Assembly: GCA_963666985.2 (NCBI GenBank)
Contig: CAXXIA010000002.1
Coordinates: forward strand, 1,920,001 to 1,984,000
Direction of reading: 5' to 3'
DNA from: Spirochaetia bacterium
GTDB lineage: Bacteria; Spirochaetota; Spirochaetia; DSM-2461
Length of the DNA: 64,000 bases
Shown: positions 1-64,000 of the stretch, piece after piece
Numbering within the stretch: the first letter of the stretch is position 1
Layout: the number at the start of each line of letters is the position of its first letter
Notes under the pieces: model-generated
Told to the model about the DNA's origin: nothing
Databases searched by the model: none
The model's input: only the letters and a program-made list of their open reading frames with translations
Made by a program: the position numbers and the translations under genes

Positions 1-103
1 TAGTAAACTGTTAAGTGAATTAGAGTTCATATTAAGTCCATTAGAATCACGTCCTGTGATTCTAATGCATTTTTTATTGGCTCTTGGCTGGATTTCATCG
101 TAA

Positions 104-233
104 AACAGATGTTATGAGGTTCCGGCTGGCTATCGCCAACCTTCACCCAAATTGGCTTTTGTCATGTTGTTTGCGTTGGCAAACAACACGCCAATCCTTC
201 GGAACAGCCAACTTCTCATAACATCGGGCCGTT
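104..233 (+). repeat. attC-like repeat R0 (subtype B)
   Basis: AAC-A-GATGTTATGAG ... CTCATAACATC-GGGCC-GTT; same subtype as 6866-7013. Confidence 0.85.
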
Positions 234-302
234 ATTCGAAAAAATCTTTAACGGTAGAAAATCAATAACAGAAAGTAAGAATGCAATCGTATTACACAAG
301 GC

Positions 303-1040
303 TTAAGCGAGAATCCCAGGAATGATTAATATAAAAACAAGAAGATTTCCTATACCGTGGATTATTATCCCAATCCAAGTATTTTGATGCTTCTGTACTA
401 AATATGGAACTGCTAAGGATACTGGAATCAAAGAGATAAACGACCAAGGCATGAACATATGTACTAATAAATTCCACAATATCCCATTTACAAGCCATGC
501 CCACTTTCCAAATACTTTTTCCTGTAGTGGTAACGCATATCCTCTCCAAAGGAGTTCTTCCGCCCCGATATTGACTATTAACCATCCCAGCCAAAAGCCG
601 ACAATCCACCATTGGTCAGCTAAAGGAACCCCGAAAAAAGTTGTAAGTCCATCTGCGATTTGCAGTCCTGGATGGAAAAGTTCTGGTGTGAATTCTGGGA
701 CATGAAAAAAAGAATAGTTCATTAAGAAATGTCGAGTTGGCGCAAGACCCAGCTCAAGAGTCTGAACGCCAAGAAAACCAATAATAATCCAGAGCCAAGT
801 TTTACCCGATATCTTTCCAAATCTAAATCTGCTTATGAAATTTATATTTCTTTGTTTGTTGGATACAAAACATGTCAAGATAATAAACAATATCAATAAA
901 ATCGGAATCCATAGTGATAGGGAATAGCTGATGATTAATGGCCATCCTATTTTTGTAAGGTAGGGAACCAGAACTCTTGCGCCTAGAAACATAAGAATTC
1001 CAGGAATTCCGAAGAACACAAGAGACTGAATCAGATTCAT
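303..1040 (-). CDS. CPBP (CAAX/Abi) family intramembrane glutamic endopeptidase; cassette gene, inverted
   Basis: EELLWRG (EExxxR) motif, HxxxN (HGIGN), multiple TM segments. Start set at MNLIQ; the ORF is open to 1112. Confidence 0.85.
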   Translation of the reverse strand: MNLIQSLVFFGIPGILMFLGARVLVPYLTKIGWPLIISYSLSLWIPILLILFIILTCFVSNKQRNINFISRFRFGKISGKTWLWIIIGFLGVQTLELGLAPTRHFLMNYSFFHVPEFTPELFHPGLQIADGLTTFFGVPLADQWWIVGFWLGWLIVNIGAEELLWRGYALPLQEKVFGKWAWLVNGILWNLLVHMFMPWSFISLIPVSLAVPYLVQKHQNTWIGIIIHGIGNLLVFILIIPGILA

Positions 1041-1197
1041 TTTTCTTGAATTACAAAAAATAGAAAAGATGTTCATAAGAAGATGGTTACATGATTTAGC
1101 GGTAGAACTCAAGTTTTTAAATATTTTGCATGTGGTATATTTTTAATGTGACATAAGTAAAAGTTGGTTTTGAATAGATTTAACGATTTCTTCGAAT

Positions 1198-1395
1198 AAC
1201 AGCTGTTGATGCGCTCCGGCTGAAAATGAGATTTTCAGCCTTCGGGGCTTCGCCCAAATTTGCCTCTGTCATAGATTTTGCGAAAGGCCCGTGGCTATGA
1301 TACGATATCTTCAGTAAAAGGTTAGTGGTGTTATGATCGCAAAATCTCCGCCAGTCGCTTCGCGAGCGGCAAACTTCGCATACCAGCGGGCCGTT
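1198..1395 (+). repeat. attC-like repeat R1 (subtype A1)
   Basis: AAC-AGCTGTTGATGCG ... ACTTCGCATACCAGC-GGGCC-GTT. Confidence 0.9.
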
Positions 1396-1646
1396 TAGTG
1401 AAAAAACAGGAATATCATACAAGCCTCGCCATCCATGGCTCGGCTCTTGTTTCTTTCAATGAAGAAGGAACGCCGTGTAGTGAAAGAGTTTCTGAATCTA
1501 GAAAGGTTATTCTTAAATTCCCTCGAAGGAGAAAATAGATTAAAAAAAACCCTTAATCTATGCAGCAAGAACGATTGGCAATTTAGGAAATAGAATGTTC
1601 TTCAATATAGTATTAACTAAGAGCTGAAATACTAGTAATAAGGAGA

Positions 1647-2348
1647 ATGGTTATGACCGTTTCAAAAATCAGATACTGGGCTATGAAACGTAAACAAGAG
1701 GATCGAAAAGCAAATTTGCTATCTCGTAAAGCTCTATTTGGTTCCATCGTTTTCGGTATTACAACATTTGGTAGAGACGAACACAAGAGATCAATAAAAA
1801 TATTCAGGCCAAAGAATATTAATCAATTGCTTATAAGTGACATAACGCTCTTTGAACTGTCTTGCTATGCAATGATGCGAATTGAACAGTGGCTAGACAG
1901 GAAGGCAAGTCAGGAAGTGGATCAAACGGAAACCCCCTTAGACCTGCAAAAGACCGATGAAGAGATTACTGACCTTGTTGATGAAATCTATTCCAAATGG
2001 GAAAAGTTAGGAAAAAGTATACACTACGAGTTCATAGAACTGTATACGGATATATTTCAATCAAATCAGATTAAAGATATCTTTCAGGCAAGATTTGAAG
2101 AATATCGAAGAATGGTTGTCGCTTTAGAAATCACAGATACTGAGCAATATCACAAAGCAATCTCAACATTGTCCAGGATGTCAAATCAATACCTTCCAGT
2201 CTCACAGTTCAACTATGAGAAACTGCCTGTAATGCTCGGGTCCGCTTTAGAAGATATGGGATTCCGAGCGGAAATGACAGGATGGGAAATTCACATGATG
2301 CCGGCAATATTGAATACAATAGAAAAAGCTTCTCATTTTCTCATGTAA
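1647..2348 (+). CDS. Hypothetical protein (cassette gene)
   Basis: 233-aa ORF with AAGGAG just upstream; sole long ORF between R1 and R2. Confidence 0.75.
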   Translation: MVMTVSKIRYWAMKRKQEDRKANLLSRKALFGSIVFGITTFGRDEHKRSIKIFRPKNINQLLISDITLFELSCYAMMRIEQWLDRKASQEVDQTETPLDLQKTDEEITDLVDEIYSKWEKLGKSIHYEFIELYTDIFQSNQIKDIFQARFEEYRRMVVALEITDTEQYHKAISTLSRMSNQYLPVSQFNYEKLPVMLGSALEDMGFRAEMTGWEIHMMPAILNTIEKASHFLM

Positions 2349-2362
2349 TGAAACCTAGTATC

Positions 2363-2391
2363 CATTGGTAGCACGTCGTGTGCTACCAATG
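2363..2391 (+). terminator. Perfect 12-bp hairpin after the cassette gene (possible terminator)
   Basis: CATTGGTAGCAC-GTCGT-GTGCTACCAATG; no U-tract. Confidence 0.4.
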
Positions 2392-2428
2392 AAATCGAAA
2401 ATTGATTCAATGACCTGTTTCTTCACTA

Positions 2429-2619
2429 AACAGCTGTTGATGCGCTCCGGCGCCAGGGCGCCTTCGGGGCTTCGCCCAAATTTGCCTCTGTCATAGATTT
2501 TGCGGAAGGCTGGCGACTATGGTAGGATGACTTTCAGTAAATGGCTAGTTTTGTTCTGATAAGCAAAATCTCCGCCAGTCGCTGCGCGAACGGCAAACTT
2601 CGCATACCAGCGGACCGTT
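2429..2619 (+). repeat. attC-like repeat R2 (subtype A1)
   Basis: Same conserved ends; GGACC spacer before GTT. Confidence 0.9.
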
Positions 2620-2696
2620 AATTGAAATGGCGAAAAATCTCACCTCGCCGTCCTGGCTCGGTAGTAGTAAAATGTATAGAAAACGATTGAAAGGAT

Positions 2697-3566
2697 TTGT
2701 ACAATAACGTGAAAATACTCTCTACAAGAAAGACCTCTGCACTAATCGAGGAAATTGTCACAGAGTCAAAAAATTTTGTGCTCATTGTCAGTCCATACTT
2801 AAAAATATCGGACTCGTTGTACGAGCGTCTGGTTAGAAAACTAAATTTAGGAATCAGAGTTGTTTTACTTTTTGGCAAAGTCGACTCCAATTTTAGTCAG
2901 TATCAAAAACTTCGAGACCATAACAAGTCATCAATATTTTTTCTAGACAAACTACATGCAAAGATCTACGCAAACGAGGACATAGTTCTTGTTAGCAGTA
3001 TGAATTTACATTCATATTCAGAAATCAACAACTGGGAAATCGGTTTGCAAGAGGATAGCTCATCTTCTGAATATAAAAATATATTTAATGAAGTACTCTT
3101 GATGCTAAAAGCATCTACGTACAAATTTGGTGATAAAGATTATTCAATCATCGATTTGTCAAATGGGGCTCATGAATTTATAGGGATTCTCCAAGAAACA
3201 ATTAAAACTATTGATTTTCGTGTTATAGAAATACAAACCGGATGGGATGATGAAAAGTCCTACACCTTCAAAGGTACTTACCAACCAAAACAAGAAATTT
3301 CGATGATATTCAATTTCAACCATTTGGCGATTTCTAGTGACAGTGAAGATGACCTGCGGAGTATTTGTGAAACCATTGAGTCAAAGGGCTGCAAATCAGG
3401 TTTGAGATGCTTCCAAAAGAGCTATGAGAGGGAGCTAGCGATTTATCCACCTGATGGATTCAACGCACGTCGTGATAACATGGAGATAAAAGAATATCGC
3501 GCTATGTGGATTTCAATATTGGAAGACATTGAAAAGGTGCTCTGCGACAGCCTACAGGCTTCATAG
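2697..3566 (+). CDS. Phospholipase-D (HKD) superfamily nuclease-domain protein (cassette gene)
   Basis: IVSPY, LHAKIY and SSMNL...NWEIG motifs typical of PLD-like nuclease domains. True start may be GTG 2709. Confidence 0.8.
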   Translation: MYNNVKILSTRKTSALIEEIVTESKNFVLIVSPYLKISDSLYERLVRKLNLGIRVVLLFGKVDSNFSQYQKLRDHNKSSIFFLDKLHAKIYANEDIVLVSSMNLHSYSEINNWEIGLQEDSSSSEYKNIFNEVLLMLKASTYKFGDKDYSIIDLSNGAHEFIGILQETIKTIDFRVIEIQTGWDDEKSYTFKGTYQPKQEISMIFNFNHLAISSDSEDDLRSICETIESKGCKSGLRCFQKSYERELAIYPPDGFNARRDNMEIKEYRAMWISILEDIEKVLCDSLQAS

Positions 3567-3633
3567 ATAGTAGTCTCGCGAACATCGTGTTCGCGAGATA
3601 GGTTTAAGACTTTCGGATCTCGCCACTTCACTT

Positions 3634-3838
3634 AACAGCTGTTGATGCGCTCCGGCCGCTAAAGGTGTTTAGCGGCCTGCGGGGCTCCGCCCAAATTTCG
3701 CTTTGGCCATGGTTCTTGCAGATGCGTTTGTGAAAGTGGTGTGATAAGTTGAAGAGCGTACGGGCTTTCTTTTAAAGTGCAAGAACGCATGCCAACCGGC
3801 TTCGCCGGACGCGAAACTTCGCATACCAGCGGGCCGTT
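3634..3838 (+). repeat. attC-like repeat R3 (subtype A2)
   Basis: Conserved ends; internal GGCCGCTAAA/TTTAGCGGCC hairpin. Confidence 0.9.
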
Positions 3839-4554
3839 AGGTGAAATCAAAAGATTCATATTTTTAGGATTAACTATAAATGACATCTGAACACAAAGAA
3901 TTTATAAAGCGATCTATAAAAGTATTGCAGCATGATGAACGAATAATGGGTCTTGCTGTTGCCGGTTCTTTCATTACTAATGCAATGGATGAATTTTCTG
4001 ATATCGATTTTGTTATTGCCGTTGATTCAAAATATTACAATGAAATCTTAGATAAGAGAATTGAAATCGCTAAGAGTTTAGGACATTTGCTTTCTGCATT
4101 TACGGGAGAACATGTTGGAGAACCCCGATTGCTTATCTGCCTGTATAACAATCCCTTGATTCATGTTGATTTAAAATTCGTTTCGATTGATGAGATTGCA
4201 TATAGAGTTGAAGATTTCAAAGTATTGTGGGAACGTGACAATTGTATATCCGATAAACTTAAAGAAGAATCAGCACAATTTCCTAATCCAGATCTTCAAT
4301 GGATTGAAGATAGATTTTGGATTTGGATCCATTATGGAGCAGGAAAGATTGGTCGCGGTGAGATTTTTGAGACGATCGAATTTATTTCTTATTTGCGTCA
4401 GAACGTGATAGGCCCGTTAATCTTGATGAAGAAGGGAAAACGCCCCCAAGGTGTACGGAAGATTGAATTCGATGCGCCAGAATATTTGGAACGATTGAAG
4501 TCAACAATAGCGATTCATGAAAAGTGAACCACACCGGGATTCCCGGAGGCTGTT

Positions 4555-5466
4555 TTAGTTGAGTCCGGCAGCTACTGCCGAACATTCTTCCTGTTCATAA
4601 TACATCGATTCAAACTTCGCCGGGGGGATATCTCCAAGCGGCTCCATGATTCGGCGGTTGTTGTACCAGTCCACCCAGTCCAGGGTTTCCAATTCAACCT
4701 GTTCTATTCTCTGCCATGAGCTCCTCCGGTGGATGACTTCGGCTTTGTAGAGACCGTTGATAGTCTCAGCCATTGCGTTATCGTACGAGTCTCCTTTGCT
4801 CCCAACCGAAGGCTCGATACCGGCCTCTGTCAATCGATCCGAATATCGAAACGAAAGATACTGCCTTCCACGATCACTGTGATGAATCAGACCGTCGACT
4901 ACTTCCCTGGCCCAAAGCGCCTGATTGAGCGCATCAAGAGTAAAGTCGGTTTTCATCGACCGGCTAGCTCGCCAACCGACGATCATCCGGGAGAAGACAT
5001 CAATGATGAAGGCAACATAGACGAAGCCCTGCCAGGTGGAAACGTAGGTGAAATCCGCAACCCAAAGCCGATTCGGCTTGGAAGCTGTGAAATCTCTGTT
5101 AACCAGATCCTCGGGTCTTTCATCTTTCGGTGACGGGAAGGTGGTCTTGGTTCCCTTGCCCCGAATGACGCCTCTGAGACCCATAGAACGCATAAGACGT
5201 TCGACGGTACACCTGGCTACATGGAGATGCTTCTCATTTCTAAGAACCTTCCAGACTTTCCTGGCGCCGTAGACTCTACGGTTCTCATCCCATATCTCCT
5301 GAATCTCATTTTTAAGAAACCGGTCTCGACGTGTTCGATCAGGTTCGAGTTCAGGATCAGCTTCTCTTGCTTTTTGTAGATGATAGGTCGACGGAGCAAT
5401 CGGCAGTGATTTGCAGATAGGCTCGACTCCATATTCTTCCCGGTTCTCATTGATAAAACCGACCAT
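4555..5466 (-). CDS. IS3 transposase OrfB (DDE)
   Basis: WVADFTYV, HHSDRGRQY, DNAMAETING motifs. Confidence 0.95.
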   Translation of the reverse strand: MVGFINENREEYGVEPICKSLPIAPSTYHLQKAREADPELEPDRTRRDRFLKNEIQEIWDENRRVYGARKVWKVLRNEKHLHVARCTVERLMRSMGLRGVIRGKGTKTTFPSPKDERPEDLVNRDFTASKPNRLWVADFTYVSTWQGFVYVAFIIDVFSRMIVGWRASRSMKTDFTLDALNQALWAREVVDGLIHHSDRGRQYLSFRYSDRLTEAGIEPSVGSKGDSYDNAMAETINGLYKAEVIHRRSSWQRIEQVELETLDWVDWYNNRRIMEPLGDIPPAKFESMYYEQEECSAVAAGLN

Positions 5467-5786
5467 CAGTTCTTTCGGCGGTCGAGCTCCGCCTGGGCAA
5501 AATACGCTGAGGCCTTTCGAAGAATTTCGTTGGCAGTACGAAGTTCTCGATTCTCCTTTTCCAGCTCTTTAAGACGCTTACGCTCTTCACTGGTTAGACC
5601 ATCCCGCTGCCCTTCATCGATTTCTGCCTGCCGAACCCATTTCCGGAGTGTTTCGGGTGTACAGCCGATCTTAGCGGATATTGAACAAATCGCCGACCAC
5701 TGAGATTCGCTGTCCTTCTGCTTCTCAAACACCATCCGGACAGATTGTTCCCGGACTTCCTTGGGGTACCTTGTTTGCTTTCCCAT
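5466..5786 (-). CDS. IS3 transposase OrfA
   Basis: HTH plus leucine-zipper (ELEKENRELRTANEIL); stop overlaps the orfB start. Confidence 0.95.
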   Translation of the reverse strand: MGKQTRYPKEVREQSVRMVFEKQKDSESQWSAICSISAKIGCTPETLRKWVRQAEIDEGQRDGLTSEERKRLKELEKENRELRTANEILRKASAYFAQAELDRRKN

Positions 5787-6017
5787 GACACAATCCTCTC
5801 AAGTAATTGTGCCTCCGGTAAAGCCGGGGTGGTTCAAAGAGATCTTGTTATGAAGTTTTGAAGAATATTGTTTTGCTTTATAGGGAACTACGAGAAGAAC
5901 TCCAAAATCTAGATTTCAATTACAATTCAGAGACAGAAGAAGTAGCCATGGCTTATTTGGATGATATCTATAAGAGGTGTGTATAAGAGAATGAGAAAGT
6001 ATTGCTTGATTTCACCT

Positions 6018-6225
6018 AACAGCTGTTGATGCGCTCCGGCCGCTAAAGGTGTTTAGCGGCCTTCGGGGCTTCGCCCAAATTTCGTTTTGGCATGGCATCT
6101 TGCAGATGTGTTTTCAAAAGTGATGTGATAAGCTAAAAAAACAAACAGGCTTTCTGCTAAAAGCAAGAGCGCATGCCAACCGGCTTTCAGCCGGACACGA
6201 AACATTCGCATAACAGCGGGCCGTT
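6018..6225 (+). repeat. attC-like repeat R4 (subtype A2)
   Basis: Conserved ends and internal stems. Confidence 0.9.
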
Positions 6226-6252
6226 TGGTGAAATTCGTATAAGGAATAAAGA

Positions 6253-6849
6253 ATGATAGCAAGTGTAATATTGTCTCATCCATATCCTAAAAGTTTTAAT
6301 CATGCAATTTTCAAAACAGTGATACGGGCATTAAAAGAGAAACAAGTAAAAGTATATAACCATGATCTTTATGAAGAAGGCTTTAATCCTATTCTCACAA
6401 AAGAAGAATTAGGGTCTGATCAATCAACTGATAAATTAGTCAATCAGTATGCAAAAGAGTTAGTCGAATCAGACTCTTTATTTTTTATACATCCAAATTG
6501 GTGGGGACAACCACCAGCAATTATGAAAGGATATATCGATAGAGTTATTCGTCCTCCTTATGCTTATGATTTCCCAAAAGATGACTCAGGTGGTGGATTA
6601 CCTTTAGAAAAATTGAATGGAAAATATGGAATAGTTTATAATACTGGGAACACCGAGAGCAAACGAGAAAAAAATTACTTTGGTGATCCATTAGAAAATA
6701 TCTGGGAAAAATGTGTTTTTGGTTTTTTAGGAATTAAAAAATATAAAAGAAGACTCTTTTGTGTAATTGCTGATAGCACAGAAGAAGAAAGGCTAGAGTG
6801 GCTAAAGAAAATTGAAGAAGATATAGATCTAGTTTTGGAAGAGAAATAA
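6253..6849 (+). CDS. NAD(P)H-dependent quinone oxidoreductase (flavodoxin-2 fold); cassette gene
   Basis: SHP..SFN, HPNWWGQPPAIMKGYIDRV motifs. Confidence 0.9.
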   Translation: MIASVILSHPYPKSFNHAIFKTVIRALKEKQVKVYNHDLYEEGFNPILTKEELGSDQSTDKLVNQYAKELVESDSLFFIHPNWWGQPPAIMKGYIDRVIRPPYAYDFPKDDSGGGLPLEKLNGKYGIVYNTGNTESKREKNYFGDPLENIWEKCVFGFLGIKKYKRRLFCVIADSTEEERLEWLKKIEEDIDLVLEEK

Positions 6850-6865
6850 AAGCCGAACTTCACCA

Positions 6866-7013
6866 AACAGATGTTATGAGGTTCCGGCTGGCTGACGCCA
6901 CCCTTCACCCAAATTAGCCTTTTGAAAAACTTCGGAGAAATTGCAAAGCAATTTTCCTCAGCTTTTCAAGCCCACAAGGGGCTCAGGCTAACTTCTCATA
7001 ACATCGGAACGTT
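6866..7013 (+). repeat. attC-like repeat R5 (subtype B)
   Basis: AAC-A-GATGTTATGAG ... CTCATAACATC-GGAAC-GTT. Confidence 0.85.
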
Positions 7014-7036
7014 AAACGCCACTCGAACTTTGTCGT

Positions 7037-7170
7037 TGGAGAGACCAGGACATCCTTTACATTTTAGGTACAGGACATCGTTTACACTAAACAAGCTTGA
7101 ACGAAGCATTTGAGCCCATCAACAGAAGGGGTAAAGGCATAGTTTTTCCAGTCAATTTCTCCTAATCTCG
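7037..7170 (-). mobile_element. Remnant end of an IS481-family element
   Basis: Close but diverged match to 13552-13685 (ACCAGGACATCCTTTACATTTTAGGT.CAGGACATCGTTTACACTAAACAAG...), including the transposase C-terminal codons. Confidence 0.85.
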
Positions 7171-7306
7171 AACAGTAAGAAAAATTGCTAGTGTGGTGAA
7201 CTTGAAATAGAAATCACCTTATAAATAGCCCTTCAAAAGGGGCTCATAACCTGTACTGCTATAATTAGGCAAAATTGATTTATGAATCAAATATGATTGT
7301 ACGACA

Positions 7307-7993
7307 TTAGGAAATAGGCGTCTTGGAATGATCGGCCACTTTTTCAGCTGTCATGTCAAGAACTCCATAAATTGCCTCTTGCCGATATTCGTCGGTCAAT
7401 ATTTGTTCTTTTTCTTTTGCCTCTTTACCAAAATTCATGAATGGGTATTTCAACTGAACTGTATATGTCTCATAAAGGCTTGCTACCGATTGCCTATTGT
7501 GAACGTCTACTATGTTGCCTCTCGATTTCCCAAACATATTTTCAGGTGTATTATTTCCAATCTTGTTCTGTTCCCAGTATTCTTGAATATATGCTTCACA
7601 AAGGATTACGTAATCAGCAGACAACTTTGAACCTATATCAACCACAATGGCCAATTCATTTTCTTCTAATTGATATGAATTTTCTACATCCGGCATATCT
7701 TCAGTAATGTATATTGGATACTCGTTAATAGTAGACTTAAGTTCTGCATAGCTAATAATTTCTATTAAGGTTGCTTCTGCAATTTTCTCCGCTAGGTATT
7801 TTGCGTTTCTCTCATGATTGCTGTCGTCAAGTGGTGAAACAACAAGCAATCTTTTGCCTGTGAAGTCAATTTCGTCTAAGAATTTCGTTTGATTTCTTAG
7901 TCGACCAACAGCCCCAAGTGTTGAGCAACCAACGAAAATTACAGGTATAATAGCAAAAAAAAGAACAAAGCGCTTTTTCATTTTAGTCTCCAT
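7307..7993 (-). CDS. Putative lipoprotein; cassette gene, inverted
   Basis: MKKRFVLFFAIIPVIFVG-C signal peptide/lipobox. Confidence 0.75.
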   Translation of the reverse strand: METKMKKRFVLFFAIIPVIFVGCSTLGAVGRLRNQTKFLDEIDFTGKRLLVVSPLDDSNHERNAKYLAEKIAEATLIEIISYAELKSTINEYPIYITEDMPDVENSYQLEENELAIVVDIGSKLSADYVILCEAYIQEYWEQNKIGNNTPENMFGKSRGNIVDVHNRQSVASLYETYTVQLKYPFMNFGKEAKEKEQILTDEYRQEAIYGVLDMTAEKVADHSKTPIS

Positions 7994-8096
7994 AAGATAT
8001 CGAAGATAATAGATATAAACTTATTAAAAACGAATTCATTTGAATGTCAACCACATTTTTCTGTTGGGATAATTTATAGAACTTCGAGCGGCGTTT

Positions 8097-8294
8097 AACA
8101 GCTGTTGATGCGCTCCGGCTGATAACGAGGTTATCAGCCTCCGGGCTCCGCCAAATTCGTCTTTGTCAGAGATTTTGCGTGAGTCTAACGTGTATGGTAA
8201 AATGCTTTTCAGTAAACGGTTGAGTTTGTTCTGAGAGGCAAAATCTCCGCCAACCGCTACGAGGACGACGAACTTCGCATACCAGCGGACCGTT
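8097..8294 (+). repeat. attC-like repeat R6 (subtype A1)
   Basis: Conserved ends; GATTTTGC/GCAAAATC inner stem. Confidence 0.9.
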
Positions 8295-9272
8295 AGTCGC
8301 AAATACAATGATATACATTTCTAGCATGGTCGTACCACACAATATCTCGAGGATTGCAGATATCGATGAATGTCATTTCGAGAATCCTCCAATGATTGTT
8401 TTCGACACAAACATTTGCATAGATTTATACAAACTGTGGTGCAACCCAAGGCTAATGCGCAATGAACAGCACAAACAGTTTATGGAATTGGTCGATCTGT
8501 GCACAAAAATATACAAGAATGGTTGGCTATTTTTTCCCCATTTTGGAATAGAAGAAGCTTCTTTCAGTGAATTTTCAAATCGAGGAGAGTCTGACAAAGA
8601 GCAGCATATGCACATGGCCTTATTGAACTTGCTAGGTAGTGATCTGCAAAGCTTTCTAGCACATATCAATTCAACTTTCAGTAGCATTGAGCACTATACT
8701 CGTCGTGTAGATTCAAAATCATATATACGGCGAATAAGGAATGATATTATTTTTAGTGATCTTTTACCTTTGAAATACTGCTCAATGATGAAATTGTTTA
8801 TTCTTTGTAACGACATAGATAGTTACAAAGAGCGTTTGTTTGAATTCTTTAATTATCTACTGAATAACATAAATTGTGTTGACGTAGGATCAATCATCAC
8901 AGCGACATTTCTTACTAGCAGAAAGAAGATGAAAATGCTTTTCCATCGGCTACAAAACAGCTCGAGCGCAGGTTTAAGGAGTATTTTAAATTCTGCGATT
9001 GATCTTACGTTTATTGAGCTCTCAAGTCGTATTTACCTTGAGGGCCTAACACCAATATTTTGCTCACAGAATAAACTTCTTATCGAAATAGAGAATGCTA
9101 CAAAAGTGCAAATTTTTCAAAATGGTATTCCTGCAAAAGGTATTTATGCAGATCGGCTTCCGGAAAACGAGGTCGTTATGGAGTTTATAGAGTTTATGAA
9201 AAAGTCGCTAGAAAAAAGGGATTCGTATATAAAACACTTCAATAAGCATCATGTTTGGGCAGAAATAGCTAA

Positions 9273-10296
9273 GGCGGATTGAAATTCCTAATGCACGAAA
9301 ATAGAAGTGCAAGGAGTTTCAATGAGTTACCGCAGAATAACATTTCAAGAACGAATGTCTATCTTCCAAATGCGTTATGTTGAGAATCTGAAAATATCAG
9401 AAATCGCATATCGTTCAGGACGCAATCCATCGAGTATTTCAAGAGAATTGCAAAAAGGAGATGATTCAGGAAGTTATAATCCCTTTCTTGCTGAATACTT
9501 GTCTTTAAAGCAACGAAGATATCAATGTCCAAAATTAAAAATTAGTTCAGAAGTCTGGAAAGAAATAAAATCAAAATTGGAACTTCGATGGTCACCTGAT
9601 GAAATTGCTCATTGGTGGAATCAACTATATCCTGAGAAAAGCATGAGTGGAAGAACCATCTATAATTATGTCCATTTCCATATGAGGGGTGAACTAAAGA
9701 AACTGGCGTTAAATGATCTTCGCCGACGTGGAAAGTCTCCCAAAAAGCCAAAGAATGACGGTAGAGGCAAGTTAAAAGACATAACCTTGATCGATGAGAG
9801 ACCGCCGGAAGTAGAAGGCCGAGAAGTTCCAGGCTATTGGGAGGGAGACTTAATCATAGGAAAAGACCATAAGTCGGCTATCTGTGTCATTGTGGAAAGG
9901 CAAACACGATTTATCCAAATGGATCTTCTTCTCAAATACGATGCAGCAACTGTTCGAAAAACAATTGAGAAACGATTTAAGCGGATAGAACCTCATCTAA
10001 GAAAGACGTTGACCTTGGATCAAGGTAAGGAAAATAGTGAGCACAAGCGGTTGGCTGAAAAAGCTGAAATCGATGTTTTCTTTTGTCACCCCCATTCGCC
10101 ATGGGAAAAAGCATCATGCGAAAATACAAATGGTTTGATCCGTGATATGCTTTATGAAATTGATGATTTTCGGAATATCGACCAATATTATGTGGGTCGA
10201 ATAGCCCGATTGTTAAATGAAAGGCCAAGAAAAACTTTGGAGTATAAAACGCCGAAGCAGGCATTGGCTGAATTGCGTTAGGAATCTCAATCCGCC
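9273..10296 (+). mobile_element. IS30-family insertion sequence, 1024 bp
   Basis: IRs GGCGGATTGAAATTCCTAATGCA / TGCGTTAGGAATCTCAATCCGCC; TAA direct repeats on both flanks. Confidence 0.92.
9322..10281 (+). CDS. IS30 transposase
   Basis: GYWEGDLIIG, TLDQGKE, PHSPWEKASCENTNGLIR, LNERPRKTL motifs. Confidence 0.95.
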   Translation: MSYRRITFQERMSIFQMRYVENLKISEIAYRSGRNPSSISRELQKGDDSGSYNPFLAEYLSLKQRRYQCPKLKISSEVWKEIKSKLELRWSPDEIAHWWNQLYPEKSMSGRTIYNYVHFHMRGELKKLALNDLRRRGKSPKKPKNDGRGKLKDITLIDERPPEVEGREVPGYWEGDLIIGKDHKSAICVIVERQTRFIQMDLLLKYDAATVRKTIEKRFKRIEPHLRKTLTLDQGKENSEHKRLAEKAEIDVFFCHPHSPWEKASCENTNGLIRDMLYEIDDFRNIDQYYVGRIARLLNERPRKTLEYKTPKQALAELR

Positions 10297-10336
10297 TAAT
10301 CTAGAAAAGGAAATAGTCAAACGTGTATCTGCGACT

Positions 10337-10542
10337 AACAGCTGTTGATGCGCTCCGGCGTCAACTAGCGTTGCCGCCTCCGGGCCTACGGCCAAATTTC
10401 GCTTTGGACATGGCTCTTGCAGATGCAGACTCAGAAGTGATGTGATACAGTCAAAGGCGAACAAAGCATTGCTGAAGCCGTTGCAAGAGCGCATGCCAAC
10501 CGGCTTTGCCGGACGCGAAACTTCGCATAACAGCGGGCCGTT
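10337..10542 (+). repeat. attC-like repeat R7 (subtype A2)
   Basis: Conserved ends and internal stems. Confidence 0.9.
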
Positions 10543-10682
10543 TTGTGCATTTCGAGAATTCTCATAGACGGAATATTTTAGATTTCTCCAATAAGATCTT
10601 TATTGTTTATCAAATCCCCTCAGCTTGACATTTATAGTATGACGTTTAAATGTAGACGCATTAACAAACACAGGAGAATTCT

Positions 10683-12056
10683 GTGAACGGATTCATCATA
10701 TTATTGATTCTTTACGCAATCTTAGGGACTGTAATCAGTATCTTCGTTATGCGGCGAAAGCCATCTCAAGAAGATTACTTTATTGGGGGACGGGCCGTTG
10801 GATGGATCGTCTCGGCGCTCACCTACGCCGCTACAACATACTCGGCTTTTATGATGGTTGGCCTTGTCGGTCTATCATATAACACAGGCATTGGCGCCTT
10901 CATTTTTGAGACAGTCTATCTTCTTGCCACTTTGATCTTATTGTCAGTTTACGGGCAAAAGATTTGGACGATGGGAAAAGAAAAAGGCATGGTCTCACCG
11001 ATGGAGCTTTTTACAAACCGCTATGGACCTATTACCGGCGGAGTTGGAGCGATAATCGCTTTTATTGCGCTTATTCCTTATACGTCGGTGCAAGTGATAG
11101 GACTTGCCCTTATTCTCCAGAACTATGGCATAACCTTCAATCAAGGAATCATCATTGCCGTCGGCATTATTGCAGTCTGGACATTTCTTGGAGGTCTACG
11201 AGGCGTTGTGTTAACAGATGCTATTCAGGGATTTCTGATGATGGCCATAGCCATTGCAGCGGTTATCTGGACGGGAAGTCGGTATAAAGGGGTTGAACTT
11301 TCGACGTTCCCGAACAATGTTTGGACACCAATATTCTTTATCAATCTGACTCTCCCCTGGGCGTTTTTTGCTCTCACGAATCCGCAAGTGGTTCAAAGGC
11401 TTTTCATCATTAAGGACAAGCGTGACTTTCGGAAGATGCTCATTCTTTTTGGTGTGTTTGGCCTGGTTTTTACTACAATCGTAACGGCAATTGGAGTCTC
11501 GGCGAAGTTTGGTACGCTTCAAGGAATCCTCCCGGTAGTCTCCGATCAAGATGGTGTTATTGTTGCAGTGATGTCGCAAATGAGAAATTGGCTGGCAATT
11601 CCTTTAGCCCTGAGCATTATTTTTGCATCAGTATCAACGGCCAACTCAATAATCCTCACGTTATCCTCAATGATGACAAGGGATGTTTTTCGTCAAAAGA
11701 ACAATGTTTGGCTGGGCCGAGGTATCATCATCGGACTCGCAGTATTGGTAGGTCTTTTTTCCTTAACACGCCCAAACTATCTGGTGCAGCTTTCAGTCGC
11801 ATCGTCACGAATCTTGATGTGCTTTCTTCCCCTTATGTTTTCATTGTTTCACGGAAAGCGAGGAGGAGAGGTTACAGGCATTCTAACTCTTGTTGGTGGA
11901 GCAATATCAGCGATTCTTTTCGGTCTGATTGCATCTTCATACAGCTCGCTTCTTACTCTCGGAGCCGTAGTTTTGCTTTATTTAATCGGACTGGCTATTG
12001 AGAATGGATTCTTCTCTTGCAAGATTTTTCATCGGAAATCAAGAACTGAGACATAA
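10683..12056 (+). CDS. Sodium:solute symporter family transporter (PutP/PanF-like); cassette gene
   Basis: DYFIGGR, ATTYSA, GGLRGVVLTDAIQG, PQVVQR motifs; many TM helices; AGGAG RBS. Confidence 0.9.
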   Translation: MNGFIILLILYAILGTVISIFVMRRKPSQEDYFIGGRAVGWIVSALTYAATTYSAFMMVGLVGLSYNTGIGAFIFETVYLLATLILLSVYGQKIWTMGKEKGMVSPMELFTNRYGPITGGVGAIIAFIALIPYTSVQVIGLALILQNYGITFNQGIIIAVGIIAVWTFLGGLRGVVLTDAIQGFLMMAIAIAAVIWTGSRYKGVELSTFPNNVWTPIFFINLTLPWAFFALTNPQVVQRLFIIKDKRDFRKMLILFGVFGLVFTTIVTAIGVSAKFGTLQGILPVVSDQDGVIVAVMSQMRNWLAIPLALSIIFASVSTANSIILTLSSMMTRDVFRQKNNVWLGRGIIIGLAVLVGLFSLTRPNYLVQLSVASSRILMCFLPLMFSLFHGKRGGEVTGILTLVGGAISAILFGLIASSYSSLLTLGAVVLLYLIGLAIENGFFSCKIFHRKSRTET

Positions 12057-12116
12057 ACATGTGATTAGTTTGAATGGCCAAGACGGCGAATCATTTTGAA
12101 TAATAGAAATGCACAA

Positions 12117-12313
12117 AACAGCTGTTGATGCGCTTCGGCGGTAACGAGGTTACCGCCTCCGGGGCTTCGCCCAAATTTGCCTCTGTCACAGATTTTGCAT
12201 ATGTCTACCGCTGTGGTAATATAAATTGTAGTTATCGTTTGAGGTTGTGAAGAATCGCAAAATCTTCGCCAGTCGCTTCGCGAATGGCAAACTTCGCATA
12301 CCAGCAGAACGTT
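12117..12313 (+). repeat. attC-like repeat R8 (subtype A1)
   Basis: Conserved ends; AGAAC spacer. Confidence 0.9.
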
Positions 12314-12484
12314 TTACGAAAAACCTATAGAAACTTAATGTATAAAAATACCGTCATATACGTGAAATGAAAATTCATTGTCTTATCGGTCAATAACGCA
12401 TTAGATAACAAGTCATAGTAAGCATACTGTTAGTAAATACACATATAAGATTACTGTAAAAATAGAATAGGCAACTATCACCAT

Positions 12485-13198
12485 CTATATGTTTATTTTT
12501 GTTTCTAATATGGTATGGTCACTATAATTTTTAACCTTCCCATAATTCCAAGAAAATGTTTTTTCAACTGCAATTGATAGATCCTTGCTGACAAATATAT
12601 GATCATCTTGATAGTGATTTTCCTCTGACATATTGGCACCAAAAAAAGTCTGTGAATAAACGGGACAACACTCGTGAAAATGTAAACCAATTTTGTCAAA
12701 AATGTCACTAAAGAATCCATTTACCATAACCGTGTCAGCGTTGAAGTCTCCACCAATGATGAACCTACTTTTCGAACTAAGAACCGTTGCATTAAAAATG
12801 CTCTCAATGTGGCTTCTTATTGTATAGATACCGTCAGGAGATGTATTTGTATGTAGACTGCATAAGGTTATAGAAGTGCCATTATTGCTTTCGAATTCAA
12901 CGAAAACTTGTTTCCCTTTGTGTTTTTCAGAATCGATATATTTATCTGTAACATCCGAAATTGAGCCCGTTTTCAATATATTTTCACTAAAATATAAGCA
13001 TGTACCCCATTTTGGTAGCTCAGTTGTTTTGCAAGTCTCACTTTCATGAAAAATCGCCATTTCAGTAAATCTTTCAGGGACTACGGTTTCCTGAAGAAAT
13101 GCGACATCTGGACATACAGATGATGTTAAATAATCCCAAGCCTGGTCATTAGTTCCATTCTGTTGCCAATAGTTCATATTCCATGTGACAAGTTTCAT
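12485..13198 (-). CDS. Endonuclease/exonuclease/phosphatase (EEP) family protein; cassette gene, inverted
   Basis: TWN, LQE, GGDFN, DHIF, SDH motifs; GAGGAG RBS. Confidence 0.88.
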   Translation of the reverse strand: MKLVTWNMNYWQQNGTNDQAWDYLTSSVCPDVAFLQETVVPERFTEMAIFHESETCKTTELPKWGTCLYFSENILKTGSISDVTDKYIDSEKHKGKQVFVEFESNNGTSITLCSLHTNTSPDGIYTIRSHIESIFNATVLSSKSRFIIGGDFNADTVMVNGFFSDIFDKIGLHFHECCPVYSQTFFGANMSEENHYQDDHIFVSKDLSIAVEKTFSWNYGKVKNYSDHTILETKINI

Positions 13199-13325
13199 TA
13201 AATACTCCTCTTAAGGAGTTTATCATTGCTCATAGAGATTACGAGAATAAATGAGATGATTGAAGAGAAAGGATAAAGATTAAAATCTTTATTAGGGCAG
13301 ATGCGAGTCAATTAGTTTTTCGTAA

Positions 13326-13530
13326 AACAGCTGTTGATGCGCTCCGGCCGCTAAAAGTGTTTATCGGCCTTCGGGGCTCCGCCCAAATTTCGCTTTGGCC
13401 ATGGTTCTTGCAGATGCGTTCCTGGAAGTTGTGTGATAGGCTCAAATGCGAACAGGTTTTCCGTTGAAGTGCAAGAACGCATGCCAACCGGCTACGCCGG
13501 CCGCGAAACTTCGCATACCAGCGGAACGTT
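13326..13530 (+). repeat. attC-like repeat R9 (subtype A2)
   Basis: Conserved ends and internal stems. Confidence 0.9.
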
Positions 13531-13551
13531 ATATGTAATGCCCGATTTTCA

Positions 13552-14891
13552 GTGAGCGACCAGGACATCCTTTACATTTTAGGTCCAGGACATCGTTTAC
13601 ACTAAACAAGTTTAAACGAAGCATTTGAACCCATCAACAGAGGGTATAAATGCAAATGTTTTCCGATCAATTTCTCCTAATCTTAAATTGTCAAACCAGA
13701 CGGTAAAAGTCTCATCTTCATTTTCTCGAAGACCAACTTGGTATCCAACAAAGACATAACTGACGAAAATCCTGTGCCGGTCTATGGTCACCGCCCCACG
13801 ATTATTAATCATTCTCACCTCATATCCGGGTGGATAAATCACCTGTGGAATCTGAGAAGGGAAGGGCCGTTTGGACTTTGTGTAAACACTTCCGGGAGTC
13901 TGCATTTTAAGAGCTTCATGAGGTCGAACACTGTTGAACTGATTTCTCCAGACATCAAAATGCGCCTGATGTTCAGAGAGGTTACCCTGAATCTGTCCCT
14001 GTAATTCCCGTTTGATATCGGCATGCATTCTCTCATGCCCCCCGTTCTCACAAGGTCGTCCCGGAGTGATGCGATCAAGTTCGATTCCCAAGGCCAACCA
14101 CCAAACACTTAAGCGTGTGAGCCCCAGCAGGCCCTTCATGGAGGCAAAGGGAGGTCCGTTGTCGGACCTCATGACTCTGGGCATTCCATAGATGGAAAAG
14201 AGCTTCTCAAACTCGGTTCTAACTTCTTGTGTGTCAGCCTTTTGGAGTGCTTTGATGGTGAAGATGTATTTGGAAAACTCATCCCGAACGGTCAAAGGTT
14301 CACATCGTTCTCCCTCGGGAGTATACCACCATCCTTTGAAGTCCACGGTCCAGATGTCATTCGGCTGCTTGGCTTGAAGACGGCTCTGGATTCGCTGAGA
14401 TTTATTCTGCCGGCGCTTCTTTCGGTGCACCACCAGACCGGCTTTATCCAGGATGCGTTTCACGGTGGTCAGACTTGGACTCTCCTGGTGGGGATGTGTC
14501 TTCTGGTAGATATCGAGGATTTTCTTTGGCCCCCATTTGGTGTGTCGTGATTTGATTCGGACGATGTCGCAGATGACATTCTCCGGTGTCTGGTTAGGGC
14601 AGATACGAGGTTTCCTGGTTCTTTCATTCAGACCGGCGAGCCCTTCCTGAATAAACCGGTTCTTCCATTTAAGGCCTGTTGGCCGGGAGATCCCGTACTC
14701 GGCACAGAGGTCTTTCATACAGACATGGGGATCCATGGCCTTGAGGGCGAACTCGAATTTGACATCCATAATATTGGTCTCCTTCCACGGCATAACCAGC
14801 ACCTCGATAAGGGAAAGTGCTGATCATTTTAGTCCTTGTCGTGTAAAGGATGTCCTGGTACTCTCGTGTAAACGATGTCGTGGACCCGTAC
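13552..14891 (-). mobile_element. IS481-family insertion sequence
   Basis: Both ends carry two copies of CCA(G/C)GACATC(C/G)TTTACA in inverted orientation. Exact termini uncertain; no target duplication seen. Confidence 0.85.
13612..14793 (-). CDS. IS481-family transposase
   Basis: MPWKET start, WTVDFKG, SDNGPPF, NGGHERMH, RPHEAL motifs. Confidence 0.92.
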   Translation of the reverse strand: MPWKETNIMDVKFEFALKAMDPHVCMKDLCAEYGISRPTGLKWKNRFIQEGLAGLNERTRKPRICPNQTPENVICDIVRIKSRHTKWGPKKILDIYQKTHPHQESPSLTTVKRILDKAGLVVHRKKRRQNKSQRIQSRLQAKQPNDIWTVDFKGWWYTPEGERCEPLTVRDEFSKYIFTIKALQKADTQEVRTEFEKLFSIYGMPRVMRSDNGPPFASMKGLLGLTRLSVWWLALGIELDRITPGRPCENGGHERMHADIKRELQGQIQGNLSEHQAHFDVWRNQFNSVRPHEALKMQTPGSVYTKSKRPFPSQIPQVIYPPGYEVRMINNRGAVTIDRHRIFVSYVFVGYQVGLRENEDETFTVWFDNLRLGEIDRKTFAFIPSVDGFKCFV

Positions 14892-15713
14892 CGAATAAAA
14901 AGGGGATTCTTTTTAAGGTGTTTTTTTCTGTGGCAGCCTCATTCCCTTCATTTGAACAAGTAACAGAAACAGAACCCCTTTGAGTGGTCAGATCTTTTTA
15001 ACAGGCCTTCCTTCTCTTTGAACAAAACAGGTCGTTTTGATGCGGCTTTCTCCTCACCCCCTTCGCCTTTGAGATCATCTTCAAGAAAGAAACCAAAAGC
15101 ATCGGAATAAAACTCGCTTCGGGATCAGAAGCACTTAGTGATAAGGCGGTCGGTTCGGGAGAACTTGTGTCGTGAAGGTTTATGGTTTTTAACGATTATG
15201 GGAATCGCTCATGAGAAAATCCTTATCCGTTGATGGTTATCGCTTCGGGAAATGAGGCGCTCATGCTTTGATAGGTTCGCGAGAAAAGGGGTGGTAGCCT
15301 GAGAAGAATGAAGGGATGGAGATGAGAAGAATGGAGATTGTTTTCTCCGTGGTTTTGCCTTTGAGAATAAGGCTGAATGCTTTGGGGAATACCGGTGTAG
15401 AAGGAGAAGACGAACATTCGGATTTACAGAATCCGTCCTGAGAGAAAGAGGTCGGGAAAGGCGAATTGCATCGGATGATGGCCTGAGTAAAGTGATGAGG
15501 CGATGAAAGGGAGAATGGGGGTCAGTATGAGAGAATGGATAGCCATTTCGATGAATGAGTAAAAAGCGGAAGAGGGAAGTCTGTAAAAGGATGAATGAAG
15601 AAAAGATGAGAAGGAGAAGGGCAAGAAGAATCGAAACAAAGGCTCAGGTAAAACGGCGAGGATGGGTGAGGAGAAGGAGATGTCTTTATAGATGCGTCGT
15701 CCGAACTTCCTTT

Positions 15714-15843
15714 AACAGCTGTTGATGCGCGTCGGCCGCTAAAAGTGTTTAGCGGCCTTGGGCCGAGCGAAGGGAAACTATGAGTTTTATGATTTTTAGT
15801 AAAAGGGAAGAAACAAATTGGTTCGGCTCGGCCAAATTTCGCT
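15714..15843 (+). repeat. Truncated/degenerate attC-like repeat R10 (left arm only)
   Basis: AACAGCTGTTGATGCGC..GGCCGCTAAAAGTGTTTAGCGGCC and GGCCAAATTTCGCT are present, with an insertion between them; the CGCATACCAGC..GTT arm is missing. Confidence 0.8.
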
Positions 15844-15998
15844 GATGGTCGGTTTCGTATTGACGAATATTCGTGCTTTCAGTAACTTGCCACAAGTCAA
15901 GGATATACGGGGACTTCCCTGCCTTCTCTAAATCTTCATGAACGGGACTGGATGCGGTTGTGCGTGCAATTGGATTCAGTTTCCGGGGAGTTTTAGTG

Positions 15999-17159
15999 AT
16001 GCGATATAGGGAACCTTTTACAGTGTATCCCCGGCGTTTACCGTCGGGTCGAATCGTCTATTACTACCAGACATATGATGATCAGGATCGGCGGACGGCG
16101 CCTCGGAGTACGGGCAAGACTTCGAAGGGTGCGGCGCGGCGGTTTTGCTATGACTTGATGCGCACCGATTCGCTTATTCCGCTGAAAGGGCAGGAGCAGT
16201 TCTTCGCGGATTATGCGAAGGGCTGGTGGGAATGGGATACTTGCGAGTATCTGGCTTATCGGCGAACGCGGCGGCAGATCAGCCGGAGGTCTGCTTATAC
16301 GGCCCGGGGGAATTTGAAGAATCATATTCTTCCATTCTTTGCTAGGAAGCGTTTGAAGGAAATCACCCGGTACTCGATTGAACGCTGGATTGTCACCTTG
16401 CAGGATAAGGGCCTGAAGAACGCAACGATTAATGTGTGTCTGTCGAATCTTAGCGTCATGCTCGGCTTCGCGGTTCAGAAGGATCTTCTGAAAGACAATC
16501 CTGCGAAGAAGGTCACCCAACTGAAGAACACATCCAGGAGACGAGACATTCTTTCAAGCAAAGAGGTGCAGGAGCTCTTCAACGAGAATTCGATTGAGGA
16601 TCTCTGGGGACAGCGGATGTACTATGTCGCGAACCTCCTGGCGGCCTGTACAGGGATGCGTATCGGTGAGATTGTCGGCGTCCGCGGTTCAAGTCTCAAG
16701 GAGGGGTACATTTTGGTGGATAAGCAATACCGACCGCCCTATGGGCTTATCAATACCAAGACGAACGACATTCGGATCATTCCGCTTCCGGACGTACTGA
16801 TGGACGAGCTCCAATTGCTTCGCGAGAGTGCCAAGGTTGGAGACGGTTATCTCTTTTCGATCACTTCGGGGGAGAAGCCGGTGATGGGACAGACGATCAA
16901 TGAGAAGCTGCGCCGGGCTATGGTGAAGATCGGGATATCCGAAGAGCAGCAGGAGGAGCGGTATATTCCCTTCCACTCCTGGCGGCACTACTTCAACACG
17001 ATCTTGCGTAGCAACAACATCTCCGACGGCAAAGTGCAGAGCCTGACCGGTCACAAGAACAAGGTGATGACAGAGCACTATACCCACTTCAAACCGGAGG
17101 ATTACGCGGACGTAAGAGCTGTGCAGAACAAGATTATATCGTTTTCAAGAGCTGCCTAA
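15999..17159 (+). CDS. Tyrosine recombinase / phage-type integrase (not IntI)
   Basis: TGMRIGE (R), TKT (K), FHSWRH, LTGH, TEHY catalytic set intact. N-terminal arm-like and core-binding domains present; no IntI-type insertion before YLF. Confidence 0.92.
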   Translation: MRYREPFTVYPRRLPSGRIVYYYQTYDDQDRRTAPRSTGKTSKGAARRFCYDLMRTDSLIPLKGQEQFFADYAKGWWEWDTCEYLAYRRTRRQISRRSAYTARGNLKNHILPFFARKRLKEITRYSIERWIVTLQDKGLKNATINVCLSNLSVMLGFAVQKDLLKDNPAKKVTQLKNTSRRRDILSSKEVQELFNENSIEDLWGQRMYYVANLLAACTGMRIGEIVGVRGSSLKEGYILVDKQYRPPYGLINTKTNDIRIIPLPDVLMDELQLLRESAKVGDGYLFSITSGEKPVMGQTINEKLRRAMVKIGISEEQQEERYIPFHSWRHYFNTILRSNNISDGKVQSLTGHKNKVMTEHYTHFKPEDYADVRAVQNKIISFSRAA

Positions 17160-17623
17160 AACCGGGTGTCCGCTCTCGACGGATCCCGACCTGACCGGGG
17201 GCCCAAACCGAACCGGGCCGCCTCCCCGGCTGGGCGGGGGGGAATGGATTTACCCGTTACGCCAAATCTCCCGGCGCCGGCTATCCATTGCGATTTCGAC
17301 TTCAAGGAGTTCTTTTCCCGCCGACCGATACCGGGGATGTTCCGGCGGATAGAGTTCCCAGGTTTTCGGATGGCGGAACCCGTTGCACAGGATGAACCGC
17401 TTCCTTGCCCACAACTCATACAAACCTCTCATTTCATACCCTCCGAATGAGTGAAAAAATCTTCCATTGGGAAGAGAGCCGCCCCTTCCAACGGCTTGAC
17501 TGCCAATTCCTGGTCCCGGGAAGGTTCGGTCAAGGCCGCCGAAGGCGCCCGGAGGGCTCGGCCTTGACGGGTTCTTCCCGGGGCAGGACACTGCAAAAAG
17601 CCGGAGGAAGGAGCTACAACTGT

Positions 17624-17917
17624 ATGGGGTATCAGTTCGAAGAGAAGGAAGCCGAACTTTTTCGACGCATCGATGAGGTTTTATTCTATCTCTGGGATCC
17701 CATCGGAGTATCGACAGACATCAGTCCCAGGGACGAATACCGATCTTATCTTCCCAAGGTCTTCAACCTGGCGAATTCGGAAGGCGCCGAACAAGAACTT
17801 TCAGATTACCTCTACTCTGTTGAAACGAGTGACATCGGCGTACGCGGAAGCCGGCAGCGCTGCGATGAAATTGCCTCTTTGGTGACAAAGCCCGCAAGGA
17901 CATATCGAGAGAGTTAG
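17624..17917 (+). CDS. Small hypothetical protein (WDPIGV...DEY motif)
   Basis: 97 aa after an AGGAG; recognisable conserved-hypothetical motif. Confidence 0.65.
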   Translation: MGYQFEEKEAELFRRIDEVLFYLWDPIGVSTDISPRDEYRSYLPKVFNLANSEGAEQELSDYLYSVETSDIGVRGSRQRCDEIASLVTKPARTYRES

Positions 17918-18051
17918 GGAACTTCCTACCAATACGAAAAACCGATTATCGATACTCTCCCTTCCAAGAGAAGGCAATCCTTGACGTTGCTTTTCGCTTC
18001 GATGCGTCGCCGGAAAGGGCGGACGACTTTCCGGCGGCAAGGAGGTATCCC

Positions 18052-18249
18052 GTGGAAGAACTACTGACAGTGAAAGAGGCGGCGAAGGCCTTGAGACTGA
18101 AGCCGTCGACGATTTATGCGTATGCCGAGAAGGGGATTCTTCCTTGCACGAAGCTGGGGAGTCGGCTGCTGTTCCAGAAGTCGAGGCTTGAGGAATGGGT
18201 GGAGAAGAATTCGCATCCGGGGCAGACGCCGGGACGGTTCGATGGATGA
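18052..18249 (+). CDS. Excisionase-like HTH (HTH_17) DNA-binding protein
   Basis: LLTVKEAAKALRLKPSTIY...LEEWV; AGGAGG RBS. Confidence 0.85.
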   Translation: MEELLTVKEAAKALRLKPSTIYAYAEKGILPCTKLGSRLLFQKSRLEEWVEKNSHPGQTPGRFDG

Positions 18250-18751
18250 GCGGAGGCCGGATGCGGAGTTGGCTTTCATCGAGGAGGAGAGCTGGCTGCG
18301 GCAGCCGGGGGAGACGGGACCAGCGTTTCGTGCCTTCTGTCTGTATCGGGATTTCGGTGGGGACCGGTCGATCAAGAAGGCGATGGAAGCGAACGGGGTT
18401 CCGAGCGGCCGGAGTGGGATTTGGTGCGCGTGGAGCCGGAAGCATCAGTGGGTTCGGAGGTGCGGGGACTACGATCAGCATCTGGAGTATATCCGAAGGC
18501 TCGCGAAGGAGAACGCATTTCGGGAGAGGGAAGAGGCGCATCTGAAGGTCTCGAAGAAGATGCTCGAGATCATCGAATCGCGACTGGACGGGTTCAAGCC
18601 GAAGGATTTGAGCCAGGGGAACTTGGTGGACTGGCTGAAAACGGCCGTGGGCGTGGAGACCGAGACGTTCCTGCGCGAGGTTGAGGACGGGAAGCCGGGT
18701 ACGATGAAGCAACTGGAGATTTCCTTTTTCGAGGACTTCCGGGGGGTATGA
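18242..18751 (+). CDS. Putative phage terminase small subunit
   Basis: WLRQPGET..AF..YRD..RS / WS.KH.WV.R..DYD pattern; overlaps the terL start. Confidence 0.65.
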   Translation: MDERRPDAELAFIEEESWLRQPGETGPAFRAFCLYRDFGGDRSIKKAMEANGVPSGRSGIWCAWSRKHQWVRRCGDYDQHLEYIRRLAKENAFREREEAHLKVSKKMLEIIESRLDGFKPKDLSQGNLVDWLKTAVGVETETFLREVEDGKPGTMKQLEISFFEDFRGV

Positions 18752-19659
18752 GGTTCAAGCCGACTGAGGCGCAGCGGCGGGCTTTGGATCTGATCAAGTC
18801 AGGAGCGAAGCACGTCCTGATTTTCGGGGGGAGCCGGAGCGGGAAGACGACTCTGCTGGTGATGGTGATTATCTTCCGGTGTTTGGCGTATCCGGGAAGT
18901 CGTCATCTGATCTGCCGGCTGAAGTTGAAGGATGCCAAGAGCTCGGTGCTGCATGAGACCTTGGTGCCGTGGCTGGAGCGGACCTGTGGCCGAGGTCACT
19001 TCAAATACTACCGGCATGAGAACTTCATCAAGCTGGAGAACGGATCGGAGATTTGGATCGGGGGATTGGGCGACCGAGAACAGGTGGAGCGGATCCTGGG
19101 TCATGAGTACAACACGATTTATTTCAATGAGGTGAGCCAGCTTTCCTACCATGCGGTGACCACCGCGTATTCGCGGCTGGCGATGAAGATTCCGGGGTGC
19201 CGGAATCTTTTTTTGTATGACTGCAACCCGGCCTCGCCGCTGCACTGGGCGTATCGGATCTTCGTGCGTAAGGTCAGCTTCCGGATCGACGAACCGCTGG
19301 GCAAGCCCGAGCTCTACGCGTCGATGCTGATGAATCCGGAGGACAACCGGGAGAACCTGGACGAGGACTACATCGAGGGGATTCTGGACGACCTGCCGGA
19401 GAAGCAGAAGGCGCGGTTCCGGTTCGGCCAGTGGGTGAAGGGCGAAGGCTGCATCTATGAGAAGTTCACTGAGGAGATGATACTTGATCCGGAGGATCTG
19501 CCCGAAATGGACTACTACTCCGGCGGCCTGAATTTCGGGATGAATATGGCCGCGGTGAAGGTGGGGCACCACAGTGACGCGGTCAATATCACTGATGATA
19601 ACGACGGCTATAACATCATTGTCAAAATCTTCGACGAGAACCTAAGAGATTCCGGATGA
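18748..19659 (+). pseudogene. Phage terminase large subunit, C-terminally truncated
   Basis: Walker A GGSRSGKT, YFNE Walker B, DCNP motif. Nuclease domain begins GLNFG (GxDFG expected) and stops at 303 aa. Confidence 0.8.
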
Positions 19660-19703
19660 CATGAGCACGGTGAAGAAGTCTGTGAGGTTGCATGGGACGG
19701 GTT

Positions 19704-21350
19704 TCACTTCAAGGTTGTTGCACACAAGGAATTGCGGGCGGCTTCTTTAACTATTGGAACCAATGGTGGTGCAACGCTAAGTGTTCTGATCCCACACTGC
19801 AGTAGCTTTGGAATGTATTCAGGTCGTCCTGCAAGTTCACCGCATACGGAAAGTGGTACATCAGGCACATCATTATGAGTTATTTCAATGAGTCTAAATA
19901 TGGCATCGGCGGCATCGTTATAGTAACGCTCTACTGCCGCATTTTCCCTATCAGCAGCAAAAACATATTGTGTAAGGTCGTTGGTCCCGAAACTCAGGAA
20001 GTCACTGTGTTGAACTATCTCTCGCGCTGAAAGAGCTGCTGCCGGTGTTTCTATCATGGCTCCCAGTTTGGGGAGGGTAAATATCTGCAGTTCAGAACCC
20101 ATATTCATAAGTTCCTTTTTTACTGCTGCGACGTCTTCTGCCAGTGTGACCATGGGAACCAGAATACGCACGTCGTATTCCTTGGAGATTTTCAGTATTG
20201 CCCGTAGATTCGTTCGTAACAGTTCGGGATATTTGCGAAGCAACCGGATGCCTCGACGCCCTAAGGAGGGATTTGATTCCGCTAAGAACTTCAGGAAAGG
20301 TAAAGGTTTATCGGTGCCGACATCCAGAAGACGGATATAGACTGTGCGGTCCCTCGCCGCTTCGAGTGTCTGACGCATCTCAGCGAGAAGTTCCTCCGTA
20401 TTGGGAGGTACGGCGCGTCCCAGGTATGCCCGCTCCATACGGTATAACCCGACGCCTTCTGCTCCGTTCAACATGGCCCTTTGGGTATCGTCGCTACATC
20501 CCACGTTGGCAAGTACGGTGATCGTTACATCATCTTTCGTAACTGCAGGGCCCAGAGCAAGCTGTCGTGCCAAGTGTTGAGCATTTTCATTCTTTTCAAC
20601 CTTTCTCTTGAATATAAGTTTTTCTTCTTCCTTGGGATTAATCGTGACTGTTCCTGTGTTTGCATCCACAAGAGCCAGAGCGCCATCGGGAACCGTGATC
20701 AGAAGATTAGAGAGTTCGGAGATGCATGGTAGGCCCATTTCGCGTGCAAACAAAGCAGCATGAGAGCCAATAGTCCCGTATTCCAGGAGAACAGCCGAGG
20801 TGGATCGATCAGCGAGAAAAACAGTATCGGACGGAAGCAAACGCGAAATCGCGAGAACACTGCCATCAGGAATCTTGCTTAGCGGGTGACCCGTGATCCC
20901 CGCAAGGGCATTGGACAGGCGGATAGAAACATCCCGCATATCATCGCTTTTATCTCTGGCTATCTGCGACTCCATCAACAGGAATCGTTTCTCCCAGCGT
21001 AAGAACACGGTCTTTACGGCACTATTGGCAGTTACCAGGTTGTCTAGAATTTCCTTTCTTAATTCCTCTCGTAATGAAGTGTCATTTGCTATGAGTTTAT
21101 GGACCTCGAAAACATTGGCAAGCCTGGAATCGATTTCCCTTTCGACTCGGGTTGCCAGGGTGATGAGATCATCCGAAATCTTCGCGGTAGCGACATCAAG
21201 ACGCGAAAACTCTTCTTCGACGTTGTGATCCCCGTCCATCGGAGCATCTATTGGGCCAAGAATGCTGCGGTGGACATGCACAATCCCTTCCGAAAGCCCA
21301 GGCGAGATCGGAGTCCCTTGGAGAATCAATACCGAATGTTCCTTTGACAC
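19704..21350 (-). CDS. ptsI: PEP-protein phosphotransferase (PTS enzyme I)
   Basis: GSHAALFARE (phospho-His), GVGLYR, MIETP, SFGTNDLTQY, SVCGE motifs; GTG start after GGAGG. Confidence 0.88.
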   Translation of the reverse strand: MSKEHSVLILQGTPISPGLSEGIVHVHRSILGPIDAPMDGDHNVEEEFSRLDVATAKISDDLITLATRVEREIDSRLANVFEVHKLIANDTSLREELRKEILDNLVTANSAVKTVFLRWEKRFLLMESQIARDKSDDMRDVSIRLSNALAGITGHPLSKIPDGSVLAISRLLPSDTVFLADRSTSAVLLEYGTIGSHAALFAREMGLPCISELSNLLITVPDGALALVDANTGTVTINPKEEEKLIFKRKVEKNENAQHLARQLALGPAVTKDDVTITVLANVGCSDDTQRAMLNGAEGVGLYRMERAYLGRAVPPNTEELLAEMRQTLEAARDRTVYIRLLDVGTDKPLPFLKFLAESNPSLGRRGIRLLRKYPELLRTNLRAILKISKEYDVRILVPMVTLAEDVAAVKKELMNMGSELQIFTLPKLGAMIETPAAALSAREIVQHSDFLSFGTNDLTQYVFAADRENAAVERYYNDAADAIFRLIEITHNDVPDVPLSVCGELAGRPEYIPKLLQCGIRTLSVAPPLVPIVKEAARNSLCATTLK

Positions 21351-21664
21351 GAATTGTCCTCCCGTATGCCACACAATCAAGTATATGAAATCAAATGGGG
21401 AAAAAGCGGCCTCATCATCTTTCAGCATATCCGATACTCCTGCTTTCATCGGTATACAAAATGGAATATTGAGGTGAGAGCAGCGATTTCACTGTGAATC
21501 AAACAGAACACTTGGGCATTCGGGTTCAATCCGGCTGATTTCTCAAGTTAATTACACTCTATTACAGGTTCTTCATCGAGAATGGCATATTCTTTCCGCA
21601 CTATGTGCGTTGTCGAACAGACCACTAGCCGGCAAAAGCGTACTCTTCATTGACAGGAGAGCAT

Positions 21665-21922
21665 ATGGACAAGATCGATAAAGTTGCAAATCCTTTTGTG
21701 GAAAAAATCATCATGTTCATGGCCAATAAAAAGATGTGGGTGTTCTGGACTCTTTACACCATCGTGAGCGGAGTACTGTTCGGTGTGCTGTATGGAGCTT
21801 TCCGCCTAGTAGCGCAACGATGGTGGATTGCTCCGATCATTATCATCGGGATCGGACTTATCTGGGGCACATCTCAATATTCGGCAATGAAGTCTACATT
21901 GCAGTCGGAAAAGGCAGCATGA
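21665..21922 (+). CDS. Small 2-TM membrane protein
   Basis: AGGAG RBS; two hydrophobic segments. Confidence 0.65.
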   Translation: MDKIDKVANPFVEKIIMFMANKKMWVFWTLYTIVSGVLFGVLYGAFRLVAQRWWIAPIIIIGIGLIWGTSQYSAMKSTLQSEKAA

Positions 21923-22059
21923 TCCTGAGCCGGCGAATCCTTAAGCCTGTGGGATAGAAGATGCCTTCATTTTTCAAGATTCAGCCGTGCTTGCGCTAGC
22001 TAACGGACAGTTCTTAAGTTTTGGGATCACCATAAACAGTTTATAAGGAGAGAAAGAGC

Positions 22060-22374
22060 ATGGGAGAAAAACGAGATGCCTACGTGGCGAAAATGGGGAA
22101 TAAGCTGCGCAAGTGGAGCGCCGAGATCGACAAAATGGAAGCCAAGGCTCGGGAGGTAGGAGTCGGAAGCCTACAGGATTTCCAAAAACAGGTTGTAGAC
22201 CTGCAATGCAAGCGGAAGGAAATCAACCATAAGCTCGAAGATCTCCGTCATGTTGGGGAAGCCAAGTGGAGGGATATGAAAACCGACGTTGACTCCGCGT
22301 GGAAAATTTTGGATAAGGCCGTACATTCCGCAATGGCAACTTTTAAGGAATCAAGCCTTCCAGAACAATCATAA
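22060..22374 (+). CDS. Small coiled-coil protein (sll1863-like stress protein type)
   Basis: RDAYVAKM..KL..WSAEIDK..AKA / W..MK..VDSAW pattern; AGGAG RBS. Confidence 0.7.
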   Translation: MGEKRDAYVAKMGNKLRKWSAEIDKMEAKAREVGVGSLQDFQKQVVDLQCKRKEINHKLEDLRHVGEAKWRDMKTDVDSAWKILDKAVHSAMATFKESSLPEQS

Positions 22375-22586
22375 CGATTCAAACCTATCCATTCACGGCA
22401 GGTTGGCAGGTTCCCGGTGAAGAATATTCTCCCCTCCAATTAGCCGCCATTCAATCGTGGGAGGAGTTGTCCGCCTGAATGACTCGTCAAATTTCGATGG
22501 ACAGACTCAGTGCAAGGAGGCGTAAATCAATCGCTCTGGGTAGTTGAATCGAAACAGCTTTAACCGAAAATAGCAAGGAGTATCAG

Positions 22587-23090
22587 ATGGCTCAGAAAGA
22601 AAAAAAACAAGTGTGGATTAATCGTGTTTTGGCGTTCCTGTTCGGTGGCCTCGTGGTTTTTGCCGTGATGAGCTTGGCTGTGACAGTGCCGGTGAAATCC
22701 CGGAACGCCACTCTGACGAAGCAGATCGACGAAATCCAATATGGCGCGGCTAGGCTGCTCGACGAGGCCAATGCGTTCATCCTGATCGGTTCTTACGAGA
22801 AGGCGAAAAGTTCATTGGAGTCCCTTTTCGAGAAGCATCCGGCTTCCCTCGAAGCGGCTGAGGGCACAGCCCTTTACGTGGAGATTGAAGCAACGTTGCA
22901 CGAAAGCGAAATGAAATGGGACGCCGCTGTCGAAACAGTTAAAACTGCCTGGGAAAGTACGAGAGCCGAGGAGATTAGAGCGGAATTCGAGCAAAAAAGA
23001 GTACTGATGGAGACGACAATGTCAGAAACACTGGCCAAGGAGTGGGAAAAATCGGAAGCCACGGTCCGGGAGGAGTGGGAGAAATTGTAG
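22587..23090 (+). CDS. Membrane-anchored helical hypothetical protein
   Basis: N-terminal TM, TPR-like helix pair; AGGAG RBS. Confidence 0.7.
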   Translation: MAQKEKKQVWINRVLAFLFGGLVVFAVMSLAVTVPVKSRNATLTKQIDEIQYGAARLLDEANAFILIGSYEKAKSSLESLFEKHPASLEAAEGTALYVEIEATLHESEMKWDAAVETVKTAWESTRAEEIRAEFEQKRVLMETTMSETLAKEWEKSEATVREEWEKL

Positions 23091-23236
23091 GTGACTCGAC
23101 CGGTATCATCCGGTAAAAGCCCGCTCGCATGAGCGGGCCGATAGCTCGAGTATTATCACGAACGTCGGTTGACTTTCCACGGCGCCTTCTCCTATATTTT
23201 AAACCTTGCTGGAGGTCGCTTATAGCCAAGGCAGCC

Positions 23237-23959
23237 GTGCAATCTGTCCATCCCAATGAACGTCAGAACCATCTGCTCGCGGTACTTCCAGAACCGGAGC
23301 GTATACGGTTGTTTCCTCAGATGGAATTGGTTGATATGCCCCTCGGACATACGCTTTATGAGTCCGGCGACCAACTAGAATACGTGTTTTTTCCTACTAC
23401 CGCCATTGTGTCTCTGCTCTACATCCTGGAAGATGGCGCCTCGGCGGAGATCGCTGTCGTCGGAAACGAAGGAATCGTGGGAGTCGCGCTGTTCATGGGA
23501 GGCGAGACTATGCCGAACCGTGCAGTCGTTCAGAGCGAAGGCCGCGCCTATCGGCTGCCGGGCCGGGTTCTCAAGGAGGAATTCAACCGCGGGGGTGCTC
23601 TGCAGCATTTATTGCTGCGCTATACGCTCGCGATGCTGACCCAGATGGCGCAAACCGCCGTCTGCAATCGTCATCATTCCGTAGACCAACAACTGTGCCG
23701 GTGGTTGCTCCTCAGTCTCGATCGTCTCCCGACGAATGAACTCCGAATGACCCAAGAGCTGATCGCAAATATGCTTGGAGTTCGACGAGAGGGAGTCACC
23801 GAGGCTGCCGGCAAACTCCAAAGGGCGGGACTAATCCACTACCATCGCGGCCGAATCACCGTACTCGACCGACCCGGTCTTGAAGCGCGCGTTTGCGAAT
23901 GCTATGAAGTCGTCAGGCAGGAGTTTTTCCGCTTGCTCCCCGATACCGAAGCTGAATAA
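23237..23959 (+). CDS. Crp/Fnr family transcriptional regulator
   Basis: NHLLAVLP, VGNEG, CNRHHSVDQQLCRWLL, TQELIANMLGVRREGVTEAA (HTH). Confidence 0.93.
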   Translation: MQSVHPNERQNHLLAVLPEPERIRLFPQMELVDMPLGHTLYESGDQLEYVFFPTTAIVSLLYILEDGASAEIAVVGNEGIVGVALFMGGETMPNRAVVQSEGRAYRLPGRVLKEEFNRGGALQHLLLRYTLAMLTQMAQTAVCNRHHSVDQQLCRWLLLSLDRLPTNELRMTQELIANMLGVRREGVTEAAGKLQRAGLIHYHRGRITVLDRPGLEARVCECYEVVRQEFFRLLPDTEAE

Positions 23960-24166
23960 TCGTTTTTCTCGGGACAGAGGCGGGAGTAATTCGAAGGATT
24001 AACGGCCAGGGCATTTTGAGAATCGGCCCTATCTTGATTTCCGATCGAAGGGCCATTCAAGGATTTTCAGTATTTCAATCAGTTAGGCTGAAATGATAAA
24101 TGGCTGAGTATCCGAAGTATCTGGAAACATACAAACCCATAAGCAATTATTGGGATTCCCCGGATC

Positions 24167-25705
24167 TTAACCGGCCCGGATGCCCGAAAGAGTTGCCGGG
24201 GGTTCGGCGATGACCGTGAGTTGTTCGGCCACTTTCCGAAAATGGAAACCATAGACGGACATACGGAGAACCTCGACGATCGCCCTGGGATGTCTCCTCA
24301 ACACGAACAGCATGAGCTTCCAAAAGTAGCGACGGCTACGTCCGACAATGCCGATGCGCCAGAACACACGAAGAAGAGCACCAAGGTTTCTCCGATCGGG
24401 GTTCTTTGGGCCGTATTTTGGCGCACGATACTCCGATAGGAACATCCGAATGCGGTTGAAATACTCCTTGGGCGAATATATGGTGCCGACAATGCGTCGA
24501 TAGCCTCTCCGAAGTACATCCCGATCGAGCAGCGGTCGAAAGTTGAGTTCACCGTCGGAATTGTTCCCGGATGTCTTGTGCTCGATTCGTCCTTCGTTCT
24601 CCAGCCGGCTGTAGAGCTTCGTCCCGGTTTCTGCCGTGAGAAGGCCCACCATGGCGACCACGATGCCGCTTTCCTGGATAAATTCGATCTGTCGGTCGAA
24701 CATTTCGGGAGTATCGTTGTCAAAACCGACGATGAAGCCGGCACTGACTTCCAGACCTTTGCGCTGTAGATACTTGACTGCTTCGATAAGGTTTCGGTCT
24801 ATGTTCTGGATTTTTCCGCACTCGTGGAGATTCGATTCTTCCGGTGTTTCGATGCCGACGAACACAGTGTGAAATCCGGCCTCTACCATGGCCTCTACGA
24901 GTGATTCGTCATCAACTAAGTTGATCGATACCTCAGTTGTGAAGGAATATGGCATTCCGCGCTCTTTTGACCACTGTGTCAGCGCCGGCAGGAGGTCGTT
25001 CTTGAGCTTCTGTCGGTTGCCAATGAAATTATCGTCCACGATAAAGACCGGTCCACGCCAACCGAAGTCATAAAGCGTATCCAGTTCTTTGATGAATTGA
25101 CCGGTTTGCTTGCATCGAGGCTTGCGGCCGAACATCATGGTGATGCTGCAAAACTCGCAGTCGAACGGGCAGCCCCTCGAGTATTGGACATCGATCGAGG
25201 CGTAGGCCGAGAGGTCCAGAAGTCCCCATTCGGGAATCGGCGTAGCGTCGAGATTAGGGAAGCGATTCGAGGAGTGTATCGAGGTATAAATACGGCGAGG
25301 ATGGCCATTGACGACATCGGCAAGGAATTCCGGAAGGGTCATTTCCGCTTCATTCAAGACGAAATGGTCGACATTCTTGATGGTTTCATGATGAAGGGTG
25401 CAGTATGGACCGCCGCCGACGACTTTCACTCCCAGACGGTTACAACGCAATGCGATTTCTTCGAATGATCTCCGGTGAAGATCCATGCCGCTGAGGAACA
25501 CGTAATCGGCCCAGCGAATGTCAACGTCATGGAGGTCGGTGACGTTCGTGTCGACTAAACGTCTGTTCCAATGTCTCGGGAGCATCGCCGCGACCGTTAT
25601 GAGTCCGAGGGGCGGTTCGGCGGCCCGTTTTCCGACAAAATCCACTGCATAAGTCATGCTCCAGAAAGTGACCGGGGTTTTCGGATAGATTAAAAGAATA
25701 TTCAT
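24167..25705 (-). CDS. B12-binding radical SAM protein (DUF4070 type)
   Basis: PPLGLITVAA B12-binding region; SRGCPFDCEFC CxxxCxxC; VDDNFIGN. Confidence 0.92.
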   Translation of the reverse strand: MNILLIYPKTPVTFWSMTYAVDFVGKRAAEPPLGLITVAAMLPRHWNRRLVDTNVTDLHDVDIRWADYVFLSGMDLHRRSFEEIALRCNRLGVKVVGGGPYCTLHHETIKNVDHFVLNEAEMTLPEFLADVVNGHPRRIYTSIHSSNRFPNLDATPIPEWGLLDLSAYASIDVQYSRGCPFDCEFCSITMMFGRKPRCKQTGQFIKELDTLYDFGWRGPVFIVDDNFIGNRQKLKNDLLPALTQWSKERGMPYSFTTEVSINLVDDESLVEAMVEAGFHTVFVGIETPEESNLHECGKIQNIDRNLIEAVKYLQRKGLEVSAGFIVGFDNDTPEMFDRQIEFIQESGIVVAMVGLLTAETGTKLYSRLENEGRIEHKTSGNNSDGELNFRPLLDRDVLRRGYRRIVGTIYSPKEYFNRIRMFLSEYRAPKYGPKNPDRRNLGALLRVFWRIGIVGRSRRYFWKLMLFVLRRHPRAIVEVLRMSVYGFHFRKVAEQLTVIAEPPATLSGIRAG

Positions 25706-26193
25706 CAGTTGCAAGCATAGGATGGTGGAATATGGATGTCTGTGCGGTATCACACAAATTCGGAGGATTGAGTCATATTCTCTCCAATTCGCCTTCGATA
25801 TATTTGAAATGGGAAATTGCGGATAGAGAGTCGAGCGAAATCCATCGTCAGCGGAGGTTGATGTCAAATTATTTTTTGCATGAGTTGAAAAGCCTTAGCT
25901 AGCGGCTAATTCGTGGAGTTCCTTTTATATTGAAACGGTGCCACTGCTTGAAAGATCCGGTGAGTTCCGAACATGGCTACTTTTTGCTCCCGTTCATACA
26001 TTATACTTCAAGAGCTGGTTGATGATGTTCCTATTACAGAAAAATCCGTTCTTTCTCCCGGTAGGGTTGCGTTTGTTTCGGCAATCGCAGGGGTGGTAAT
26101 TCGGTTTAGTGAAGTCATTTGGCGGCTAAAACGGAAATATCAAAACGTTGCCTGAGAATAGATCAGGGCCGACCGGCTCAAAAGGCAGTAAAA

Positions 26194-27660
26194 ATGAATG
26201 TTCCAGTCAGCCGACACGCAATTCGCATGGTTCCGGATTCCACCAGGGTTATTGCCCGTTTTTTCATGCCGGGACAGATTGATCGGGTTGCTTCCATCAT
26301 AGAGAAAGTCGCGGGATTCACCGAAAGCGAAGCGACACGCAGCCTGGAAGACGTCCTCCGCCGCTTCGCGCCGCGGCACAGGAACATCAGCAGTCTCTTT
26401 GAATCTCACTTCGAGAAAGTCAGGGATATGCTGAATGGGCACAATTCGGATACCGAGGGCCTTTCATCCGATAAGAAAATGTTGATAGGTTCGTATTTCA
26501 CGATGGAATATTCGATTGAATCGGCCGCATTCTTCAATCCGTCTATCGTTATCGATCCCTTCCAACCCGATCTTCCTGCGGGCCACACGCGGGTCATCCT
26601 GAGTTTTCGTGCCACCGGCGAGGGGCATCTCTCCTCGATCGCGTTTCGCGGAGGTGTCCTCACCGATACGAATGAAATTACTATCGATCCCCCCGGACGA
26701 TTGGTGGATGTTCCCGAGACCGTGACTCGCCACACATATATTAAATCGGCTTTTCTGGAGAAATTATCGGAGATGAAGATACGTCAGGATATCTCCATCG
26801 AAATCCTGACGCCCTTGGATGAAAACTATCAATACGAGGATTTGCGCGACACCATCGCCGCTCTGGGGACTCGTTCCGCTCTATCGCATTCCCGTAGGAC
26901 GGTGGTGAATGCGATAGAATGGCTGGCAAACTCACATTATGACGTGACCTTCTCCAGGGATACCGGGTTGAGTGAACGGATCATCTTTCCTGTTTCGGCG
27001 ACAGAGAGCAACGGTCTTGAGGATGCCAGATTCGTCCGGTTCACCGAGGGTGATTCGGTCTGCTATTACGCCACATATACGGCCTATAACGGGCATACGA
27101 TCCTGCCGAAGCTTCTTGTCACCGAAGACTTCTATCAATTCAAGGCCGTCCCCCTTCATGGCGAGATGGTGCAGAATAAAGGCATGTCCCTCTTCCCCCG
27201 GAAGCTGAATAACCGGTATGCGATGATCGGACGATGCGACGGCGTCAATCTCTATATCCTTTACTCCGATGACATCCATTACTGGTCCGAGGCCCTTCCC
27301 TTGGCATCCCCGCTCTATCCATGGGAAATCGTGCAGATCGGAAACTCAGGATCCCCGATCGAAACCGACGAGGGGTGGCTTCTCGTGAACCATGGCGTGG
27401 GTCCCATGAGGACGTACTGCCTGAGCGCTCTGCTTCTGGATCTCGATGATCCGACACGGATCATCGGACGACTATCCGAACCGTTATTGATTCCGGATGC
27501 CGAGGAGCGGGAGGGGTATGTCCCCAATGTCGTTTACTCCTGCGGATCGATCATTCACGCCGGAGAATTGGTGATTCCGTACGCTATGGCCGATTCGGCC
27601 AGTTCCCTCGTTACGATACCGCTGGAAACCTTATTGGCCGAGCTCAAGAAATCCGGTTGA
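26194..27660 (+). CDS. Glycosidase/phosphorylase, GH130-like (PH1107-related)
   Basis: FNPSI, EDARFV, YATYTAY, REGYVPNVVYSCG. Confidence 0.85.
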   Translation: MNVPVSRHAIRMVPDSTRVIARFFMPGQIDRVASIIEKVAGFTESEATRSLEDVLRRFAPRHRNISSLFESHFEKVRDMLNGHNSDTEGLSSDKKMLIGSYFTMEYSIESAAFFNPSIVIDPFQPDLPAGHTRVILSFRATGEGHLSSIAFRGGVLTDTNEITIDPPGRLVDVPETVTRHTYIKSAFLEKLSEMKIRQDISIEILTPLDENYQYEDLRDTIAALGTRSALSHSRRTVVNAIEWLANSHYDVTFSRDTGLSERIIFPVSATESNGLEDARFVRFTEGDSVCYYATYTAYNGHTILPKLLVTEDFYQFKAVPLHGEMVQNKGMSLFPRKLNNRYAMIGRCDGVNLYILYSDDIHYWSEALPLASPLYPWEIVQIGNSGSPIETDEGWLLVNHGVGPMRTYCLSALLLDLDDPTRIIGRLSEPLLIPDAEEREGYVPNVVYSCGSIIHAGELVIPYAMADSASSLVTIPLETLLAELKKSG

Positions 27661-27680
27661 CGGGCCGTCATTGATTCCCC

Positions 27681-29159
27681 TCATCGCATCATGGAACTCA
27701 GGACATCGTCCAATTCCGCAACAGCGAAACGCGTTGACGAATCGCTCATGGCGTAGGGGATGAAGAGGTGCCGTTCATGCAAGAGAGCTCCGCAAGTGTA
27801 TAGGACGTTAGGAACATATCCTTCCCGTTCGGATTCATTCGGTTCCATCAGCGGTTCGCTTAAGCGACCCAGGACATGCGACGGCTCCTTGATGTCCAGG
27901 AGAAAGGCCCCGATGCCGTATTTTCTCATCGGGCCGACGCCGTGGCTTAATACCAACCACCCCTCTTCCGTCTCTAGGGGAGAACTGCAGGTGCCTATCT
28001 TCAGCATTTCCCATGAATTCAGCGGTGCCATGACAACCTGGGGATTCTCCCAGAATTGAATGTCACAGGAACTCATCATCAGAATATTCTGATTATCCTG
28101 CCGTGAAAGCATGACGAAACGTCCGTCAATCTTCCGAGGGAATAGCGACATTCCTTTGTTCCTGACACCGGAACCGACTAGGAAAATAAACCGAAAACGG
28201 CAAAAGTCCGTGGTCGAGAGCAGCCCGGGACGAATGTGCTTCCCATCGAACGCCGTGTATGTCGCATAGAATGTCCTTTCCCCGTTTTCATCGTGAAATT
28301 CCACAAAACGGGCGTCCTCGATGCCGTTTCGCTGATCTGCCGTAAAAGGGAACAGCACGCGCTGCGATAAGCTCGTCAGGGGATCGAACACCACCTCACA
28401 GTCGGATTCGGCCAAGCGCCTTATCTTCTTCGCGAGGCTTTTATCGGCACCAGATCCGGTTAAGGTTCCCAGCTGTTTGTCTTCAACTTGTTCCTGAAGA
28501 TTCTGCAGCAGGAAAACATCAGGCAGCTGCGCCATCAGATTCCGGGACCAATCGTTCAGCAAACCCATTGCGTTGAGCTTATGGGTAAAAACGGTCTTTT
28601 CAATGGGGTCGGGATACGAACGTACCGGCTCTATCAGAGGTTTTTCAGGAGGCGTGATACTGACCTGATTTCCGGCTTCGATGGTGCCGGTGCGGAACGT
28701 AATGGACGAAATATGGCCCTCGCCGGTAGCTCTCAGGCTTAATACGAATCGGAGCGCTCCGGGGTTCAGGTTGCTTTGGTCGGGATGCTTCACGATAGAC
28801 GGATTAAACAGGGCCGCAGCCTCGATGGAGTATTCATGGCAGAAATACGAGCCGATGAGCGCCTTGCGAGCAGTCGTCAACTCTTCCTTGATGCCGGGAG
28901 CCTTGTTCACGCGGGCAAATCGAGCCTGAAAAAATGCTTCCAGGTCCGCATGACGATGACCGAACTCCCCGTTCAGAGTGGATAATTCCCGTTCTACTTC
29001 TTCAGGAGTGAGTGCCATAACATGTTCGGCAACTTTCTTGAGTATCCCTTTTCTGTTTCCGGACCTGAAAGGCCTCAACAGTACCCGGGATGGATCCGGC
29101 GCGAGGGTCGGGCCGATCCGGGAGAGACGGATCCCCCCTCTCGGATTTGCGTCATTCAT
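27681..29159 (-). CDS. Second GH130-like glycosidase/phosphorylase
   Basis: Same motifs (FNPSI, EDARFV, REGYVPNVLYTCG). Confidence 0.85.
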   Translation of the reverse strand: MNDANPRGGIRLSRIGPTLAPDPSRVLLRPFRSGNRKGILKKVAEHVMALTPEEVERELSTLNGEFGHRHADLEAFFQARFARVNKAPGIKEELTTARKALIGSYFCHEYSIEAAALFNPSIVKHPDQSNLNPGALRFVLSLRATGEGHISSITFRTGTIEAGNQVSITPPEKPLIEPVRSYPDPIEKTVFTHKLNAMGLLNDWSRNLMAQLPDVFLLQNLQEQVEDKQLGTLTGSGADKSLAKKIRRLAESDCEVVFDPLTSLSQRVLFPFTADQRNGIEDARFVEFHDENGERTFYATYTAFDGKHIRPGLLSTTDFCRFRFIFLVGSGVRNKGMSLFPRKIDGRFVMLSRQDNQNILMMSSCDIQFWENPQVVMAPLNSWEMLKIGTCSSPLETEEGWLVLSHGVGPMRKYGIGAFLLDIKEPSHVLGRLSEPLMEPNESEREGYVPNVLYTCGALLHERHLFIPYAMSDSSTRFAVAELDDVLSSMMR

Positions 29160-31434
29160 CTTTCGCTTTCCTGACGCGCTGAACGGCACTTTGATGCTTC
29201 TGCATCTCGATCAGGGCCAAAAGGAAAGCCAGGGTGGACTCGGCACCCTGATTCTGACTCACCCTGTCGACATGAAGGCCGTCCCGGCAGCCGCCGGTTC
29301 CGGGATCATACAGGCTCAGCCCCAGATCGTTTCTGCCGAGAAACCATTCGAACGCCCGTTCGGCTTCGATTATCCATCGCTCCTGTCCAGTGGCGGCATA
29401 CGCTTCATAGCAGGCCGAAACCGTGGCTTGTGCTTCGATCGGCTGTTGATCGAACGTCGAGCGTTCTTTTCCTCTCGTATAGAAACCGTTCGTGCCGATA
29501 GGCTGGAAATTCCCCTTCGGGGAAGTCTGGACAGCAATGAGCCAATCAAGGGACGTCAATCCGATTTCCAGAACCTCCTCGTCGTCGATATCAAGGGCCG
29601 TGACGATTAATGCATGAGGCAATTTCGCATTCGCATAAGTGACGATATTCTCGAACCACAACCAGTCTCCGGCGGCCGACGACTTATAGCAGTCCACCAA
29701 TTTCTCCGCCAGCGATGTCCGTATCTGGTTGGCTCGTCGATCGCCGCTGAGCCGTGTCAGATAATGGTGGATTCCTATGAGTGAGAAGGCCCATGCCCGC
29801 GGAGACGTGAATCCGGAAACAACGGGCAGGGCCTCCTCGAAGAGCTCGGCGGCCAGGATCTGAAATCCGTTGTGGCCGGCACTTCCCATGCAGACCCCCA
29901 ACGCCCAGAGGGCCTGGCCGTGGCAGTCTTCCGACCCGATTTCCTCTATCCAGTTGCGGTCGAAGGTCATGAAATTGCGGAAACGGTGAGTCTTCCGATC
30001 CAGAGCAAAATTGAGAAACGCGAGATATGTCGCCGCGAGTTCGTTGACCGCCGACGATTTGTTTCCTGCATGCTGGAGATGCTGCGTCAGGAGGAAGCCC
30101 CGGGCATTGTCATCCGTGCAATAACCCTCTTCGAAACGCGGTACGGTAAAGCTGGCGTGCTGGAATAATCCTGTGGAATCACTCAGTCGACTGAGGTGGT
30201 CGAGTTTCAGCGTCGGAAGCAGTCTCGGATGTTTCTCGAGGGTCCTGATCTGTGAGGACTTCCTTCCGGTCAAGCTCTGGCTGATTCCGGCCCTGCGGAA
30301 GGATTCCAGGTAGAGCTGCGCGATGCGGCTCCACACCATGCCCCGACCGATCTGAAAGGCTTTTCGCCGCATCGCATGCCTCACCGGATCGTCGGAGAGC
30401 AGTTCGGTGACGGCAGCGGCAATAGCGTGTTCATCGCGGAACGGGACCAGCCGCCCTCTGCCGTTGGTGAGAAGTTCCGAAGCATGCCAATACGGGGTGG
30501 AGACAACGGCATTGCCGGAACCGAATGCATAGGCGAGGGTTCCCGAGGTGATCTGATTCTCCGTCAGATACGGAGTGATATAGATATCTGTCGTTCCGAT
30601 GAATCGCATCAATTCGTCGATCCCGACGAAGCGATTGAAGAAAATCACGTTCTTCTGGATATTCAGGTCGACAGCCAGTCGTTCCAGCCCCAGGCGGTAG
30701 AGTTCACCTTCCTGCCTCAGGAGATTTGGGTGGGTCTGTCCGACGACGATAAAGACGGTATCGGGGAATTCCTCGATTATGGACGGCATCGCTCTCAGGA
30801 CATATTCGATGCCCTTGTTAGGAGAAAGCAGACCGAAAGTCAGGAGTACGTGCTTGCCCGCGACACCGAACTCTTCCTTGAAGTAATTCGAATCCGAGAA
30901 GGGCTTGTCAGGGATTCCGTGAGGGATGATGTCGATCTTGGTCTCCGGTGCCTTGTAGACTTCGATAAGCAGACGGCGTCCTTTCTCTGTCATGACGATC
31001 AGCCGTGAAGTCAACTCTATCAGTTCCAACATAACCTGCCGCTGTTCCGGATTCGGTTCTTTCAGGATTGTGTGGAGCGTCGTGACGATGGGCATGGTGA
31101 GATCTCGCAGAAGCGGCAGAAGGTGACTCCCGGACGGCCCTCCAAAGATACCAAATTCATGTTCTACGCACAAAACGTCCACGCCGGTGATGTTGAGAAA
31201 ATCCGCCGCTCTATGATAGGACTGCAGATCCTGCTCTTCGATCTCGAAGCGAACCTCCGGCGGATAGTCGTATCTTCCGTCGATATCGTTCACAGGAATG
31301 ACGAGGCATTGGGATTCCGGAGATTCCAGAGCCACCGCTGTCCGTAAATCCGTCGTAAATGTCGCTATGCCGCACTTCCTCGGCAGGTAGTCGCCGAGGA
31401 ACGCGATCTTCGGTATGCCTGATGGATCTTTCAT
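29152..31434 (-). CDS. GT4 glycosyltransferase with C-terminal six-hairpin-like domain
   Basis: YLPRKCGIATFT, HEFGIFGG, QITSGTLAYA; C-terminal GYCTDDNAR, FDQQPIEA, NQGAESTL. Confidence 0.9.
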   Translation of the reverse strand: MKDPSGIPKIAFLGDYLPRKCGIATFTTDLRTAVALESPESQCLVIPVNDIDGRYDYPPEVRFEIEEQDLQSYHRAADFLNITGVDVLCVEHEFGIFGGPSGSHLLPLLRDLTMPIVTTLHTILKEPNPEQRQVMLELIELTSRLIVMTEKGRRLLIEVYKAPETKIDIIPHGIPDKPFSDSNYFKEEFGVAGKHVLLTFGLLSPNKGIEYVLRAMPSIIEEFPDTVFIVVGQTHPNLLRQEGELYRLGLERLAVDLNIQKNVIFFNRFVGIDELMRFIGTTDIYITPYLTENQITSGTLAYAFGSGNAVVSTPYWHASELLTNGRGRLVPFRDEHAIAAAVTELLSDDPVRHAMRRKAFQIGRGMVWSRIAQLYLESFRRAGISQSLTGRKSSQIRTLEKHPRLLPTLKLDHLSRLSDSTGLFQHASFTVPRFEEGYCTDDNARGFLLTQHLQHAGNKSSAVNELAATYLAFLNFALDRKTHRFRNFMTFDRNWIEEIGSEDCHGQALWALGVCMGSAGHNGFQILAAELFEEALPVVSGFTSPRAWAFSLIGIHHYLTRLSGDRRANQIRTSLAEKLVDCYKSSAAGDWLWFENIVTYANAKLPHALIVTALDIDDEEVLEIGLTSLDWLIAVQTSPKGNFQPIGTNGFYTRGKERSTFDQQPIEAQATVSACYEAYAATGQERWIIEAERAFEWFLGRNDLGLSLYDPGTGGCRDGLHVDRVSQNQGAESTLAFLLALIEMQKHQSAVQRVRKAKDE

Positions 31435-31958
31435 TTTTTAACCTGCAGTCCTTGGGTCGGATTGGTGTCGATGTCATTAGTGATCGTTGTGTTGGTGCTG
31501 CGCGAGACGTGAGAATTCGCTATTGTCGAGTCTTGAATGGAAGGAGTCCGCGAGCCATGCAATTTATACGAGAACAGAAGTTGCCGAAATCAATCTGAAC
31601 ACAGTCCGGTAAATGACCTTGAGGATCCAGATTTACTCCTTTCCATTATTGTTGATCACAGGTCTTTTGTCAAAAGAACCGTCAGTTGAATGTAGCCAAC
31701 CAGATAATCTCATTCTTTGTTCTTTCTATGGCCATTGTCCCTGCAACAAGGTCTTGTCCAGTATTAACACAGAGGGTATTCTCGTTTCAGTATCTTGCTT
31801 TGAAGTTCCCTTACTTGGACCATTGACCGAAGTGTGATTCGACCTCTTCCGCTATTTCCAGCCAGATCGGATTCTCACGTACCTTTTGCATTTTGTTCCT
31901 AATATGCTGAAGGAAAATACTGGGTATCAGAAGAGGCCAATCACTCGCGAAATTCCAT

Positions 31959-32640
31959 TCAGACGCGATGCATGCAGGTGCTGGTTCTTCGTGTACAATT
32001 TCCGATACATAGATTCAACAGTAGTTGGAACACTCTCGTTTCTATCTTAAACTTATCAATATAGGACTTTAGCTGACGTACGTTTCCGAGTTGGTCAGTG
32101 AAAAGGTCGCCGTGTTCGGATGGTGTCATGACTGAATCGCAGAGATAGATCGGAAGCTCAATATCGGAGACGTGTGATAACAAATGTCGGATCGCACTCA
32201 GGAAGTTGGTTCGTTCCGCCATCACAACGAGAGGGTTCAAGTCAAATTTTGCTATGTTGTTTAGTTTTTTCCAAGTCGTTCAGATTTACAAATCCCGCAT
32301 TCAAATCGTTTCTTGTTGCCCAATCTTTGACTCTATTTATCGCCAGTACCAAGAACGTCCCAGACCCACACGCTGGACCTAGAAGGCGTTTTATCGGGTA
32401 CCATTATACTCAACCGCATCCAGAATCCGCTCGGCGAGCCAATTATATGTATATTTCTCACTACAATCATGACGTACAGTCTCTTTCTCAGAATTTTGTG
32501 TGCATGGGAGTTCAAAAGCGGCGGAGACTTCTATTCCTGAAAATAAAGCCTTCTACGTTGGAGACAATACCATCTAATTGCCGTGATATGACGGACTTTG
32601 GCAATTTCGGTACCGAAGACTTTAAGATCTCGTTTTGTGT
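31959..32640 (-). pseudogene. Decayed N6-adenine DNA methyltransferase (type IIG R-M-like) fragment
   Basis: Minus-strand frames give WLAERILD, RLLGPACGSGTFLVLAI (32341-32388, degenerate DPACGSGTF motif I) and DLNPLVVMAERTN, broken by frameshifts; limits approximate. Confidence 0.7.
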
Positions 32641-33439
32641 TTGACGAATTCAAAGCCGCCAAATCATTGATCGAAACGACTTTTTGCCAACATCGATGGA
32701 AAATAGACTCCGATTTTGGGGCACAGGTTTCCCGGATTCCTCGGCAATTTTTCCATCTTTGTATTCATCGGGTGGTATTTGTTGCTGTTTTTATGTCGTC
32801 CAAGATTTGCTCTGGTTTGCGATTTTGTTTCGTCCCTTCCTTTCTTCTTCTTTGATTCTTCTGTCTTTTTTTAAGAAAAAAAGGAAGAAGAAAAAGAATT
32901 AATAGGAATAGAAAAACTCCTTGGTGTTGCGTCGCGTGATTTGGATCAAGGCGGTTTCGGGGTGGTCATGAATCGGGAAGAAAACACGCCACCGGCGGTC
33001 CGGAAAAAGCTTCCTGGATTGTATGGGATGTCGCCGGGGACTTGGTGGTTCCGAGAAGTTTCCCCGGGGCCCACGGGCGAGCGCAGCGAGCTGTCGGCTC
33101 CGGCCGGGGCGGTGGGATTTACCTTGGACTTGAGGGATTCGTCCGTTCTGATAGCTTGCCCCGGCGCCGGAGCCCGGCCGAAGGCTGGGCAGAGGGGACG
33201 GGGGGTGAAGATTGAAAGACAACCAACGGGAAACTGCTGGCGGAGATAAGGGCTGATGCGCGAAGCGCTGCAGCCCGATGAAGCCGATGAGTGAGGAAAT
33301 TGGTCGTTAGCAGATCAACCGACTGGTGATGATGCATTGAAGGCAGCGATCCAATCCCCGCGAAAGAAGTAGACAGAGGCTTCGCTTCTGTCTACCCCGA
33401 AAGGGGCGAACTGGAATTCCCAGACTTCTATAGACACCT

Positions 33440-34258
33440 CTAGCTTGCAATAGAACCCTTTTCAAATTCAACCGGAGAGATCCCGCCAAGATGCTTGTGG
33501 CGACGCTTCCGGTTGTAAAATGCTTCAATATAATCGAACACATCAGACCGTGCTTCATCCCTTGTTCGATATGTCTTCCGGCGAATCCGTTCCTTCTTCA
33601 AACTACCAAAGAATGATTCCATGGCTGCATTGTCCCAGCAGTTTCCACGACGGCTCATACTTCTCTTCAGTCCGTTGTCACGACAGAATCTAATCCAGTC
33701 ACCGCTGTCAAATTGGCCGCCCTGATCGGAATGGATAAGGACTTTGTTTTTCGGGCGTCTCTTCCAAACAGCTGTCAGTAAGGCCTGGATAACCAGATCA
33801 CGATGAAGCGTGTTCTGCATGGACCAGCCGATGATTCTCCTGGAATAAAGATCCATGACAACTGCGAGATACAGCCAACCTTCATGAGTTCGAATATAGG
33901 TAATATCCGTTGTCCACGCAGTATCGGGTTCTTCTACATTAAAGTCCTGCTGGAGATGGTTCGGGGCAGCCTGGGACGGTTTTCCATACTTGAATCGACG
34001 CATCTTGAAGCCGACCATCGCCCTGATACCATGCTCTCGCATGATTCTGGCTACTCGATGGACGCTGCAGGATTCTCCGTCTTCCATCAAATCCTCATGG
34101 ATTCGTGGACTTCCGTAGACCTGATCGCTTTCTTCGTAGAAGTGGCGAATCTTCTTCAACAACCGAATGTCTTCAATCTTTCTCTCTGATTGAGGTTTTC
34201 TCAACCATGCATAGAATCCGCTTCGATTGACATCGAGAACCCGGCACATAGTCTTCAC
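33440..34258 (-). CDS. IS3 transposase OrfB
   Basis: WTTDITYI, HSDQGGQF, GNCWDNAAMESFF. Confidence 0.95.
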   Translation of the reverse strand: MKTMCRVLDVNRSGFYAWLRKPQSERKIEDIRLLKKIRHFYEESDQVYGSPRIHEDLMEDGESCSVHRVARIMREHGIRAMVGFKMRRFKYGKPSQAAPNHLQQDFNVEEPDTAWTTDITYIRTHEGWLYLAVVMDLYSRRIIGWSMQNTLHRDLVIQALLTAVWKRRPKNKVLIHSDQGGQFDSGDWIRFCRDNGLKRSMSRRGNCWDNAAMESFFGSLKKERIRRKTYRTRDEARSDVFDYIEAFYNRKRRHKHLGGISPVEFEKGSIAS

Positions 34259-34296
34259 TCTGAATTCAGCCCTGTAGTTTTTGATGAAGGCATATC

Positions 34297-34593
34297 TTAC
34301 TCGGACTGACTCGCGAAGTATGCCGCGGCTTTTTTTAAGATATCTCGCTCTTCCTGCACCCGCCGCAGCTCTGCTTTCAGCCTGGCATTCTCGACTTCAA
34401 GCTCCTTATTTGCTTTTGCCGATTCTGGTGCTTTTGGATTTCGAGAATCGGCCTTCAGCCACTTATAGAGGCTATGGGTTGAGACTCCTATACGCTCAGA
34501 GACTTCCTTGATGGAGTAGCCCCGCTCAACAACCTGGCCGACTGCTTCTGCCTTGAATTCGTCCGAATATCGCGGACTTCCCATGATGTACAC
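34297..34593 (-). CDS. IS3 transposase OrfA
   Basis: [23 protein letters not shown]. Confidence 0.93.
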
Positions 34594-34643
34594 TCCTTCC
34601 TCATTTTGAGTTTAGCAGTGTCTATCAAAAGCTGGGAATTCCA

Positions 34644-35234
34644 GAGTTGAACCTTCGTATCAAACCGAAAAGCAGGATACGTCGGGACAAGCCTGATGCG
34701 CTGGATGTTCCACCAGGCCCCCACATTGTCTGGTCTATGGATTTCATGTCAGACGCATTAGCAAACGGCCGAGCCTTCCGGACTTTCAATGTGATTGATG
34801 ACTTCAATCGTGAAGGGTTGGCCGCCGACGTTGACTTCTCGCTGCCATCACTCCGAGTCATTCGAAGCTTGGAGAATATCATTGAATGGAAAGGGAAACC
34901 GAAGATGATCCGCTGCGACAATGGACCCGAATATATCAGCGCCGAAATCCTGAACTGGGCAGACAATAGAGGAATCGACCTGGTACATATCCAACCTGGG
35001 AAGCCAACCCAGAATGCTTTTGTTGAACGGTTCAATCGGACAGTCGACACGAATGGATGGGAGTTGGTGAATTTCGAATCGATCCAGCAAGCACAGCTTC
35101 TTGCGACTGAATGGCTATGGACTTACAATAACGAACGACCAAATTCAGCGGTCGGAGGAGTGCCTCCGAGAACGGTGAATCGGGTCACTTGAAAACCTCT
35201 ACTTCTGACGACGTTCAAGAATGGGGGGATTACA
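34644..35234 (+). mobile_element. 3' remnant of a second IS3-family (IS407-like) element
   Basis: Partial OrfB 34647-35192 ([28 protein letters not shown]), followed by a ...GGGGGATTACA end. Confidence 0.85.
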
Positions 35235-35295
35235 AGTTGCTTTTCAATCCGGGATGGTGTTCTTACTTGAGTCGGGATAAGATGCTTCAGGTACT

Positions 35296-36306
35296 ATGAT
35301 TATTAAAACTAAGGCATACCCTCGGGCCGCGCTCATCGGGAATCCGTCGGATGGGTATTTCGGAAAGACTATAGCGTTCACGTTTTCGAATTTTCAAACT
35401 GATGTAACCCTCTATCCTTCGGAAGAGATTCGGATTCTTCCCACGAAGAGGGACCGTTTTTCCTATGAAAATATCGATGAGTTCTCTCGGGATGTTTCGC
35501 ATTACGGCTACTACGGAGGAATCCGTGTTATTAAAGCTGCGATCGCACGATTTTTGCGGTATTGCAATGAGTGTGATCGAAAACCTAAGGGCGGTAATTT
35601 TACAATTCGCTGTCATACGTCCATTCCTCCGCACCTGGGACTGGCGGGGTCGAGTTCAATAATTACGGCTGTATTCCGCGCGTTGATGCGATTTTATGGG
35701 GTGGATATTCCCAAGGTTGAACTGCCTAATCTGGTATTGCGGGCCGAGTCTGAGGAGCTGGGGATCAGTGCGGGACTTCAGGATCGCGTGGCGCAGTGCT
35801 ATGAAGGTATAACGTATATGGATTTCGACGAGGGGCTGATCACCGGAAGGGGTTACGGTGAATACCTTCCCCTGCGGCCGCTTGTTTTGCCGAATCTCTA
35901 TTTGGCTTACAGCACGTTAAATGCCGAAACTTCGGATGTTGTGCATAATGATCTTCGGTATCGGTTCGACAAAGGTGATGCTGAAGTACGAGCCGCCATG
36001 AGGGAATTCGCCGCGCTGACGGAAAAGGTTAAGGCGATGTTCGATGGGGGAGATTTTTCTAACTTGTCGGATGTGATGAATGCGAATTTCGATCTGCGTT
36101 CGTCGATTTGCGCCATCAGCCGCCGCAATGCCGATTTGGTGGCCGCCGCCCGTTCGGTTGGAGCTTCGGCGAAATTTACCGGAAGCGGGGGCGCGATTAT
36201 CGGAACATATCGGGATGATGCGATGCTGGAAATCTTGAAGAGTGTAATGGTGGGTATCGGAGCCGATGTGCTTGTTCCCGAGATTGCCTGGCCGGCGGCG
36301 GACTGA
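35296..36306 (+). CDS. GHMP kinase, glucuronokinase-like
   Basis: AYPRAALIGNPSDGYFG, GLAGSS, GLQDRVAQ, KFTGSGG. Confidence 0.8.
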   Translation: MIIKTKAYPRAALIGNPSDGYFGKTIAFTFSNFQTDVTLYPSEEIRILPTKRDRFSYENIDEFSRDVSHYGYYGGIRVIKAAIARFLRYCNECDRKPKGGNFTIRCHTSIPPHLGLAGSSSIITAVFRALMRFYGVDIPKVELPNLVLRAESEELGISAGLQDRVAQCYEGITYMDFDEGLITGRGYGEYLPLRPLVLPNLYLAYSTLNAETSDVVHNDLRYRFDKGDAEVRAAMREFAALTEKVKAMFDGGDFSNLSDVMNANFDLRSSICAISRRNADLVAAARSVGASAKFTGSGGAIIGTYRDDAMLEILKSVMVGIGADVLVPEIAWPAAD

Positions 36307-36577
36307 GGGAGAACGATCCGGCGAAGGGATGATGAGAACGCTACGGGGCGTCAGTGGCGGGCCGAGGAAGAATAGCGGAATAGTGGTTGATGTACAGCGC
36401 GGCGACGAAAGGGCGATGAAGGCATTCGGCGGCGGAGCGGCAGTGTATAAGAAGAACACCAAATTCGGAATGGGGTGATCGGATGGTTCAGCTCGCCTTC
36501 CGGGTGTCGGCTTCCGAAAGGGGCGAGGCATCGGCGGTTTGGCGTCAGGGGTCACTCCCAAAAAAGAAAAGGAAACA

Positions 36578-37453
36578 ATGATGATACGAAAAGCGGTTAT
36601 TCCCGCGGCGGGTTACGGCACCAGATTTTTGCCGGCCACGAAGTCGCAGCCCAAGGAAATGCTTCCCATCGTGGACACGCCGACGATTCAGTATGTGGTG
36701 CAGGAAGCCGTTGATTCAGGGATAAAGGATATTCTGATGATCATCGGGCGCGGAAAGCGGGCCATCGAGGAACATTTTTCGCGGAACTTCGAACTGGAGG
36801 CGGAGCTGAAGGCCAAGGGCAAGGAGGCCGAGCTGGCGCTGATCGATACTTTGCCGGCGGATGTGCGGATTCATTTCGTGTGGCAGCATGAACAGAACGG
36901 ACTGGGCGATGCGATTCGGTGCGCGCGGGATCATGTGGAGAACGAGCCGTTCGCGGTTCTTCTGGGCGATACGGTTCTGGAGTCCTTTGAGGCGCGGCCG
37001 GTAACGCGGCAGCTTATGGATGTGTATGCCGAGAAGGAAGAGCTGGTGATCGCTTTGGAAGAGGTTCCGGAAGAATTGGTCGGCCGCTACGGCATTGTTG
37101 ACGGGAATGATCTCGGAGGCGGGATTCTCACCGTTAAAGATATGATTGAGAAGCCCTCTCCCGAGGAAGCGCCGTCGAAATTGGCGGTGGCCTCACGATA
37201 TATTCTGCCGCCTGAAATCTTTAGTGCGCTGGATGTGGTGGAGCCGGGGAAGGGCGGAGAGATTCAGCTGACCGACGCGATTAGGATTTTGCTGGAGCAG
37301 CGCAATCTGTACGGCTGCCGGATTAACGGGCGGCGGCATGATTTGGGGAACAAGCTGGATTTCCTGAAGAGTTCGATTCTTTTCGCGCTGAAGCGGGATG
37401 ATTTGGGTCCGGATATCGCGGTGTGGATTAAACAAATGGCGGCGGAGTTATGA
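36578..37453 (+). CDS. galU: UTP-glucose-1-phosphate uridylyltransferase
   Basis: KAVIPAAGYGTRFLPATKSQPKEMLP; GEIQLTDA. Confidence 0.93.
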   Translation: MMIRKAVIPAAGYGTRFLPATKSQPKEMLPIVDTPTIQYVVQEAVDSGIKDILMIIGRGKRAIEEHFSRNFELEAELKAKGKEAELALIDTLPADVRIHFVWQHEQNGLGDAIRCARDHVENEPFAVLLGDTVLESFEARPVTRQLMDVYAEKEELVIALEEVPEELVGRYGIVDGNDLGGGILTVKDMIEKPSPEEAPSKLAVASRYILPPEIFSALDVVEPGKGGEIQLTDAIRILLEQRNLYGCRINGRRHDLGNKLDFLKSSILFALKRDDLGPDIAVWIKQMAAEL

Positions 37454-37664
37454 GCTGTTGAAGTTCAAAGGAAAATGGCTGCGGGATCGGCTGTTGAGCG
37501 AATTGGCGAATTGAATAGGACTGCCGCCTGAATTGTTGATTGAGCGAAAATATGATTAGGCGGCTGATGAGATGAAAAGCTGTCTGAGACTTATGTGTGA
37601 CAATGTTGGATTAGGACGCCTATTTTCTACTGCCTCAATCTCTTTCCATGTTATTTTTGAGTTT

Positions 37665-38324
37665 TTATTTCGGATTCGTTCGAAAGGTGAATTTCGGCTC
37701 ATTTCCTTGAAAAAGCCGCCCGATGTTTTTCCGGTGGAGCCATGAAACGGCCAGGGCCGTAAGAATGAAAAAGCCAATGAGCCAAAAAGAAATTTCGCTT
37801 TGCCGTATCAGTTTCCAAATAAGAGTAAAAATCGGCAGAGTCCAGGCTGCCGCGAGCGATGCCAGGGAGACATAACGGCTTACGGCCAGAACTGAGATGA
37901 AAATAATCAGGCAAATAGGCGCAGCTTGAGGGAACATGGCGATAATTCCTCCGGCAGCGGAGGCGACACCTTTCCCTCCTCGGAAACCGAACCATAAGGG
38001 AAATGCGTGTCCAATAAGGATTCCTGACAGAGTGAGAATAGGGAAGAGCAGCGGAAAGTTTACCATTCCCATGAAAATTCGCGGTAGGCGTAAAACAGGT
38101 ATAAAACCTTTAGCCGCATCAAGAATCAGTACAATTACTGCGGCTTTCCAACCCAAGACGCGAAACACATTGGTTGATCCGGCATTTCCACTTCCTTCAT
38201 GTCTAATATCAAGACCTTTTATCAGATGACCGGCGATAACGGCAAAAGAAACGGAACCAATCATATAAGAAATAATGAAAAGCAGGATTCCTATAGCGAA
38301 TGCGGGAAGGTTTGAAAAGGTCAT
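37665..38324 (-). CDS. plsY: Glycerol-3-phosphate acyltransferase
   Basis: [37 protein letters not shown]. Confidence 0.93.
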
Positions 38325-39109
38325 TTTTTCTTTGGCAGCGGAATTAATATCGATGTGGAATCTCGGTATGATACATATTCCGGATTATTTCCAAATTTTT
38401 TTTTAGCGCTTTTTTCCAGAAGAGGGATTCCGCTGACAAAAAGAAGCAGCAATGTAATATAAAGCGGCCCCAGAACAACGAGCCAATTCCAACCGGAAAG
38501 TATTGGCGTAATTCCCATGAAGAGTCCCCACCAGAGAAGAATTTCTCCGAAATAATTCGGGTGACGGGAATATTTCCAAAATCCTGTATCTACCCAGCGC
38601 CCTGCATTTTCTTGGTTGTTTTTGAACCGAAATTTCTGTATGTCGGCCGCAAATTCAATAAAGAACCCAATAAGGAATAAAGAATAACCGATCCATTGCG
38701 TAAAGCCGAAAGGAGCGACAGATTCCGATGTTAGGTAAATCGTCAACGGAAGCATAATAATCCAAACCGAAACAGCCTGAAGAACCCAAAAGCGCAGGAA
38801 TGCAAAAAATTTGTCCCTTCTATCATCAAAACGGCTGTCCTTGCCAATAGCAATTATTCGGTAAAGCAAATACCCGCCCAGGCGAATTGCCCATATGAGA
38901 ACCAAGAGTGCCGGAATTATTCTTTCCAACATCCAAGGGGTGGCCAGGGAAAAAAATAGTACTATGGTTATAATTAAGAAGGATAAGCTGTAGCTCATAT
39001 CTGTGACCTTATCTGTTTTGAATAAAGCTGCAAACAGAAAAAATCCCATATTTACAATTAGGGATATTATTAAGGTTCCCAGTAATGGGCGAAGAAATAA
39101 AATATCCAT
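38321..39109 (-). CDS. DUF1295 / steroid 5-alpha-reductase-like membrane protein
   Basis: [35 protein letters not shown]. Confidence 0.85.
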
Positions 39110-39172
39110 ATATATAAAATATAGGTATTTTATTGATGAAGTCAAATCAGGACCGGATTTAAGGAGGTTAAA

Positions 39173-41026
39173 ATGAACAATGCCACAGTCATCTCCGGCT
39201 ATCAAATATATCATGGTTTTCTCGCGGGATCTCGCAATATAGCATTACACAGGGAGTATCTTAACCGAATCAATGTTTTTCCTGTTCCCGACGGAGATAC
39301 CGGCAATAATATGGTCCGTACCATCGGAAATATTGCTGAGAAAATAGAAAAACGGTATTCGGCTTCTGAAGTCTTCGACCAGATTGCCAAACATGCGTTA
39401 CGCGGATCCCGTGGTAATTCAGGGATTATTCTTTCACAATACCTTAATGAAATAGCGGAACGATCTACCGGATATCAAAAATTAACAACCGGCGATTTTG
39501 GTTCCCTTCTCTTTCATTCGGTTCCGGCGGCTTATACCGCCATGGAAAACCCTCAAGAAGGAACTCTTCTTACGGTAATTCGATCTTGGGCTGAAGCCGT
39601 TTATGAGAAAAGCAGGACAGGCAAGAATTTCATCGAGATTTTTTCTCATGGATATGAACGAGCAAAACAAGCTCTTAAACGAACGCCGGAACAGTTGGAA
39701 GTTCTTAAAGAGAACAAGGTGCCGGATGCCGGAGCGTGGGGATTTGTCAGTTTCCTGGAGGGGGTACAGCGATATATAAAGGAAGGGGTAACCGCCGGAT
39801 ACCGGCATGTTCAGGAACTCTTCGGCTCTGGAGTAGAACGAGAAGAATCGAGCCTTCTGGCAAACATACCGGCACATTCATATTCAATCTCCACAGGATC
39901 AGATTTTCAGCCGCCTCAATTTCGCTATTGTACGGAAGTCTTTATCGATTCTCCTAATAATAACTCTTTTGAGCTGCGTTCTCAATTAAAGCATTTGGGA
40001 GATTCCCTGATTGTTGCCGGCGGGAAAAAACGAATTCGGATACATATTCATACTAATAATCCGGAACAAGTTGTGAAGATTGCCGGTAGAGTCGGATCAA
40101 TTCGGGAACAAAAAGTGGATGATATGCTGCGGCAGGAACAAGCTGTAAAAAATCCTTTAGGCCGAATTGCCGTTCTTACCGATTCAATCGCCGATATCCC
40201 TTTAGAAGAGAAAGATCGCTTGCAGATCCATGTTCTTCATCATTCTCTTCTTTGGGATGATGATGAATATCTGGATAGGCTTACGCTTTCTCCTGATGAG
40301 TTTTATATGATGCAAAGTCGGCGAGAGAGTAATCCGACATCTGCTGTTTTAGATATCGAACGGATTGAAATGGTTTATTCATTTCTTCTTGAACATTATG
40401 ATGGAATCATAGTTCTACCGGTGGCGAAAGAACTGAGCGGTTCTTGGCAGCAATTTTCACTGGCGGCAAAAAAAATTAATTCTCAGAAAAAAACGATATC
40501 TGTTATAGATACCTGTTTGAATTCCGCAGCGCAGGGTCTTTTGGTTCAGAAAATAGCCCAGTCGGCTTCGGAAGATAAGAATCTCGATCAACTTGTTCGG
40601 GAAGCGGAGGAGTTAAAGAGCCGTACCCGGATTTTTGTTGCTGTTGATACCCTTAAATATATGGTGAAGGGTGGCCGGGTACCGCCGGTATTGGGAAAGA
40701 TTGCCACTTTGCTTAATATGAAGCCGGTTATTTCCCTCAATTCGGATGGACGAGCACAAACTTTTGGTATTGCATTTTCCAATCGGGGACTCCAACGAAG
40801 AATCTCTCGGATTATTCAAAAACTCCAAGAGGAGAGTGGTATCGAAAAGTACTGTATCGTCCATGCCGGAGTTCCCGAAAAGGGAGAGCGATTTAAAGGA
40901 ATAATACAGCGGCTCATTGGAAGTCCTCCACAATATATAAGTGAGATATCTCCTATTGTGGGAATGCATTCCGGCAAGGGCGCGGTTGCCATTGGTGTAA
41001 TGACCACGAAGCCTAGCGTCCAATAG
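39173..41026 (+). CDS. DAK2-DegV fusion (FakA/FakB-like fatty-acid kinase)
   Basis: [30 protein letters not shown]; then LTDSIAD, LSGS, KGGR, HSGKGA (DegV). Confidence 0.88.
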
Positions 41027-41104
41027 ATTGAGTATCAGCAGGGTGATGGTTTCTTGGGCTCGCTTAAGACTGGAGGGAAAATCTATAAATAAAGTTAGAG
41101 CACA

Positions 41105-42097
41105 TTATTCATGTCCGACAATCTTCTGGGGTGTATAGGGTTCCTCCAGAATTGATATGAGTGTTTCATCCAGCTTCAAATCGACGGCGGCGGCGGCATC
41201 ATCGAGATATTCGGGTTTTGTCGCACCGACGATAGGAGCCGCAACGGCCGGTTTGCTAAAATGCCAAGCCAAAGCTACCTGTGCGGGTTTTATCCCGAGT
41301 TTCGCCGCCGCTTCCCGAACCCGGTCCGCAACTTCCCATGATGTAATGTCTTTATAAAACTGATCCCCCATGGTGTCGGTTTTTGAGCGTGTGGTATTCC
41401 TGGCACCGTTTTGCGTACGGTTCCCCGCCAGAATCCCACGGGCCATTGGACTCCAGGGAAGAACCCCGACACCGGATTTAAGACAGTAAGGAATCATTTC
41501 CCTTTCTTCTTCCCTATACATGAGGTTGTAGTGGTTCTGCATGGAAATGAAACGGGTCCAGCCGTTGTGACGGGCCGTTTCCTGAGCTGTTGCAAACTGC
41601 CAGGCCCACATACTGCTGGCACCGATATAACGGGCCTTTCCCGCTTTTACGACATCGTGAAGAGTCTCCATGGTTTCTTCAATGGGGGTATGGGGATCCC
41701 ACCGGTGAATTTGATAGAGGTCGACATAGTCCATAGTCAAGTTTTTGAGGGATCGGTCGATCGAGTCCATAATATGTTTTCTCGACAATCCGCGGTCATT
41801 TCCGTCGACGGCTTTTGAGGAGCTATAGGGAAAGAACACTTTTGTAGCCACAACCACCTCTTCCCGACGGGCCATTTCCCGCAGAAGTTTCCCAGTGACT
41901 TTTTCACTTTCTCCATTGGAATACATGTCGGCGGTATCGAAGAAATTGATGCCGATATCCAAAGCTTTTTTCACACATGTCCGGGATTCATCGAGATCTT
42001 TTACCCAAGGACGCCATGAGGAGCTTCCGTAACTCATCATTCCCAGAGCGATACGCGAGATACGCAGCCCGCTTTTACCGAGGTTGGTATATTTCAT
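41105..42097 (-). CDS. Aldo/keto reductase
   Basis: FFDTADMYSNG, DLYQIHRWD, SMQNHYNL, PWSPMARG. Confidence 0.93.
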   Translation of the reverse strand: MKYTNLGKSGLRISRIALGMMSYGSSSWRPWVKDLDESRTCVKKALDIGINFFDTADMYSNGESEKVTGKLLREMARREEVVVATKVFFPYSSSKAVDGNDRGLSRKHIMDSIDRSLKNLTMDYVDLYQIHRWDPHTPIEETMETLHDVVKAGKARYIGASSMWAWQFATAQETARHNGWTRFISMQNHYNLMYREEEREMIPYCLKSGVGVLPWSPMARGILAGNRTQNGARNTTRSKTDTMGDQFYKDITSWEVADRVREAAAKLGIKPAQVALAWHFSKPAVAAPIVGATKPEYLDDAAAAVDLKLDETLISILEEPYTPQKIVGHE

Positions 42098-42415
42098 CGA
42101 AGGTCTCCTTTTAAATCTTATCGTAATTGTAATTATTTATTTTAAAATGAAAAAGTCATTTGTTGGCCGGTAATTTATTATTCTTCGGGCGGAATTATTC
42201 ACTAAGCAGTTTAGCGGCTTTTGTATAGAGAGTTTCTGAAAATATTACATAGTTCGCCTTTGCTTTCGGCGGTAGGAATGTTCAAAGAAATAATATTAGA
42301 GTAAAAAAATATTTTTTACTGTTTCATTTTGATTTATTCCGCCGGGAATTTGATACTCAGAATTCTCTTTTCTATACTTAAGCCAGATGTAGATTTCCGG
42401 GAGTTTATTGTGCCC

Positions 42416-43534
42416 ATGGATATAGTTACGGTAATAACTCTGTACAATCTGGCTTTATGGGCCGGGATTGTCGCTTTTATTCATCTTTATTTTACTTCGT
42501 ATGAAAAAAGCGGGCTTCTTCAGCTTATTGTATCGTTCGCCGGGATTGGAGTTGGTTCTGTTTTTGCAAGTTTAGGAGAATTTCAATTTCTCCCATTAAG
42601 ACTATGGACAAGTATATCAATGATTTTGGCTGTAATTGGCTATTCCTATCTTTTAACCGGATTTCAGGCGTTGAATTATAAAAGGACAAACCTTGCCGGA
42701 AAAATTATGGCGGTATTGCTTTTGATCATCTTAGTCATTTCCTTCTTTACGGATTATTTTCTTATTGACCGCATACGGGCGGTGTCCTTTCATACTATGG
42801 CAAGTCTCTATATGTTTTTATCAGGCTTGGAAATTCTTAGTAAATATAGGATCGAGAAAATAAGAAGTCGAATTATTTTATTCCTTGTTCTTCTTTTCGG
42901 ATCCTGTATCTTCCTTTTAGGCACGATTGCTCTTTTAACGAAAGAAAATTATGTCCCTGCATTGGCACGAGGTTTTTCATTATTAATGATAACGCATTTT
43001 CTTATATCCGTTTTTACTTATGGTATGGTCAAAGAGAGAGCGGAGAAAAGACTTCAGAAAGCGGCAACGATTGATGCTCTTACCGGAATAGGAAATAGAA
43101 AATGGCTGCAAGATACAATTCCCGCCATCGCTAGAAATAAAGACTCCATACTCATGTTGGATATAGATAAATTTAAAAACATAAATGATACATATGGCCA
43201 TTTCTCCGGAGACGAAGTTCTTGTCACTGTTGTGGAAAGAATCCAAAAATATATTCGAGAGGGTGATCTCTTTGCCCGCTTCGGAGGAGAGGAATTCCTG
43301 ATTTTTATCCCAGGTATGAATCATAAGGAAATCTCTGTTTTTTGCGAAAGAATTTTATTATCGGTTCGGAATATTAGCTTTATTGGCAAATTGGCGGGAT
43401 GTTCGGTTACAATCAGTATTGGGATTTGCTGGAATAATGGGAAATTTAAAACGATTTCCGAAATGATGCAAAAGGCGGATGAAGCTTTGTATAAAGCTAA
43501 AGAAAACGGCAGAAATCGATTTGAATTCCATTGA
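42416..43534 (+). CDS. Membrane-bound diguanylate cyclase (GGDEF)
   Basis: Multi-TM N-terminus; DALTG, DIDKFKNINDTYGH, RFGGEEF. Confidence 0.92.
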   Translation: MDIVTVITLYNLALWAGIVAFIHLYFTSYEKSGLLQLIVSFAGIGVGSVFASLGEFQFLPLRLWTSISMILAVIGYSYLLTGFQALNYKRTNLAGKIMAVLLLIILVISFFTDYFLIDRIRAVSFHTMASLYMFLSGLEILSKYRIEKIRSRIILFLVLLFGSCIFLLGTIALLTKENYVPALARGFSLLMITHFLISVFTYGMVKERAEKRLQKAATIDALTGIGNRKWLQDTIPAIARNKDSILMLDIDKFKNINDTYGHFSGDEVLVTVVERIQKYIREGDLFARFGGEEFLIFIPGMNHKEISVFCERILLSVRNISFIGKLAGCSVTISIGICWNNGKFKTISEMMQKADEALYKAKENGRNRFEFH

Positions 43535-43706
43535 AATCAAAAAGAATAAAGGTTTTCTTCCGGAGAAAAATATTTCGAATCCGAACGAAAGCTTAGAAGA
43601 ATGTAAAGAATTTCCACGTTGATTACAAACAGAATCTCATATTGCATTAATTCGGCATTGGGCTGATTTATCGAAAAAAAAGGAGATTCTCATACTACTC
43701 GTTAAT

Positions 43707-44423
43707 TCATATTTTCTTTCTTCCTAATTGAAACAACCTTATGCCGATCATAATGAACCAAACAAAATAGAGTGGTCCGGCAATCATGGTGAAGATTATT
43801 TTCATTGGCGCGTAAAAAAGTCCGATAACAACACTCGCTAAGTCGAAACCGTGAGTAAAGAATCCAACCCAGCCGGCTGCCTTGCCGAACACAGCCGTTT
43901 TGAGCATGATGACTGAAAAAATAACGGCGCCCGATTCGATAAGAATGCCCCGGATGATTGCTCCGGTATTCACCCACATATCGGCGGCAAGCATCCCTTC
44001 ACAGGCGGCCAGAAGCTGGTTTCGCAATTCCGGAGAACTCGCGGCGTAGTATTTGTCGCATAAATGAAGAATCGAAGCCAAATTTATTCCCGAAACAAAA
44101 ACAGTAATGCCGGCAAGAGTTAAGAATAAAGCGATTTTGGAAATCAGCTCATAACCTTCTTTGAGTGCTTGATATAAACAAAAGAACAGCAGGTAATAAA
44201 AAGGTACAACAATAACGGAGATTATATCGAGTTGAATAAGTGCAAGAAATTTGTTTTCGTGAATCATTTCAAAGCATTTCAAAGCCGAATCAGGGTATCC
44301 GCCGTCGAGCAGAACCAATATCAATATGGTTGCTATGGAATAAAAAATGAATAGAACGGATGTCCATCCGCCTGCTTTGAATAAAATCCTGTTTGGTTTA
44401 TCAAATGCGCTATTTTCAATCAT
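43707..44423 (-). CDS. Membrane protein (DUF4386-like)
   Basis: About 6 TM segments; GAGGAG RBS. Confidence 0.6.
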   Translation of the reverse strand: MIENSAFDKPNRILFKAGGWTSVLFIFYSIATILILVLLDGGYPDSALKCFEMIHENKFLALIQLDIISVIVVPFYYLLFFCLYQALKEGYELISKIALFLTLAGITVFVSGINLASILHLCDKYYAASSPELRNQLLAACEGMLAADMWVNTGAIIRGILIESGAVIFSVIMLKTAVFGKAAGWVGFFTHGFDLASVVIGLFYAPMKIIFTMIAGPLYFVWFIMIGIRLFQLGRKKI

Positions 44424-44470
44424 TTCATTCTCCTCAATGGTTTAAAAAGCATTTTATATCGAGCGAAATG

Positions 44471-45136
44471 CTATTTGCTTTTTCCGTAGTTTGTACTCAA
44501 GGAAATAAGCAATTGGCCGCCGGAATAAAGGAAAGGGCCGAAGATCATCGGCATTATCTGCGGATAGGAATGAAGGGCGAACTCAACATCTCCCAGGTAG
44601 AGGCAAAGAGTTCCAATCGTTATGAGAATCGCTTGTGTTCGGGAAAATGCATGGCCGAAGAACGTTGAAACTCCTCTGGTAACAAGGAATGGAAGAAGCA
44701 ATCCGTAAATGAGTCCCGGTATTCTCATATCACCAAGATACGGCCAAAGGTAGCTCATCAGCCCGGTATACAAAGCCAGGGCTACTATCCCGACATAAAT
44801 ATCTTTTTTATGGAAACCGTTTAGAACGGTAAAGCCGATTGCGTATGTAAGATAAGCGGCAACGAAGATAATCAGTCCGCGGATAACCACGAAGGGATCG
44901 GTCATATCGACGTTCAGGAAGTCTCCGAGCAATGCAAGGGCAAGGCTGATAAGGACGATAATGCTGAGTTTTTTTGAAACCTCCTTCTTTCTGAAGGAGA
45001 GAAGGACGATGACCATGCAGAGTATTGTTATCACAGGCTGAACCACCGAAACCAAAGACAGGTTGTTGGTCCAGCGGGCCCACCAGTAAATCACGATACC
45101 GATAACGGCGAAGGGTACAGGAAGAAGATGCAGCAT
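44471..45136 (-). CDS. YhhN / lysoplasmalogenase family membrane protein
   Basis: LLGDFL, GLIIF..A, LYLGD, Y..GQLLI pattern. Confidence 0.7.
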   Translation of the reverse strand: MLHLLPVPFAVIGIVIYWWARWTNNLSLVSVVQPVITILCMVIVLLSFRKKEVSKKLSIIVLISLALALLGDFLNVDMTDPFVVIRGLIIFVAAYLTYAIGFTVLNGFHKKDIYVGIVALALYTGLMSYLWPYLGDMRIPGLIYGLLLPFLVTRGVSTFFGHAFSRTQAILITIGTLCLYLGDVEFALHSYPQIMPMIFGPFLYSGGQLLISLSTNYGKSK

Positions 45137-45297
45137 AGTCGACTCCTGAGAATATCTTCGATTAGTAAATTAAGAATATCGTTAAAAGCTGTTTGCGGGG
45201 AAGAATTTTCTTCATAAGTGATTCACTCTTATAGCGAGAATTGATGTTTAGAAAATCATTCTGGAAAAGGACGCTAAATCGAATATTAAGGACGATT

Positions 45298-46476
45298 TTA
45301 AAAATCGAGCTTTGTTGATCCCCTGGAGAGGGTGACCCATAAATGTTCTATGGTGAAGCGATAGCCTCCGCGGCGCCAGAGAGCAACAAGGCCCATCCAG
45401 ATTCCCACATTAAGTACGGCAAACACCAGCGCCGCACCCATGGTTTGATTCCACGCGGGCCATATGGAAGAAAGCAGCTTGGCGAATACCTCGGAGAGAG
45501 GCATCTGAAGGGCATAAACGGTAACGCTTATTCTTGCTACCTGCTGGGCGATATGCTGTTTATCTTTTCCGAATCCGGCTGATGCCAGCACCGTCCATGC
45601 GATGAGGGTGAAGACGCCCAACTCGAAGTAGGTCTTTGCGTACCAGAATAAATCCGCTCCATGGAGATTGGTTGGAAAAATCATCAGTCCCAGGATTCCA
45701 AGTCCCACAAGCGAGACGCCGAGAACCCAGGTAAATCGCGGAACTTTACCGTCTCGGGCCATGGCGAATCCGATTGTCGCTCCAACCAGGGTAAAGGCGA
45801 AGTAGGGGAGTATCGGATATGGTTCCGATGCCAGCGGGGAAAGGAGAAAGGCGCCGACATATTGCCGGGTTTCAAGAAGATGATCGTAGAGAGGAAAAGT
45901 AACCAATCGGAGCAGGCCCGAAATCATGAATACACCGGCCATGAGAAGACCAAGAAGCGTCGGGCGTTTGGATCGGTGCAGAAGCGGCAGTACCAGTGAA
46001 AGCAGTACAAGGCTCAAACCGATCATCTGAAGCGCCGTGCCCTGCACAAAGCGGCGAGGACTCCATTCGGCTCGTCCGTCTCTTATTAATTGGGCAACCA
46101 GTGTGTGCTGATGGATGCCGGTTTCGAAGTTCAAAGAAGGCGGGGCCGTCAGAATATTGTAGATGAGGTGCAGCAATACAATACCGATACCAACAAAGAA
46201 AATGTGACGTCCCGGTGTTCCGCGGCCTTTCCATTCTTCCCGGCCGGAACGGCGGAGTTCATAACGGTAGCTGTTGACGATTCCGGAAATGAGCGCGAAG
46301 ATTCCGCCCCACATTACCATCAGGCCGATAACGGCCAAATAAAACGGAGGATTGTTTAAATCGACGCTGTTAAGGTTGGCGTAGAAGTACACCGCGCAAT
46401 GCAGGAAGACAAGAGAAAGAATACTGCATCCTTTAAATGTATCGATTGAATGGATTCTGTTTGAGGCGTTTTGCAC
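45298..46476 (-). CDS. Multi-TM acyltransferase-like membrane protein (HGSNAT/DUF418-like)
   Basis: RIHSIDTFKG...H N-terminal motif; PILPYF; about 10 TM. Confidence 0.55.
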   Translation of the reverse strand: MQNASNRIHSIDTFKGCSILSLVFLHCAVYFYANLNSVDLNNPPFYLAVIGLMVMWGGIFALISGIVNSYRYELRRSGREEWKGRGTPGRHIFFVGIGIVLLHLIYNILTAPPSLNFETGIHQHTLVAQLIRDGRAEWSPRRFVQGTALQMIGLSLVLLSLVLPLLHRSKRPTLLGLLMAGVFMISGLLRLVTFPLYDHLLETRQYVGAFLLSPLASEPYPILPYFAFTLVGATIGFAMARDGKVPRFTWVLGVSLVGLGILGLMIFPTNLHGADLFWYAKTYFELGVFTLIAWTVLASAGFGKDKQHIAQQVARISVTVYALQMPLSEVFAKLLSSIWPAWNQTMGAALVFAVLNVGIWMGLVALWRRGGYRFTIEHLWVTLSRGSTKLDF

Positions 46477-46622
46477 CGGGGACTCCTCTTGTGAATATCC
46501 GTTGATTGTAGCATGTCCGGATCGGCGCACTCATCGGAAGCTGCCGTCCGATCTTTCCACCTCCCCGGGCGGCGGAACGCAAAGAGGCAATAATGAGCAT
46601 GGCTGTAATTTCTCACATCCTT

Positions 46623-47162
46623 TCAGATAGCCGATGCGGCCAAAAGACCCATAATAGGAAGGAGGAGGCAGATAACGAACACACATCCGGCCAGAATGTT
46701 GATCCATTTTTTTACGGGACGGGTTACCCATAAATAAGTAAGAAGAGAAAGAAGCAAGGACTGAACCCAAACTTCGAGTTGGCCCGTCAAATGGGAATTC
46801 ATGGGCAATGAGGTATAAACCATACCCTCGATTGAACCCGGCGAGGGTCCGAATGTGGAGAGAATCCCGATAATCACCAGGACGGCCCACATTGAAAGCC
46901 ATCCTCTTGGACGTCCGAAGAACTCATGGCGCATCAGATAGAAAGCCGTACCGAAAAGCAGTCCGCGAATGGGCTGGAACAGAACGCCGGCTATAACCAG
47001 AGGATGGGTGAGCGGACGCATAAGAAGGCTCAGCGCGGTTTCCGTATAAATCGTACCGTAATCGAAGACCGCGGAGGACAGCGAACCCATGATAAAATAC
47101 GTTACCGTGTGGATAATGACTGTTTTGAGGGTAATTGGAAGGAAGCGATAATCCTTGTTCAA
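46623..47162 (-). CDS. Hypothetical membrane protein
   Basis: HTVTYF, FQPIRG, STFGPSPGSIEG; 5 TM. Confidence 0.7.
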   Translation of the reverse strand: MNKDYRFLPITLKTVIIHTVTYFIMGSLSSAVFDYGTIYTETALSLLMRPLTHPLVIAGVLFQPIRGLLFGTAFYLMRHEFFGRPRGWLSMWAVLVIIGILSTFGPSPGSIEGMVYTSLPMNSHLTGQLEVWVQSLLLSLLTYLWVTRPVKKWINILAGCVFVICLLLPIMGLLAASAI

Positions 47163-47309
47163 GGGAATTCCTCCTATTGACCCAATATAGTGACATGAAG
47201 TTCATTCTGTAAAGCGTTGAATATTTTTATGCTTTTAACGAAAGTTCTGAAAAGCCGGTTTGATGGACGGCGCTCATACCGCCGCATAATAAAAAAGGAT
47301 GCCGATACC

Positions 47310-48440
47310 ATGCCCCGAAACGTTTCCGTCCGTCCGGTTAAAACCCGGAAAGACCTGAGCACCTTCCTCTCTCTTCCTTATAGACTCTATCGTCACGATT
47401 CTCTTTGGGCTCCGCCGATTCGCCTTTTTGAGCGGCGGGAATTCCGTAAAGGTTCAAATCCGGTTTTATCCCGATCTCCTCATACGCTTCTGATCGCCGA
47501 AGATTCGGACGGTATTCTCCGGGGCCGCATCATTGCGTATGAAGATCCCCGTTACAATGCTCATTACGGTGGAAAAACCGGATTCTTCGGTTTCTTCGAG
47601 GCCGATGATCCCGAATCTGCTGCGGCGCTTTTTGACACGGCCGAGAAGTGGTTCGCGAGTCGAGCTTTAACGGAAATATTGGGCCCCATCGACCCTGTGG
47701 CCGAGTGCTGGGGGTTCACGATTGACGGATTTGAAAAGCCGCCGGTTTTTATGTCGCCGTATAATCCGCCTTCTTATCCCGCGTGGATCGAGGCGGCGGG
47801 ATATCGGAAGGCCAAAGATCTGCTGGTTTACGAGGTGGATTCCAGGAAAGGATATGAAATCCCGCCGCGGTTTCAAACTTTTGAACAGAACTTCTTTTCT
47901 CGCAATCCCGGATTCTCGGTCCGCACTCTTAGAACCAAGAATTTTAACGACGATGTGAAGAGTATCGTAGACATATTGAACCTCGGTGTGGCGGATAACT
48001 GGGGTTTTGTGCCCGTAGAGGACGATGAACGCGACGCTATGGCGGAGAAACTAAAACTTGTTGTTGATCCTGCGGCGGTTTGGTTCATTGAAGATAAAGG
48101 ACGGCCTGTGGCGTGCTGTTTGGGCTTTCCTGATTTGAATATTCCTATTCGTGCCGGAAAAGGACGGCTGCTGCCGTTGGGTTGGCTGAACTTGATGAGA
48201 GCTCGGAGCGTCTTGGCGGATTATCGGCTCTGGGGCTTGGCGGTTCTCCCGGAGTATCAGGGCCGCGGTCTGGATGCTTTAATTTACATTAACCTCTACC
48301 GGGCGCTCTCGGTCCGAAAACCCGGTACTCGGCTGGAAGCAAATTACGTACTGGAAGACAACCCTCGTATTATAAATGCTTTGGAGAAACTCGGAATGGA
48401 GAAGATTAAGACCTATCGGGTTTTCAGGAAGAGCTTATAA
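47310..48440 (+). CDS. GNAT-like acyltransferase (YghO-type)
   Basis: GRIIA, GFFGFFE, PYNPPSY, AVLPEYQGRG, VLEDN motifs. Confidence 0.8.
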   Translation: MPRNVSVRPVKTRKDLSTFLSLPYRLYRHDSLWAPPIRLFERREFRKGSNPVLSRSPHTLLIAEDSDGILRGRIIAYEDPRYNAHYGGKTGFFGFFEADDPESAAALFDTAEKWFASRALTEILGPIDPVAECWGFTIDGFEKPPVFMSPYNPPSYPAWIEAAGYRKAKDLLVYEVDSRKGYEIPPRFQTFEQNFFSRNPGFSVRTLRTKNFNDDVKSIVDILNLGVADNWGFVPVEDDERDAMAEKLKLVVDPAAVWFIEDKGRPVACCLGFPDLNIPIRAGKGRLLPLGWLNLMRARSVLADYRLWGLAVLPEYQGRGLDALIYINLYRALSVRKPGTRLEANYVLEDNPRIINALEKLGMEKIKTYRVFRKSL

Positions 48441-48663
48441 AGGGAGCCGGTGCGGTATTCCGCATAAAGTGTGGTGTCCCAGTATTTCTCTCACAGAGCG
48501 GCGGCTTATGGGAACGCATCGTTTTACGAAAGTGGCCAAAGAGACGTCAATATACCACCCATGGCCTCAATTCATTCTAATAAGCCGCCGTTTCGCCGTC
48601 TTGGAATTTCCGGGACACCGCAATAGCACACGTTCTTCAACCTCCCCTTTGCCCGGCATGGAC

Positions 48664-49455
48664 TTAGGGGGTTGGCCGATAAACCGCCGTTTGGCGTGAA
48701 ATAGCCGCGATTCTGCCGTCCGGACCGGTGACGATTCCATCTTCAATGAGAATCCCGCCGGTGATGTAATGGGTGCGGAAATCCGACCAGAGAACTTCAT
48801 GTTCCACAGTCCCGTTGATGTAGACCGACAATTCCAGAGTGGGAACCCAGGGCACTTCACCCAAAGCGGAGAAAATTGACGGAGGAAAGCAGTCGACAGC
48901 CAAATTCACGGCGGGAATATCGAATAACCGGGGATCTTTGAACCGTATCCATCCTTTCGTTATTCCCGGCCGGATCAATTCGTCCTTCGTCCATCCGTAT
49001 GTGGCGGGGTCTATACGGACACTTAAAATATCGTATATCGGTGTAGTTCCGGGGCGGGATCGTTCAATGCAGTCTTCTTCTTTCGCCGAGGGGAGATAAT
49101 CTCGGGAATCGGATAAATTTTCCGTCTCTCCTGATTTCGCGGAGAGAGTACAGAAAGTCCGCAGAACCTTTTTATCATCCTGTATCAGGCTGATTTCAAA
49201 ACGATCGAAATTTCGTGAAGTTGAAAGTTCCTCCACATGAACATCAATGCATCCCGGAGCGGTTCTGTCGAGGTAGTTTGCCGTTATCAGAAGGCTGCCT
49301 TTTTTTTCACTGTACCGAGAAGCGGCTTTGGCCGCCATGGCCAGGAGAAATCCCCCGTTTACATTGCCCAGATGCGTCCAGACTTCGGAAACCTCCGATT
49401 GCAGACGGTGGTCGCCTGTTTCACTGAAAACCAAGTTTTGATCGAAAACGTGCAT
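48664..49455 (-). CDS. Acyl-CoA thioesterase (double hotdog)
   Basis: NGGFLLA, DCFPP, PTLELSV, AISRQ. Confidence 0.85.
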   Translation of the reverse strand: MHVFDQNLVFSETGDHRLQSEVSEVWTHLGNVNGGFLLAMAAKAASRYSEKKGSLLITANYLDRTAPGCIDVHVEELSTSRNFDRFEISLIQDDKKVLRTFCTLSAKSGETENLSDSRDYLPSAKEEDCIERSRPGTTPIYDILSVRIDPATYGWTKDELIRPGITKGWIRFKDPRLFDIPAVNLAVDCFPPSIFSALGEVPWVPTLELSVYINGTVEHEVLWSDFRTHYITGGILIEDGIVTGPDGRIAAISRQTAVYRPTP

Positions 49456-49513
49456 AGTATGTCCTTCATTGCCTGCTGATTAATGGAAGCATACGAATCC
49501 TGCCGGTAAATAA

Positions 49514-50494
49514 TCACTTTACCGAAAACAGAATAAGACCGGCTTTCATTTCAGCTTTGATTTTATTTCTCTCCAGCAGATACTCCAGATGGGAATGTGC
49601 CTCTCCCACCGCAAACCACTTTTGCGCTACGGGAAAATCTTCCCAGTTTTTCGCCCTGATGGACCAAGTCATTTCGGAAGCCACCTCATAGACAGTTGAT
49701 TCTGTTCGACTTTCCACAATGGCTAGGGCCTCATCAATCCTTTTTTGATGATGTTCCATCAGTTCGTCAATCCTTGTGGAAACATCGCCCTCAATCTGTC
49801 TGTGAGCGGAGAAGGTTCTTTGTATCTCCAATTCTTTTATTTTTTCCAGACTCCGAAGGTAGGAGCCGAGTGAATCCGGAACATCCGGCCAGGATGTTAT
49901 GTTGGGCGAAATACCGAAAAGGATGTGATCTCCACAAAAAAGGTATTGATTCTCTCCATCGTAAAGACAGATATGACCCGGTGTATGACCGGGAGTATGC
50001 AGAGATTTCAGAGAACATGTTCCCAAATCAATGATGTCTTTATCGTCAATCATTTCATATTCAATATTTTTATCCGGCAAATAAATCATTGCCGGATTCA
50101 GACTTTTATTCTTTTGAAGCTCTTCCTTGGAGAAACCGAATGAAAGAAAGCAATCGTCAATTTTCCGAAAATACTCCGGAGTTTTAAACCGGCGGTAAAT
50201 CTCATAATCGATACGGCCCATGTAAACCTTGCTGCTAGGGGAAGCGACGGCCGGAGCCAAACCCGCATGGTCGGAGTGCAGATGGGTAATAAGAATATCC
50301 GTGATATTCATATCCGCTTTTAGTTCCTGCAATCCGGCATTGAGTCCTTCAAGAGATTCTTTCATGTTAAAACCGGTATCAATAAGCAAATTCCGCTTTG
50401 AGCCTTTGATAAAGAAGCTGTTCAGATTTCTTAGGGGGTTTCCCGGAAGGGGGACATTTATGGAAAAGATATTTTCACTGAGCTGCTGAATCAA
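49514..50494 (-). CDS. MBL-fold metallo-hydrolase
   Basis: THLHSDHAG, TPGHTPGH, GDHIL. Confidence 0.9.
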   Translation of the reverse strand: MIQQLSENIFSINVPLPGNPLRNLNSFFIKGSKRNLLIDTGFNMKESLEGLNAGLQELKADMNITDILITHLHSDHAGLAPAVASPSSKVYMGRIDYEIYRRFKTPEYFRKIDDCFLSFGFSKEELQKNKSLNPAMIYLPDKNIEYEMIDDKDIIDLGTCSLKSLHTPGHTPGHICLYDGENQYLFCGDHILFGISPNITSWPDVPDSLGSYLRSLEKIKELEIQRTFSAHRQIEGDVSTRIDELMEHHQKRIDEALAIVESRTESTVYEVASEMTWSIRAKNWEDFPVAQKWFAVGEAHSHLEYLLERNKIKAEMKAGLILFSVK

Positions 50495-50877
50495 GATGAT
50501 CCTCCAAATCCAAATAGAGAATACAGGATGTCTTGATTTCCATAATTCTTCAATCGCTCCTTAGGAATCATGAGAACGCAGCTTATCTGAAGACAATTTC
50601 CACATTATCAAGTGGGTAAATCGATAAAACAACCAATCAAGGGGCACCCGTTCGACTATTCTCTGCGTACCCGGAACGATAAGATGCTTTTTCCCAGTAC
50701 TTTCATCCGAAGCCTTATACTTAAATTAGGATGTTATTTAAAGACGACTCATCAGTATTCATCCGGAAAGGAGGTATGTGAGGTATCGGCGAATTGGCCA
50801 TCCCTCAGATTTGCGCATCACGGAGAATCGTAATTCTCCCTGGGCCGTCACCGACGGTACGTTACGATTAAAAGGAC

Positions 50878-51996
50878 ATGTTGGTAAAAATCCGGGAATA
50901 CGGACATCGTGGGTTTCAGTACCTGAAAAAAAAATTACGTTTCCATGGCGAAGTGGGGCACAGTCTCTCATGGAAACCGGCCGCATTTATTATCGTTTCG
51001 GTGTGTTTGCCCCTTTCGCTCATGGGATTCCTGTCACTGCGGCAGATCAAGAGCATTGTAATCCAAGAACGATTCGAATCCATGGAATCCATACGCAATC
51101 AAGTCCTGGCCGATCTGCAATCTCTTCTCGAGGAATCCGCCGAAAGGGTATACAGGGACTTATTTTTAAGCGGCATACTTCTTACCTCATCGGAATGGAC
51201 GGACTACCTGGTCGGCCGGGAAAAAGGTATTCTTTCCGCCTACACGTTTAATTTCCAGTATGCACCGTTCCGGGGAGCGAATCCCGAGGGATTGCCCGGA
51301 GTTATCAGAGAAGATCTGCAAGAACGGGTATTCGCCGAAAACATAGAATTTCGAGAAATCGGAAATGACGACGGTACTTCCACATTGTGGGCTTTTGCCC
51401 TATTTCGTAATTCTGAAACCCGGTATTACGCCGTTTGGTCGTACGATTACGAATACATCAATGCTTTTCTTACCGACCGCTTGGAACACTACGGACAGTG
51501 GAGCCTTTTAAACAGCCGTTATCAAATATTGGGGGACAGTCGCAAGACACCCCAATGGTCGACGCGTTTGAATGAACAAACCCAAAGAATGCTGGACGGT
51601 TTTTTTGAAACGAAAATTTACGATGATCAAATTCACAGTTACGCCGCATTGGATCTCGGTGGTGAGTTTTTGTATTTGGACATCCAGATCCCGACGAACG
51701 TCGTCACGGCGGCTTCGAGAAACCTTCGGGCGAATCTCGTTTTTTTCGTCATTCTCTTCTTTATGCTGTCGGGTATTCTCAGCTGGACCGTCAAACGCAG
51801 TCTCATTCGTTGGGGAGAAGGGCTTATCATTCGTCGGGCTTTTTCCAAGGAAATGATTTTCTTCCCGAGGATGGAAGGGAATATCAGGAATCTTCAGGAA
51901 AAAATAAAATTCATTAAGGCCATGGACCAGCAGCTGGATTACGTCCTGAACGACTTGGAGGAGCTGAAGCGCAATATTCCGCCGGAGGATGCATGA
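50878..51996 (+). CDS. Hypothetical 2-TM protein with periplasmic sensor-like domain
   Basis: TM - ~250 aa - TM layout; stop overlaps the next start. Confidence 0.65.
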   Translation: MLVKIREYGHRGFQYLKKKLRFHGEVGHSLSWKPAAFIIVSVCLPLSLMGFLSLRQIKSIVIQERFESMESIRNQVLADLQSLLEESAERVYRDLFLSGILLTSSEWTDYLVGREKGILSAYTFNFQYAPFRGANPEGLPGVIREDLQERVFAENIEFREIGNDDGTSTLWAFALFRNSETRYYAVWSYDYEYINAFLTDRLEHYGQWSLLNSRYQILGDSRKTPQWSTRLNEQTQRMLDGFFETKIYDDQIHSYAALDLGGEFLYLDIQIPTNVVTAASRNLRANLVFFVILFFMLSGILSWTVKRSLIRWGEGLIIRRAFSKEMIFFPRMEGNIRNLQEKIKFIKAMDQQLDYVLNDLEELKRNIPPEDA

Positions 51997-54900
51997 TTTT
52001 CTTTCGAAGATCGCGTGTAAACAGATTCTTCTTCACTTACCGGTACGACCTTCTTGCCTTCCTTCTTATTCTGCTCATTATCGTCTGGTACTATTTTCCT
52101 CTTTGGGAGAAAGGGCTGATTATCTTCAGCGATTTGGACTTCCCTCTTGATTCTTCCCGCTATCTTGAAGAAATTTTCGACCTATGGAATCCCCGATGGA
52201 ATACCGGAACGATGCTGAATCTGCCGCGCCTTATTTACGTTCTGCCTTCTTGGTTATTATCCCAATTCTTCGAAAGCCGCGGTGATATATTTCAGAAAGC
52301 TCTGATATTTCAAATTCTCATTACCAGTGCCATATCGATGTATTTATTCACGAAACGGATCGTTTCGGTAACCCTCGGACGCGATTTCGACTTTTTTAAG
52401 ACACTTGCTTTAATCGGTGGTTCACTTTTTTACACGATCAATCCCTGGATCATCACCCGAATCCAGCACTTGTATCTGCTGTGCGGCTACAGCTTATTTC
52501 CGCTTCTTCTCCTGTTTTTTTTCAATGCCTTCGATCCGCGCTACGCCGCGCAATTAATCCCCGATTATTCGGTCTTTCATATCAGGCCCTACAAACGGAC
52601 CCTCTGGGACCTTGCGATGGGCGGCTTGGTACTCTCCGTTCTGTCCGCCGCCATTCACTATTTTTTCTTTGCCCTCCTTTTTCTGGGCGGATTCTCGGTT
52701 CTCATGCTTCTGAAAATTCTCTGGGACAACAAAGGGGCCGGTCGACGAAGAAAAAACGCCATAGTCTTTTCGCTCATACTTAAGGCCGCCATCCTTGGCG
52801 GATTCACTCTTATTTTTTCCTTCTATTGGTTCGGTCCCTACTTCGCAGGGATTCTGACCGGAGCCCAGGCCAGTCAGCACAATATCAACGTTGTCGATAC
52901 GCTGGTTCAATTCAGCCGGCACAGTCAGCTTTTCAATGTCCTGCTGCTGAACAGCTATTGGTGGCCGATGTTCGACTTGAGATCTCTTTCTTTGGGTTTT
53001 TATGTTTCCGGCGCGATTATGATTCTCTTAGTTTTCATGGGTGCACTCTCTTGGGGACCAAGAAACCGTTTGGTGATGTTCTTCGCCGTTCTCACGGCGG
53101 GGCTGCTCATCTTGGCTACCGGAACACGGTTCTCTCCGGTGGCGAAACTGTTTATTCCTCTGGTAATGAAGACACCGATTTTCGGCAACATCTTTCGAGA
53201 CCCCAACAAACTGCTGGGACTGGCGGCCGTCGGCTACAGCGTTCTGATTACCGCGGCTCTGGAATCTCTCTTCGCATCCCGGTGGCTTACCCGTGCCGGT
53301 GCCGATTTGTTTAAGGTGGCGGTTGTTTTCTTTTTCGCTTTCGCGCTCTGGGGCTACATCAGTCCGTATCATCGGGAGTATGTTTCCCGATTCTATGCGG
53401 CAACCGAACCTCCGGAGGAGTATAAACGGGTTCAGGAATCTTTCAGTTCCGAAGGAAAAGTGCTGCACTTCCCCCTCTCGGAGGAGATGCTGCAGAGTCC
53501 GTCCGGAGTCGCCACTCCTTATTGGAACCTACTCAAGGATCCTCCTCGGGAGAAAGCGACCGGTGATTTTGCCGTTTACAGTTCTCTTAAAAACAGTTTT
53601 TTTCACCATGAAGGGAATCCGCCTGAAATCGGGGGGTACTTTCGATTCCTCCACCGGCTGTGGGATGAAGGTCTTACCCTGCGGACGGGAGAATTGCTGA
53701 AACCCCTTGCCGTTAACGAAATGGCCTACCGTGACGAGTATCAAGGACACGAGGGACGCCAGGATTTTCACAAGGATCTTCTCTCCCGCCAGATTGACCT
53801 CCGTCTGACGGATGAAATCGGTGATTTCAGCGTGTATTCCGTGGAGAATCCCATGATGGGACTCCGTGAATTGGATAATGAAGTCTATACACCCTACGGT
53901 TTTTCCCAACTGGTTACCTATTCCAGCCTCCCGGACTTTTCTTTGTCGAAGAGCGGCGTGATGTTCACCGACCAAAAAACCGGCAGCGACATTCTGGGAC
54001 ACATCGATAAGGAGGATTCCGTCGACGCCCGGTATTTCGAGGACATTTGGCTGAACAATCTTTCTCCGGAATATTACCTTTTCCCCTCAAGGATGGTAGA
54101 CCGCGGCAACGTATTCCTTGGCTGGGCCCAGACAATGTCGCTGAGCAGTGATTGGAGTTGGCATTTGGGTTCTCAGGATCTAGGACGGATTGCCGATTCC
54201 ATGGATTTTCATCAAGGGATGGTCGCCACATATGCCAGCAGTACCATTCATGTCCCACTTTATCACTGGGCCGACCTTCAGGGAGATTTGGTGATGAACT
54301 TCAATTCCATGCTGAGGCAGAATCTTTTCTTTAAGGCCGATAATCCTCAGCTGTTCGTTGTACGGGCTAATCCCTTGAGCCGCAGCAATAAAATTCCCAC
54401 CCTGCACGGAGAAATCGTCAAAGGAACGCCTAAAGCGATTTGGCAAGTGGCGAAATCCGGCCTTATCGACGCACGAAGTGATAATCCTTACCAGTTTCGC
54501 GTAAGGCTGTCCGGTCGCGGAGCCCATAACCTCCACGTTAAAGTTCGATTTTACGACGTGGAACATAAGGAAATGGGCCTAACCTATGTCATGGCTCCGG
54601 GTGAGCTGGTGGATTTCGACGAGATAGATTTTTATGGTGAATATGTAACCCCGGGCGGTGCCCGGTGGATGCGTATCGATCTTCTTTCATATCAGCGGGA
54701 GGAACAGGCGGTTTATTGGTGGATTCACGACGTGGAAATCATGGATCTCGTGGACTACAAGGAGGACAACAGTTTTCAGGTGGAATGGAATCAATCCGCC
54801 TTACCCTACGCGACCGAGGCCGACGTATATATCAGGGCGTTCAGTTCCGTTAAAGGCGGTATTCTTGAAGTCGCTTCGGATTCTCAGACTTATTCCATCG

Positions 54901-56420
54901 ATACGAAAAATCAATATCCTCAAGGATTTCACTGGCATAAAGCGGGACGATTCATCCTTGAACCGGGGATGAATCCCATCAGGGTGATTAATCGGGCGGG
55001 ATTCAACGGAGTGAACGCCTTGGCTGTGATTCCGGCGGCGGACCGCGACGCAACCCGCATGCCCGCTTTTTCCGCTTTGGCTCGGGCCCGTCTTTTCACG
55101 GTTTTTGAAGCCGAAAGCGATTTCTTTCAGGACGGACATCTTCAAACCACGAGATGTTATCCGGTGGCGAGTATGGGAGCGGTTGTGCGGGAAAGAGAAG
55201 GAATTCTTCGCCGTACCGTCGACATTCATCGTTCCGGATATTACCGTTTGACCTTTCAAGGCGGAGGTATTCCGGAAGCTTCGGGTTTGGAAGTAATGCT
55301 TAAGAATGAAGAGGGAACTGCTGTTTTGAGCCGGCAAATTCTCTGGGAGGAGACACACACCCTCACCGAACCGGCGGACGTTATCGCGTGGGAGCCCTCC
55401 AAACCGGAACTTCCCTATACCCGAAGCCGTTTTCCGATGAATAACGCTCTCCGGAACTATCAGCAGCTGTCGATATCGGATATTCCTCTCGCCCGCGGAC
55501 GCTACACCTTGGAACTCCGTTTGGAAACCCAAGGCCTCTCGCTTATCACTCCAGGTGATCTTCGATATTTCGATCCCTCCACCGTGCTTATTCCCGATTA
55601 TCAGGTTCCCGCGAGTATGGAAGACTGTTCAACATGTGAACGGATTCGACCGGACATGATGCGATTTCAATGGGAAGATAATGATCGCTCTCTTCGCCGC
55701 ATTATCATGGACTCCACCTGTTCCTGCGATTGGTATGTCGCTTCGTCGCAGAAAATTCCCGTAACACCGCTGCATGAATATCTCATACGGTTCGACGCGG
55801 TCTCCCGGGGAATACTGAAGCGCCACGGAAAAGTATTTTTTCTCGATGCCGACGGAATGATTATCAAGACCGAATACATCCGTGAAGTGGAAGAGGACAA
55901 AAAGGTCGAATGGAATCATTACGAACATCTGGCGACGGCTCCTTCGGACGCCGCGGCGATGCTGCTCCAATTTTGGGCCCGGGGAAACAAGCTGACCGAT
56001 GGCTGGCTGGATCTCCGCGGTTTGGATGTTTTTCCCTGGAACGATTTGTCCTATCTGGATTGGGTCTTCCTCCGGGAAGAGGCTCGTGCGCCGTTTACCG
56101 GCGAGAAGAGAAAGGAGCCGGACCGGGAGATTCTCGTTAATACGGAATATCCTCTCCTTCCGATGTGGCATTGGCGGGACGGACAGGGAAGTCGGCAGGG
56201 AGAGTACGCCGTCAACGGACTGACTCTCGGTTTTTTCACCAAGGAAGGAATAACCGAGGACTCCACACTTTTCATACCTCTTTCCAAAATCTATCGATTT
56301 GGATTGGCTCTTTTTATCTTGGGGATTCTCGGGTTGGTTCTCTTTGGAATGACGCCATTCCTGAAACGAACAAAACCGTTCCGCGCGGTTCGGGAACGGT
56401 TTGTTCGTCATTTGAAATAA
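51993..56420 (+). CDS. Large membrane protein, GT-C/AftD-like N-terminus plus carbohydrate-binding-like domains
   Basis: About 12 TM with DLDFP and FRDPNK; two CBM-like beta segments; C-terminal TM. Confidence 0.6.
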   Translation: MIFFRRSRVNRFFFTYRYDLLAFLLILLIIVWYYFPLWEKGLIIFSDLDFPLDSSRYLEEIFDLWNPRWNTGTMLNLPRLIYVLPSWLLSQFFESRGDIFQKALIFQILITSAISMYLFTKRIVSVTLGRDFDFFKTLALIGGSLFYTINPWIITRIQHLYLLCGYSLFPLLLLFFFNAFDPRYAAQLIPDYSVFHIRPYKRTLWDLAMGGLVLSVLSAAIHYFFFALLFLGGFSVLMLLKILWDNKGAGRRRKNAIVFSLILKAAILGGFTLIFSFYWFGPYFAGILTGAQASQHNINVVDTLVQFSRHSQLFNVLLLNSYWWPMFDLRSLSLGFYVSGAIMILLVFMGALSWGPRNRLVMFFAVLTAGLLILATGTRFSPVAKLFIPLVMKTPIFGNIFRDPNKLLGLAAVGYSVLITAALESLFASRWLTRAGADLFKVAVVFFFAFALWGYISPYHREYVSRFYAATEPPEEYKRVQESFSSEGKVLHFPLSEEMLQSPSGVATPYWNLLKDPPREKATGDFAVYSSLKNSFFHHEGNPPEIGGYFRFLHRLWDEGLTLRTGELLKPLAVNEMAYRDEYQGHEGRQDFHKDLLSRQIDLRLTDEIGDFSVYSVENPMMGLRELDNEVYTPYGFSQLVTYSSLPDFSLSKSGVMFTDQKTGSDILGHIDKEDSVDARYFEDIWLNNLSPEYYLFPSRMVDRGNVFLGWAQTMSLSSDWSWHLGSQDLGRIADSMDFHQGMVATYASSTIHVPLYHWADLQGDLVMNFNSMLRQNLFFKADNPQLFVVRANPLSRSNKIPTLHGEIVKGTPKAIWQVAKSGLIDARSDNPYQFRVRLSGRGAHNLHVKVRFYDVEHKEMGLTYVMAPGELVDFDEIDFYGEYVTPGGARWMRIDLLSYQREEQAVYWWIHDVEIMDLVDYKEDNSFQVEWNQSALPYATEADVYIRAFSSVKGGILEVASDSQTYSIDTKNQYPQGFHWHKAGRFILEPGMNPIRVINRAGFNGVNALAVIPAADRDATRMPAFSALARARLFTVFEAESDFFQDGHLQTTRCYPVASMGAVVREREGILRRTVDIHRSGYYRLTFQGGGIPEASGLEVMLKNEEGTAVLSRQILWEETHTLTEPADVIAWEPSKPELPYTRSRFPMNNALRNYQQLSISDIPLARGRYTLELRLETQGLSLITPGDLRYFDPSTVLIPDYQVPASMEDCSTCERIRPDMMRFQWEDNDRSLRRIIMDSTCSCDWYVASSQKIPVTPLHEYLIRFDAVSRGILKRHGKVFFLDADGMIIKTEYIREVEEDKKVEWNHYEHLATAPSDAAAMLLQFWARGNKLTDGWLDLRGLDVFPWNDLSYLDWVFLREEARAPFTGEKRKEPDREILVNTEYPLLPMWHWRDGQGSRQGEYAVNGLTLGFFTKEGITEDSTLFIPLSKIYRFGLALFILGILGLVLFGMTPFLKRTKPFRAVRERFVRHLK

Positions 56421-56423
56421 TCG

Positions 56424-58349
56424 TTAGTAGAACAACAGGCCGGTGTTACGGTATCCGGGCTTATCCACATACCAATCTTCGTAAGTTACACCTCGGCTCT
56501 CCACCCAGTCGGTGAAGTGGTTATAGACGTTGGCGATGTGGACATCGTCCTGGGGATACCGGAAGCTCACGGGTAAATGAATAGCCCAAGGCTGTTCGTC
56601 GACTGTCTTGTACATATAGTCCGTACCCAGAATGCTGTAATCATCAAAGGAACCGAAATACTCGAAATGCGCCAGGTCCGTCTGTGGTTTACCGGGCAGA
56701 TGTACCTCCCGTCCCCGTTCTCCATTACTCATAATAAAAGGATTGTAGGGAGCGAACCCTAATTCTTCCCGGGTAACGCCGTGGGAGAGACGTACGGTTA
56801 TCACCAAATATTCAATATTTTGGGGTGAATAATTTGCATTGGCATCTTCAAAAACCGGAATCACCGCATAGTCCTGGCGCTCTTCAACCCCGTTGGCGGC
56901 CAGCTTCATATAACCGACGGTGTCGCTGTATCCGGTGACGGACGCGACGGCGGAAGGATCTATCCCCAGTTCCACGGCAAAACCGTTTCGCATGCTGGCC
57001 ACGATGCCCTTAACGGCGAAGGTTCCTTTTAAGGCGATGATTTCACCATCGGCGTTGAACGATTCCTCCCAGTTGTAATCGATAACCAAGTCGTTGAAAT
57101 CATAGTCCCCCATGTATGGCCATAAATCTTCGTAGGCCAGGGTTCCGAATTCGCCTTTCGCCGGTGAGTAACTGATGGAATGAACAGCGTCTGATGTCGC
57201 CGCAAGAATCACCGATTCGTTTATGCTCGTTGTACCGCCGGGAGAGGACGTTGCGGCGGTGTCGTTTTTCGAGACCAACTGTGAATTATCAATAGCCGTT
57301 ATCGGGTTGGACGTTACGGAGAATACGGCGTCGTTGAAATCGTTGTCGCCTCCGGGGCGCCTAAGATCTTCAAAGGAGAGAACCACGCGTTCTTCGAAAT
57401 CGATTTGAACGACATGCTGGCGATATCCGGCGGAATCGGGATTGAAGTCCGAATAGGAATAGAACCGGTTGTTGCCGTTGGTTACGTCTTTGATGGTCGT
57501 GGAATACCCGTTGGCGATAAGAACCCAGCCTATGCTGGTGCCCGCCGGGAATCGGCCGATATGCACCTTATCACCGGAGATCAATCCACCTCCGGAACCG
57601 CTGTAGGAAACATTGGGGAAGATGATCGTCAAATCCCCGTCGGCCAAAGAGCCGGGGATGCCCTGTTCCGTCGGATAGGTGTAGTAAGCCAGAGTGTTGC
57701 GGTATCCCGCACCCTCATGAATGAATGTTACCCAGACTTCCGCTTCTTCCAGAAGATGTACCTCCGTTTCCTTGCCGTTGAGGTATTGCGGCCGGTAATC
57801 GGGTACGGGCTGGTACTCCGGGAGGGCGGCATTCAATTCACTGAGGAACGTTGTGCTCAGAACATCCCGACCGTCCAGATAATTGGGAACACCGGAACTG
57901 TTCCAGGAACCGAGTGTCTGGAAATCGGTGGAAGTACTATAGGCACTATTAGAAGCCGCGAGAGGGATTTGGGAACTTTCAGAAGCCGCGGCCGAGTAAT
58001 CGTGGAAAAAACGATTATTATTTTCCGTAAGTACAACGAAAGACGGAAGTCCTATGACCGCTGTCCGCAATTCAACTTCCGTAATATACGAGGCAAGATT
58101 GAGTTGACCTTCAAAGGCTCCTTCCTCATTGAAAAAACCTTGAAGAACCAGTGAGTCTTCCGAATAGATTTGGAATCCCGCCAGAGCCAAACCGCCTTTG
58201 ATGATCAGAGATGTCTGATCGGTGGTTTCATAATTAAAAGCGGTGTTGGTACTTTTGGAAGCCGCCGATCCGTCGTTGAAGGGATTCGTGCAGGCATTGC
58301 CCAGAATGATGATTCCAACCGTAATAATAACGATGATTATTTTGTTCAT
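56424..58349 (-). CDS. LruC-domain (DUF4842) / DUF4114 lipoprotein
   Basis: LGNA-C lipobox; FIHEGAGY, FEDL..DNDFND, AYEDLWP..GDYDFNDLV, GREVHLP. Confidence 0.85.
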   Translation of the reverse strand: MNKIIIVIITVGIIILGNACTNPFNDGSAASKSTNTAFNYETTDQTSLIIKGGLALAGFQIYSEDSLVLQGFFNEEGAFEGQLNLASYITEVELRTAVIGLPSFVVLTENNNRFFHDYSAAASESSQIPLAASNSAYSTSTDFQTLGSWNSSGVPNYLDGRDVLSTTFLSELNAALPEYQPVPDYRPQYLNGKETEVHLLEEAEVWVTFIHEGAGYRNTLAYYTYPTEQGIPGSLADGDLTIIFPNVSYSGSGGGLISGDKVHIGRFPAGTSIGWVLIANGYSTTIKDVTNGNNRFYSYSDFNPDSAGYRQHVVQIDFEERVVLSFEDLRRPGGDNDFNDAVFSVTSNPITAIDNSQLVSKNDTAATSSPGGTTSINESVILAATSDAVHSISYSPAKGEFGTLAYEDLWPYMGDYDFNDLVIDYNWEESFNADGEIIALKGTFAVKGIVASMRNGFAVELGIDPSAVASVTGYSDTVGYMKLAANGVEERQDYAVIPVFEDANANYSPQNIEYLVITVRLSHGVTREELGFAPYNPFIMSNGERGREVHLPGKPQTDLAHFEYFGSFDDYSILGTDYMYKTVDEQPWAIHLPVSFRYPQDDVHIANVYNHFTDWVESRGVTYEDWYVDKPGYRNTGLLFY

Positions 58350-58499
58350 ATAGTGTTTCTCCGATCCTGCAAATAAGATGTATCTGGAGAAAAGCAACTA
58401 TCGTGCCAGATGGCTCCGCGGCATTCAGAGGCGTCCGGCAGTCTCCGCCGGCTATAAGTTGGGTTTATCTGTATACAGTGTGAAGTTTATTTCACACCT

Positions 58500-59666
58500 T
58501 CATTTCATATGGAGCTGGATCAGGGTAACTTCATCTTCCCGAGGGACCAAATCTCGACTTGCAAATGCTTGATCGATGGTTTTGACCAAATCTTCCATCG
58601 TTCCATTTGCCGCCAAGTGATTTTTAATGATAAGCCGAAGATCCTGCTCGGTAAAATCATCTTCCAACTGTCCGACAGGATATATTCCGTCGGTGGTAAT
58701 AATGACTTGTTCACCAGTGTGAAGCGTTATTTCTCCATCCGACCATCGATGCTCCGGCTCCACGCCCAGCGGGAGGGCCTTTTGCCCGATAAGGAACAGC
58801 TGCCCGTTGGCGTAATGAATAAAGGGTGGCTGTCCCGCTTGAGCCACCTGAACGGTTCTTTCACCGGTGTGACAGAAAAGAACGGTAAGGGAAACGAATG
58901 ATTCTTCCGGCAGAAATCCCGGTCGACACAAGCGTTCATTAAGAATCCTCAGAACGTCGGAGGGATGAGAGAACTCCCCGAGCTGAGGTATCAGTTCGAC
59001 ATGAATCAATCCTTTCAGCAGCAACGCGGTGAGTGCGGAGGTAAGACCGGTACCGGCGACGTCGCCGAGAAGAACGGCGAACCTATGTTCGTCAATAGTG
59101 TGAATATCCCAATAATCACCGCCGAAAGGATAATCCGGACCTTGACTATGATATAAATCGAGCGAAACACCGCGAATCTCCGGGATTTCCTTGCTTCGAT
59201 AGATTTTCTGATAACGCAGGGCCCTTTCCCATTCCGCCTTTTGAAGTTTTTCCAGCCGGCGGCTGTTACGACGGTGGCGAAACAGTTCCAGACCGCGCTC
59301 GATTTGTATGAGAAGATTCTGCTTTTCCCAGGGTTTTTCCAAGAATCCGAATAGATTATAAGTGAGAAAATCCGGAATATCCGCGGTTGAAACGTACCCG
59401 GAAAGAACGATGGCAACCACATCCGGATGATTTTCGCTGATGTTTTTGAGCAATTCTCCGCCTTTAGTTCCCGGCATATTGAGGTCGGTAATCAGAACCG
59501 CGATTTCTTCTTTTTTCAGGATTTCCAACGCCTGAGAGACAACCAAGGCAATTTCTATCTTATGATTTCCTTCGGCCGCCCATGTCCGTAGATCGCGCTT
59601 CAAAGCCGTTAAAATTGCCGGTTCGTCATCAACAAGCAGAATCGTTTCGCCGCCTTTAGTTTTCAT
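58500..59666 (-). CDS. Response regulator with PP2C/SpoIIE (RsbU-like) phosphatase
   Basis: LLVDDE, TDLNMP, KPW; GGDYW, GDVAG, TDGI, DEVTL. Confidence 0.88.
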   Translation of the reverse strand: MKTKGGETILLVDDEPAILTALKRDLRTWAAEGNHKIEIALVVSQALEILKKEEIAVLITDLNMPGTKGGELLKNISENHPDVVAIVLSGYVSTADIPDFLTYNLFGFLEKPWEKQNLLIQIERGLELFRHRRNSRRLEKLQKAEWERALRYQKIYRSKEIPEIRGVSLDLYHSQGPDYPFGGDYWDIHTIDEHRFAVLLGDVAGTGLTSALTALLLKGLIHVELIPQLGEFSHPSDVLRILNERLCRPGFLPEESFVSLTVLFCHTGERTVQVAQAGQPPFIHYANGQLFLIGQKALPLGVEPEHRWSDGEITLHTGEQVIITTDGIYPVGQLEDDFTEQDLRLIIKNHLAANGTMEDLVKTIDQAFASRDLVPREDEVTLIQLHMK

Positions 59667-59676
59667 ATAATCTCCT

Positions 59677-61074
59677 CTATGCCCCTAACGGAAGAACCAC
59701 ACGGAATAAACTTCCCTTACCAAGGGTACTTTCCAATTCAATCTTTCCATGATGACGCTCCACAATGCCGTGGGAAATCGCCAACCCCAGTCCTGTTCCC
59801 TTATCGCCTTCTTTTGTCGTAAAAAAGGGCTCAAAAATTCGTTCCCGAACATCCTGGGGAATCCCTGCGCCGTCATCCTCAACTTCCAGGATTACCGCCG
59901 GAGGGTTTTGCCGAAGTCCGGTTCTGATTACGATGCGTCCCCGATCGGCGACAGCGTCGGCGGCGTTCAGGAGCAGATTTATCACCACTTGCTCCAGTTG
60001 ACCGGGATTCCCGAGAATCGGCGGCGTCTCCGAGAAAATCTTTTCTACGGTGCAGTGGTATTTAAGTTTGTTCCAAACCACCTGCAGGGAATCTTCGGCC
60101 ACGTCCGTTAAGGACACGGAAACGAAGCCCTCGTTTTCCTCACGAGCGAAAGTTTGGAGTCCTTTGACGATTTTACTGATTCTCCTGACTCCGGTTTCCG
60201 AATCCCGAAGAAGCGAGCGTATGTCTTCCTTGATAAATTCGAATTCTTCATCGGATTTGAGACGGATTATTTCCCGTCGGATGGTTTCCCTCGTTTTTTC
60301 CTCGGAACTGTTTTCCCATTGTGCATAGAGATCTAAAATTCGCGTGAAGGCCGTCACATACTCCGAGAGAGTTTGTGTGTTGCTCAGCAGGAAGCCCGTC
60401 GGATTATTGATTTCATGCGCTACACCGGCCGCCAGCCTGCCGATGGAGGCCATTTTAACCTGGTGGATCATTTGATTCTGGGCCTGTTCCAATTTGGTTA
60501 GGGATTCTTCAAGCTCCTTAGTGCGTTCGGCGACCCGACGCTCCAGTAGACGTGAATAGTCCTTAAGCTGACGATCCTTCAATTCGGCCGAATAAGCGTT
60601 GGCGATGATGCCGGATATGGTCTTCAGAAGTTCCAGATCTTTCTCTCGCCAGTGGCGAATCATGCAGTTCTCGTCAAAACCGATGAATCCCTTAATAACC
60701 CGTTCCATTTTCAAAGGATATACGAGCAGGGACTTAATCCCCTGGGGTTCGAGAATTGCCCGAAGATCGGGCGGGAGCAGCGTAATATCCTCGGAAAAAA
60801 CACGGCCGTCCTGTTCCAGCAAAGATTTCCAAGACGGAATCAATTCATACGGAATGCCCTGCAATTCTTCCTTTTGGGGCGGGATGCCGTTGTTACACCA
60901 TTCGAAAGCATTACTGGTGGTCAGTCCCTCATCATCGTCCACAAAGATATACACGCGGCTGACATTCAGGTGACGGCCGATTGTGTCCAAAACAGAATCA
61001 ATTCGGATGTTGAAGTTCTGCTGCTGGTTAATCAGGTTTAAAGCGATTTCCGAGAGCACCCGCAGATCTTTCAT
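59677..61074 (-). CDS. GAF-domain histidine kinase (NtrB-like)
   Basis: AHEINNP, NLLLNA, DDGAG, FEPFFTTK..GTGLGL. Confidence 0.92.
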   Translation of the reverse strand: MKDLRVLSEIALNLINQQQNFNIRIDSVLDTIGRHLNVSRVYIFVDDDEGLTTSNAFEWCNNGIPPQKEELQGIPYELIPSWKSLLEQDGRVFSEDITLLPPDLRAILEPQGIKSLLVYPLKMERVIKGFIGFDENCMIRHWREKDLELLKTISGIIANAYSAELKDRQLKDYSRLLERRVAERTKELEESLTKLEQAQNQMIHQVKMASIGRLAAGVAHEINNPTGFLLSNTQTLSEYVTAFTRILDLYAQWENSSEEKTRETIRREIIRLKSDEEFEFIKEDIRSLLRDSETGVRRISKIVKGLQTFAREENEGFVSVSLTDVAEDSLQVVWNKLKYHCTVEKIFSETPPILGNPGQLEQVVINLLLNAADAVADRGRIVIRTGLRQNPPAVILEVEDDGAGIPQDVRERIFEPFFTTKEGDKGTGLGLAISHGIVERHHGKIELESTLGKGSLFRVVLPLGA

Positions 61075-61466
61075 GAGATATTTTCTCCGTACTTGGCCGC
61101 GGCTTCCATCAGAATGCCGATCAAATGATCCTTCTCCCAAGGTTTGGGAATAAATCGAAAGATTTCAGCCTCGTTGATGGCTCCCACAAGGATGTCCATA
61201 TCGGTGAATCCCGAAATCATAATCCGAACGACCGACGGCCAGCGGTTCTTGATTTCCGTAAGAAGGCTGACTCCGTCGCGTTCGGGCATTTTGTGGTCCG
61301 ACATTACGATCATCGGCTGCGATGATTCCAATAGGGCGATGGCTTCGGCTGCGTTGGGTGCCGATTCAACGACGAACGGTTCTTTGCGCAGCTGGCGTTT
61401 GAGGGAGGCGAGCACCGCGGCATCGTCATCCACCAGCAGCAGGGTATAAGGTTCGGAAACATTCAT
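61071..61466 (-). CDS. Single-domain response regulator
   Basis: LLVDDD, SDHKMP, KPW. Confidence 0.9.
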   Translation of the reverse strand: MNVSEPYTLLLVDDDAAVLASLKRQLRKEPFVVESAPNAAEAIALLESSQPMIVMSDHKMPERDGVSLLTEIKNRWPSVVRIMISGFTDMDILVGAINEAEIFRFIPKPWEKDHLIGILMEAAAKYGENIS

Positions 61467-63097
61467 TCCATTCTCTCCTCTCCGGTCTCCTTCGGCGGCG
61501 GAAAGACCAGACGGAAGATCGTCCCGCGGCCGACTTCCGAATCAAGTTCTATTTCCCCGGAATGACTCTGGACGATACCCAGGGAGATGGAGAGTCCCAA
61601 GCCCGTCCCGGCATTTTTTTCTTTGGTGGAATAGAACGGTTCAAATATTCGTTTTTGCTCCTCCGGCGTTATTCCCGAACCATTGTCTTCAACTTCGACG
61701 CAAATGTTCCCGGAGGCTCTGCAAAAGGTTCGAACGGTGATGAGGCCCCGGTCTTCTTGGATCGCATCCGCCGCATTGACCAACATATTCACCAAGACTT
61801 GTTCCAACTGGTTGGCATTGGCAGAGATATCCGGTACGGGATTTAATTGTTCTTCCACCCGTGCCTTGTACTTCAATTTGTTCCAAACCAGTTTTAAGGA
61901 GTTCCTTACTACGTTGTTCAGGTTTACCGGTTCCCGGGTCAATTCGTCCTTTCGGGCGAAACTTCTCAGACTCTTAACGATTTCCGTTATTTTCGTAATA
62001 CCCGTTTGAGCGTCGGAGATCATGGATTTCAGATCCTCCGCGATAAAATCCATGTCTTCCTTTTTAATGAGCTCTTCGATTTCCCGATTCAAAGAATCGC
62101 GATCGGCGGAATCCGCGCAAGTATCCCGGCGTCTATAAAGTTCAATAAGGCGGTCATAGACCTCCAGATACTCTTTCAGGGTTTGTGAGTTGCTGTAGAG
62201 ATAACTCGCCGGATTGTTTATTTCATGGGCAATGCCCGCCGCCAGCTGTCCCAGAGAGGCCAGGCGTTCCTGCTGTATCATTTGATTTTGTGTTTCGGAG
62301 AGTTTCTTAAGAGAGTCTTTAAGCTCCCGTGTTCGTCGGTTAACCGTTTCTTCCAGAATTAGATTCTGGTTCTTGAGGTTCGATGTCATCCTGTTGAAGA
62401 TTTCTCCCAACTGTTCAAATTCCCGAGGAACATGTATCTCCACTTTTGCCGTTAAATCGCCGTTGGAAACGCGGGCGGTGGCGTCGGAGAGGTTCTTCAG
62501 AGGATTCTTAAACCAGAGATAAATCATGGATGTCACCACGACGGCGAAAAAAACGAACACGATGGTGACCGAAACAATCAGCTGGTAGCTTAATTTTCGA
62601 TATTCCTTGAGATAGTGTTTTTCATCGATAAGAACATCGAAAAGAAGGGAACCGTTTTTAATGATTTTAACGCCGTGCAGACCGTCGTGTTCATCAATGA
62701 AAACCATTTGACGGTCCGAAGAAGATATCTTGTCCGGCTCTTCGAGAAGCCAGTTATGGAAAAACGATTCCGGAAGCATCTCGGGACTATAGAGAATCTC
62801 ACCGCTTCGTGGATCCGCGAAGGCCGCACCGAGAACGGCCTCATTAAGCGGAAGGAGTTCCAGAATTTCGTTGAATCCCAAGTTGGAAAAATGACCGGAG
62901 GATAACGTCATATCGAGAGTTTCGGTCAGAAGCTCGATGCTGTGCCGCAGTTCCAGCCGCCCGTGGTTTTTCAGGATTTGATGAGAAAAACCCAAGACCG
63001 CCGAAAGACCGAGTACGGCGGCCAATGAGAGAACTATGAGAAGGCGCTGAATCAAAGTAAAATTGTGCACGGCCGATCCGGATCGTTTTTTCATCAT
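61463..63097 (-). CDS. HAMP-domain membrane histidine kinase
   Basis: 2 TM, HAMP, AHEINNP, GTGLGL. Confidence 0.92.
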   Translation of the reverse strand: MMKKRSGSAVHNFTLIQRLLIVLSLAAVLGLSAVLGFSHQILKNHGRLELRHSIELLTETLDMTLSSGHFSNLGFNEILELLPLNEAVLGAAFADPRSGEILYSPEMLPESFFHNWLLEEPDKISSSDRQMVFIDEHDGLHGVKIIKNGSLLFDVLIDEKHYLKEYRKLSYQLIVSVTIVFVFFAVVVTSMIYLWFKNPLKNLSDATARVSNGDLTAKVEIHVPREFEQLGEIFNRMTSNLKNQNLILEETVNRRTRELKDSLKKLSETQNQMIQQERLASLGQLAAGIAHEINNPASYLYSNSQTLKEYLEVYDRLIELYRRRDTCADSADRDSLNREIEELIKKEDMDFIAEDLKSMISDAQTGITKITEIVKSLRSFARKDELTREPVNLNNVVRNSLKLVWNKLKYKARVEEQLNPVPDISANANQLEQVLVNMLVNAADAIQEDRGLITVRTFCRASGNICVEVEDNGSGITPEEQKRIFEPFYSTKEKNAGTGLGLSISLGIVQSHSGEIELDSEVGRGTIFRLVFPPPKETGEERME

Positions 63098-63177
63098 CGA
63101 TAAAAGTCTAGTCTGCGTCTGTTTACGAAATCAAAACAATCTTTGATTTTACCGCCGGCATAAACGAAAGTTTTTCT

Positions 63178-64000
63178 ATGAAATATCTGTTGATGTTCTT
63201 GATGTTTCTTTTCGCCGAAGCTGCGGCGTTTGCGGAGATGGATGCCAATCTGATCGTTGAATTTGTGGGAGAAGATTTCGACAAAGTATCGATAAAGCCG
63301 GATAACACGCGATATCTGTCCATACTGGGTTCTTTCACTCCTCAGTTTGTCTGGAAACAGGGTCGGACTTTGGCGCTGTTAAACGTTCAAATTTATGGAG
63401 AGTTGGGATTGACCGATCCCGCGGATTCTTCGATTGTTTCCGGCAGTTTCGGACGAGAGGGACTCTGGCTGGCGCAAATCAAAGTAGACAGTTTTTTTCA
63501 TGCTTTTTTCGGCGAATCGGACTTCTACTTCAAGGGTGGCCGATACACGGCGGATTTACCGTGGCATTTTGGAGGATTATTTGAAACCGGGACAATTGAG
63601 GCCGGATGGTGGCCGGCTTTCGGGCCGAAAATTTTCTTTCAGCAAATTTGGTATAACTGGAATAAAGAAGATTTTTCCGACGCGGATAATCAATTAATCC
63701 ATTCTCTCGCATTGGATGTTCATTTCTCCGACAGCCGTCTTAAAGTGCGTTTTCCGTTCTCCTTTTCCGAAAACATGCTGGATTTAAGAGTGTTCCCTTC
63801 CGCTGCATATCAATATCATCAGGGGGTTTGGTTATGGGACCTCACGGGAGGTGTAGGCTGGCGGGAGAATATTTCGAAGGAGCAAGGGACGTGCTTCGGT
63901 TTGCGTTCGGAAGTCGAATGGGAATACATCCACGGTCATTCAACTTCGGTCTTGGTCGGTCTCATTTCGGCTTTTGATGAAAGCCGAAATAACTATAAAT
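63178..64000 (+). CDS. Secreted/outer-membrane protein, runs off the window (absent from the ORF track)
   Basis: ATG 63178, signal peptide MKYLLMFLMFLFAEAAAFA; no stop codon to the window end; aromatic-rich amphipathic strands. Confidence 0.7.
   Translation, partial: MKYLLMFLMFLFAEAAAFAEMDANLIVEFVGEDFDKVSIKPDNTRYLSILGSFTPQFVWKQGRTLALLNVQIYGELGLTDPADSSIVSGSFGREGLWLAQIKVDSFFHAFFGESDFYFKGGRYTADLPWHFGGLFETGTIEAGWWPAFGPKIFFQQIWYNWNKEDFSDADNQLIHSLALDVHFSDSRLKVRFPFSFSENMLDLRVFPSAAYQYHQGVWLWDLTGGVGWRENISKEQGTCFGLRSEVEWEYIHGHSTSVLVGLISAFDESRNNYK

Follow-up and report, generated by a model that had tools for sequence, protein, structure and literature searches.

Sedentary chromosomal integrons comprise a divergently transcribed tyrosine recombinase (such as VchIntIA, PDB 2a3v), an attI site and a long array of direct repeats, with attC sites of the form R''-L''-terminal region-L'-R' carrying AAC and GTT; their strand selection is described in the accessible portions of PMC5027507 and PMC2727003. 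Once the cassette is circular, the R arms of these sites complement each other; of the two strands the bottom one is more stable and carries a G after AAC, and L'' has an unpaired base. The locus described here shares this organisation, with a putative attI and with the unpaired L'' base in most of its sites. Large arrays of conserved attC, as found here, also occur in the Treponema chromosomal integrons (PMC3607928, as far as its accessible text describes them) and in other arrays with canonical IntI from the same phylum. According to the accessible text of PMC7790495, the accepted view is that the I2 insertion gave integron integrases single-strand recombination, for which there is no direct proof because deletion of I2 kills IntI1. 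Integron finders require an IntI-specific profile (PMC4889954, accessible part), and arrays of the sort described here would therefore be missed or filed as orphans. A literature search of titles and the beginnings of abstracts, with most subscription papers and bioRxiv supplements outside its coverage, returned nothing on integrons without I2, on a wobble at position 11 or on IS481 targeting of cassette arms.

The window analysed, a stretch of 64,000 nt from a Spirochaetia bacterium, holds the far end of an array of 88 cassette units, all in the same orientation, which are direct repeats bounded by R''-L''-L'-R' hairpin sites with AAC and GTT, as in canonical integrons. The features are as follows (coordinates of the window):

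104..233, plus strand: attC-like site of the short type (AAC ... GTT), closing array unit 78
231..1200, plus strand: body of cassette 79; arms 231-251 and 1180-1200 pair, position 11 A/C
303-1112, minus strand: CAAX-protease-like ORF of cassette 79
1201..1392, plus strand: attC core, made up of a 4-nt spacer, an L'' with a single unpaired base, a long and branched terminal region, L' and an 8-nt spacer
1393..2431, plus strand: cassette 80; 18-bp arm pairing, position 11 A/C
1647-2348: ORF of cassette 80, assigned to no family
2432..2616, plus strand: attC core
2617..3636, plus strand: cassette 81; arms 15/17, position 11 A/C; PLD-like ORF 2697-3566
3637..3835, plus strand: attC core
3836..6020, plus strand: cassette 82; arms 15/15, position 11 Watson-Crick
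From 3880: nucleotidyltransferase-like ORF of cassette 82, interrupted by an IS3-type element (about 4525-5836)
6021..6222, plus strand: attC core
6223..6868, plus strand: cassette 83; arms 14/15, position 11 A/C; flavodoxin-like ORF 6253-6849
6869..7010, plus strand: attC core of the short type
7011..8099, plus strand: cassette 84; arms 16/17, position 11 A/C; ORF 7307-7993 (minus strand)
7039-7168: 130-bp remnant of an IS481-like end, within cassette 84
8100..8291, plus strand: attC core
8292..10339, plus strand: cassette 85; arms 15/16, position 11 A/C; ORF 8308-9282
9266-9295 and 10274-10303: inverted repeats of an IS30 element in cassette 85
10340..10539, plus strand: attC core
10540..12119, plus strand: cassette 86; arms 14/14, position 11 Watson-Crick; sodium:solute symporter ORF 10683-12056
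12120..12310, plus strand: attC core
12311..13328, plus strand: cassette 87; arms 14/14, position 11 Watson-Crick
12485-13198, minus strand: exo/endonuclease-phosphatase ORF of cassette 87
13329..13527, plus strand: attC core
13528..15716, plus strand: unit 88, a hybrid whose ends do not pair: one cassette's left arm, followed by an IS481-like element and the body of an 845-bp cassette
13553..14892, minus strand: IS481-like element of 1340 bp, transposase 13612-14802, lying 25 nt past the left-arm G of unit 88
15714..15850 (right limit approximate), plus strand: incomplete attC-like site, the last one, with R'' and L'' but no L' or R' found; end of the array

The 845-bp cassette whose body ends unit 88 occurs five times upstream. 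Repeated cassettes form 7 families with 24 members, and their neighbours differ, which argues for mobility. A 1977-bp unit with identical ends was found in two other genomes by a search that selected on end pairing; all comparisons of that kind were kept out of the counts given below. In two public sequencing runs from one sample, possibly the source, contigs spanned several of the window cassettes with zero differences; joints in these contigs were considered as evidence of circles and set aside, since other array copies account for the joints listed at the contig level. A search of the nine cassette proteins with PADLOC gave weak matches for two of them and no others, and the sole Rfam match in window positions 1-20000 was the IS3 ALIL pseudoknot.

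At the head of the array, 142 kb upstream of the window and 87 bp from cassette 1, an intact tyrosine recombinase of 277 aa is encoded divergently from the array (G000:C2:1777133-1777966, minus strand). All catalytic residues are present (R133, K158, H222, R225, H248 and Y257), but the distance from K..K.R to HxLRH is 58 residues versus 100 in IntI, so that the protein lacks the IntI-specific insertion (I2, the intI_Cterm region) and is 42 residues shorter than the recombinase of sedentary chromosomal integrons. It scored 220 bits against TIGR02249 (cut-off 265) and passed the XerA-type cut-off NF040815, its best sequence and fold match being VchIntIA, followed by XerA. Phylogenetic analysis, from which the G465 and G515 proteins were left out for want of a usable frame, placed it outside the IntI clade (100/100), with support of 91/85 at the root fork, so that short integrases may or may not have preceded IntI. 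Nowhere in the genome (G000, 93% complete) did an IntI score above the cut-off of TIGR02249. A phage-type integrase at 15960-17159 was rejected as the array recombinase in view of its downstream position, its remoteness from IntI and the terminase genes beside it.

Each window cassette has its own terminal inverted repeat, as the initial annotation had stated, and all nine of its tallies were reproduced (including 19/21 for 231/1200 and 17/18 for 1393/2431); the ends 2617/3636, which it had called similar with more mismatches, match at 15/17. It had also reported A on the left facing C on the right at position 11 in six of the nine cassettes, and a recount gave the same number. Over the whole array, 84/88 units pair their own ends over positions 1-14, with units 49, 56, 61 and 88 not self-paired and excluded from the tallies. 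At position 11, 53 of these 84 units have A/C, which is a G:T pair on the bottom strand only, and 31 have a Watson-Crick pair, with no other pair type, while the remaining positions from 4 to 14 are Watson-Crick in 828/840 cells. After deduplication, A/C was present in 35/61 distinct end pairs and 26/52 clusters. The positional bias of mismatches, which the initial annotation had proposed to tabulate in a larger sample, thus became stronger rather than being lost: 26/33 mismatches at positions 4-14 fall on position 11 (binomial P about 2e-20, for cassettes that are not fully independent), and shuffling of the right arms predicted 23.8 pairs at position 11 that are neither Watson-Crick nor A/C (minimum 11 in 20,000 shuffles), versus 0 observed. 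The complementarity is private to each cassette, since own ends match at 11.9/13 positions and foreign ends at 5.5. Decay by C-to-T mutation was rejected as the source of the mispair, as a right-arm C faces a left-arm A in 35/37 cases at position 11 and in 2/117 at positions 5-9 and 12-14. The wobble is lacking in 26/61 distinct end pairs, among them 8 C and 7 T pairs, and T at position 11 is therefore not required; the wobble, inferred to mark the strand, is optional in this genome. The state of the wobble showed no association with L-arm mismatch, spacer, or attC type or subtype.

The repeats do not stand alone but belong to an attC-like site, as its R' and R'' arms. Spacers of 4 nt and 8 nt were present in 86/86 cores, as were an A after AAC and a C before GTT, giving a second bottom-strand G:T, and the sites contain a 1-by-5 internal loop and a conserved inner (L) stem, in which bases covary (AGCT with AGC, AGAT with ATC). 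Most sites have one unpaired base after GTT in L'' (main L'' sequence in 74/86), which is missing from most sites of the relatives described below. Position 4 is A or T and positions 5-7 vary, and the canonical GTTRRRY box and spacer geometry are thus absent. Compared with sedentary chromosomal integrons, the R arms extend over 14-16 bp rather than 7-12 bp with a G:T fixed at position 11, the spacers of 4 and 8 nt give a loop offset of 4 (the canonical detector covered offsets 0-1), positions 4-7 are not RRRY, and the cores are 123-263 nt long, with a very long terminal region of 120-260 nt. The median stem length is 16, and pairing often reaches 18-24 bp, past a likely footprint.

Folding of the circularised cassettes bore out the proposal that the bottom strand forms an extended stem, with the 14-bp outer stem closed at a mean pairing probability of 0.96, versus only 0.20 for the same sites as they stand in the array. 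The two strands, whose equal folding would have spoken against that proposal, differed in stability, the bottom strand being the more stable in 73/79 distinct sites. This strand is favoured even without the wobble (-2.6 versus -3.4 kcal/mol), which adds about 0.8 kcal/mol.

A search of genome contigs for related loci with a single integrase query gave none, and of 61 genomes G000 alone had the exact attC motif in abundance; relatives were therefore sought via the integrase. Before counting, 19/73 rows without offset 4 at both flanks were removed, these being apparent chance hits and the sites of G479, L112 and L130 (offsets 2-3). In 13 loci that neighbour short integrases, 40/46 distinct cassettes then had A/C at position 11, with loop offset 4 at 94/104 flanking sites. 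The wobble is less fixed in our array (35/61 versus 40/46, the relatives not being independent), and some cassettes of G539 lack the G at position 8 and have an extra base in the arm. In arrays with canonical IntI, detected at loop offsets 0-1 only, the ends pair over 7-12 bp and A/C at position 11 was found in 0/123 cassettes (0/98 and 0/25). The first of these control sets comes from the same phylum, and we take it to be Treponema from its attC; its integrases have the insertion, and its median stem is 8 bp. The second set is small, with cassettes from only 16/82 canonical loci, and has a median stem of 10 bp, 8/25 cassettes pairing to 12 bp. Pairing beyond the 7-bp R box, emphasised in the initial annotation, is thus true of this array but not unique to it, and since canonical cassettes also pair past 7 bp, extension alone is not tied to the loss of I2.

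The stretch from the integrase gene to cassette 1 contains an arm resembling a half-site, 4 nt upstream of the initial GTT (P 0.002). An arm at this distance fits the cassette-end matrix in 6/7 loci (P 0.0004-0.005 each, for hand-picked candidates with six spacings tried for each), the candidate of L118 fitting a 5-nt spacer instead. Judged from its sequence, this putative attI has the same half-site as the cassette arms, around a 6-bp centre. At the putative attI (L001 1900-2400), a scan for a Pc promoter gave no sigma-70-type match.

We propose, with a probability of about 0.7, that the paired ends are the outer (R) arms of the attC-like site of an integron-type system, in which they rebuild a full duplex half-site for a tyrosine recombinase lacking the IntI insertion. 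The cassette would be excised as a circle by crossover in C-G-T-T at its left end, joining its own two ends, and the bottom strand of the circle would fold into an R arm of 14-16 bp, a G:T pair where crossover occurs and, past a bulge of 4 nt, the L arm. This folded strand would imitate the double-stranded attI, with two half-sites (consensus about N-N-T-W-N-N-Y-G-M-A) around a 6-bp centre. An enzyme without I2, which in IntI grips flipped-out bases, would need the full duplex half-site, and hence complementarity of the cassette ends would have to be kept throughout the footprint. At position 11, the G:T may retain T on the strand that is cleaved, would make the top-strand hairpin (A.C) and the duplex R'' arm poorer sites, and may thereby aid cassette insertion in one orientation. 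Sites within the array, pairing foreign arms, would fold poorly, favouring storage over loss. The suggestion in the initial annotation that the ends are a signature of recombination gains indirect support. Weighing against our reading are the frequent pairing past a likely footprint, the lack of the wobble in 26/61 distinct end pairs, its small energetic contribution and the published finding that IntI1 does not survive deletion of I2.

It is unlikely that the long pairing serves folding stability only, closing the very long terminal region, with the wobble as a general bottom-strand stabiliser that no protein reads. Ordinary attC sites are enriched in bottom-strand G:T mispairs (PMC5027507, in its accessible part), the circular form gains 11.8 kcal/mol in stability over the form within the array, and many cassettes pair past 14 bp, all as such a role would have it; yet stem length has no link with core length (rho -0.04, n 61) or unit length, relatives with cores of 70-80 nt have equally long stems, and the use of one position and one polarity, as well as the consensus shared with a double-stranded attI, would be left unexplained. 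We regard as quite improbable a cassette-making process that matches the ends by copying, such as synthesis primed by a hairpin or passage through an RNA intermediate, with the mispair as a scar. Such a process would suit pairing that is private to each cassette and sometimes goes far past what a protein would cover (units 6 and 28 with 22-29 bp, G022 with 24 bp), but it should give perfect matches or scattered errors rather than a single type of mismatch at one site across families, and both the sharp drop after positions 14-16 and the attI-shared consensus suit a protein site.

The recombinase itself, in length and fold, and the putative attI, with two duplex arms and a 6-bp centre, resemble Xer/dif, pdif modules and archaeal XerA (PDB 5hxy, 4a8e). 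However, Xer/dif and pdif differ from the locus in that here the sites repeat directly, form long hairpins and have arms specific to each cassette, and a dedicated recombinase heads the array. Xer/pdif modules, with alternating inverted 28-bp sites lacking long hairpins and served by host XerC/D, were accordingly rejected, the sites here being direct, 130-270 nt long and folded. An enzyme without I2 that scores above the XerA-type cut-off, and a putative attI with the look of a usual duplex site of two arms, would also fit Xer-like recombination of double-stranded sites without any hairpin, the arms being duplex half-sites of which the left prefers A and the right G at position 11. This is hardly probable, as independent preferences can produce neither arms that match privately from position 4 to 14 nor the lack of A/T and A/G-type cross pairs at position 11, a duplex would have an L'-R' centre of 10 bp versus 6 bp at attI, and the inner stem covaries. 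Orphan arrays without IntI are common (CALIN, according to the accessible part of PMC4889954) and the genome is incomplete, so the array might depend on a canonical IntI, lost or acting in trans, with the neighbouring recombinase as a bystander; with the same site geometry beside short integrases in 13 loci, a different geometry beside canonical IntI, and a half-site pair between the recombinase gene and cassette 1, we consider this extremely improbable. A DDE transposon or MITE was discarded, as there are 61 distinct end pairs, the flanks are constant attC halves and target duplications are absent.

IS481-like insertions lie at a fixed 25-26 nt from the crossover G, with duplications of 3-5 bp. 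The transposase scored 203 bits against the IS481 model, below the cut-off of 224, and matched the ISNCY model weakly. As described in the accessible part of 10.1101/2022.12.17.520857, the ISAba32 subgroup of IS1202 likewise consists of oriented DDE elements at a set distance from a tyrosine-recombinase arm, but these lie beside Xer sites, whereas the elements here have an IS481-like transposase, a cassette-arm target, the 25-26 nt distance and duplications of 3-5 bp.

With a natural enzyme that lacks I2 heading 88 cassettes whose sites obey rules, a few substitutions would suffice to test the I2 question, and the simple site rules could suit engineered single-strand recombination. Tentatively, and at somewhat less than even odds, the locus may represent a second widespread class of integrons, near the pre-I2 state, in which folded single strands would be recombined at an Xer-like half-site built from the cassette ends, the strand would be picked by the G:T wobble and the 4-nt bulge, and a dedicated IS481-like group would land beside the half-site.

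A motif search blind to end pairing delimited 88 direct-repeat units between C2:1778054 and 1935716 of the source genome (G000), an array that represents 3.2% of the genome and of which the last eleven units lie in the window, which spans G000:C2:1920001-1984000. All nine cassette end pairs that the initial annotation had claimed from the sequence were found, with each tally reproduced, and self-pairing of the ends holds for 84/88 units. Two of the others, unit 49 (G000:C2:1865266-1870440) and unit 88 (window 13528-15716), are hybrids, in which an IS copy is flanked by unmatched target duplications, most likely reflecting recombination between two IS copies with deletion of the intervening cassettes, while units 56 and 61 contain other IS and have one internal site gone. 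In the 84 self-paired units, positions 4-14 (counted inward from the cassette ends, 11 excepted) were Watson-Crick in 828/840 cells, with pairing decaying over positions 15 to 18, and positions 4-7, 9, 10 and 12-16 were all variable and all covarying. Agreement over 13 positions was 11.9 for own ends versus 5.5 for foreign ends (5.6 for array neighbours), which bears out the proposal that complementarity is private to each cassette. The paired cassette ends are a real and strongly non-random feature.

At position 11, 53 of the self-paired units have A on the left facing C on the right (A/C, a G:T pair on the bottom strand) and the other 31 are Watson-Crick, so that the mismatch bias first noticed in the window holds array-wide; neither a top-strand wobble nor the reversed polarity occurred among the 84 units. 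After removal of duplicates A/C was retained in 35/61 distinct end pairs, or 26/52 clusters. When right arms were shuffled among clusters, 23.8 pairs outside the Watson-Crick and A/C classes were expected, versus none observed, and thus the ends are constrained pairwise, the single tolerated exception being a bottom-strand G:T. C-to-T decay was rejected as the source of A/C, as left A stands opposite a right-arm C in 35/37 cases at position 11 and in 2/117 elsewhere in positions 5-14. We infer that the wobble marks the strand, although C or T pairs at position 11 in 15/52 clusters, and the lack of G8 in some cassettes of a related genome (G539), speak against such a role.

The cores between units, the attC parts separating neighbouring cassettes, measure 123-263 nt, each opening with a 4-nt spacer and an L''-like arm and closing with an L'-like arm followed by an 8-nt spacer; A after AAC and C before GTT were present in 86/86 cores. 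Both strands were folded, either with the cassette's own two ends joined (circle) or as the site stands in the array. The circle was more stable in 76/79 distinct sites (mean 11.8 kcal/mol), with outer-stem pairing probabilities of 0.96 (bottom) and 0.88 (top), compared to 0.20 and 0.10 in the array form, and hence the bottom strand of the circularised cassette is predicted to fold into the extended stem that had been suggested. The expected inequality of the strands was also recovered, with the bottom strand lower in energy at 73/79 distinct sites, and in 60/61 after removal of the terminal region. Its remaining advantage was 3.4 kcal/mol in sites with the wobble and 2.6 kcal/mol in those lacking it, and therefore the energy bias does not stem mainly from the wobble. 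Repeated cassettes fall into seven families (24 members, cassette 1 included) and have varied neighbours, which maps the crossover to the interval from the spacer to position 4. The paired ends are predicted to act like the outer stem of an integron attC.

Xer and Cre recombinases have arms of 11-13 bp. A half-site (one recombinase arm) matrix trained on G000 cassette ends fitted an arm 4 nt upstream of the GTT of the first cassette in G000, G033, G372, G022, G017 and G539 (P 0.0004-0.005); at locus L118 there was no fit at 4 nt, and the arm fits at 5 nt. With the arm placed at 4 nt, a 6-bp centre is flanked by two inverted arms. In the folded cassette site one strand likewise has 6 nt at the centre and the other has 10, so that the strand carrying the R' AAC forms a 4-nt bulge. 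This match between the putative attI and the folded site suggests that cassette ends would have to pair because together they build one duplex half-site.

Some of the arms lie beside an IS481-like element, of which 12 copies in G000 have a complete left end. Its positions in the array include:

window 13553-14892, IS481-like copy beside a cassette left arm
window 7039-7168, IS481-like remnant in cassette 84, at a similar place
G000:C2 units 14, 23, 27, 37, 44, 49, 55 and 58, IS481-like copies

Nine of the 12 copies follow the G of a cassette left arm at 25-26 nt, in a single orientation. Of the three copies outside the array, two show a sequence resembling the half-site at a distance of 25 nt (P 0.0001 and 0.017; third 0.26). 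Among those listed, 13 related copies were found in seven other genomes. The best six copies (L330-L334 and L338; from five genomes, at 48-53% identity) are oriented the other way and adjoin a cassette arm at a shorter distance, 28-29 nt separating the G from the terminal motif. The arm was placed by script for three of these copies and by eye for the other three, which share one arm; the remaining seven copies had no abutting cassette arm. Another IS group is known to target Xer sites (10.1101/2022.12.17.520857). The placement suggests that the cassette arm is a site recognised in the chromosome, by either the recombinase or the transposase.

Among other features of the array, a cassette of 845 bp whose end stem measures 22 bp has five intact copies plus interrupted forms:

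G000:C2:1784202-1785047 and copies, 845-bp cassette
window 14893-15716, body of the 845-bp cassette within hybrid unit 88

A 243-bp cassette without an ORF above 23 codons has eight copies (one at G000:C2:1797751-1797993) and, where intact, a long-type attC of 255 nt; it is possibly a promoter or RNA cassette. The longest ORF in the 60 units of ≤1600 bp was on the top strand in 31 and on the bottom strand in 14, with 15 lacking any of 90 aa. In unit 77 (G000:C2:1914743-1917200) an element of ~2.2 kb splits L'' with a short duplication, and phage-type integrase and terminase genes (window 15960-19659) directly follow the truncated last attC, apparently marking an integrated element that cuts the array.

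Directly upstream of the array, and divergent from it, is an intact 277-aa tyrosine recombinase, for which the closest solved relatives in sequence and fold are VchIntIA and then archaeal XerA. However, it is 42 residues short in the IntI insertion (I2), which is regarded as the defining trait of IntI (PMC4889954, 10.1101/2022.02.06.479319 and PMC7790495). No G000 protein passed the IntI cut-off (genome 93% complete), and in a 41-row tree, read unrooted, canonical IntI formed a single clade (100/100) with the 277-aa enzyme outside it, among short relatives. By the IntI test, the system falls outside the canonical integrons.

Recombination of the bottom strand, R boxes that are complementary over 7 bp and a general bottom-strand G:T excess are already known (PMC5027507, PMC2727003 and PMC5371416); no paper listed in the literature covered dealt with the present design. 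Thirteen short-integrase loci (10 genomes of the class and 3 metagenome contigs) were searched with a detector whose sole criteria were the inner stem plus positions 4-7, which gave 73 rows, 54 with a loop offset of 4 on both sides, and A/C at position 11 in 40/46 distinct cassettes with that offset. A/C was absent from 98 distinct cassettes of canonical-IntI arrays in the same phylum (median stem 8 bp) and from 25 in other phyla (median 10, maximum 12; cassettes obtained from 16/82 loci). Pairing beyond the 7-bp R box is pronounced in G000 (median 16, all units), but modest extension is ordinary, given the canonical medians of 8 and 10. In the sample examined, a stem of at least 14 bp, the fixed wobble and the 4/8 geometry go with the short enzyme.

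Cassettes of canonical IntI at L086, L092, L094 and adjoining loci have a small GC-rich hairpin beginning at left-end position 9, directly after the 8-bp paired box. In G539 (L218 and L219, joined-region 22732-37012), a cassette family without G at position 8 has one extra right-arm base beside the wobble. Cassettes with G000-type attC were present in arrays of another family in G393 (L220) and G372 (L210), and a 1977-bp unit with identical ends occurs in both G372 and G465; cassettes thus seem to move between lineages.

Follow-up and report, generated by a model that had tools for sequence, protein, structure and literature searches.

Long, branched attC-like sites of a probable integron-like cassette array adjoining an insertion-less tyrosine recombinase in a spirochaete

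Between positions 104 and 15843 of the window, the 64,000-nucleotide stretch of spirochaete DNA that was analysed, lie 11 co-oriented AAC...GTT repeats, which belong to a single larger array on this contig and make up its distal end. Left ends matching AACAG[AC]TGTT occur on the + strand at every position where the original prediction had placed a repeat; this pattern has 37 matches (both strands counted) against 5.98 expected, and none of 100 shuffles gave as many. Right ends of the form ...CA[GT]C-GGNCC-GTT, matched 10 times against 0.00 expected, close the ten complete sites. The lengths of 191-208 nt proposed for eight of these are exact, and the remaining two, of 130 and 148 nt, form a short class. 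Sites and the cassette interiors between them are as follows, with the evidence in brackets.

104..233, + strand: attC-like site, short class, 130 nt, AACAGATG...CATCGGGCCGTT (left- and right-end patterns, cassette-end pairing)
234..1197, + strand: interior, Rce1-like/CPBP protease gene 303-1112, - strand (PF02517, 44.9 bits; end complementarity)
1198..1395, + strand: attC-like site, 198 nt, body type B (length, alignment, covariation)
1396..2428, + strand: interior, 233-aa ORF 1647-2348, + strand, without Pfam family (ORF list, Pfam search)
2429..2619, + strand: attC-like site, 191 nt, body type B (length, alignment, covariation)
2620..3633, + strand: interior, PLD-like protein gene 2697-3566, + strand (PF13091)
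3634..3838, + strand: attC-like site, 205 nt, body type A (length, DNA folding)
3839..6017, + strand: interior, nucleotidyltransferase gene 3880-4527, + strand, plus an inserted IS3-family element (Pfam search)
6018..6225, + strand: attC-like site, 208 nt, body type A (length, alignment, covariation)
6226..6865, + strand: interior, flavodoxin-like FMN/quinone reductase gene 6253-6849, + strand (PF02525, 103 bits)
6866..7013, + strand: attC-like site, short class, 148 nt (left- and right-end patterns, cassette-end pairing)
7014..8096, + strand: interior, 228-aa ORF 7307-7993, - strand, without Pfam family (Pfam search)
8097..8294, + strand: attC-like site, 198 nt, body type B (length, alignment, covariation)
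8295..10336, + strand: interior, 324-aa ORF 8308-9282, + strand, without Pfam family, and rve/HTH_38 transposase gene 9307-10281, + strand
10337..10542, + strand: attC-like site, 206 nt, body type A (length, alignment, covariation)
10543..12116, + strand: interior, sodium:solute symporter gene 10683-12056, + strand (PF00474)
12117..12313, + strand: attC-like site, 197 nt, body type B (length, alignment, covariation)
12314..13325, + strand: interior, endonuclease/exonuclease/phosphatase-family gene 12485-13198, - strand (PF03372)
13326..13530, + strand: attC-like site, 205 nt, body type A (length, alignment, covariation)
13531..15713, + strand: interior of the last cassette, IS481-family element, transposase 13612-14802, - strand
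15714..15843, + strand: last attC-like site, long class, only the first ~130 nt kept (homology loss at 15843)

Pfam searches agree with most of the gene names first proposed for these cassettes (CPBP/Rce1-like, PLD-like, nucleotidyltransferase, flavodoxin-like reductase, Na+:solute symporter and EEP), while 'PIN-like' (8308-9282) and 'lipoprotein' (7307-7993) have no Pfam match and stay unconfirmed. The idea of a single gene per cassette does not hold throughout, as three interiors carry insertion sequences. These are the IS3-family element at about 4525-5836, whose two minus-strand transposase ORFs lie at 4555-5466 and 5466-5786 and which has an ALIL frameshift pseudoknot at 5392-5508; the rve/HTH_38 gene; and the IS481-family element, which begins about 23 nt past the GTT (from about 13554). 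Separately, positions 7039-7168 share 89% identity with the start of the IS481-type element (13554-13683).

The whole array spans about 158 kb (C2:1778054-1935843), with all sites on the + strand, and holds 86 complete attC-like sites plus one truncated site at its distal end, window position 15843. Site length ranges from 129 to 269 nt, most sites being about 200 nt, and elsewhere in the 4.86-Mb genome such sites are almost absent (one 90-nt fragment and one 24-nt motif). The cargo, which resembles that of sedentary chromosomal integrons, includes toxin-antitoxin pairs, defence-like genes, acetyltransferases and many unknowns. There are 25 IS-related ORFs, and the longest non-IS ORF is co-oriented with the array in 47 of 75 cassettes (63%) and opposite in 28. 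The array thus described is likely to represent at least 87 swappable cassettes in a spirochaete chromosome. The analysis covered the assembled contigs only, and any joint between sites is indistinguishable from the other ~87 similar sites.

The integron cassette logic originally proposed for the repeats is supported across the array. The 10 nt after the GTT of one site pair with the 10 nt before the AAC of the next at a mean of 9.04 of 10 positions (at least 8 in 81 of 85 pairs), compared with 4.65 for same-site and 4.64 for random controls, and the self-complementary cassette ends extend 12-13 nt beyond the AAC/GTT triplets. The cassette unit consists of an interior and its downstream site: in seven copies of an ORF-less cassette, interiors are 96.2% and downstream sites 96.1% alike, whereas upstream sites are 71.4% alike, against a background of 71.8%. 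In duplicate pairs, identity begins directly past the upstream GTT and stops at the downstream GTT. The proximal end has an attI-like junction, an exact GTTATAAGCCATT at C2:1778054, which lies 88 nt ahead of the start of the recombinase gene; its GTT leads directly into a sequence identical to the end of the first cassette. This attI-proximal cassette is identical to cassette 75, 135 kb away, with 100% identity and no mismatch over about 1369 aligned columns. Judging from the sequence, we read the attI-proximal duplicate as an integron-style insertion, and as a recent one because a perfect 1.37-kb copy sits at the attI junction. Perfect dispersed single-cassette duplicates, one of them at attI, contradict the alternative of a fixed content without mobility.

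The sites themselves form a distinct class, as originally suggested: they are 129-269 nt long and multi-branched, with a 4-nt asymmetric spacer, whereas the canonical IntI loci of relatives peak at symmetric spacers. All ten complete sites of the window, among them the eight in alignment A1, show the originally described spacer of 1 nt against 5 nt. The branched interior is borne out by covariation in five of seven helices of the multi-branched sites; over 35 pairs, 94.6% of cells pair, compared with 83.7% in shuffled and 33-52% in slid alignments, and double changes occur at 16 of the 35. The GCTG/CAGC register is backed by a compensatory GATG/CATC variant, seen in the A1 covariation and also in the short class, for example at 104..233. 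RNAalifold favoured another register, with two G.U pairs, in the spacer-adjacent stem; we prefer the 1:5 register on account of longer stems in relatives and of compensatory changes, the latter confined to a few sites. In a spacer scan, offset 4 was enriched in this array and in insertion-less relatives, and offsets 0-1 (plus 3 in the spirochaete set) in the canonical IntI loci of relatives. Folding weakly supports the bottom strand as the strand of choice: of 86 sites, 64 fold more stably on it, the mean gap being only about 1.4 kcal/mol, and G.T-type departures outside R-stem position 8 (34 vs 29) favour neither strand. The site at 3634..3838, folded as DNA, reaches -46.0 kcal/mol (z -3.61) on the bottom strand and -44.0 (z -2.80) on the top.

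That no IntI lies in view is true of the window, but not of the array in the sense of an integrase, since a recombinase gene was found 142 kb to the left of the window, next to the attI-like junction and divergent to the array. It encodes a sequence-divergent, IntI/XerA-like tyrosine recombinase of 277 aa with the catalytic set R-K-H-R-H-Y, invariant or nearly so across a 21-member clade. The match to the integron integrase model TIGR02249, at 220 bits, falls short of the cut-off of 265 and is split in two, skipping model positions 178-239; the NCBIfam XerA model NF040815 is passed at 224.6 against 220. The best PDB sequence match is 2a3v (VchIntIA), where query residues 179-200 replace IntI residues 181-245; the same structure is the best fold match, with XerA next. 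The enzyme thus has no counterpart to the roughly 42-aa IntI-specific insertion, and the spacing from its GKG to its HxxRH motif is 65 aa, compared with 106-107 in IntI. In the tree, IntI forms one clade (SH-aLRT 100), and the recombinase's clade (99) falls outside it, among spirochaete insertion-less recombinases and in one well-supported supergroup with XerA enzymes. A profile search of the three contigs found no TIGR02249 match above cut-off, and so no canonical IntI of the kind that would make this an ordinary integron. Of the two origins first envisaged, a divergent integron lineage or a parallel system, the evidence points rather to a lineage of its own inside the IntI/XerA superfamily. 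On sequence alone the enzyme could be called Xer-type, because it passes the XerA cut-off. Cury 2016 (PMC4889954) does not count as integron integrases those recombinases that stand near attC sites but lack the IntI C-terminal region, and activity is reported to require that domain (Messier and Roy 2001, cited by Ghaly 2022).

The same layout recurs beside insertion-less recombinases 36-45% identical to this one at five loci (L039, L040, L135, L134 and L138), all five with a flanking array in the same orientation and with sites of the 1:5 form. Sites at L134 and L138 read AAC-N1...N5-GTT, like those of the window, and those at L039, L040 and L135 read AAC-N5-stem...stem-N1-GTT, the opposite-strand reading. 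In two of the five, L040 and L135, attI-like junctions lie about 94-100 nt from the start codon.

Taken together, we consider it probable that the 158-kb array is integron-like, with at least 87 cassettes, that the window repeats are its last recombination sites, and that the adjoining insertion-less recombinase works it. This enzyme would likely excise and insert cassettes at G|TT of each site. The sites would act in single-stranded, folded form, and the strand used is probably the bottom one, as it is in integrons. The R box would correspond to the AAC/GTT stem together with its cassette-specific extension, the L box to GCTG/CAGC. In classical integrons, extrahelical bases read by the I2 helix of IntI mark strand and register; here, the conserved 5-nt bulge (top-strand GGNCC beside the exchanged GTT) against 1 nt on the other arm may do so. 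The long branched interior, made up of a long stem plus three hairpins, may be a more complex form of the variable terminal structure. On this reading, the array would likely be a second kind of integron that has been overlooked, and the literature searched contained no description of such a system.

It is conceivable, if unlikely, that the array was built by a canonical IntI now lost or in unassembled DNA, with the recombinase a bystander (e.g. of Xer type) and the array a CALIN-like fossil. Relatives often have a canonical IntI, which is above cut-off in 18 of the 40 searched and, among these, in 5 of the 13 from the same genus; at least one genome of that genus (G005) combines sites of this kind with nothing more than fragments of the recombinase gene beside them; the enzyme passes the XerA cut-off; and the genome is 93.1% complete. 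However, the recurrent recombinase-array layout, the ~90-100-nt attI junction spacing in L040 and L135, and a site geometry unlike that of canonical IntI loci all argue against a bystander, as does the perfect cassette copy exactly at the attI junction of a genome with no IntI match above cut-off in its three contigs.

Two further explanations concern the sites, and we regard both as very improbable. The repeats could be primarily structured RNA, cis-regulatory or small RNAs, spread by another duplication process. The covarying, multi-branched interior would fit, given that covariation can't separate RNA from single-stranded DNA, and Weinberg et al. 2017 (PMC5737381), who saw no integrase, describe the DUF1874 motif, a multistem element that recurs from one intergenic region to the next, and leave another duplication process open for it. 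Yet the repeats match no Rfam family, DUF1874 included, with E values as high as 5 allowed; genes occur in both orientations relative to them (47 to 28), and a recurrent promoter-like or terminator-like signal looked for in the repeats was not found. Moreover, duplicate boundaries fall exactly at GTT triplets, and cassette-specific ends pair across the whole cassette, which makes sense only if it is excised or circular. The site interior may have an RNA role in addition. Equally improbable is recombination at double-stranded Xer/dif-like sites, formed by the 10-bp palindrome AACAGCTGTT at the left ends, with folding incidental. This palindrome is perfect in 9 of 11 window sites, the recombinase lacks the domain linked to single-strand site recognition, and according to Escudero 2016 integron integrases retain an ancestral double-strand activity. 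Against this, the crossover maps to the right-hand GTT, away from the palindrome, and the cassette carries its downstream site; the short class breaks the palindrome (AACAGATGTT) along with the distant partner CATC, preserving the long-range pair; and cassette-end complementarity and within-site covariation point to selection on folding.

Among known systems, sedentary chromosomal integrons such as the Vibrio cholerae superintegron (VchIntIA) share with this locus a long co-oriented array, a recombinase gene that diverges from it and an attI-like junction some 90 nt upstream of that gene. Also shared are sites with AAC...GTT bounds, crossover at the 3' GTT and cassettes carrying a downstream site and their own R' tail, as well as duplicated and ORF-less cassettes, toxin-antitoxin/defence-like cargo and insertion-sequence colonisation. 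What differs here is a recombinase that lacks the insertion with the I2 helix and lies outside the IntI clade, sites of 129-269 nt with a covarying multi-branched interior, an R/L-stem spacer of 1 nt against 5 nt in place of a near-symmetric one, and an R stem lengthened by 12-13 pairs that are specific to the cassette. Treponema integrons (T. denticola and relatives) are also chromosomal cassette arrays in the same phylum; as Wu et al. 2013 (PMC3607928) describe them, their attC sites measure 63-68 bp, at most 132 bp, have typical R and L boxes and show a protruding G, and intI is transcribed towards the array, whereas here the recombinase is divergent and insertion-less and most sites are about 200 nt. 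A tool that relies on the intI_Cterm profile to define IntI would class the array as a CALIN, if its sites were detected at all; in Cury 2016, recombinases without intI_Cterm near attC had <3 sites, compared with at least 87 here, and this array differs from a CALIN in its intact, conserved recombinase at the attI end. The DUF1874 motif is likewise a multistem element in consecutive intergenic regions, and Weinberg et al. suggest that it could be an attC site of an unusual kind whose structure goes beyond a simple hairpin; they saw no integrase at the array end, whereas here a recombinase and attI were identified. XerA-type recombinases of archaea and candidate-phyla bacteria (NF040815; PDB 4a8e, 5hxy) share the length, the domain layout and the missing IntI insertion. 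The task of XerA enzymes is chromosome dimer resolution at a single dif site, whereas the recombinase described here stands at the head of a 158-kb cassette array that starts from an attI-like junction.

All 11 left ends that the original prediction placed in the window are present, co-oriented and on the + strand, and the proposed pairing of AAC with a downstream GTT holds, with a right end of the form ...CA[GT]C-GGNCC-GTT closing 10 of the 11 sites (10 matches against 0.00 expected). The length of 191-208 nt assigned to eight cores is exact for those eight, and the remaining two complete sites (130 and 148 nt) belong to a shorter class. These attC-like sites, in a window that spans C2:1920001-1984000, are the distal end of a platform that occupies ~3% of the chromosome. 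A whole-genome scan for site ends placed every array copy in one block of contig C2, with sites starting from 1779213 to 1935714, and yielded 86 complete sites plus a truncated last one, a count in which four unusually long intervals may conceal degenerate sites overlooked by the scan. Most sites (67) measure 191-224 nt, 16 measure 261-269 nt and three measure 129-148 nt. Outside the array, the only traces genome-wide are a 90-nt 5' site fragment at C2:2674171-2674260 and a 24-nt left-end motif at C1:803983, on another contig; these lone fragments may be relics of secondary insertions. Of the last site, at window position 15714, only the first ~130 nt remain, homology ending at 15843, and a search through the rest of the window did not recover the missing 3' half. 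The array stops within this site. The DNA directly behind it (window 15843-19659) contains a gene for a 399-aa phage-type integrase (15960-17159) and one for the large subunit of a terminase (18748-19659). An integrated element of phage type apparently either borders the array at this point or has truncated it.

When the 67 standard-length sites were aligned on seven helices, 94.6% of cells paired, as against 83.7% after shuffling and 33-52% with the partners slid, and changes on both sides were seen in 16 of the 35 base pairs. Compensatory changes fall in five of the seven helices tested, which bears out the branched interior that had been predicted. AAC and GTT are invariant, and GCTG/CAGC is conserved, with a compensatory GATG/CATC variant. 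On the top (+) strand, the 5' arm consists of AAC, 1 nt, GCTG, a 3:2 loop, ATGCG and the junction, and the 3' arm of CGCAT, CAGC, a 5-nt bulge and GTT; the junction carries a variable hairpin of 6-10 bp, a small GGGC/GCCC hairpin and a long stem bearing another hairpin. The 261-269-nt sites have an extra arm of ~60 nt within the small hairpin, and the site bodies fall into two subfamilies with compensatory differences between them. The bulge occurs as GGGCC, GGACC, GGAAC or AGAAC (for example at window 3829-3833 and 12304-12308). RNAalifold favoured another register of the outer stem, with two G.U pairs; the register in which 1 nt and 5 nt are unpaired between the R stem (AAC/GTT and its extension) and the L stem (GCTG/CAGC) is preferred because of the GATG/CATC variant sites and the sites of related arrays.

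As imperfect inverted repeats bounded by AAC and GTT, with paired R and L boxes, the sites correspond to canonical attC. Canonical attC sites are ~55-140 nt long, with a simple hairpin end and a near-symmetric spacer between the R and L boxes, whereas here the spacer is 1 nt versus 5 nt and the form is branched and 129-269 nt long, so that the claim of a distinct site class is upheld. Past the L stem, a loop of 3 nt versus 2 nt leaves one extra base on the 3' arm of the bottom strand, the arm where canonical attC sites carry the extrahelical bases that set strand choice. No repeat matched Rfam, DUF1874 included, at the gathering score or at E up to 5, the sole Rfam match being the ALIL pseudoknot of an IS3 element. 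A promoter suspected by eye within the sites (TTGCAG...TGnTAAGAT) was rejected, as 22 promoter-like sites were counted against 35.6 expected and none recurred in the repeats; a consensus scan found no recurrent terminator in the sites.

The intervals between sites are organised as cassettes. The 10 nt past the GTT of one site are the reverse complement of the 10 nt preceding the AAC of the next, with a mean of 9.04 of 10 positions matching and at least 8 of 10 in 81 of the 85 pairs, compared with 4.65 of 10 for flanks of the same site and 4.64 of 10 for random pairs. This pairing extends 12-13 nt past the triplets. In 52 of 85 cassettes, R stem position 8 is a C-A mismatch when read on the top strand and a G.T pair on the bottom strand. 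Which site goes with which gene is settled by duplicated cassettes, among them the following.

Duplicated cassettes
C2:1797754-1798251 (L022:1754-2251 in the extracted locus): ORF-less cassette with a 261-262-nt site of the long class; six further copies lie in C2:1801983-1906297, some adjacent in tandem
C2:1778057-1779422: EEP-family nuclease cassette at the attI end, gene plus 210-nt site, 100% identical to cassette 75
C2:1913138-1914503: EEP cassette 75, 135 kb from the first copy

Across the seven copies of the ORF-less cassette (237-239 nt, matching no Rfam family), the interior is 96.2% identical and the downstream site 96.1%, and the upstream sites are 71.4% identical against a background of 71.8%. 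In the perfect duplicate pairs 25/65, 31/45, 63/64 and 50/71, identity runs from just past the upstream GTT to the downstream GTT; since duplicates lie at non-collinear positions, they represent copies of single cassettes and not segmental duplications. A cassette is thus a gene with its downstream site, the R' tail after G|TT being part of the next cassette, as in integrons. The integron cassette logic read from the window is supported in that complementary ends pair per cassette and the borders of duplicates coincide with GTTs. We also considered that the bulge might be strictly tied to the downstream cassette, and rejected this because the bulge ahead of one and the same cassette is GGGCC in some copies and GGAAC in others. 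Downstream sites that are otherwise identical can differ in it, too; as it differs among identical cassette/site copies, it strictly follows neither the body of the site nor the cassette after it, and its variation could be a footprint of the exchange reaction. Contigs of three sequencing runs (two from one sample) contain many site-to-site joints and loose ends at site borders, which are as expected of ~87 near-identical sites in one genome and are therefore uninformative on excision. In the third run, one contig passes from a similar site end into different DNA.

To the left of the window, where the original prediction suggested that intI and attI be sought, lie an attI-like junction and an IntI-like recombinase that lacks the insertion specific to IntI, a stretch of ~42 aa containing the I2 helix.

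C2:1777133-1777966, minus strand: gene for a 277-aa tyrosine recombinase, divergent from the array

The junction, 88 nt upstream of the recombinase start codon, consists of GTT and the exact reverse complement of the left flank of the first site, and matches what a first cassette inserted at attI should look like; by its sequence, it would place an attI beside the integrase gene with insertion at G|TT, as in integrons. The first cassette aligns with cassette 75 with 0 mismatches over ~1369 columns, and the flanks diverge completely beyond both GTTs, from which we infer that it is a recent copy of the internal cassette inserted at attI, the characteristic integron reaction. A more distant EEP-family gene is present in the window at 12485-13198.

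Family models and structures relate the recombinase to both IntI and XerA. Against TIGR02249, the model for integron integrases, it reaches 220 bits (cut-off 265), over two stretches between which model positions 178-239 are unmatched, and against the XerA model NF040815 it reaches 224.6 bits, marginally over the cut-off of 220. Among solved structures the best match is VchIntIA (2a3v, 160 bits), whose residues 181-245 are replaced by the 22 aa of recombinase residues 179-200. In an AlphaFold model (mean pLDDT 82.5), residues 181-198 form short strands and a loop only, and the fold matches 2a3v best and XerA next. The spacing from GKG..R to HxxRH is 65 aa in the recombinase and its clade, compared with 106-107 in canonical IntI and 61-75 in Xer proteins. 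The IntI-specific additional domain (the intI_Cterm region with the I2 helix), by which Cury et al. 2016 recognise integrons, is thus absent. Catalytic residues are conserved throughout the 21-member clade of the recombinase, of which P0002-P0021 are at least 59% identical to it, P0002, on a 70-kb contig, at 97%. In a tree of 85 recombinases (a quick search with midpoint root and no bootstraps), canonical IntI form a single clade (SH-aLRT 100) and the clade of the recombinase (99) falls outside it, among further spirochaete insertion-less recombinases, so that the enzyme does not belong to the monophyletic IntI clade. The IntI and insertion-less clades join XerA-like proteins in one supergroup (100), and XerC/D-like proteins stand apart from it. 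The genome contains no IntI-model match over the cut-off. XerA-type enzymes resolve chromosome dimers at a single dif site; the recombinase here lies beside an 87-site array with an attI-like junction and not a lone site.

Comparable loci occur elsewhere in the phylum. Five insertion-less recombinases, 36-45% identical and hosted by a Marispirochaeta MAG, another Spirochaetaceae MAG and three further relatives, are each flanked by an array in the same orientation, and two of these loci (L040 and L135) have an attI-like junction ~94-100 nt from the start codon. The alignment-based search for relatives gave recombinases at ≤45% identity only, and a single-protein query gave none. On the strand equivalent to the bottom strand here, sites of the relatives read AAC-N5-stem...stem-N1-GTT, and they are shorter (~75-150 nt). 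In 6 of 13 genomes of the same genus BLAST found 71-76%-identical sites, and among the genomes searched it found none outside the genus; the very long branched sites seem to characterise this genus. A crude geometry scan, counting exact 4-5-nt stems at all spacer-length pairs, gave an excess at a spacer offset of 4 nt in this array and the insertion-less relatives, and at offsets 0-1 in canonical IntI loci, the spirochaete set also at 3. Of the 40 relatives searched, 18 have an IntI-model match over the cut-off, five of them in the same genus, and a repeat search beside the IntI gene of one same-genus locus, L129, returned no conserved repeat family. Across the phylum, an insertion-less relative at E ≤1e-60 is encoded in 67 of 401 genomes, counting this one, where the gene is counted regardless of an array. 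The complete same-genus genome G005 carries a small array of the same site class (L137, G005:C1:1073000-1092999) with an attI-like junction and recombinase fragments only (94 aa and 55 aa), which looks like a decayed copy of the system.

Cargo was annotated with Pfam on 120 of 134 cassette ORFs of at least 70 aa, together with the ORFs of the window. Gene names assigned in the original prediction are largely correct, except that the ORFs called PIN-like and lipoprotein have no Pfam family. Toxin-antitoxin genes, many of them type II pairs, include ParE, HigB, HicAB (four times), MazF (twice), PIN and Phd. The defence-like genes comprise a CAP12/Pycsar TIR effector, ThsB-TIR with caspase, SIR2, STAND and NACHT NTPases, a Schlafen-like protein, a DpnII-type restriction-modification pair and a reverse transcriptase, and further cargo consists of GNAT acetyltransferases and many family-less ORFs. 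Leaving IS genes aside, the longest ORF points the same way as the array in 47 of 75 cassettes. The description of one gene per cassette does not hold throughout: insertion sequences, which it did not mention, also lie within three window cassettes, and the array as a whole contains 25 IS-related ORFs.

Insertion sequences
Window 13554-14900: IS481-family element, 1.35 kb; also in C2 cassettes 13, 22, 26, 36, 43, 48, 54 and 57
Window 4525-5836: IS3-family element inside the nucleotidyltransferase cassette, with an ALIL programmed-frameshift pseudoknot at 5392-5508 (100.6 bits)

The IS481-family element occupies the same offset in the same orientation in at least nine cassettes, starting 23-24 nt past the GTT of the preceding site, and its copies are 85-100% identical. 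It behaves as an element that may target this site class, much as the IS1111-attC group targets attC sites of classical integrons. ORFs with identical Pfam scores elsewhere in the array likely belong to the same IS3-family element.

These data establish how the cassettes are built, that crossover falls at the 3' GTT, that an attI junction is present and that duplication has been recent, and the locus is, judging from its sequence, a real and very large integron-like platform with apparent recent activity. It has the functional anatomy of an integron and departs from integrons in the missing IntI insertion and clade membership and in its non-canonical attC geometry. The adjacent recombinase is a candidate catalyst of the cassette reaction. 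Recombination would act on a folded single strand, probably the bottom strand, to which the integron-like geometry, the G.T pair found only there at R stem position 8 and slightly better folding point (the bottom strand folds better in 64 of 86 sites, one of which has z -3.61 against -2.80 for the top strand). On this strand the conserved 5-nt bulge would come directly after the exchanged AAC, and this asymmetry, rather than extrahelical bases read by the I2 helix, could direct the enzyme to the strand and the end at which it cuts. On balance we lean towards there being two or more kinds of integron: the classical IntI kind, and a separate kind in which short XerA/IntI-like recombinases without the I2 insertion capture and shuffle cassettes through folded sites, with strand and register set by a 4-nt asymmetric bulge near the exchanged GTT and not by extrahelical bases, the sites of this genus being branched and ~200-270 nt long.

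The platform is thus very large, apparently recently active and headed by a recombinase type that has been dismissed as non-integron, and related arrays in other spirochaete genera share its site geometry. The profile of the extra insertion, intI_Cterm, serves both to define integron integrases and to search for them, and recombinases without it near attC, with fewer than three sites, were judged 'are not IntI' (Cury et al. 2016, PMC4889954); the extra domain of IntI has been called necessary for integron recombination (Ghaly et al. 2022, PMC9668308). If the enzyme here is shown to act, it would offer a natural test of what the insertion is needed for and a candidate picture of the origin of integrons from Xer-like enzymes, and standard tools would be filing this class as 'no integron' or as an orphan attC cluster. 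Should the reading of two kinds be true, the supposedly indispensable domain would be just one of several solutions, and gene-capture platforms would be more numerous than present integron censuses show. The cargo is in any case a rich store of toxin-antitoxin genes, defence-like genes and family-less proteins. Full-text searches of the literature found no account of an insertion-less integrase running cassette arrays, nor of long attC sites with 1:5 asymmetry; Figures S1 and S5 and the tables of Cury et al. 2016 list intI_Cterm-less recombinases near attC, which may include spirochaete cases. For DUF1874, Weinberg et al. 2017 (PMC5737381) describe a multistem motif suspected to be attC-like, with no integrase seen, and no DUF1874 match occurs here. 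Integrons of Treponema are described with attC sites of 63-132 bp and a co-oriented canonical IntI (PMC3607928), whereas this platform has a divergent insertion-less recombinase and sites that mostly measure 191-224 nt.

Follow-up and report, generated by a model that had tools for sequence, protein, structure and literature searches.

The repeats in the window (the whole stretch of 64,000 nucleotides analyzed here) are very probably attC-like recombination sites of an integron-like cassette array served by a divergent 277-aa tyrosine recombinase. They are 10 of 86 intact copies of 137-277 nt, all on the same strand, forming one 155-kb cassette array (C2:1778054-1935843 in this genome). A search with a repeat HMM placed 89 of 92 matches in the array, the other three all being partial. 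The exact 5' motif is genome-specific: it was found in 20 of 301 genomes, with at most three matches in each outside the genome considered here. A REP/BIME or MITE family was rejected, as all 86 intact copies occupy one strand in a single block and are not dispersed in both orientations. The features of the window are as follows.

100..237, plus strand: attC-like site of type B, 138 nt, lacking both the extra base and the promoter box
303..1112, minus strand: cassette ORF in reverse orientation, CAAX protease (Rce1-like)
1194..1399, plus strand: attC-like site, arm type T1; extended -10 box TGATACGAT at 1298-1306
1647..2348, plus strand: cassette ORF, 233 aa, no family
2425..2623, plus strand: attC-like site, T1; box TGGTAGGAT at 2520-2528
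2697..3566, plus strand: cassette ORF, PLD-like domain
3630..3842, plus strand: attC-like site, T2; box TGATAAGTT at 3742-3750
3880..4527, plus strand: cassette ORF, nucleotidyltransferase, 3' end broken by IS3
4555-5786, minus strand: IS3 with ALIL pseudoknot at 5392-5508
6014..6229, plus strand: attC-like site, T2; box TGATAAGCT at 6126-6134
6253..6849, plus strand: cassette ORF, flavodoxin-like NAD(P)H oxidoreductase, start 30 nt past core
6862..7017, plus strand: attC-like site of type B, 156 nt, lacking both the extra base and the promoter box
7307..7993, minus strand: cassette ORF of 228 aa without a family, following the remnant of an IS481 end at 7039
8093..8298, plus strand: attC-like site, T1; box TGGTAAAAT at 8195-8203
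8308..9282, plus strand: cassette ORF, 324 aa, start 16 nt past core
9307-10281: IS30 transposase, after the 324-aa cassette ORF
10333..10546, plus strand: attC-like site, T2; box TGATACAGT at 10443-10451
10683..12056, plus strand: cassette ORF, sodium:solute symporter
12113..12317, plus strand: attC-like site, T1; box TGGTAATAT at 12214-12222
12485..13198, minus strand: cassette ORF in reverse orientation, endonuclease/exonuclease/phosphatase family
13322..13534, plus strand: attC-like site, T2; box TGATAGGCT at 13434-13442
13612..14802, minus strand: IS481-family transposase; element end 26 nt past the core G
15710..15843, plus strand: last site, truncated to its 5' half; distal end of the array

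The cassette junctions follow a simple rule. At 80 of 85 junctions the 3' core of a copy is complementary to the 5' core of the following copy (mean 5.2 and maximum 14 in 10,000 shuffles), and within a single copy such complementarity is found in 5 of 86 cases. Duplicate cassettes begin exactly at GTT despite having different neighbours, which places the crossover boundary at GTT; the first cassette of the array is identical to an internal cassette over 1,366 nt. All 86 cores fit the pattern GTTWNNN and 17 fit GTTRRRY, so that the RYYYAAC / GTTRRRY consensus of attC sites does not describe them.

Upstream of the window by about 142 kb, the recombinase gene (C2:1777133-1777966) heads the array; the earlier note named neither this integrase nor the integron-like platform. 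The closest fold to the gene product is IntI4 (PDB 2a3v), and the catalytic residues R133, K158, H222, R225, H248, and Y257 are invariant in 52 homologs. The protein lacks the IntI-defining insertion, with about 43 residues missing relative to positions 181-245 of IntI4. It scores 220 bits against TIGR02249 (cut-off 265), and thus the IntI-specific additional domain is not called; no protein in the genome exceeds this cut-off, the best match being the recombinase itself. The additional domain is stated to be necessary for integron recombination in the available text of PMC9668308, and its absence from the 277-aa protein speaks against the main reading. An attI-like core, GTTATAA, is located 88 nt from the recombinase start and complements the inverse core of the first cassette. 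An attI insertion point beside the integrase gene is likewise found in two relatives, where the same short recombinase heads related sites and the core of the first cassette lies 104 and 107 nt upstream. Another attI candidate, 4 nt from the start codon, was rejected, as the duplicate cassette puts attI 83 nt further. The tyrosine recombinase gene of the window itself (15960-17159) was rejected as the array's integrase because its product is phage-type (31 bits against TIGR02249) and it is situated at the distal end.

Related sites occur in 14 of 37 genomes of the family. Against the main reading, the short recombinase has a match in eight of the 37, with an adjacent array in only two (several lie at contig ends), and only three of 79 distant loci contain at least three linked sites by a strict finder. 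Could the repeats be divergent ordinary attC sites, with a canonical IntI missing from the assembly or acting in trans, and the short recombinase a bystander? The assembly is 93% complete, so that a canonical IntI could have been missed, and three of five relatives tested do possess one. However, the site geometry departs from the attC rules given in the accessible part of PMC5027507, and both this genome (G000) and G015, neither with an IntI above the cut-off, retain the short gene, the attI-like core, and the same array layout. This explanation seems to us extremely unlikely.

The earlier note had described the repeat interior as a covarying, multi-branched structure in three subtypes. The covariation of the closing stem is real, each quoted stem being present at its copies: AATTTGCC/GGCAAACTT at 1194, 2425, and 12113; AATTTCGC/GCGAAACTT at 3630, 10333, and 13322; AATTCGTC/GACGAACTT at 8093; AATTAGCC/GGCTAACTT at 6862; and AATTGGCT/AGCCAACTT at 100, outside the range that had been given. 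The copy at 6014 adds a further concordant form, TTTCGT/ACGAAA. The first side hairpin, said to remain paired while changing completely, does have the stems named, but GGCGCC/GGCGCC pairs over only 5 bp with a 4-nt loop. The pair AATTT/AACTT is also present, its A.C mismatch on the plus strand being a G.T wobble on the minus strand that is invariant in 62 of 62 copies. What the note gives as the extra G of subtype A is a base that 83 of the 86 copies have (82 times G, once A) and three lack; sites in the relatives are best scored without the bulge in 33 of 48 cases. Three subtypes proved to be an understatement: the first hairpin falls into six families, the second into two lengths, and the arm into three or more types, and 17 combinations of these occur. 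The subtypes are modules that reassort.

Covariation was assessed on 62 distinct short type-A copies out of 82 distinct interiors, with long and type-B copies excluded. RNAalifold, as proposed in the earlier note, recovered the branched fold unguided, with compensatory change at 17 of its 35 pairs. For the named structure of 42 pairs, pairing in the same copies reaches 96.1%, again with 17 compensatory pairs; none of 500 shuffles reached this level, and slid controls gave 26-43%. Two positions speak against it, one in the outer stem with a mismatch in 41 of the 62 copies and one in the arm with a mismatch in 34. The AAC/GTT triplets, which were part of the search pattern, close the hairpin in all 62. 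Since kinship makes the copies non-independent, linkage was tested within one arm type (41 copies). Among 215 distant polymorphic column pairs with a median r2 of 0.02, the two base pairs rank first and second (r2 0.61 and 0.60). Compensatory change and long-range linkage thus support selection on structure, whereas the contrast "structure, not sequence" holds only in its first half: sequence is kept as well in the outer stem and the AAC/GTT core, both nearly invariant in the 62 copies, and in an unpaired TGnTAnnnT box.

The interior pairing might instead be a mutational by-product of template switching that perfects inverted repeats, combined with block inheritance, selection acting on the outer stem only. 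Indeed, hairpin 1 changes in whole blocks, identical cassette bodies are found with different site interiors, and the compensatory cells come mostly from a few shared types. But among the 215 pairs, in a set that recombines, linkage is strongest for the long-range ones, whose members lie about 75-115 nt from each other; strand-symmetric template switching explains neither the 75:1 strand bias of GCGNAGC nor the invariant G.T; and the same branching recurs with different sequence in other genera. We therefore regard a by-product as very unlikely.

On the minus strand, hairpins 2 and 3 end in the heptamer GCGNAGC. This mini-hairpin sequence occurs there in 75 of the 86 copies, against a single copy with it on the plus strand; the respective counts for sites in the relatives are 26 of 34 and zero. 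GNA triloops in general account for 125 of 150 loops on the minus strand and none on the plus strand, against a genome background of 6.7%. According to the accessible text of PMC13037366, DNA mini-hairpins with GCGNAGC greatly exceed their RNA counterparts in stability, and SSB binding to a related one is poor. The leading strand, rich in G, is the plus strand; the minus strand is hence the leading template, the orientation reported for chromosomal integrons (PMC11551772, available part). Judging from these features and from the invariant G.T wobble, what folds is most probably DNA of the minus strand. Folding energy was rejected as strand evidence, its outcome depending on the parameters: the minus strand is more stable in 67 of 86 sites with DNA parameters and in 20 of 86 with RNA parameters, and the consensus energies of the strands are -40.5 vs -39.1. 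Wobble counts over whole hairpins, beyond the invariant G.T, are few and mixed.

The earlier note had left the choice between an ssDNA recombination substrate and a structured RNA from the minus strand. The former is favored by the covariation, the GNA loop bias, and the cassette-junction rule. For RNA folding as the source of covariation, be it in a minus-strand transcript or in an mRNA-stabilizing REP-like element, one may cite the strong RNAalifold consensus on both strands and the position of the hairpins after the stop codons of plus-strand cassette genes. This reading is highly unlikely, however, because GNA triloops, which typify DNA mini-hairpins, form the loops, the suggested Rfam search gave no match to the repeats at either threshold (the sole match being ALIL inside the IS3), and the 7-bp junction rule, obeyed along the array, and the confinement to a single array need no RNA.

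We suggest that the single-stranded minus strand would fold into a hairpin with the AAC/GTT core, a 1x5 internal loop, and an 11-bp outer stem, followed by a four-way junction of hairpin 1, hairpin 2, and the closing stem P2 and, past P2, by a three-way junction of hairpin 3 and a long arm. The GNA-capped side hairpins could serve as fast and stable folding units that join the two ends, far apart in a site of 200-270 nt, possibly acting against SSB. The recombinase would cut at the core and replication would resolve the product, as for attC. Interiors would reassort via recombination between copies, selection retaining the combinations still able to pair.

In the unpaired apex, 80 of 86 copies have an extended -10 box, TRTGnTAnnnT, on their plus strand and none has it on the minus strand (1.2 in shuffles); the box faces the next cassette. 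Of the 86 sites, 83 have the box within their loop. T-G-n-T-A-n-n-n-T is kept in all 79 distinct type-A interiors, the three middle bases varying to give 20 hexamers, although the loops, mostly unpaired, cannot be aligned between arm types. From this pattern, we consider it fairly probable that the apex, when duplex, serves the next cassette as a promoter of the extended -10 type; the confidence expressed above for the recombination sites leaves out this claim. That the box is an ancestral remnant or the binding site of another protein, and the interior a folding scaffold only, is a real if lesser possibility. A sigma-70 consensus scan called none of the eight window boxes, the -35 position is occupied by TTGCG or ATGCG instead of TTGACA, the box is absent from type-B sites and from 10 of 25 long sites in the relatives, and the copies share ancestry; moreover, the first ORF is reversed in 22 of 86 cassettes and missing from 12 by crude ORF calls. 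In favor of a promoter, besides conservation across unalignable loops, the motif upstream of host genes is sense-biased (40 vs 15; control motifs 244/229 and 152/143). Long sites in the relatives carry it on the plus strand in 15 of 25 cases vs 2 (3.9 in shuffles) and have a TTG[AC] -35 element added at 16-19 nt in 14 of 25 vs 1, and 20 cassettes of the array begin within 80 nt of the core. Short sites in the relatives contain the box on both strands (13 and 11 of 23) and are uninformative. A CRP-like site was dropped, its spacing being unlike the consensus and T1 lacking it; leader GC hairpins as insulators against read-in transcription were not supported either (2/15 vs 12/37, p=0.30).

Tentatively, and with slightly less than even confidence, we propose a second class of integrons, in which a recombinase without the IntI insertion acts on long branched sites of ssDNA that owe their fold to DNA mini-hairpins, and in which every site is also a promoter. 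If so, each cassette of the 155-kb defence-rich array would be expressed whatever its position, an excised circle would transcribe its own gene, and the "distance from Pc" model of cassette expression would be replaced for this class. Integrons are defined with the help of the IntI additional domain, and an array of 88 sites that lacks this domain and seems active would represent a class that integrase-based finders cannot call complete. Such an array may show how ssDNA recombination originated from Xer-like enzymes, and its covarying, GNA-capped interior offers a testable answer to the folding of a 200-270 nt site. PADLOC models (retron II-A, Sir2-Argonaute, IetAS, restriction-modification) match 18 of the 76 cassette proteins that were scanned, so that these arrays also represent a source of defence genes.

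By family, the recombinase scores above the cut-off of NCBIfam NF040815 (224.6 vs 220), an XerA-like "site-specific tyrosine recombinase/integron integrase", a family label only. A literature search, covering few subscription papers and no supplements, found no paper linking NF040815-type proteins to cassette arrays or describing short-integrase arrays or promoters inside attC loops. The array resembles sedentary chromosomal integrons (Vibrio cholerae VCR with VchIntIA/IntI4) in the AAC/GTT core and junction rule, in the divergent integrase and attI at the array head, in the long branched terminal structure, in the minus strand on the leading template, and in the defence-rich cargo. In contrast, the recombinase has 22 residues where IntI4 has 65, and the sites are 137-277 nt long vs 57-141 bp for attC. 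The spacer, in sites of this genome and of its relatives, is a 1x5 internal loop, instead of 5-6 nt per arm (PMC5027507, available part), and the extrahelical base is a minus-strand C (82 of 86), T (one), or none (three), whereas attC has two or three, usually G and T. Internal promoters expressing cassettes far from Pc are known from the accessible parts of two sources, which report a promoter bridging one attC in Vibrio sp. DAT722 (PMC2945992) and gene-less promoter cassettes (10.1101/2023.11.21.568050); those are occasional and lie in cassette bodies or at one junction, whereas here the box is inside the loop of nearly every site. Finally, the heptamer is that of the d(GCGNAGC) mini-hairpins of phage ssDNA origins and N4 vRNAP promoters (PMC13037366, available text), but here it is placed within a recombination site, where its role is putative.

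A two-ended pattern search of the whole genome yielded 86 intact copies of the repeat (137-277 nt), all on the plus strand at C2:1779209-1933534 (C1 and C2 are contigs of the assembly), and one further site split by an inserted element. Ten repeats lie at window 100-13534 and carry the stems quoted in the earlier note; the Rfam search proposed there returned no family matching the repeats. An HMM search gave 92 matches, three of them beyond the array and each partial. Decayed half-sites beyond the array were seen at C2:876579, C2:2130253, C2:2674169, and C1:803968, two of which have kept a TGnTAnnnT box.

The covariation claimed for the repeat interior is real. In 62 distinct short type-A copies (those with an extra base and the box), read on the minus strand with long and type-B copies (those with neither) left out, RNAalifold recovered the outer stem, the closing stem P2, and three side hairpins, 17 of 35 pairs being compensatory. 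A named 42-pair structure is 96.1% paired in these copies, again with 17 compensatory pairs, and was matched by none of 500 shuffles (slid controls, 26-43%). The compensatory signal falls in P2 (6/9 pairs), hairpin 1 (5/6), and hairpin 3 (3/4), though much of it stems from a few shared types. The core and the outer stem are nearly invariant and hence say little about structure. A linkage test within one arm type (41 copies) is less sensitive to shared types, and the top two associations among its 215 distant column pairs were the two base pairs. The three subtypes proposed earlier have stems as described, but the site interiors are mosaics, with 17 module combinations among 79 interiors and a single cassette body found with several different interiors.

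The fold had been proposed to act either as an ssDNA recombination substrate or as a structured RNA. Folding energies fail to pick the strand or to separate DNA from RNA; it is the loop sequence that decides, and by this sequence criterion the folded form would be minus-strand DNA. GC-rich triloops are GNA in 125 of 150 cases on the minus strand and in none on the plus strand (background 6.7%). The motif GCGNAGC is found in 75/86 copies on the minus strand vs 1/86 on the plus strand, and in 26/34 vs 0/34 sites of relatives. According to PMC13037366, GCGNAGC is a DNA mini-hairpin with far higher stability than its RNA equivalent, and SSB has poor affinity for a related mini-hairpin. P2 contains an invariant G.T that can pair on the minus strand only. 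By GC skew this strand is the leading template, a placement likewise described for chromosomal integrons in PMC11551772. The loop biases, together with the missing Rfam match, favor the recombination substrate and speak against the structured RNA.

The array sites are very likely ssDNA recombination sites belonging to an atypical integron-like system. At 80 of 85 junctions (shuffle mean 5.2), the 7 nt that end one copy are complementary to the 7 nt that open its successor, whereas the two ends of a single copy match in this way in only 5/86 cases. In integrons, this pattern is the established mark of cassettes that were integrated as circles at a GTT core. Duplicate cassettes start exactly at GTT. 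The array is headed, on the strand opposite to the sites, by a 277-aa tyrosine recombinase that keeps all catalytic residues and scores below the IntI cut-off and above that of NF040815. Its alignment to IntI4 falls into two blocks, with 22 residues at the place where IntI4 has 65; its predicted model is confident (pLDDT 91), with 2a3v as the closest fold. The assembly (93% complete) yielded no canonical IntI. At 88 nt from the recombinase start there is an attI-like core, and the cassette at this core is identical to an internal cassette over 1,366 nt, which suggests that the array was active recently. Further features of the array are as follows.

C2 1784202, 1834404, 1835449, 1870640, 1904190: 845-bp cassette without an ORF of 70 aa
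L044:8101-11172, L044:17681-19538, L045:12988-16438, L046:3040-4101, L046:16360-17262 (array loci): defence cassettes (Sir2-Argonaute fusion, retron II-A pair, IetAS, type II methyltransferase, type IV restriction enzyme)
window 7039, 13554, and eight more in C2:1798275-1886129: IS481-family ends at sites
window 15710-15843: truncated last site

The five copies of the 845-bp cassette are 94-97% identical and differ in site interiors. A 230-bp gene-less cassette, possibly regulatory, occurs in eight copies (among them locus L042:18987-19255 and six more in C2:1797757-1906301), each with a 270-nt site of arm type T3, one of them split by an IS. In about 14 cassettes a CCATCCATGG-type GC-rich hairpin follows the core at 20-50 nt (for instance, window 1420-1445 and 2641-2662); its occurrence was not significantly associated with ORF orientation. 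PADLOC matches at E<=1e-8 were obtained for 18 of 76 cassette proteins. The nucleotidyltransferase cassette at window 3880-4527 is weakly similar to lincosamide nucleotidyltransferases, far under their cut-offs.

In 10 of the 13 genomic copies of an IS481-family element, an element end lies 26-28 nt past the G of the core, a spacing that suggests targeting of the sites at a fixed distance. A two-ORF element, presumably of the IS21 family, is inserted in the outer stem of one site (C2:1914740-1916950), and its end sequence also truncates the decayed copy at C2:2130253. A prophage-like remnant closes the array (window 15960-19659); its phage-type integrase, small HTH ORF, and terminase large subunit come immediately past the last, truncated site.

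The extended -10-like box in the site apex is a predicted promoter and probably a working one. On the plus strand, 80/86 copies hold TRTGnTAnnnT exactly once, and on the minus strand none does (shuffles 1.2); the remaining three type-A copies retain TGnTAnnnT, and all three type-B copies lack the box. Its hexamer takes 20 forms in 79 interiors, every one TAnnnT, the same invariant columns appear in unanchored alignments, and the box loops have low pairing probability (0.18-0.33). Among 1,509 regions upstream of host genes, taken from crude gene calls, the motif is found 40 times in sense vs 15 in antisense, with flat controls; in long sites of relatives it is present in 15/25 vs 2 on the other strand. 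Against a promoter stand the weak -35 of the array sites, a consensus promoter scan that made no call on the boxes, and the reverse orientation of 22/86 cassettes. In the 145-nt sites of the relatives G016 (L021:4619-17591) and G017 (L049), the box is the apex of a perfect hairpin, and TTGACA lies 18-19 nt upstream, at the arm base.

The 3' site pattern was found in 14 of 37 family genomes, and a match to the short recombinase in eight, with two of the matches heading arrays; canonical IntI is likewise present in three of the five relatives checked for it. The 1x5 loop and the branching are retained in 48 sites from 10 relative genomes, collected by a finder that demanded this geometry. Short sites (80-99 nt) have a simple hairpin past the junction, and long ones gain hairpin 3 and the long arm. 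Only 3 of 79 distant loci have three or more linked sites; one of them, in Flavobacterium aciduliphilum, has the same loop.

Judged by the criteria in PMC5027507 and PMC9668308, the array departs from canonical integrons and attC in integrase domain, spacer geometry, extrahelical bases, and size. The branching itself is not new, since long branched terminal structures of chromosomal attC are already described in PMC5027507. Internal promoters are likewise known, from cassette bodies and one junction (PMC2945992 and 10.1101/2023.11.21.568050); a promoter as a standard part of the recombination site was not found in the searchable literature. By analogy, the array appears to work like a sedentary chromosomal integron.
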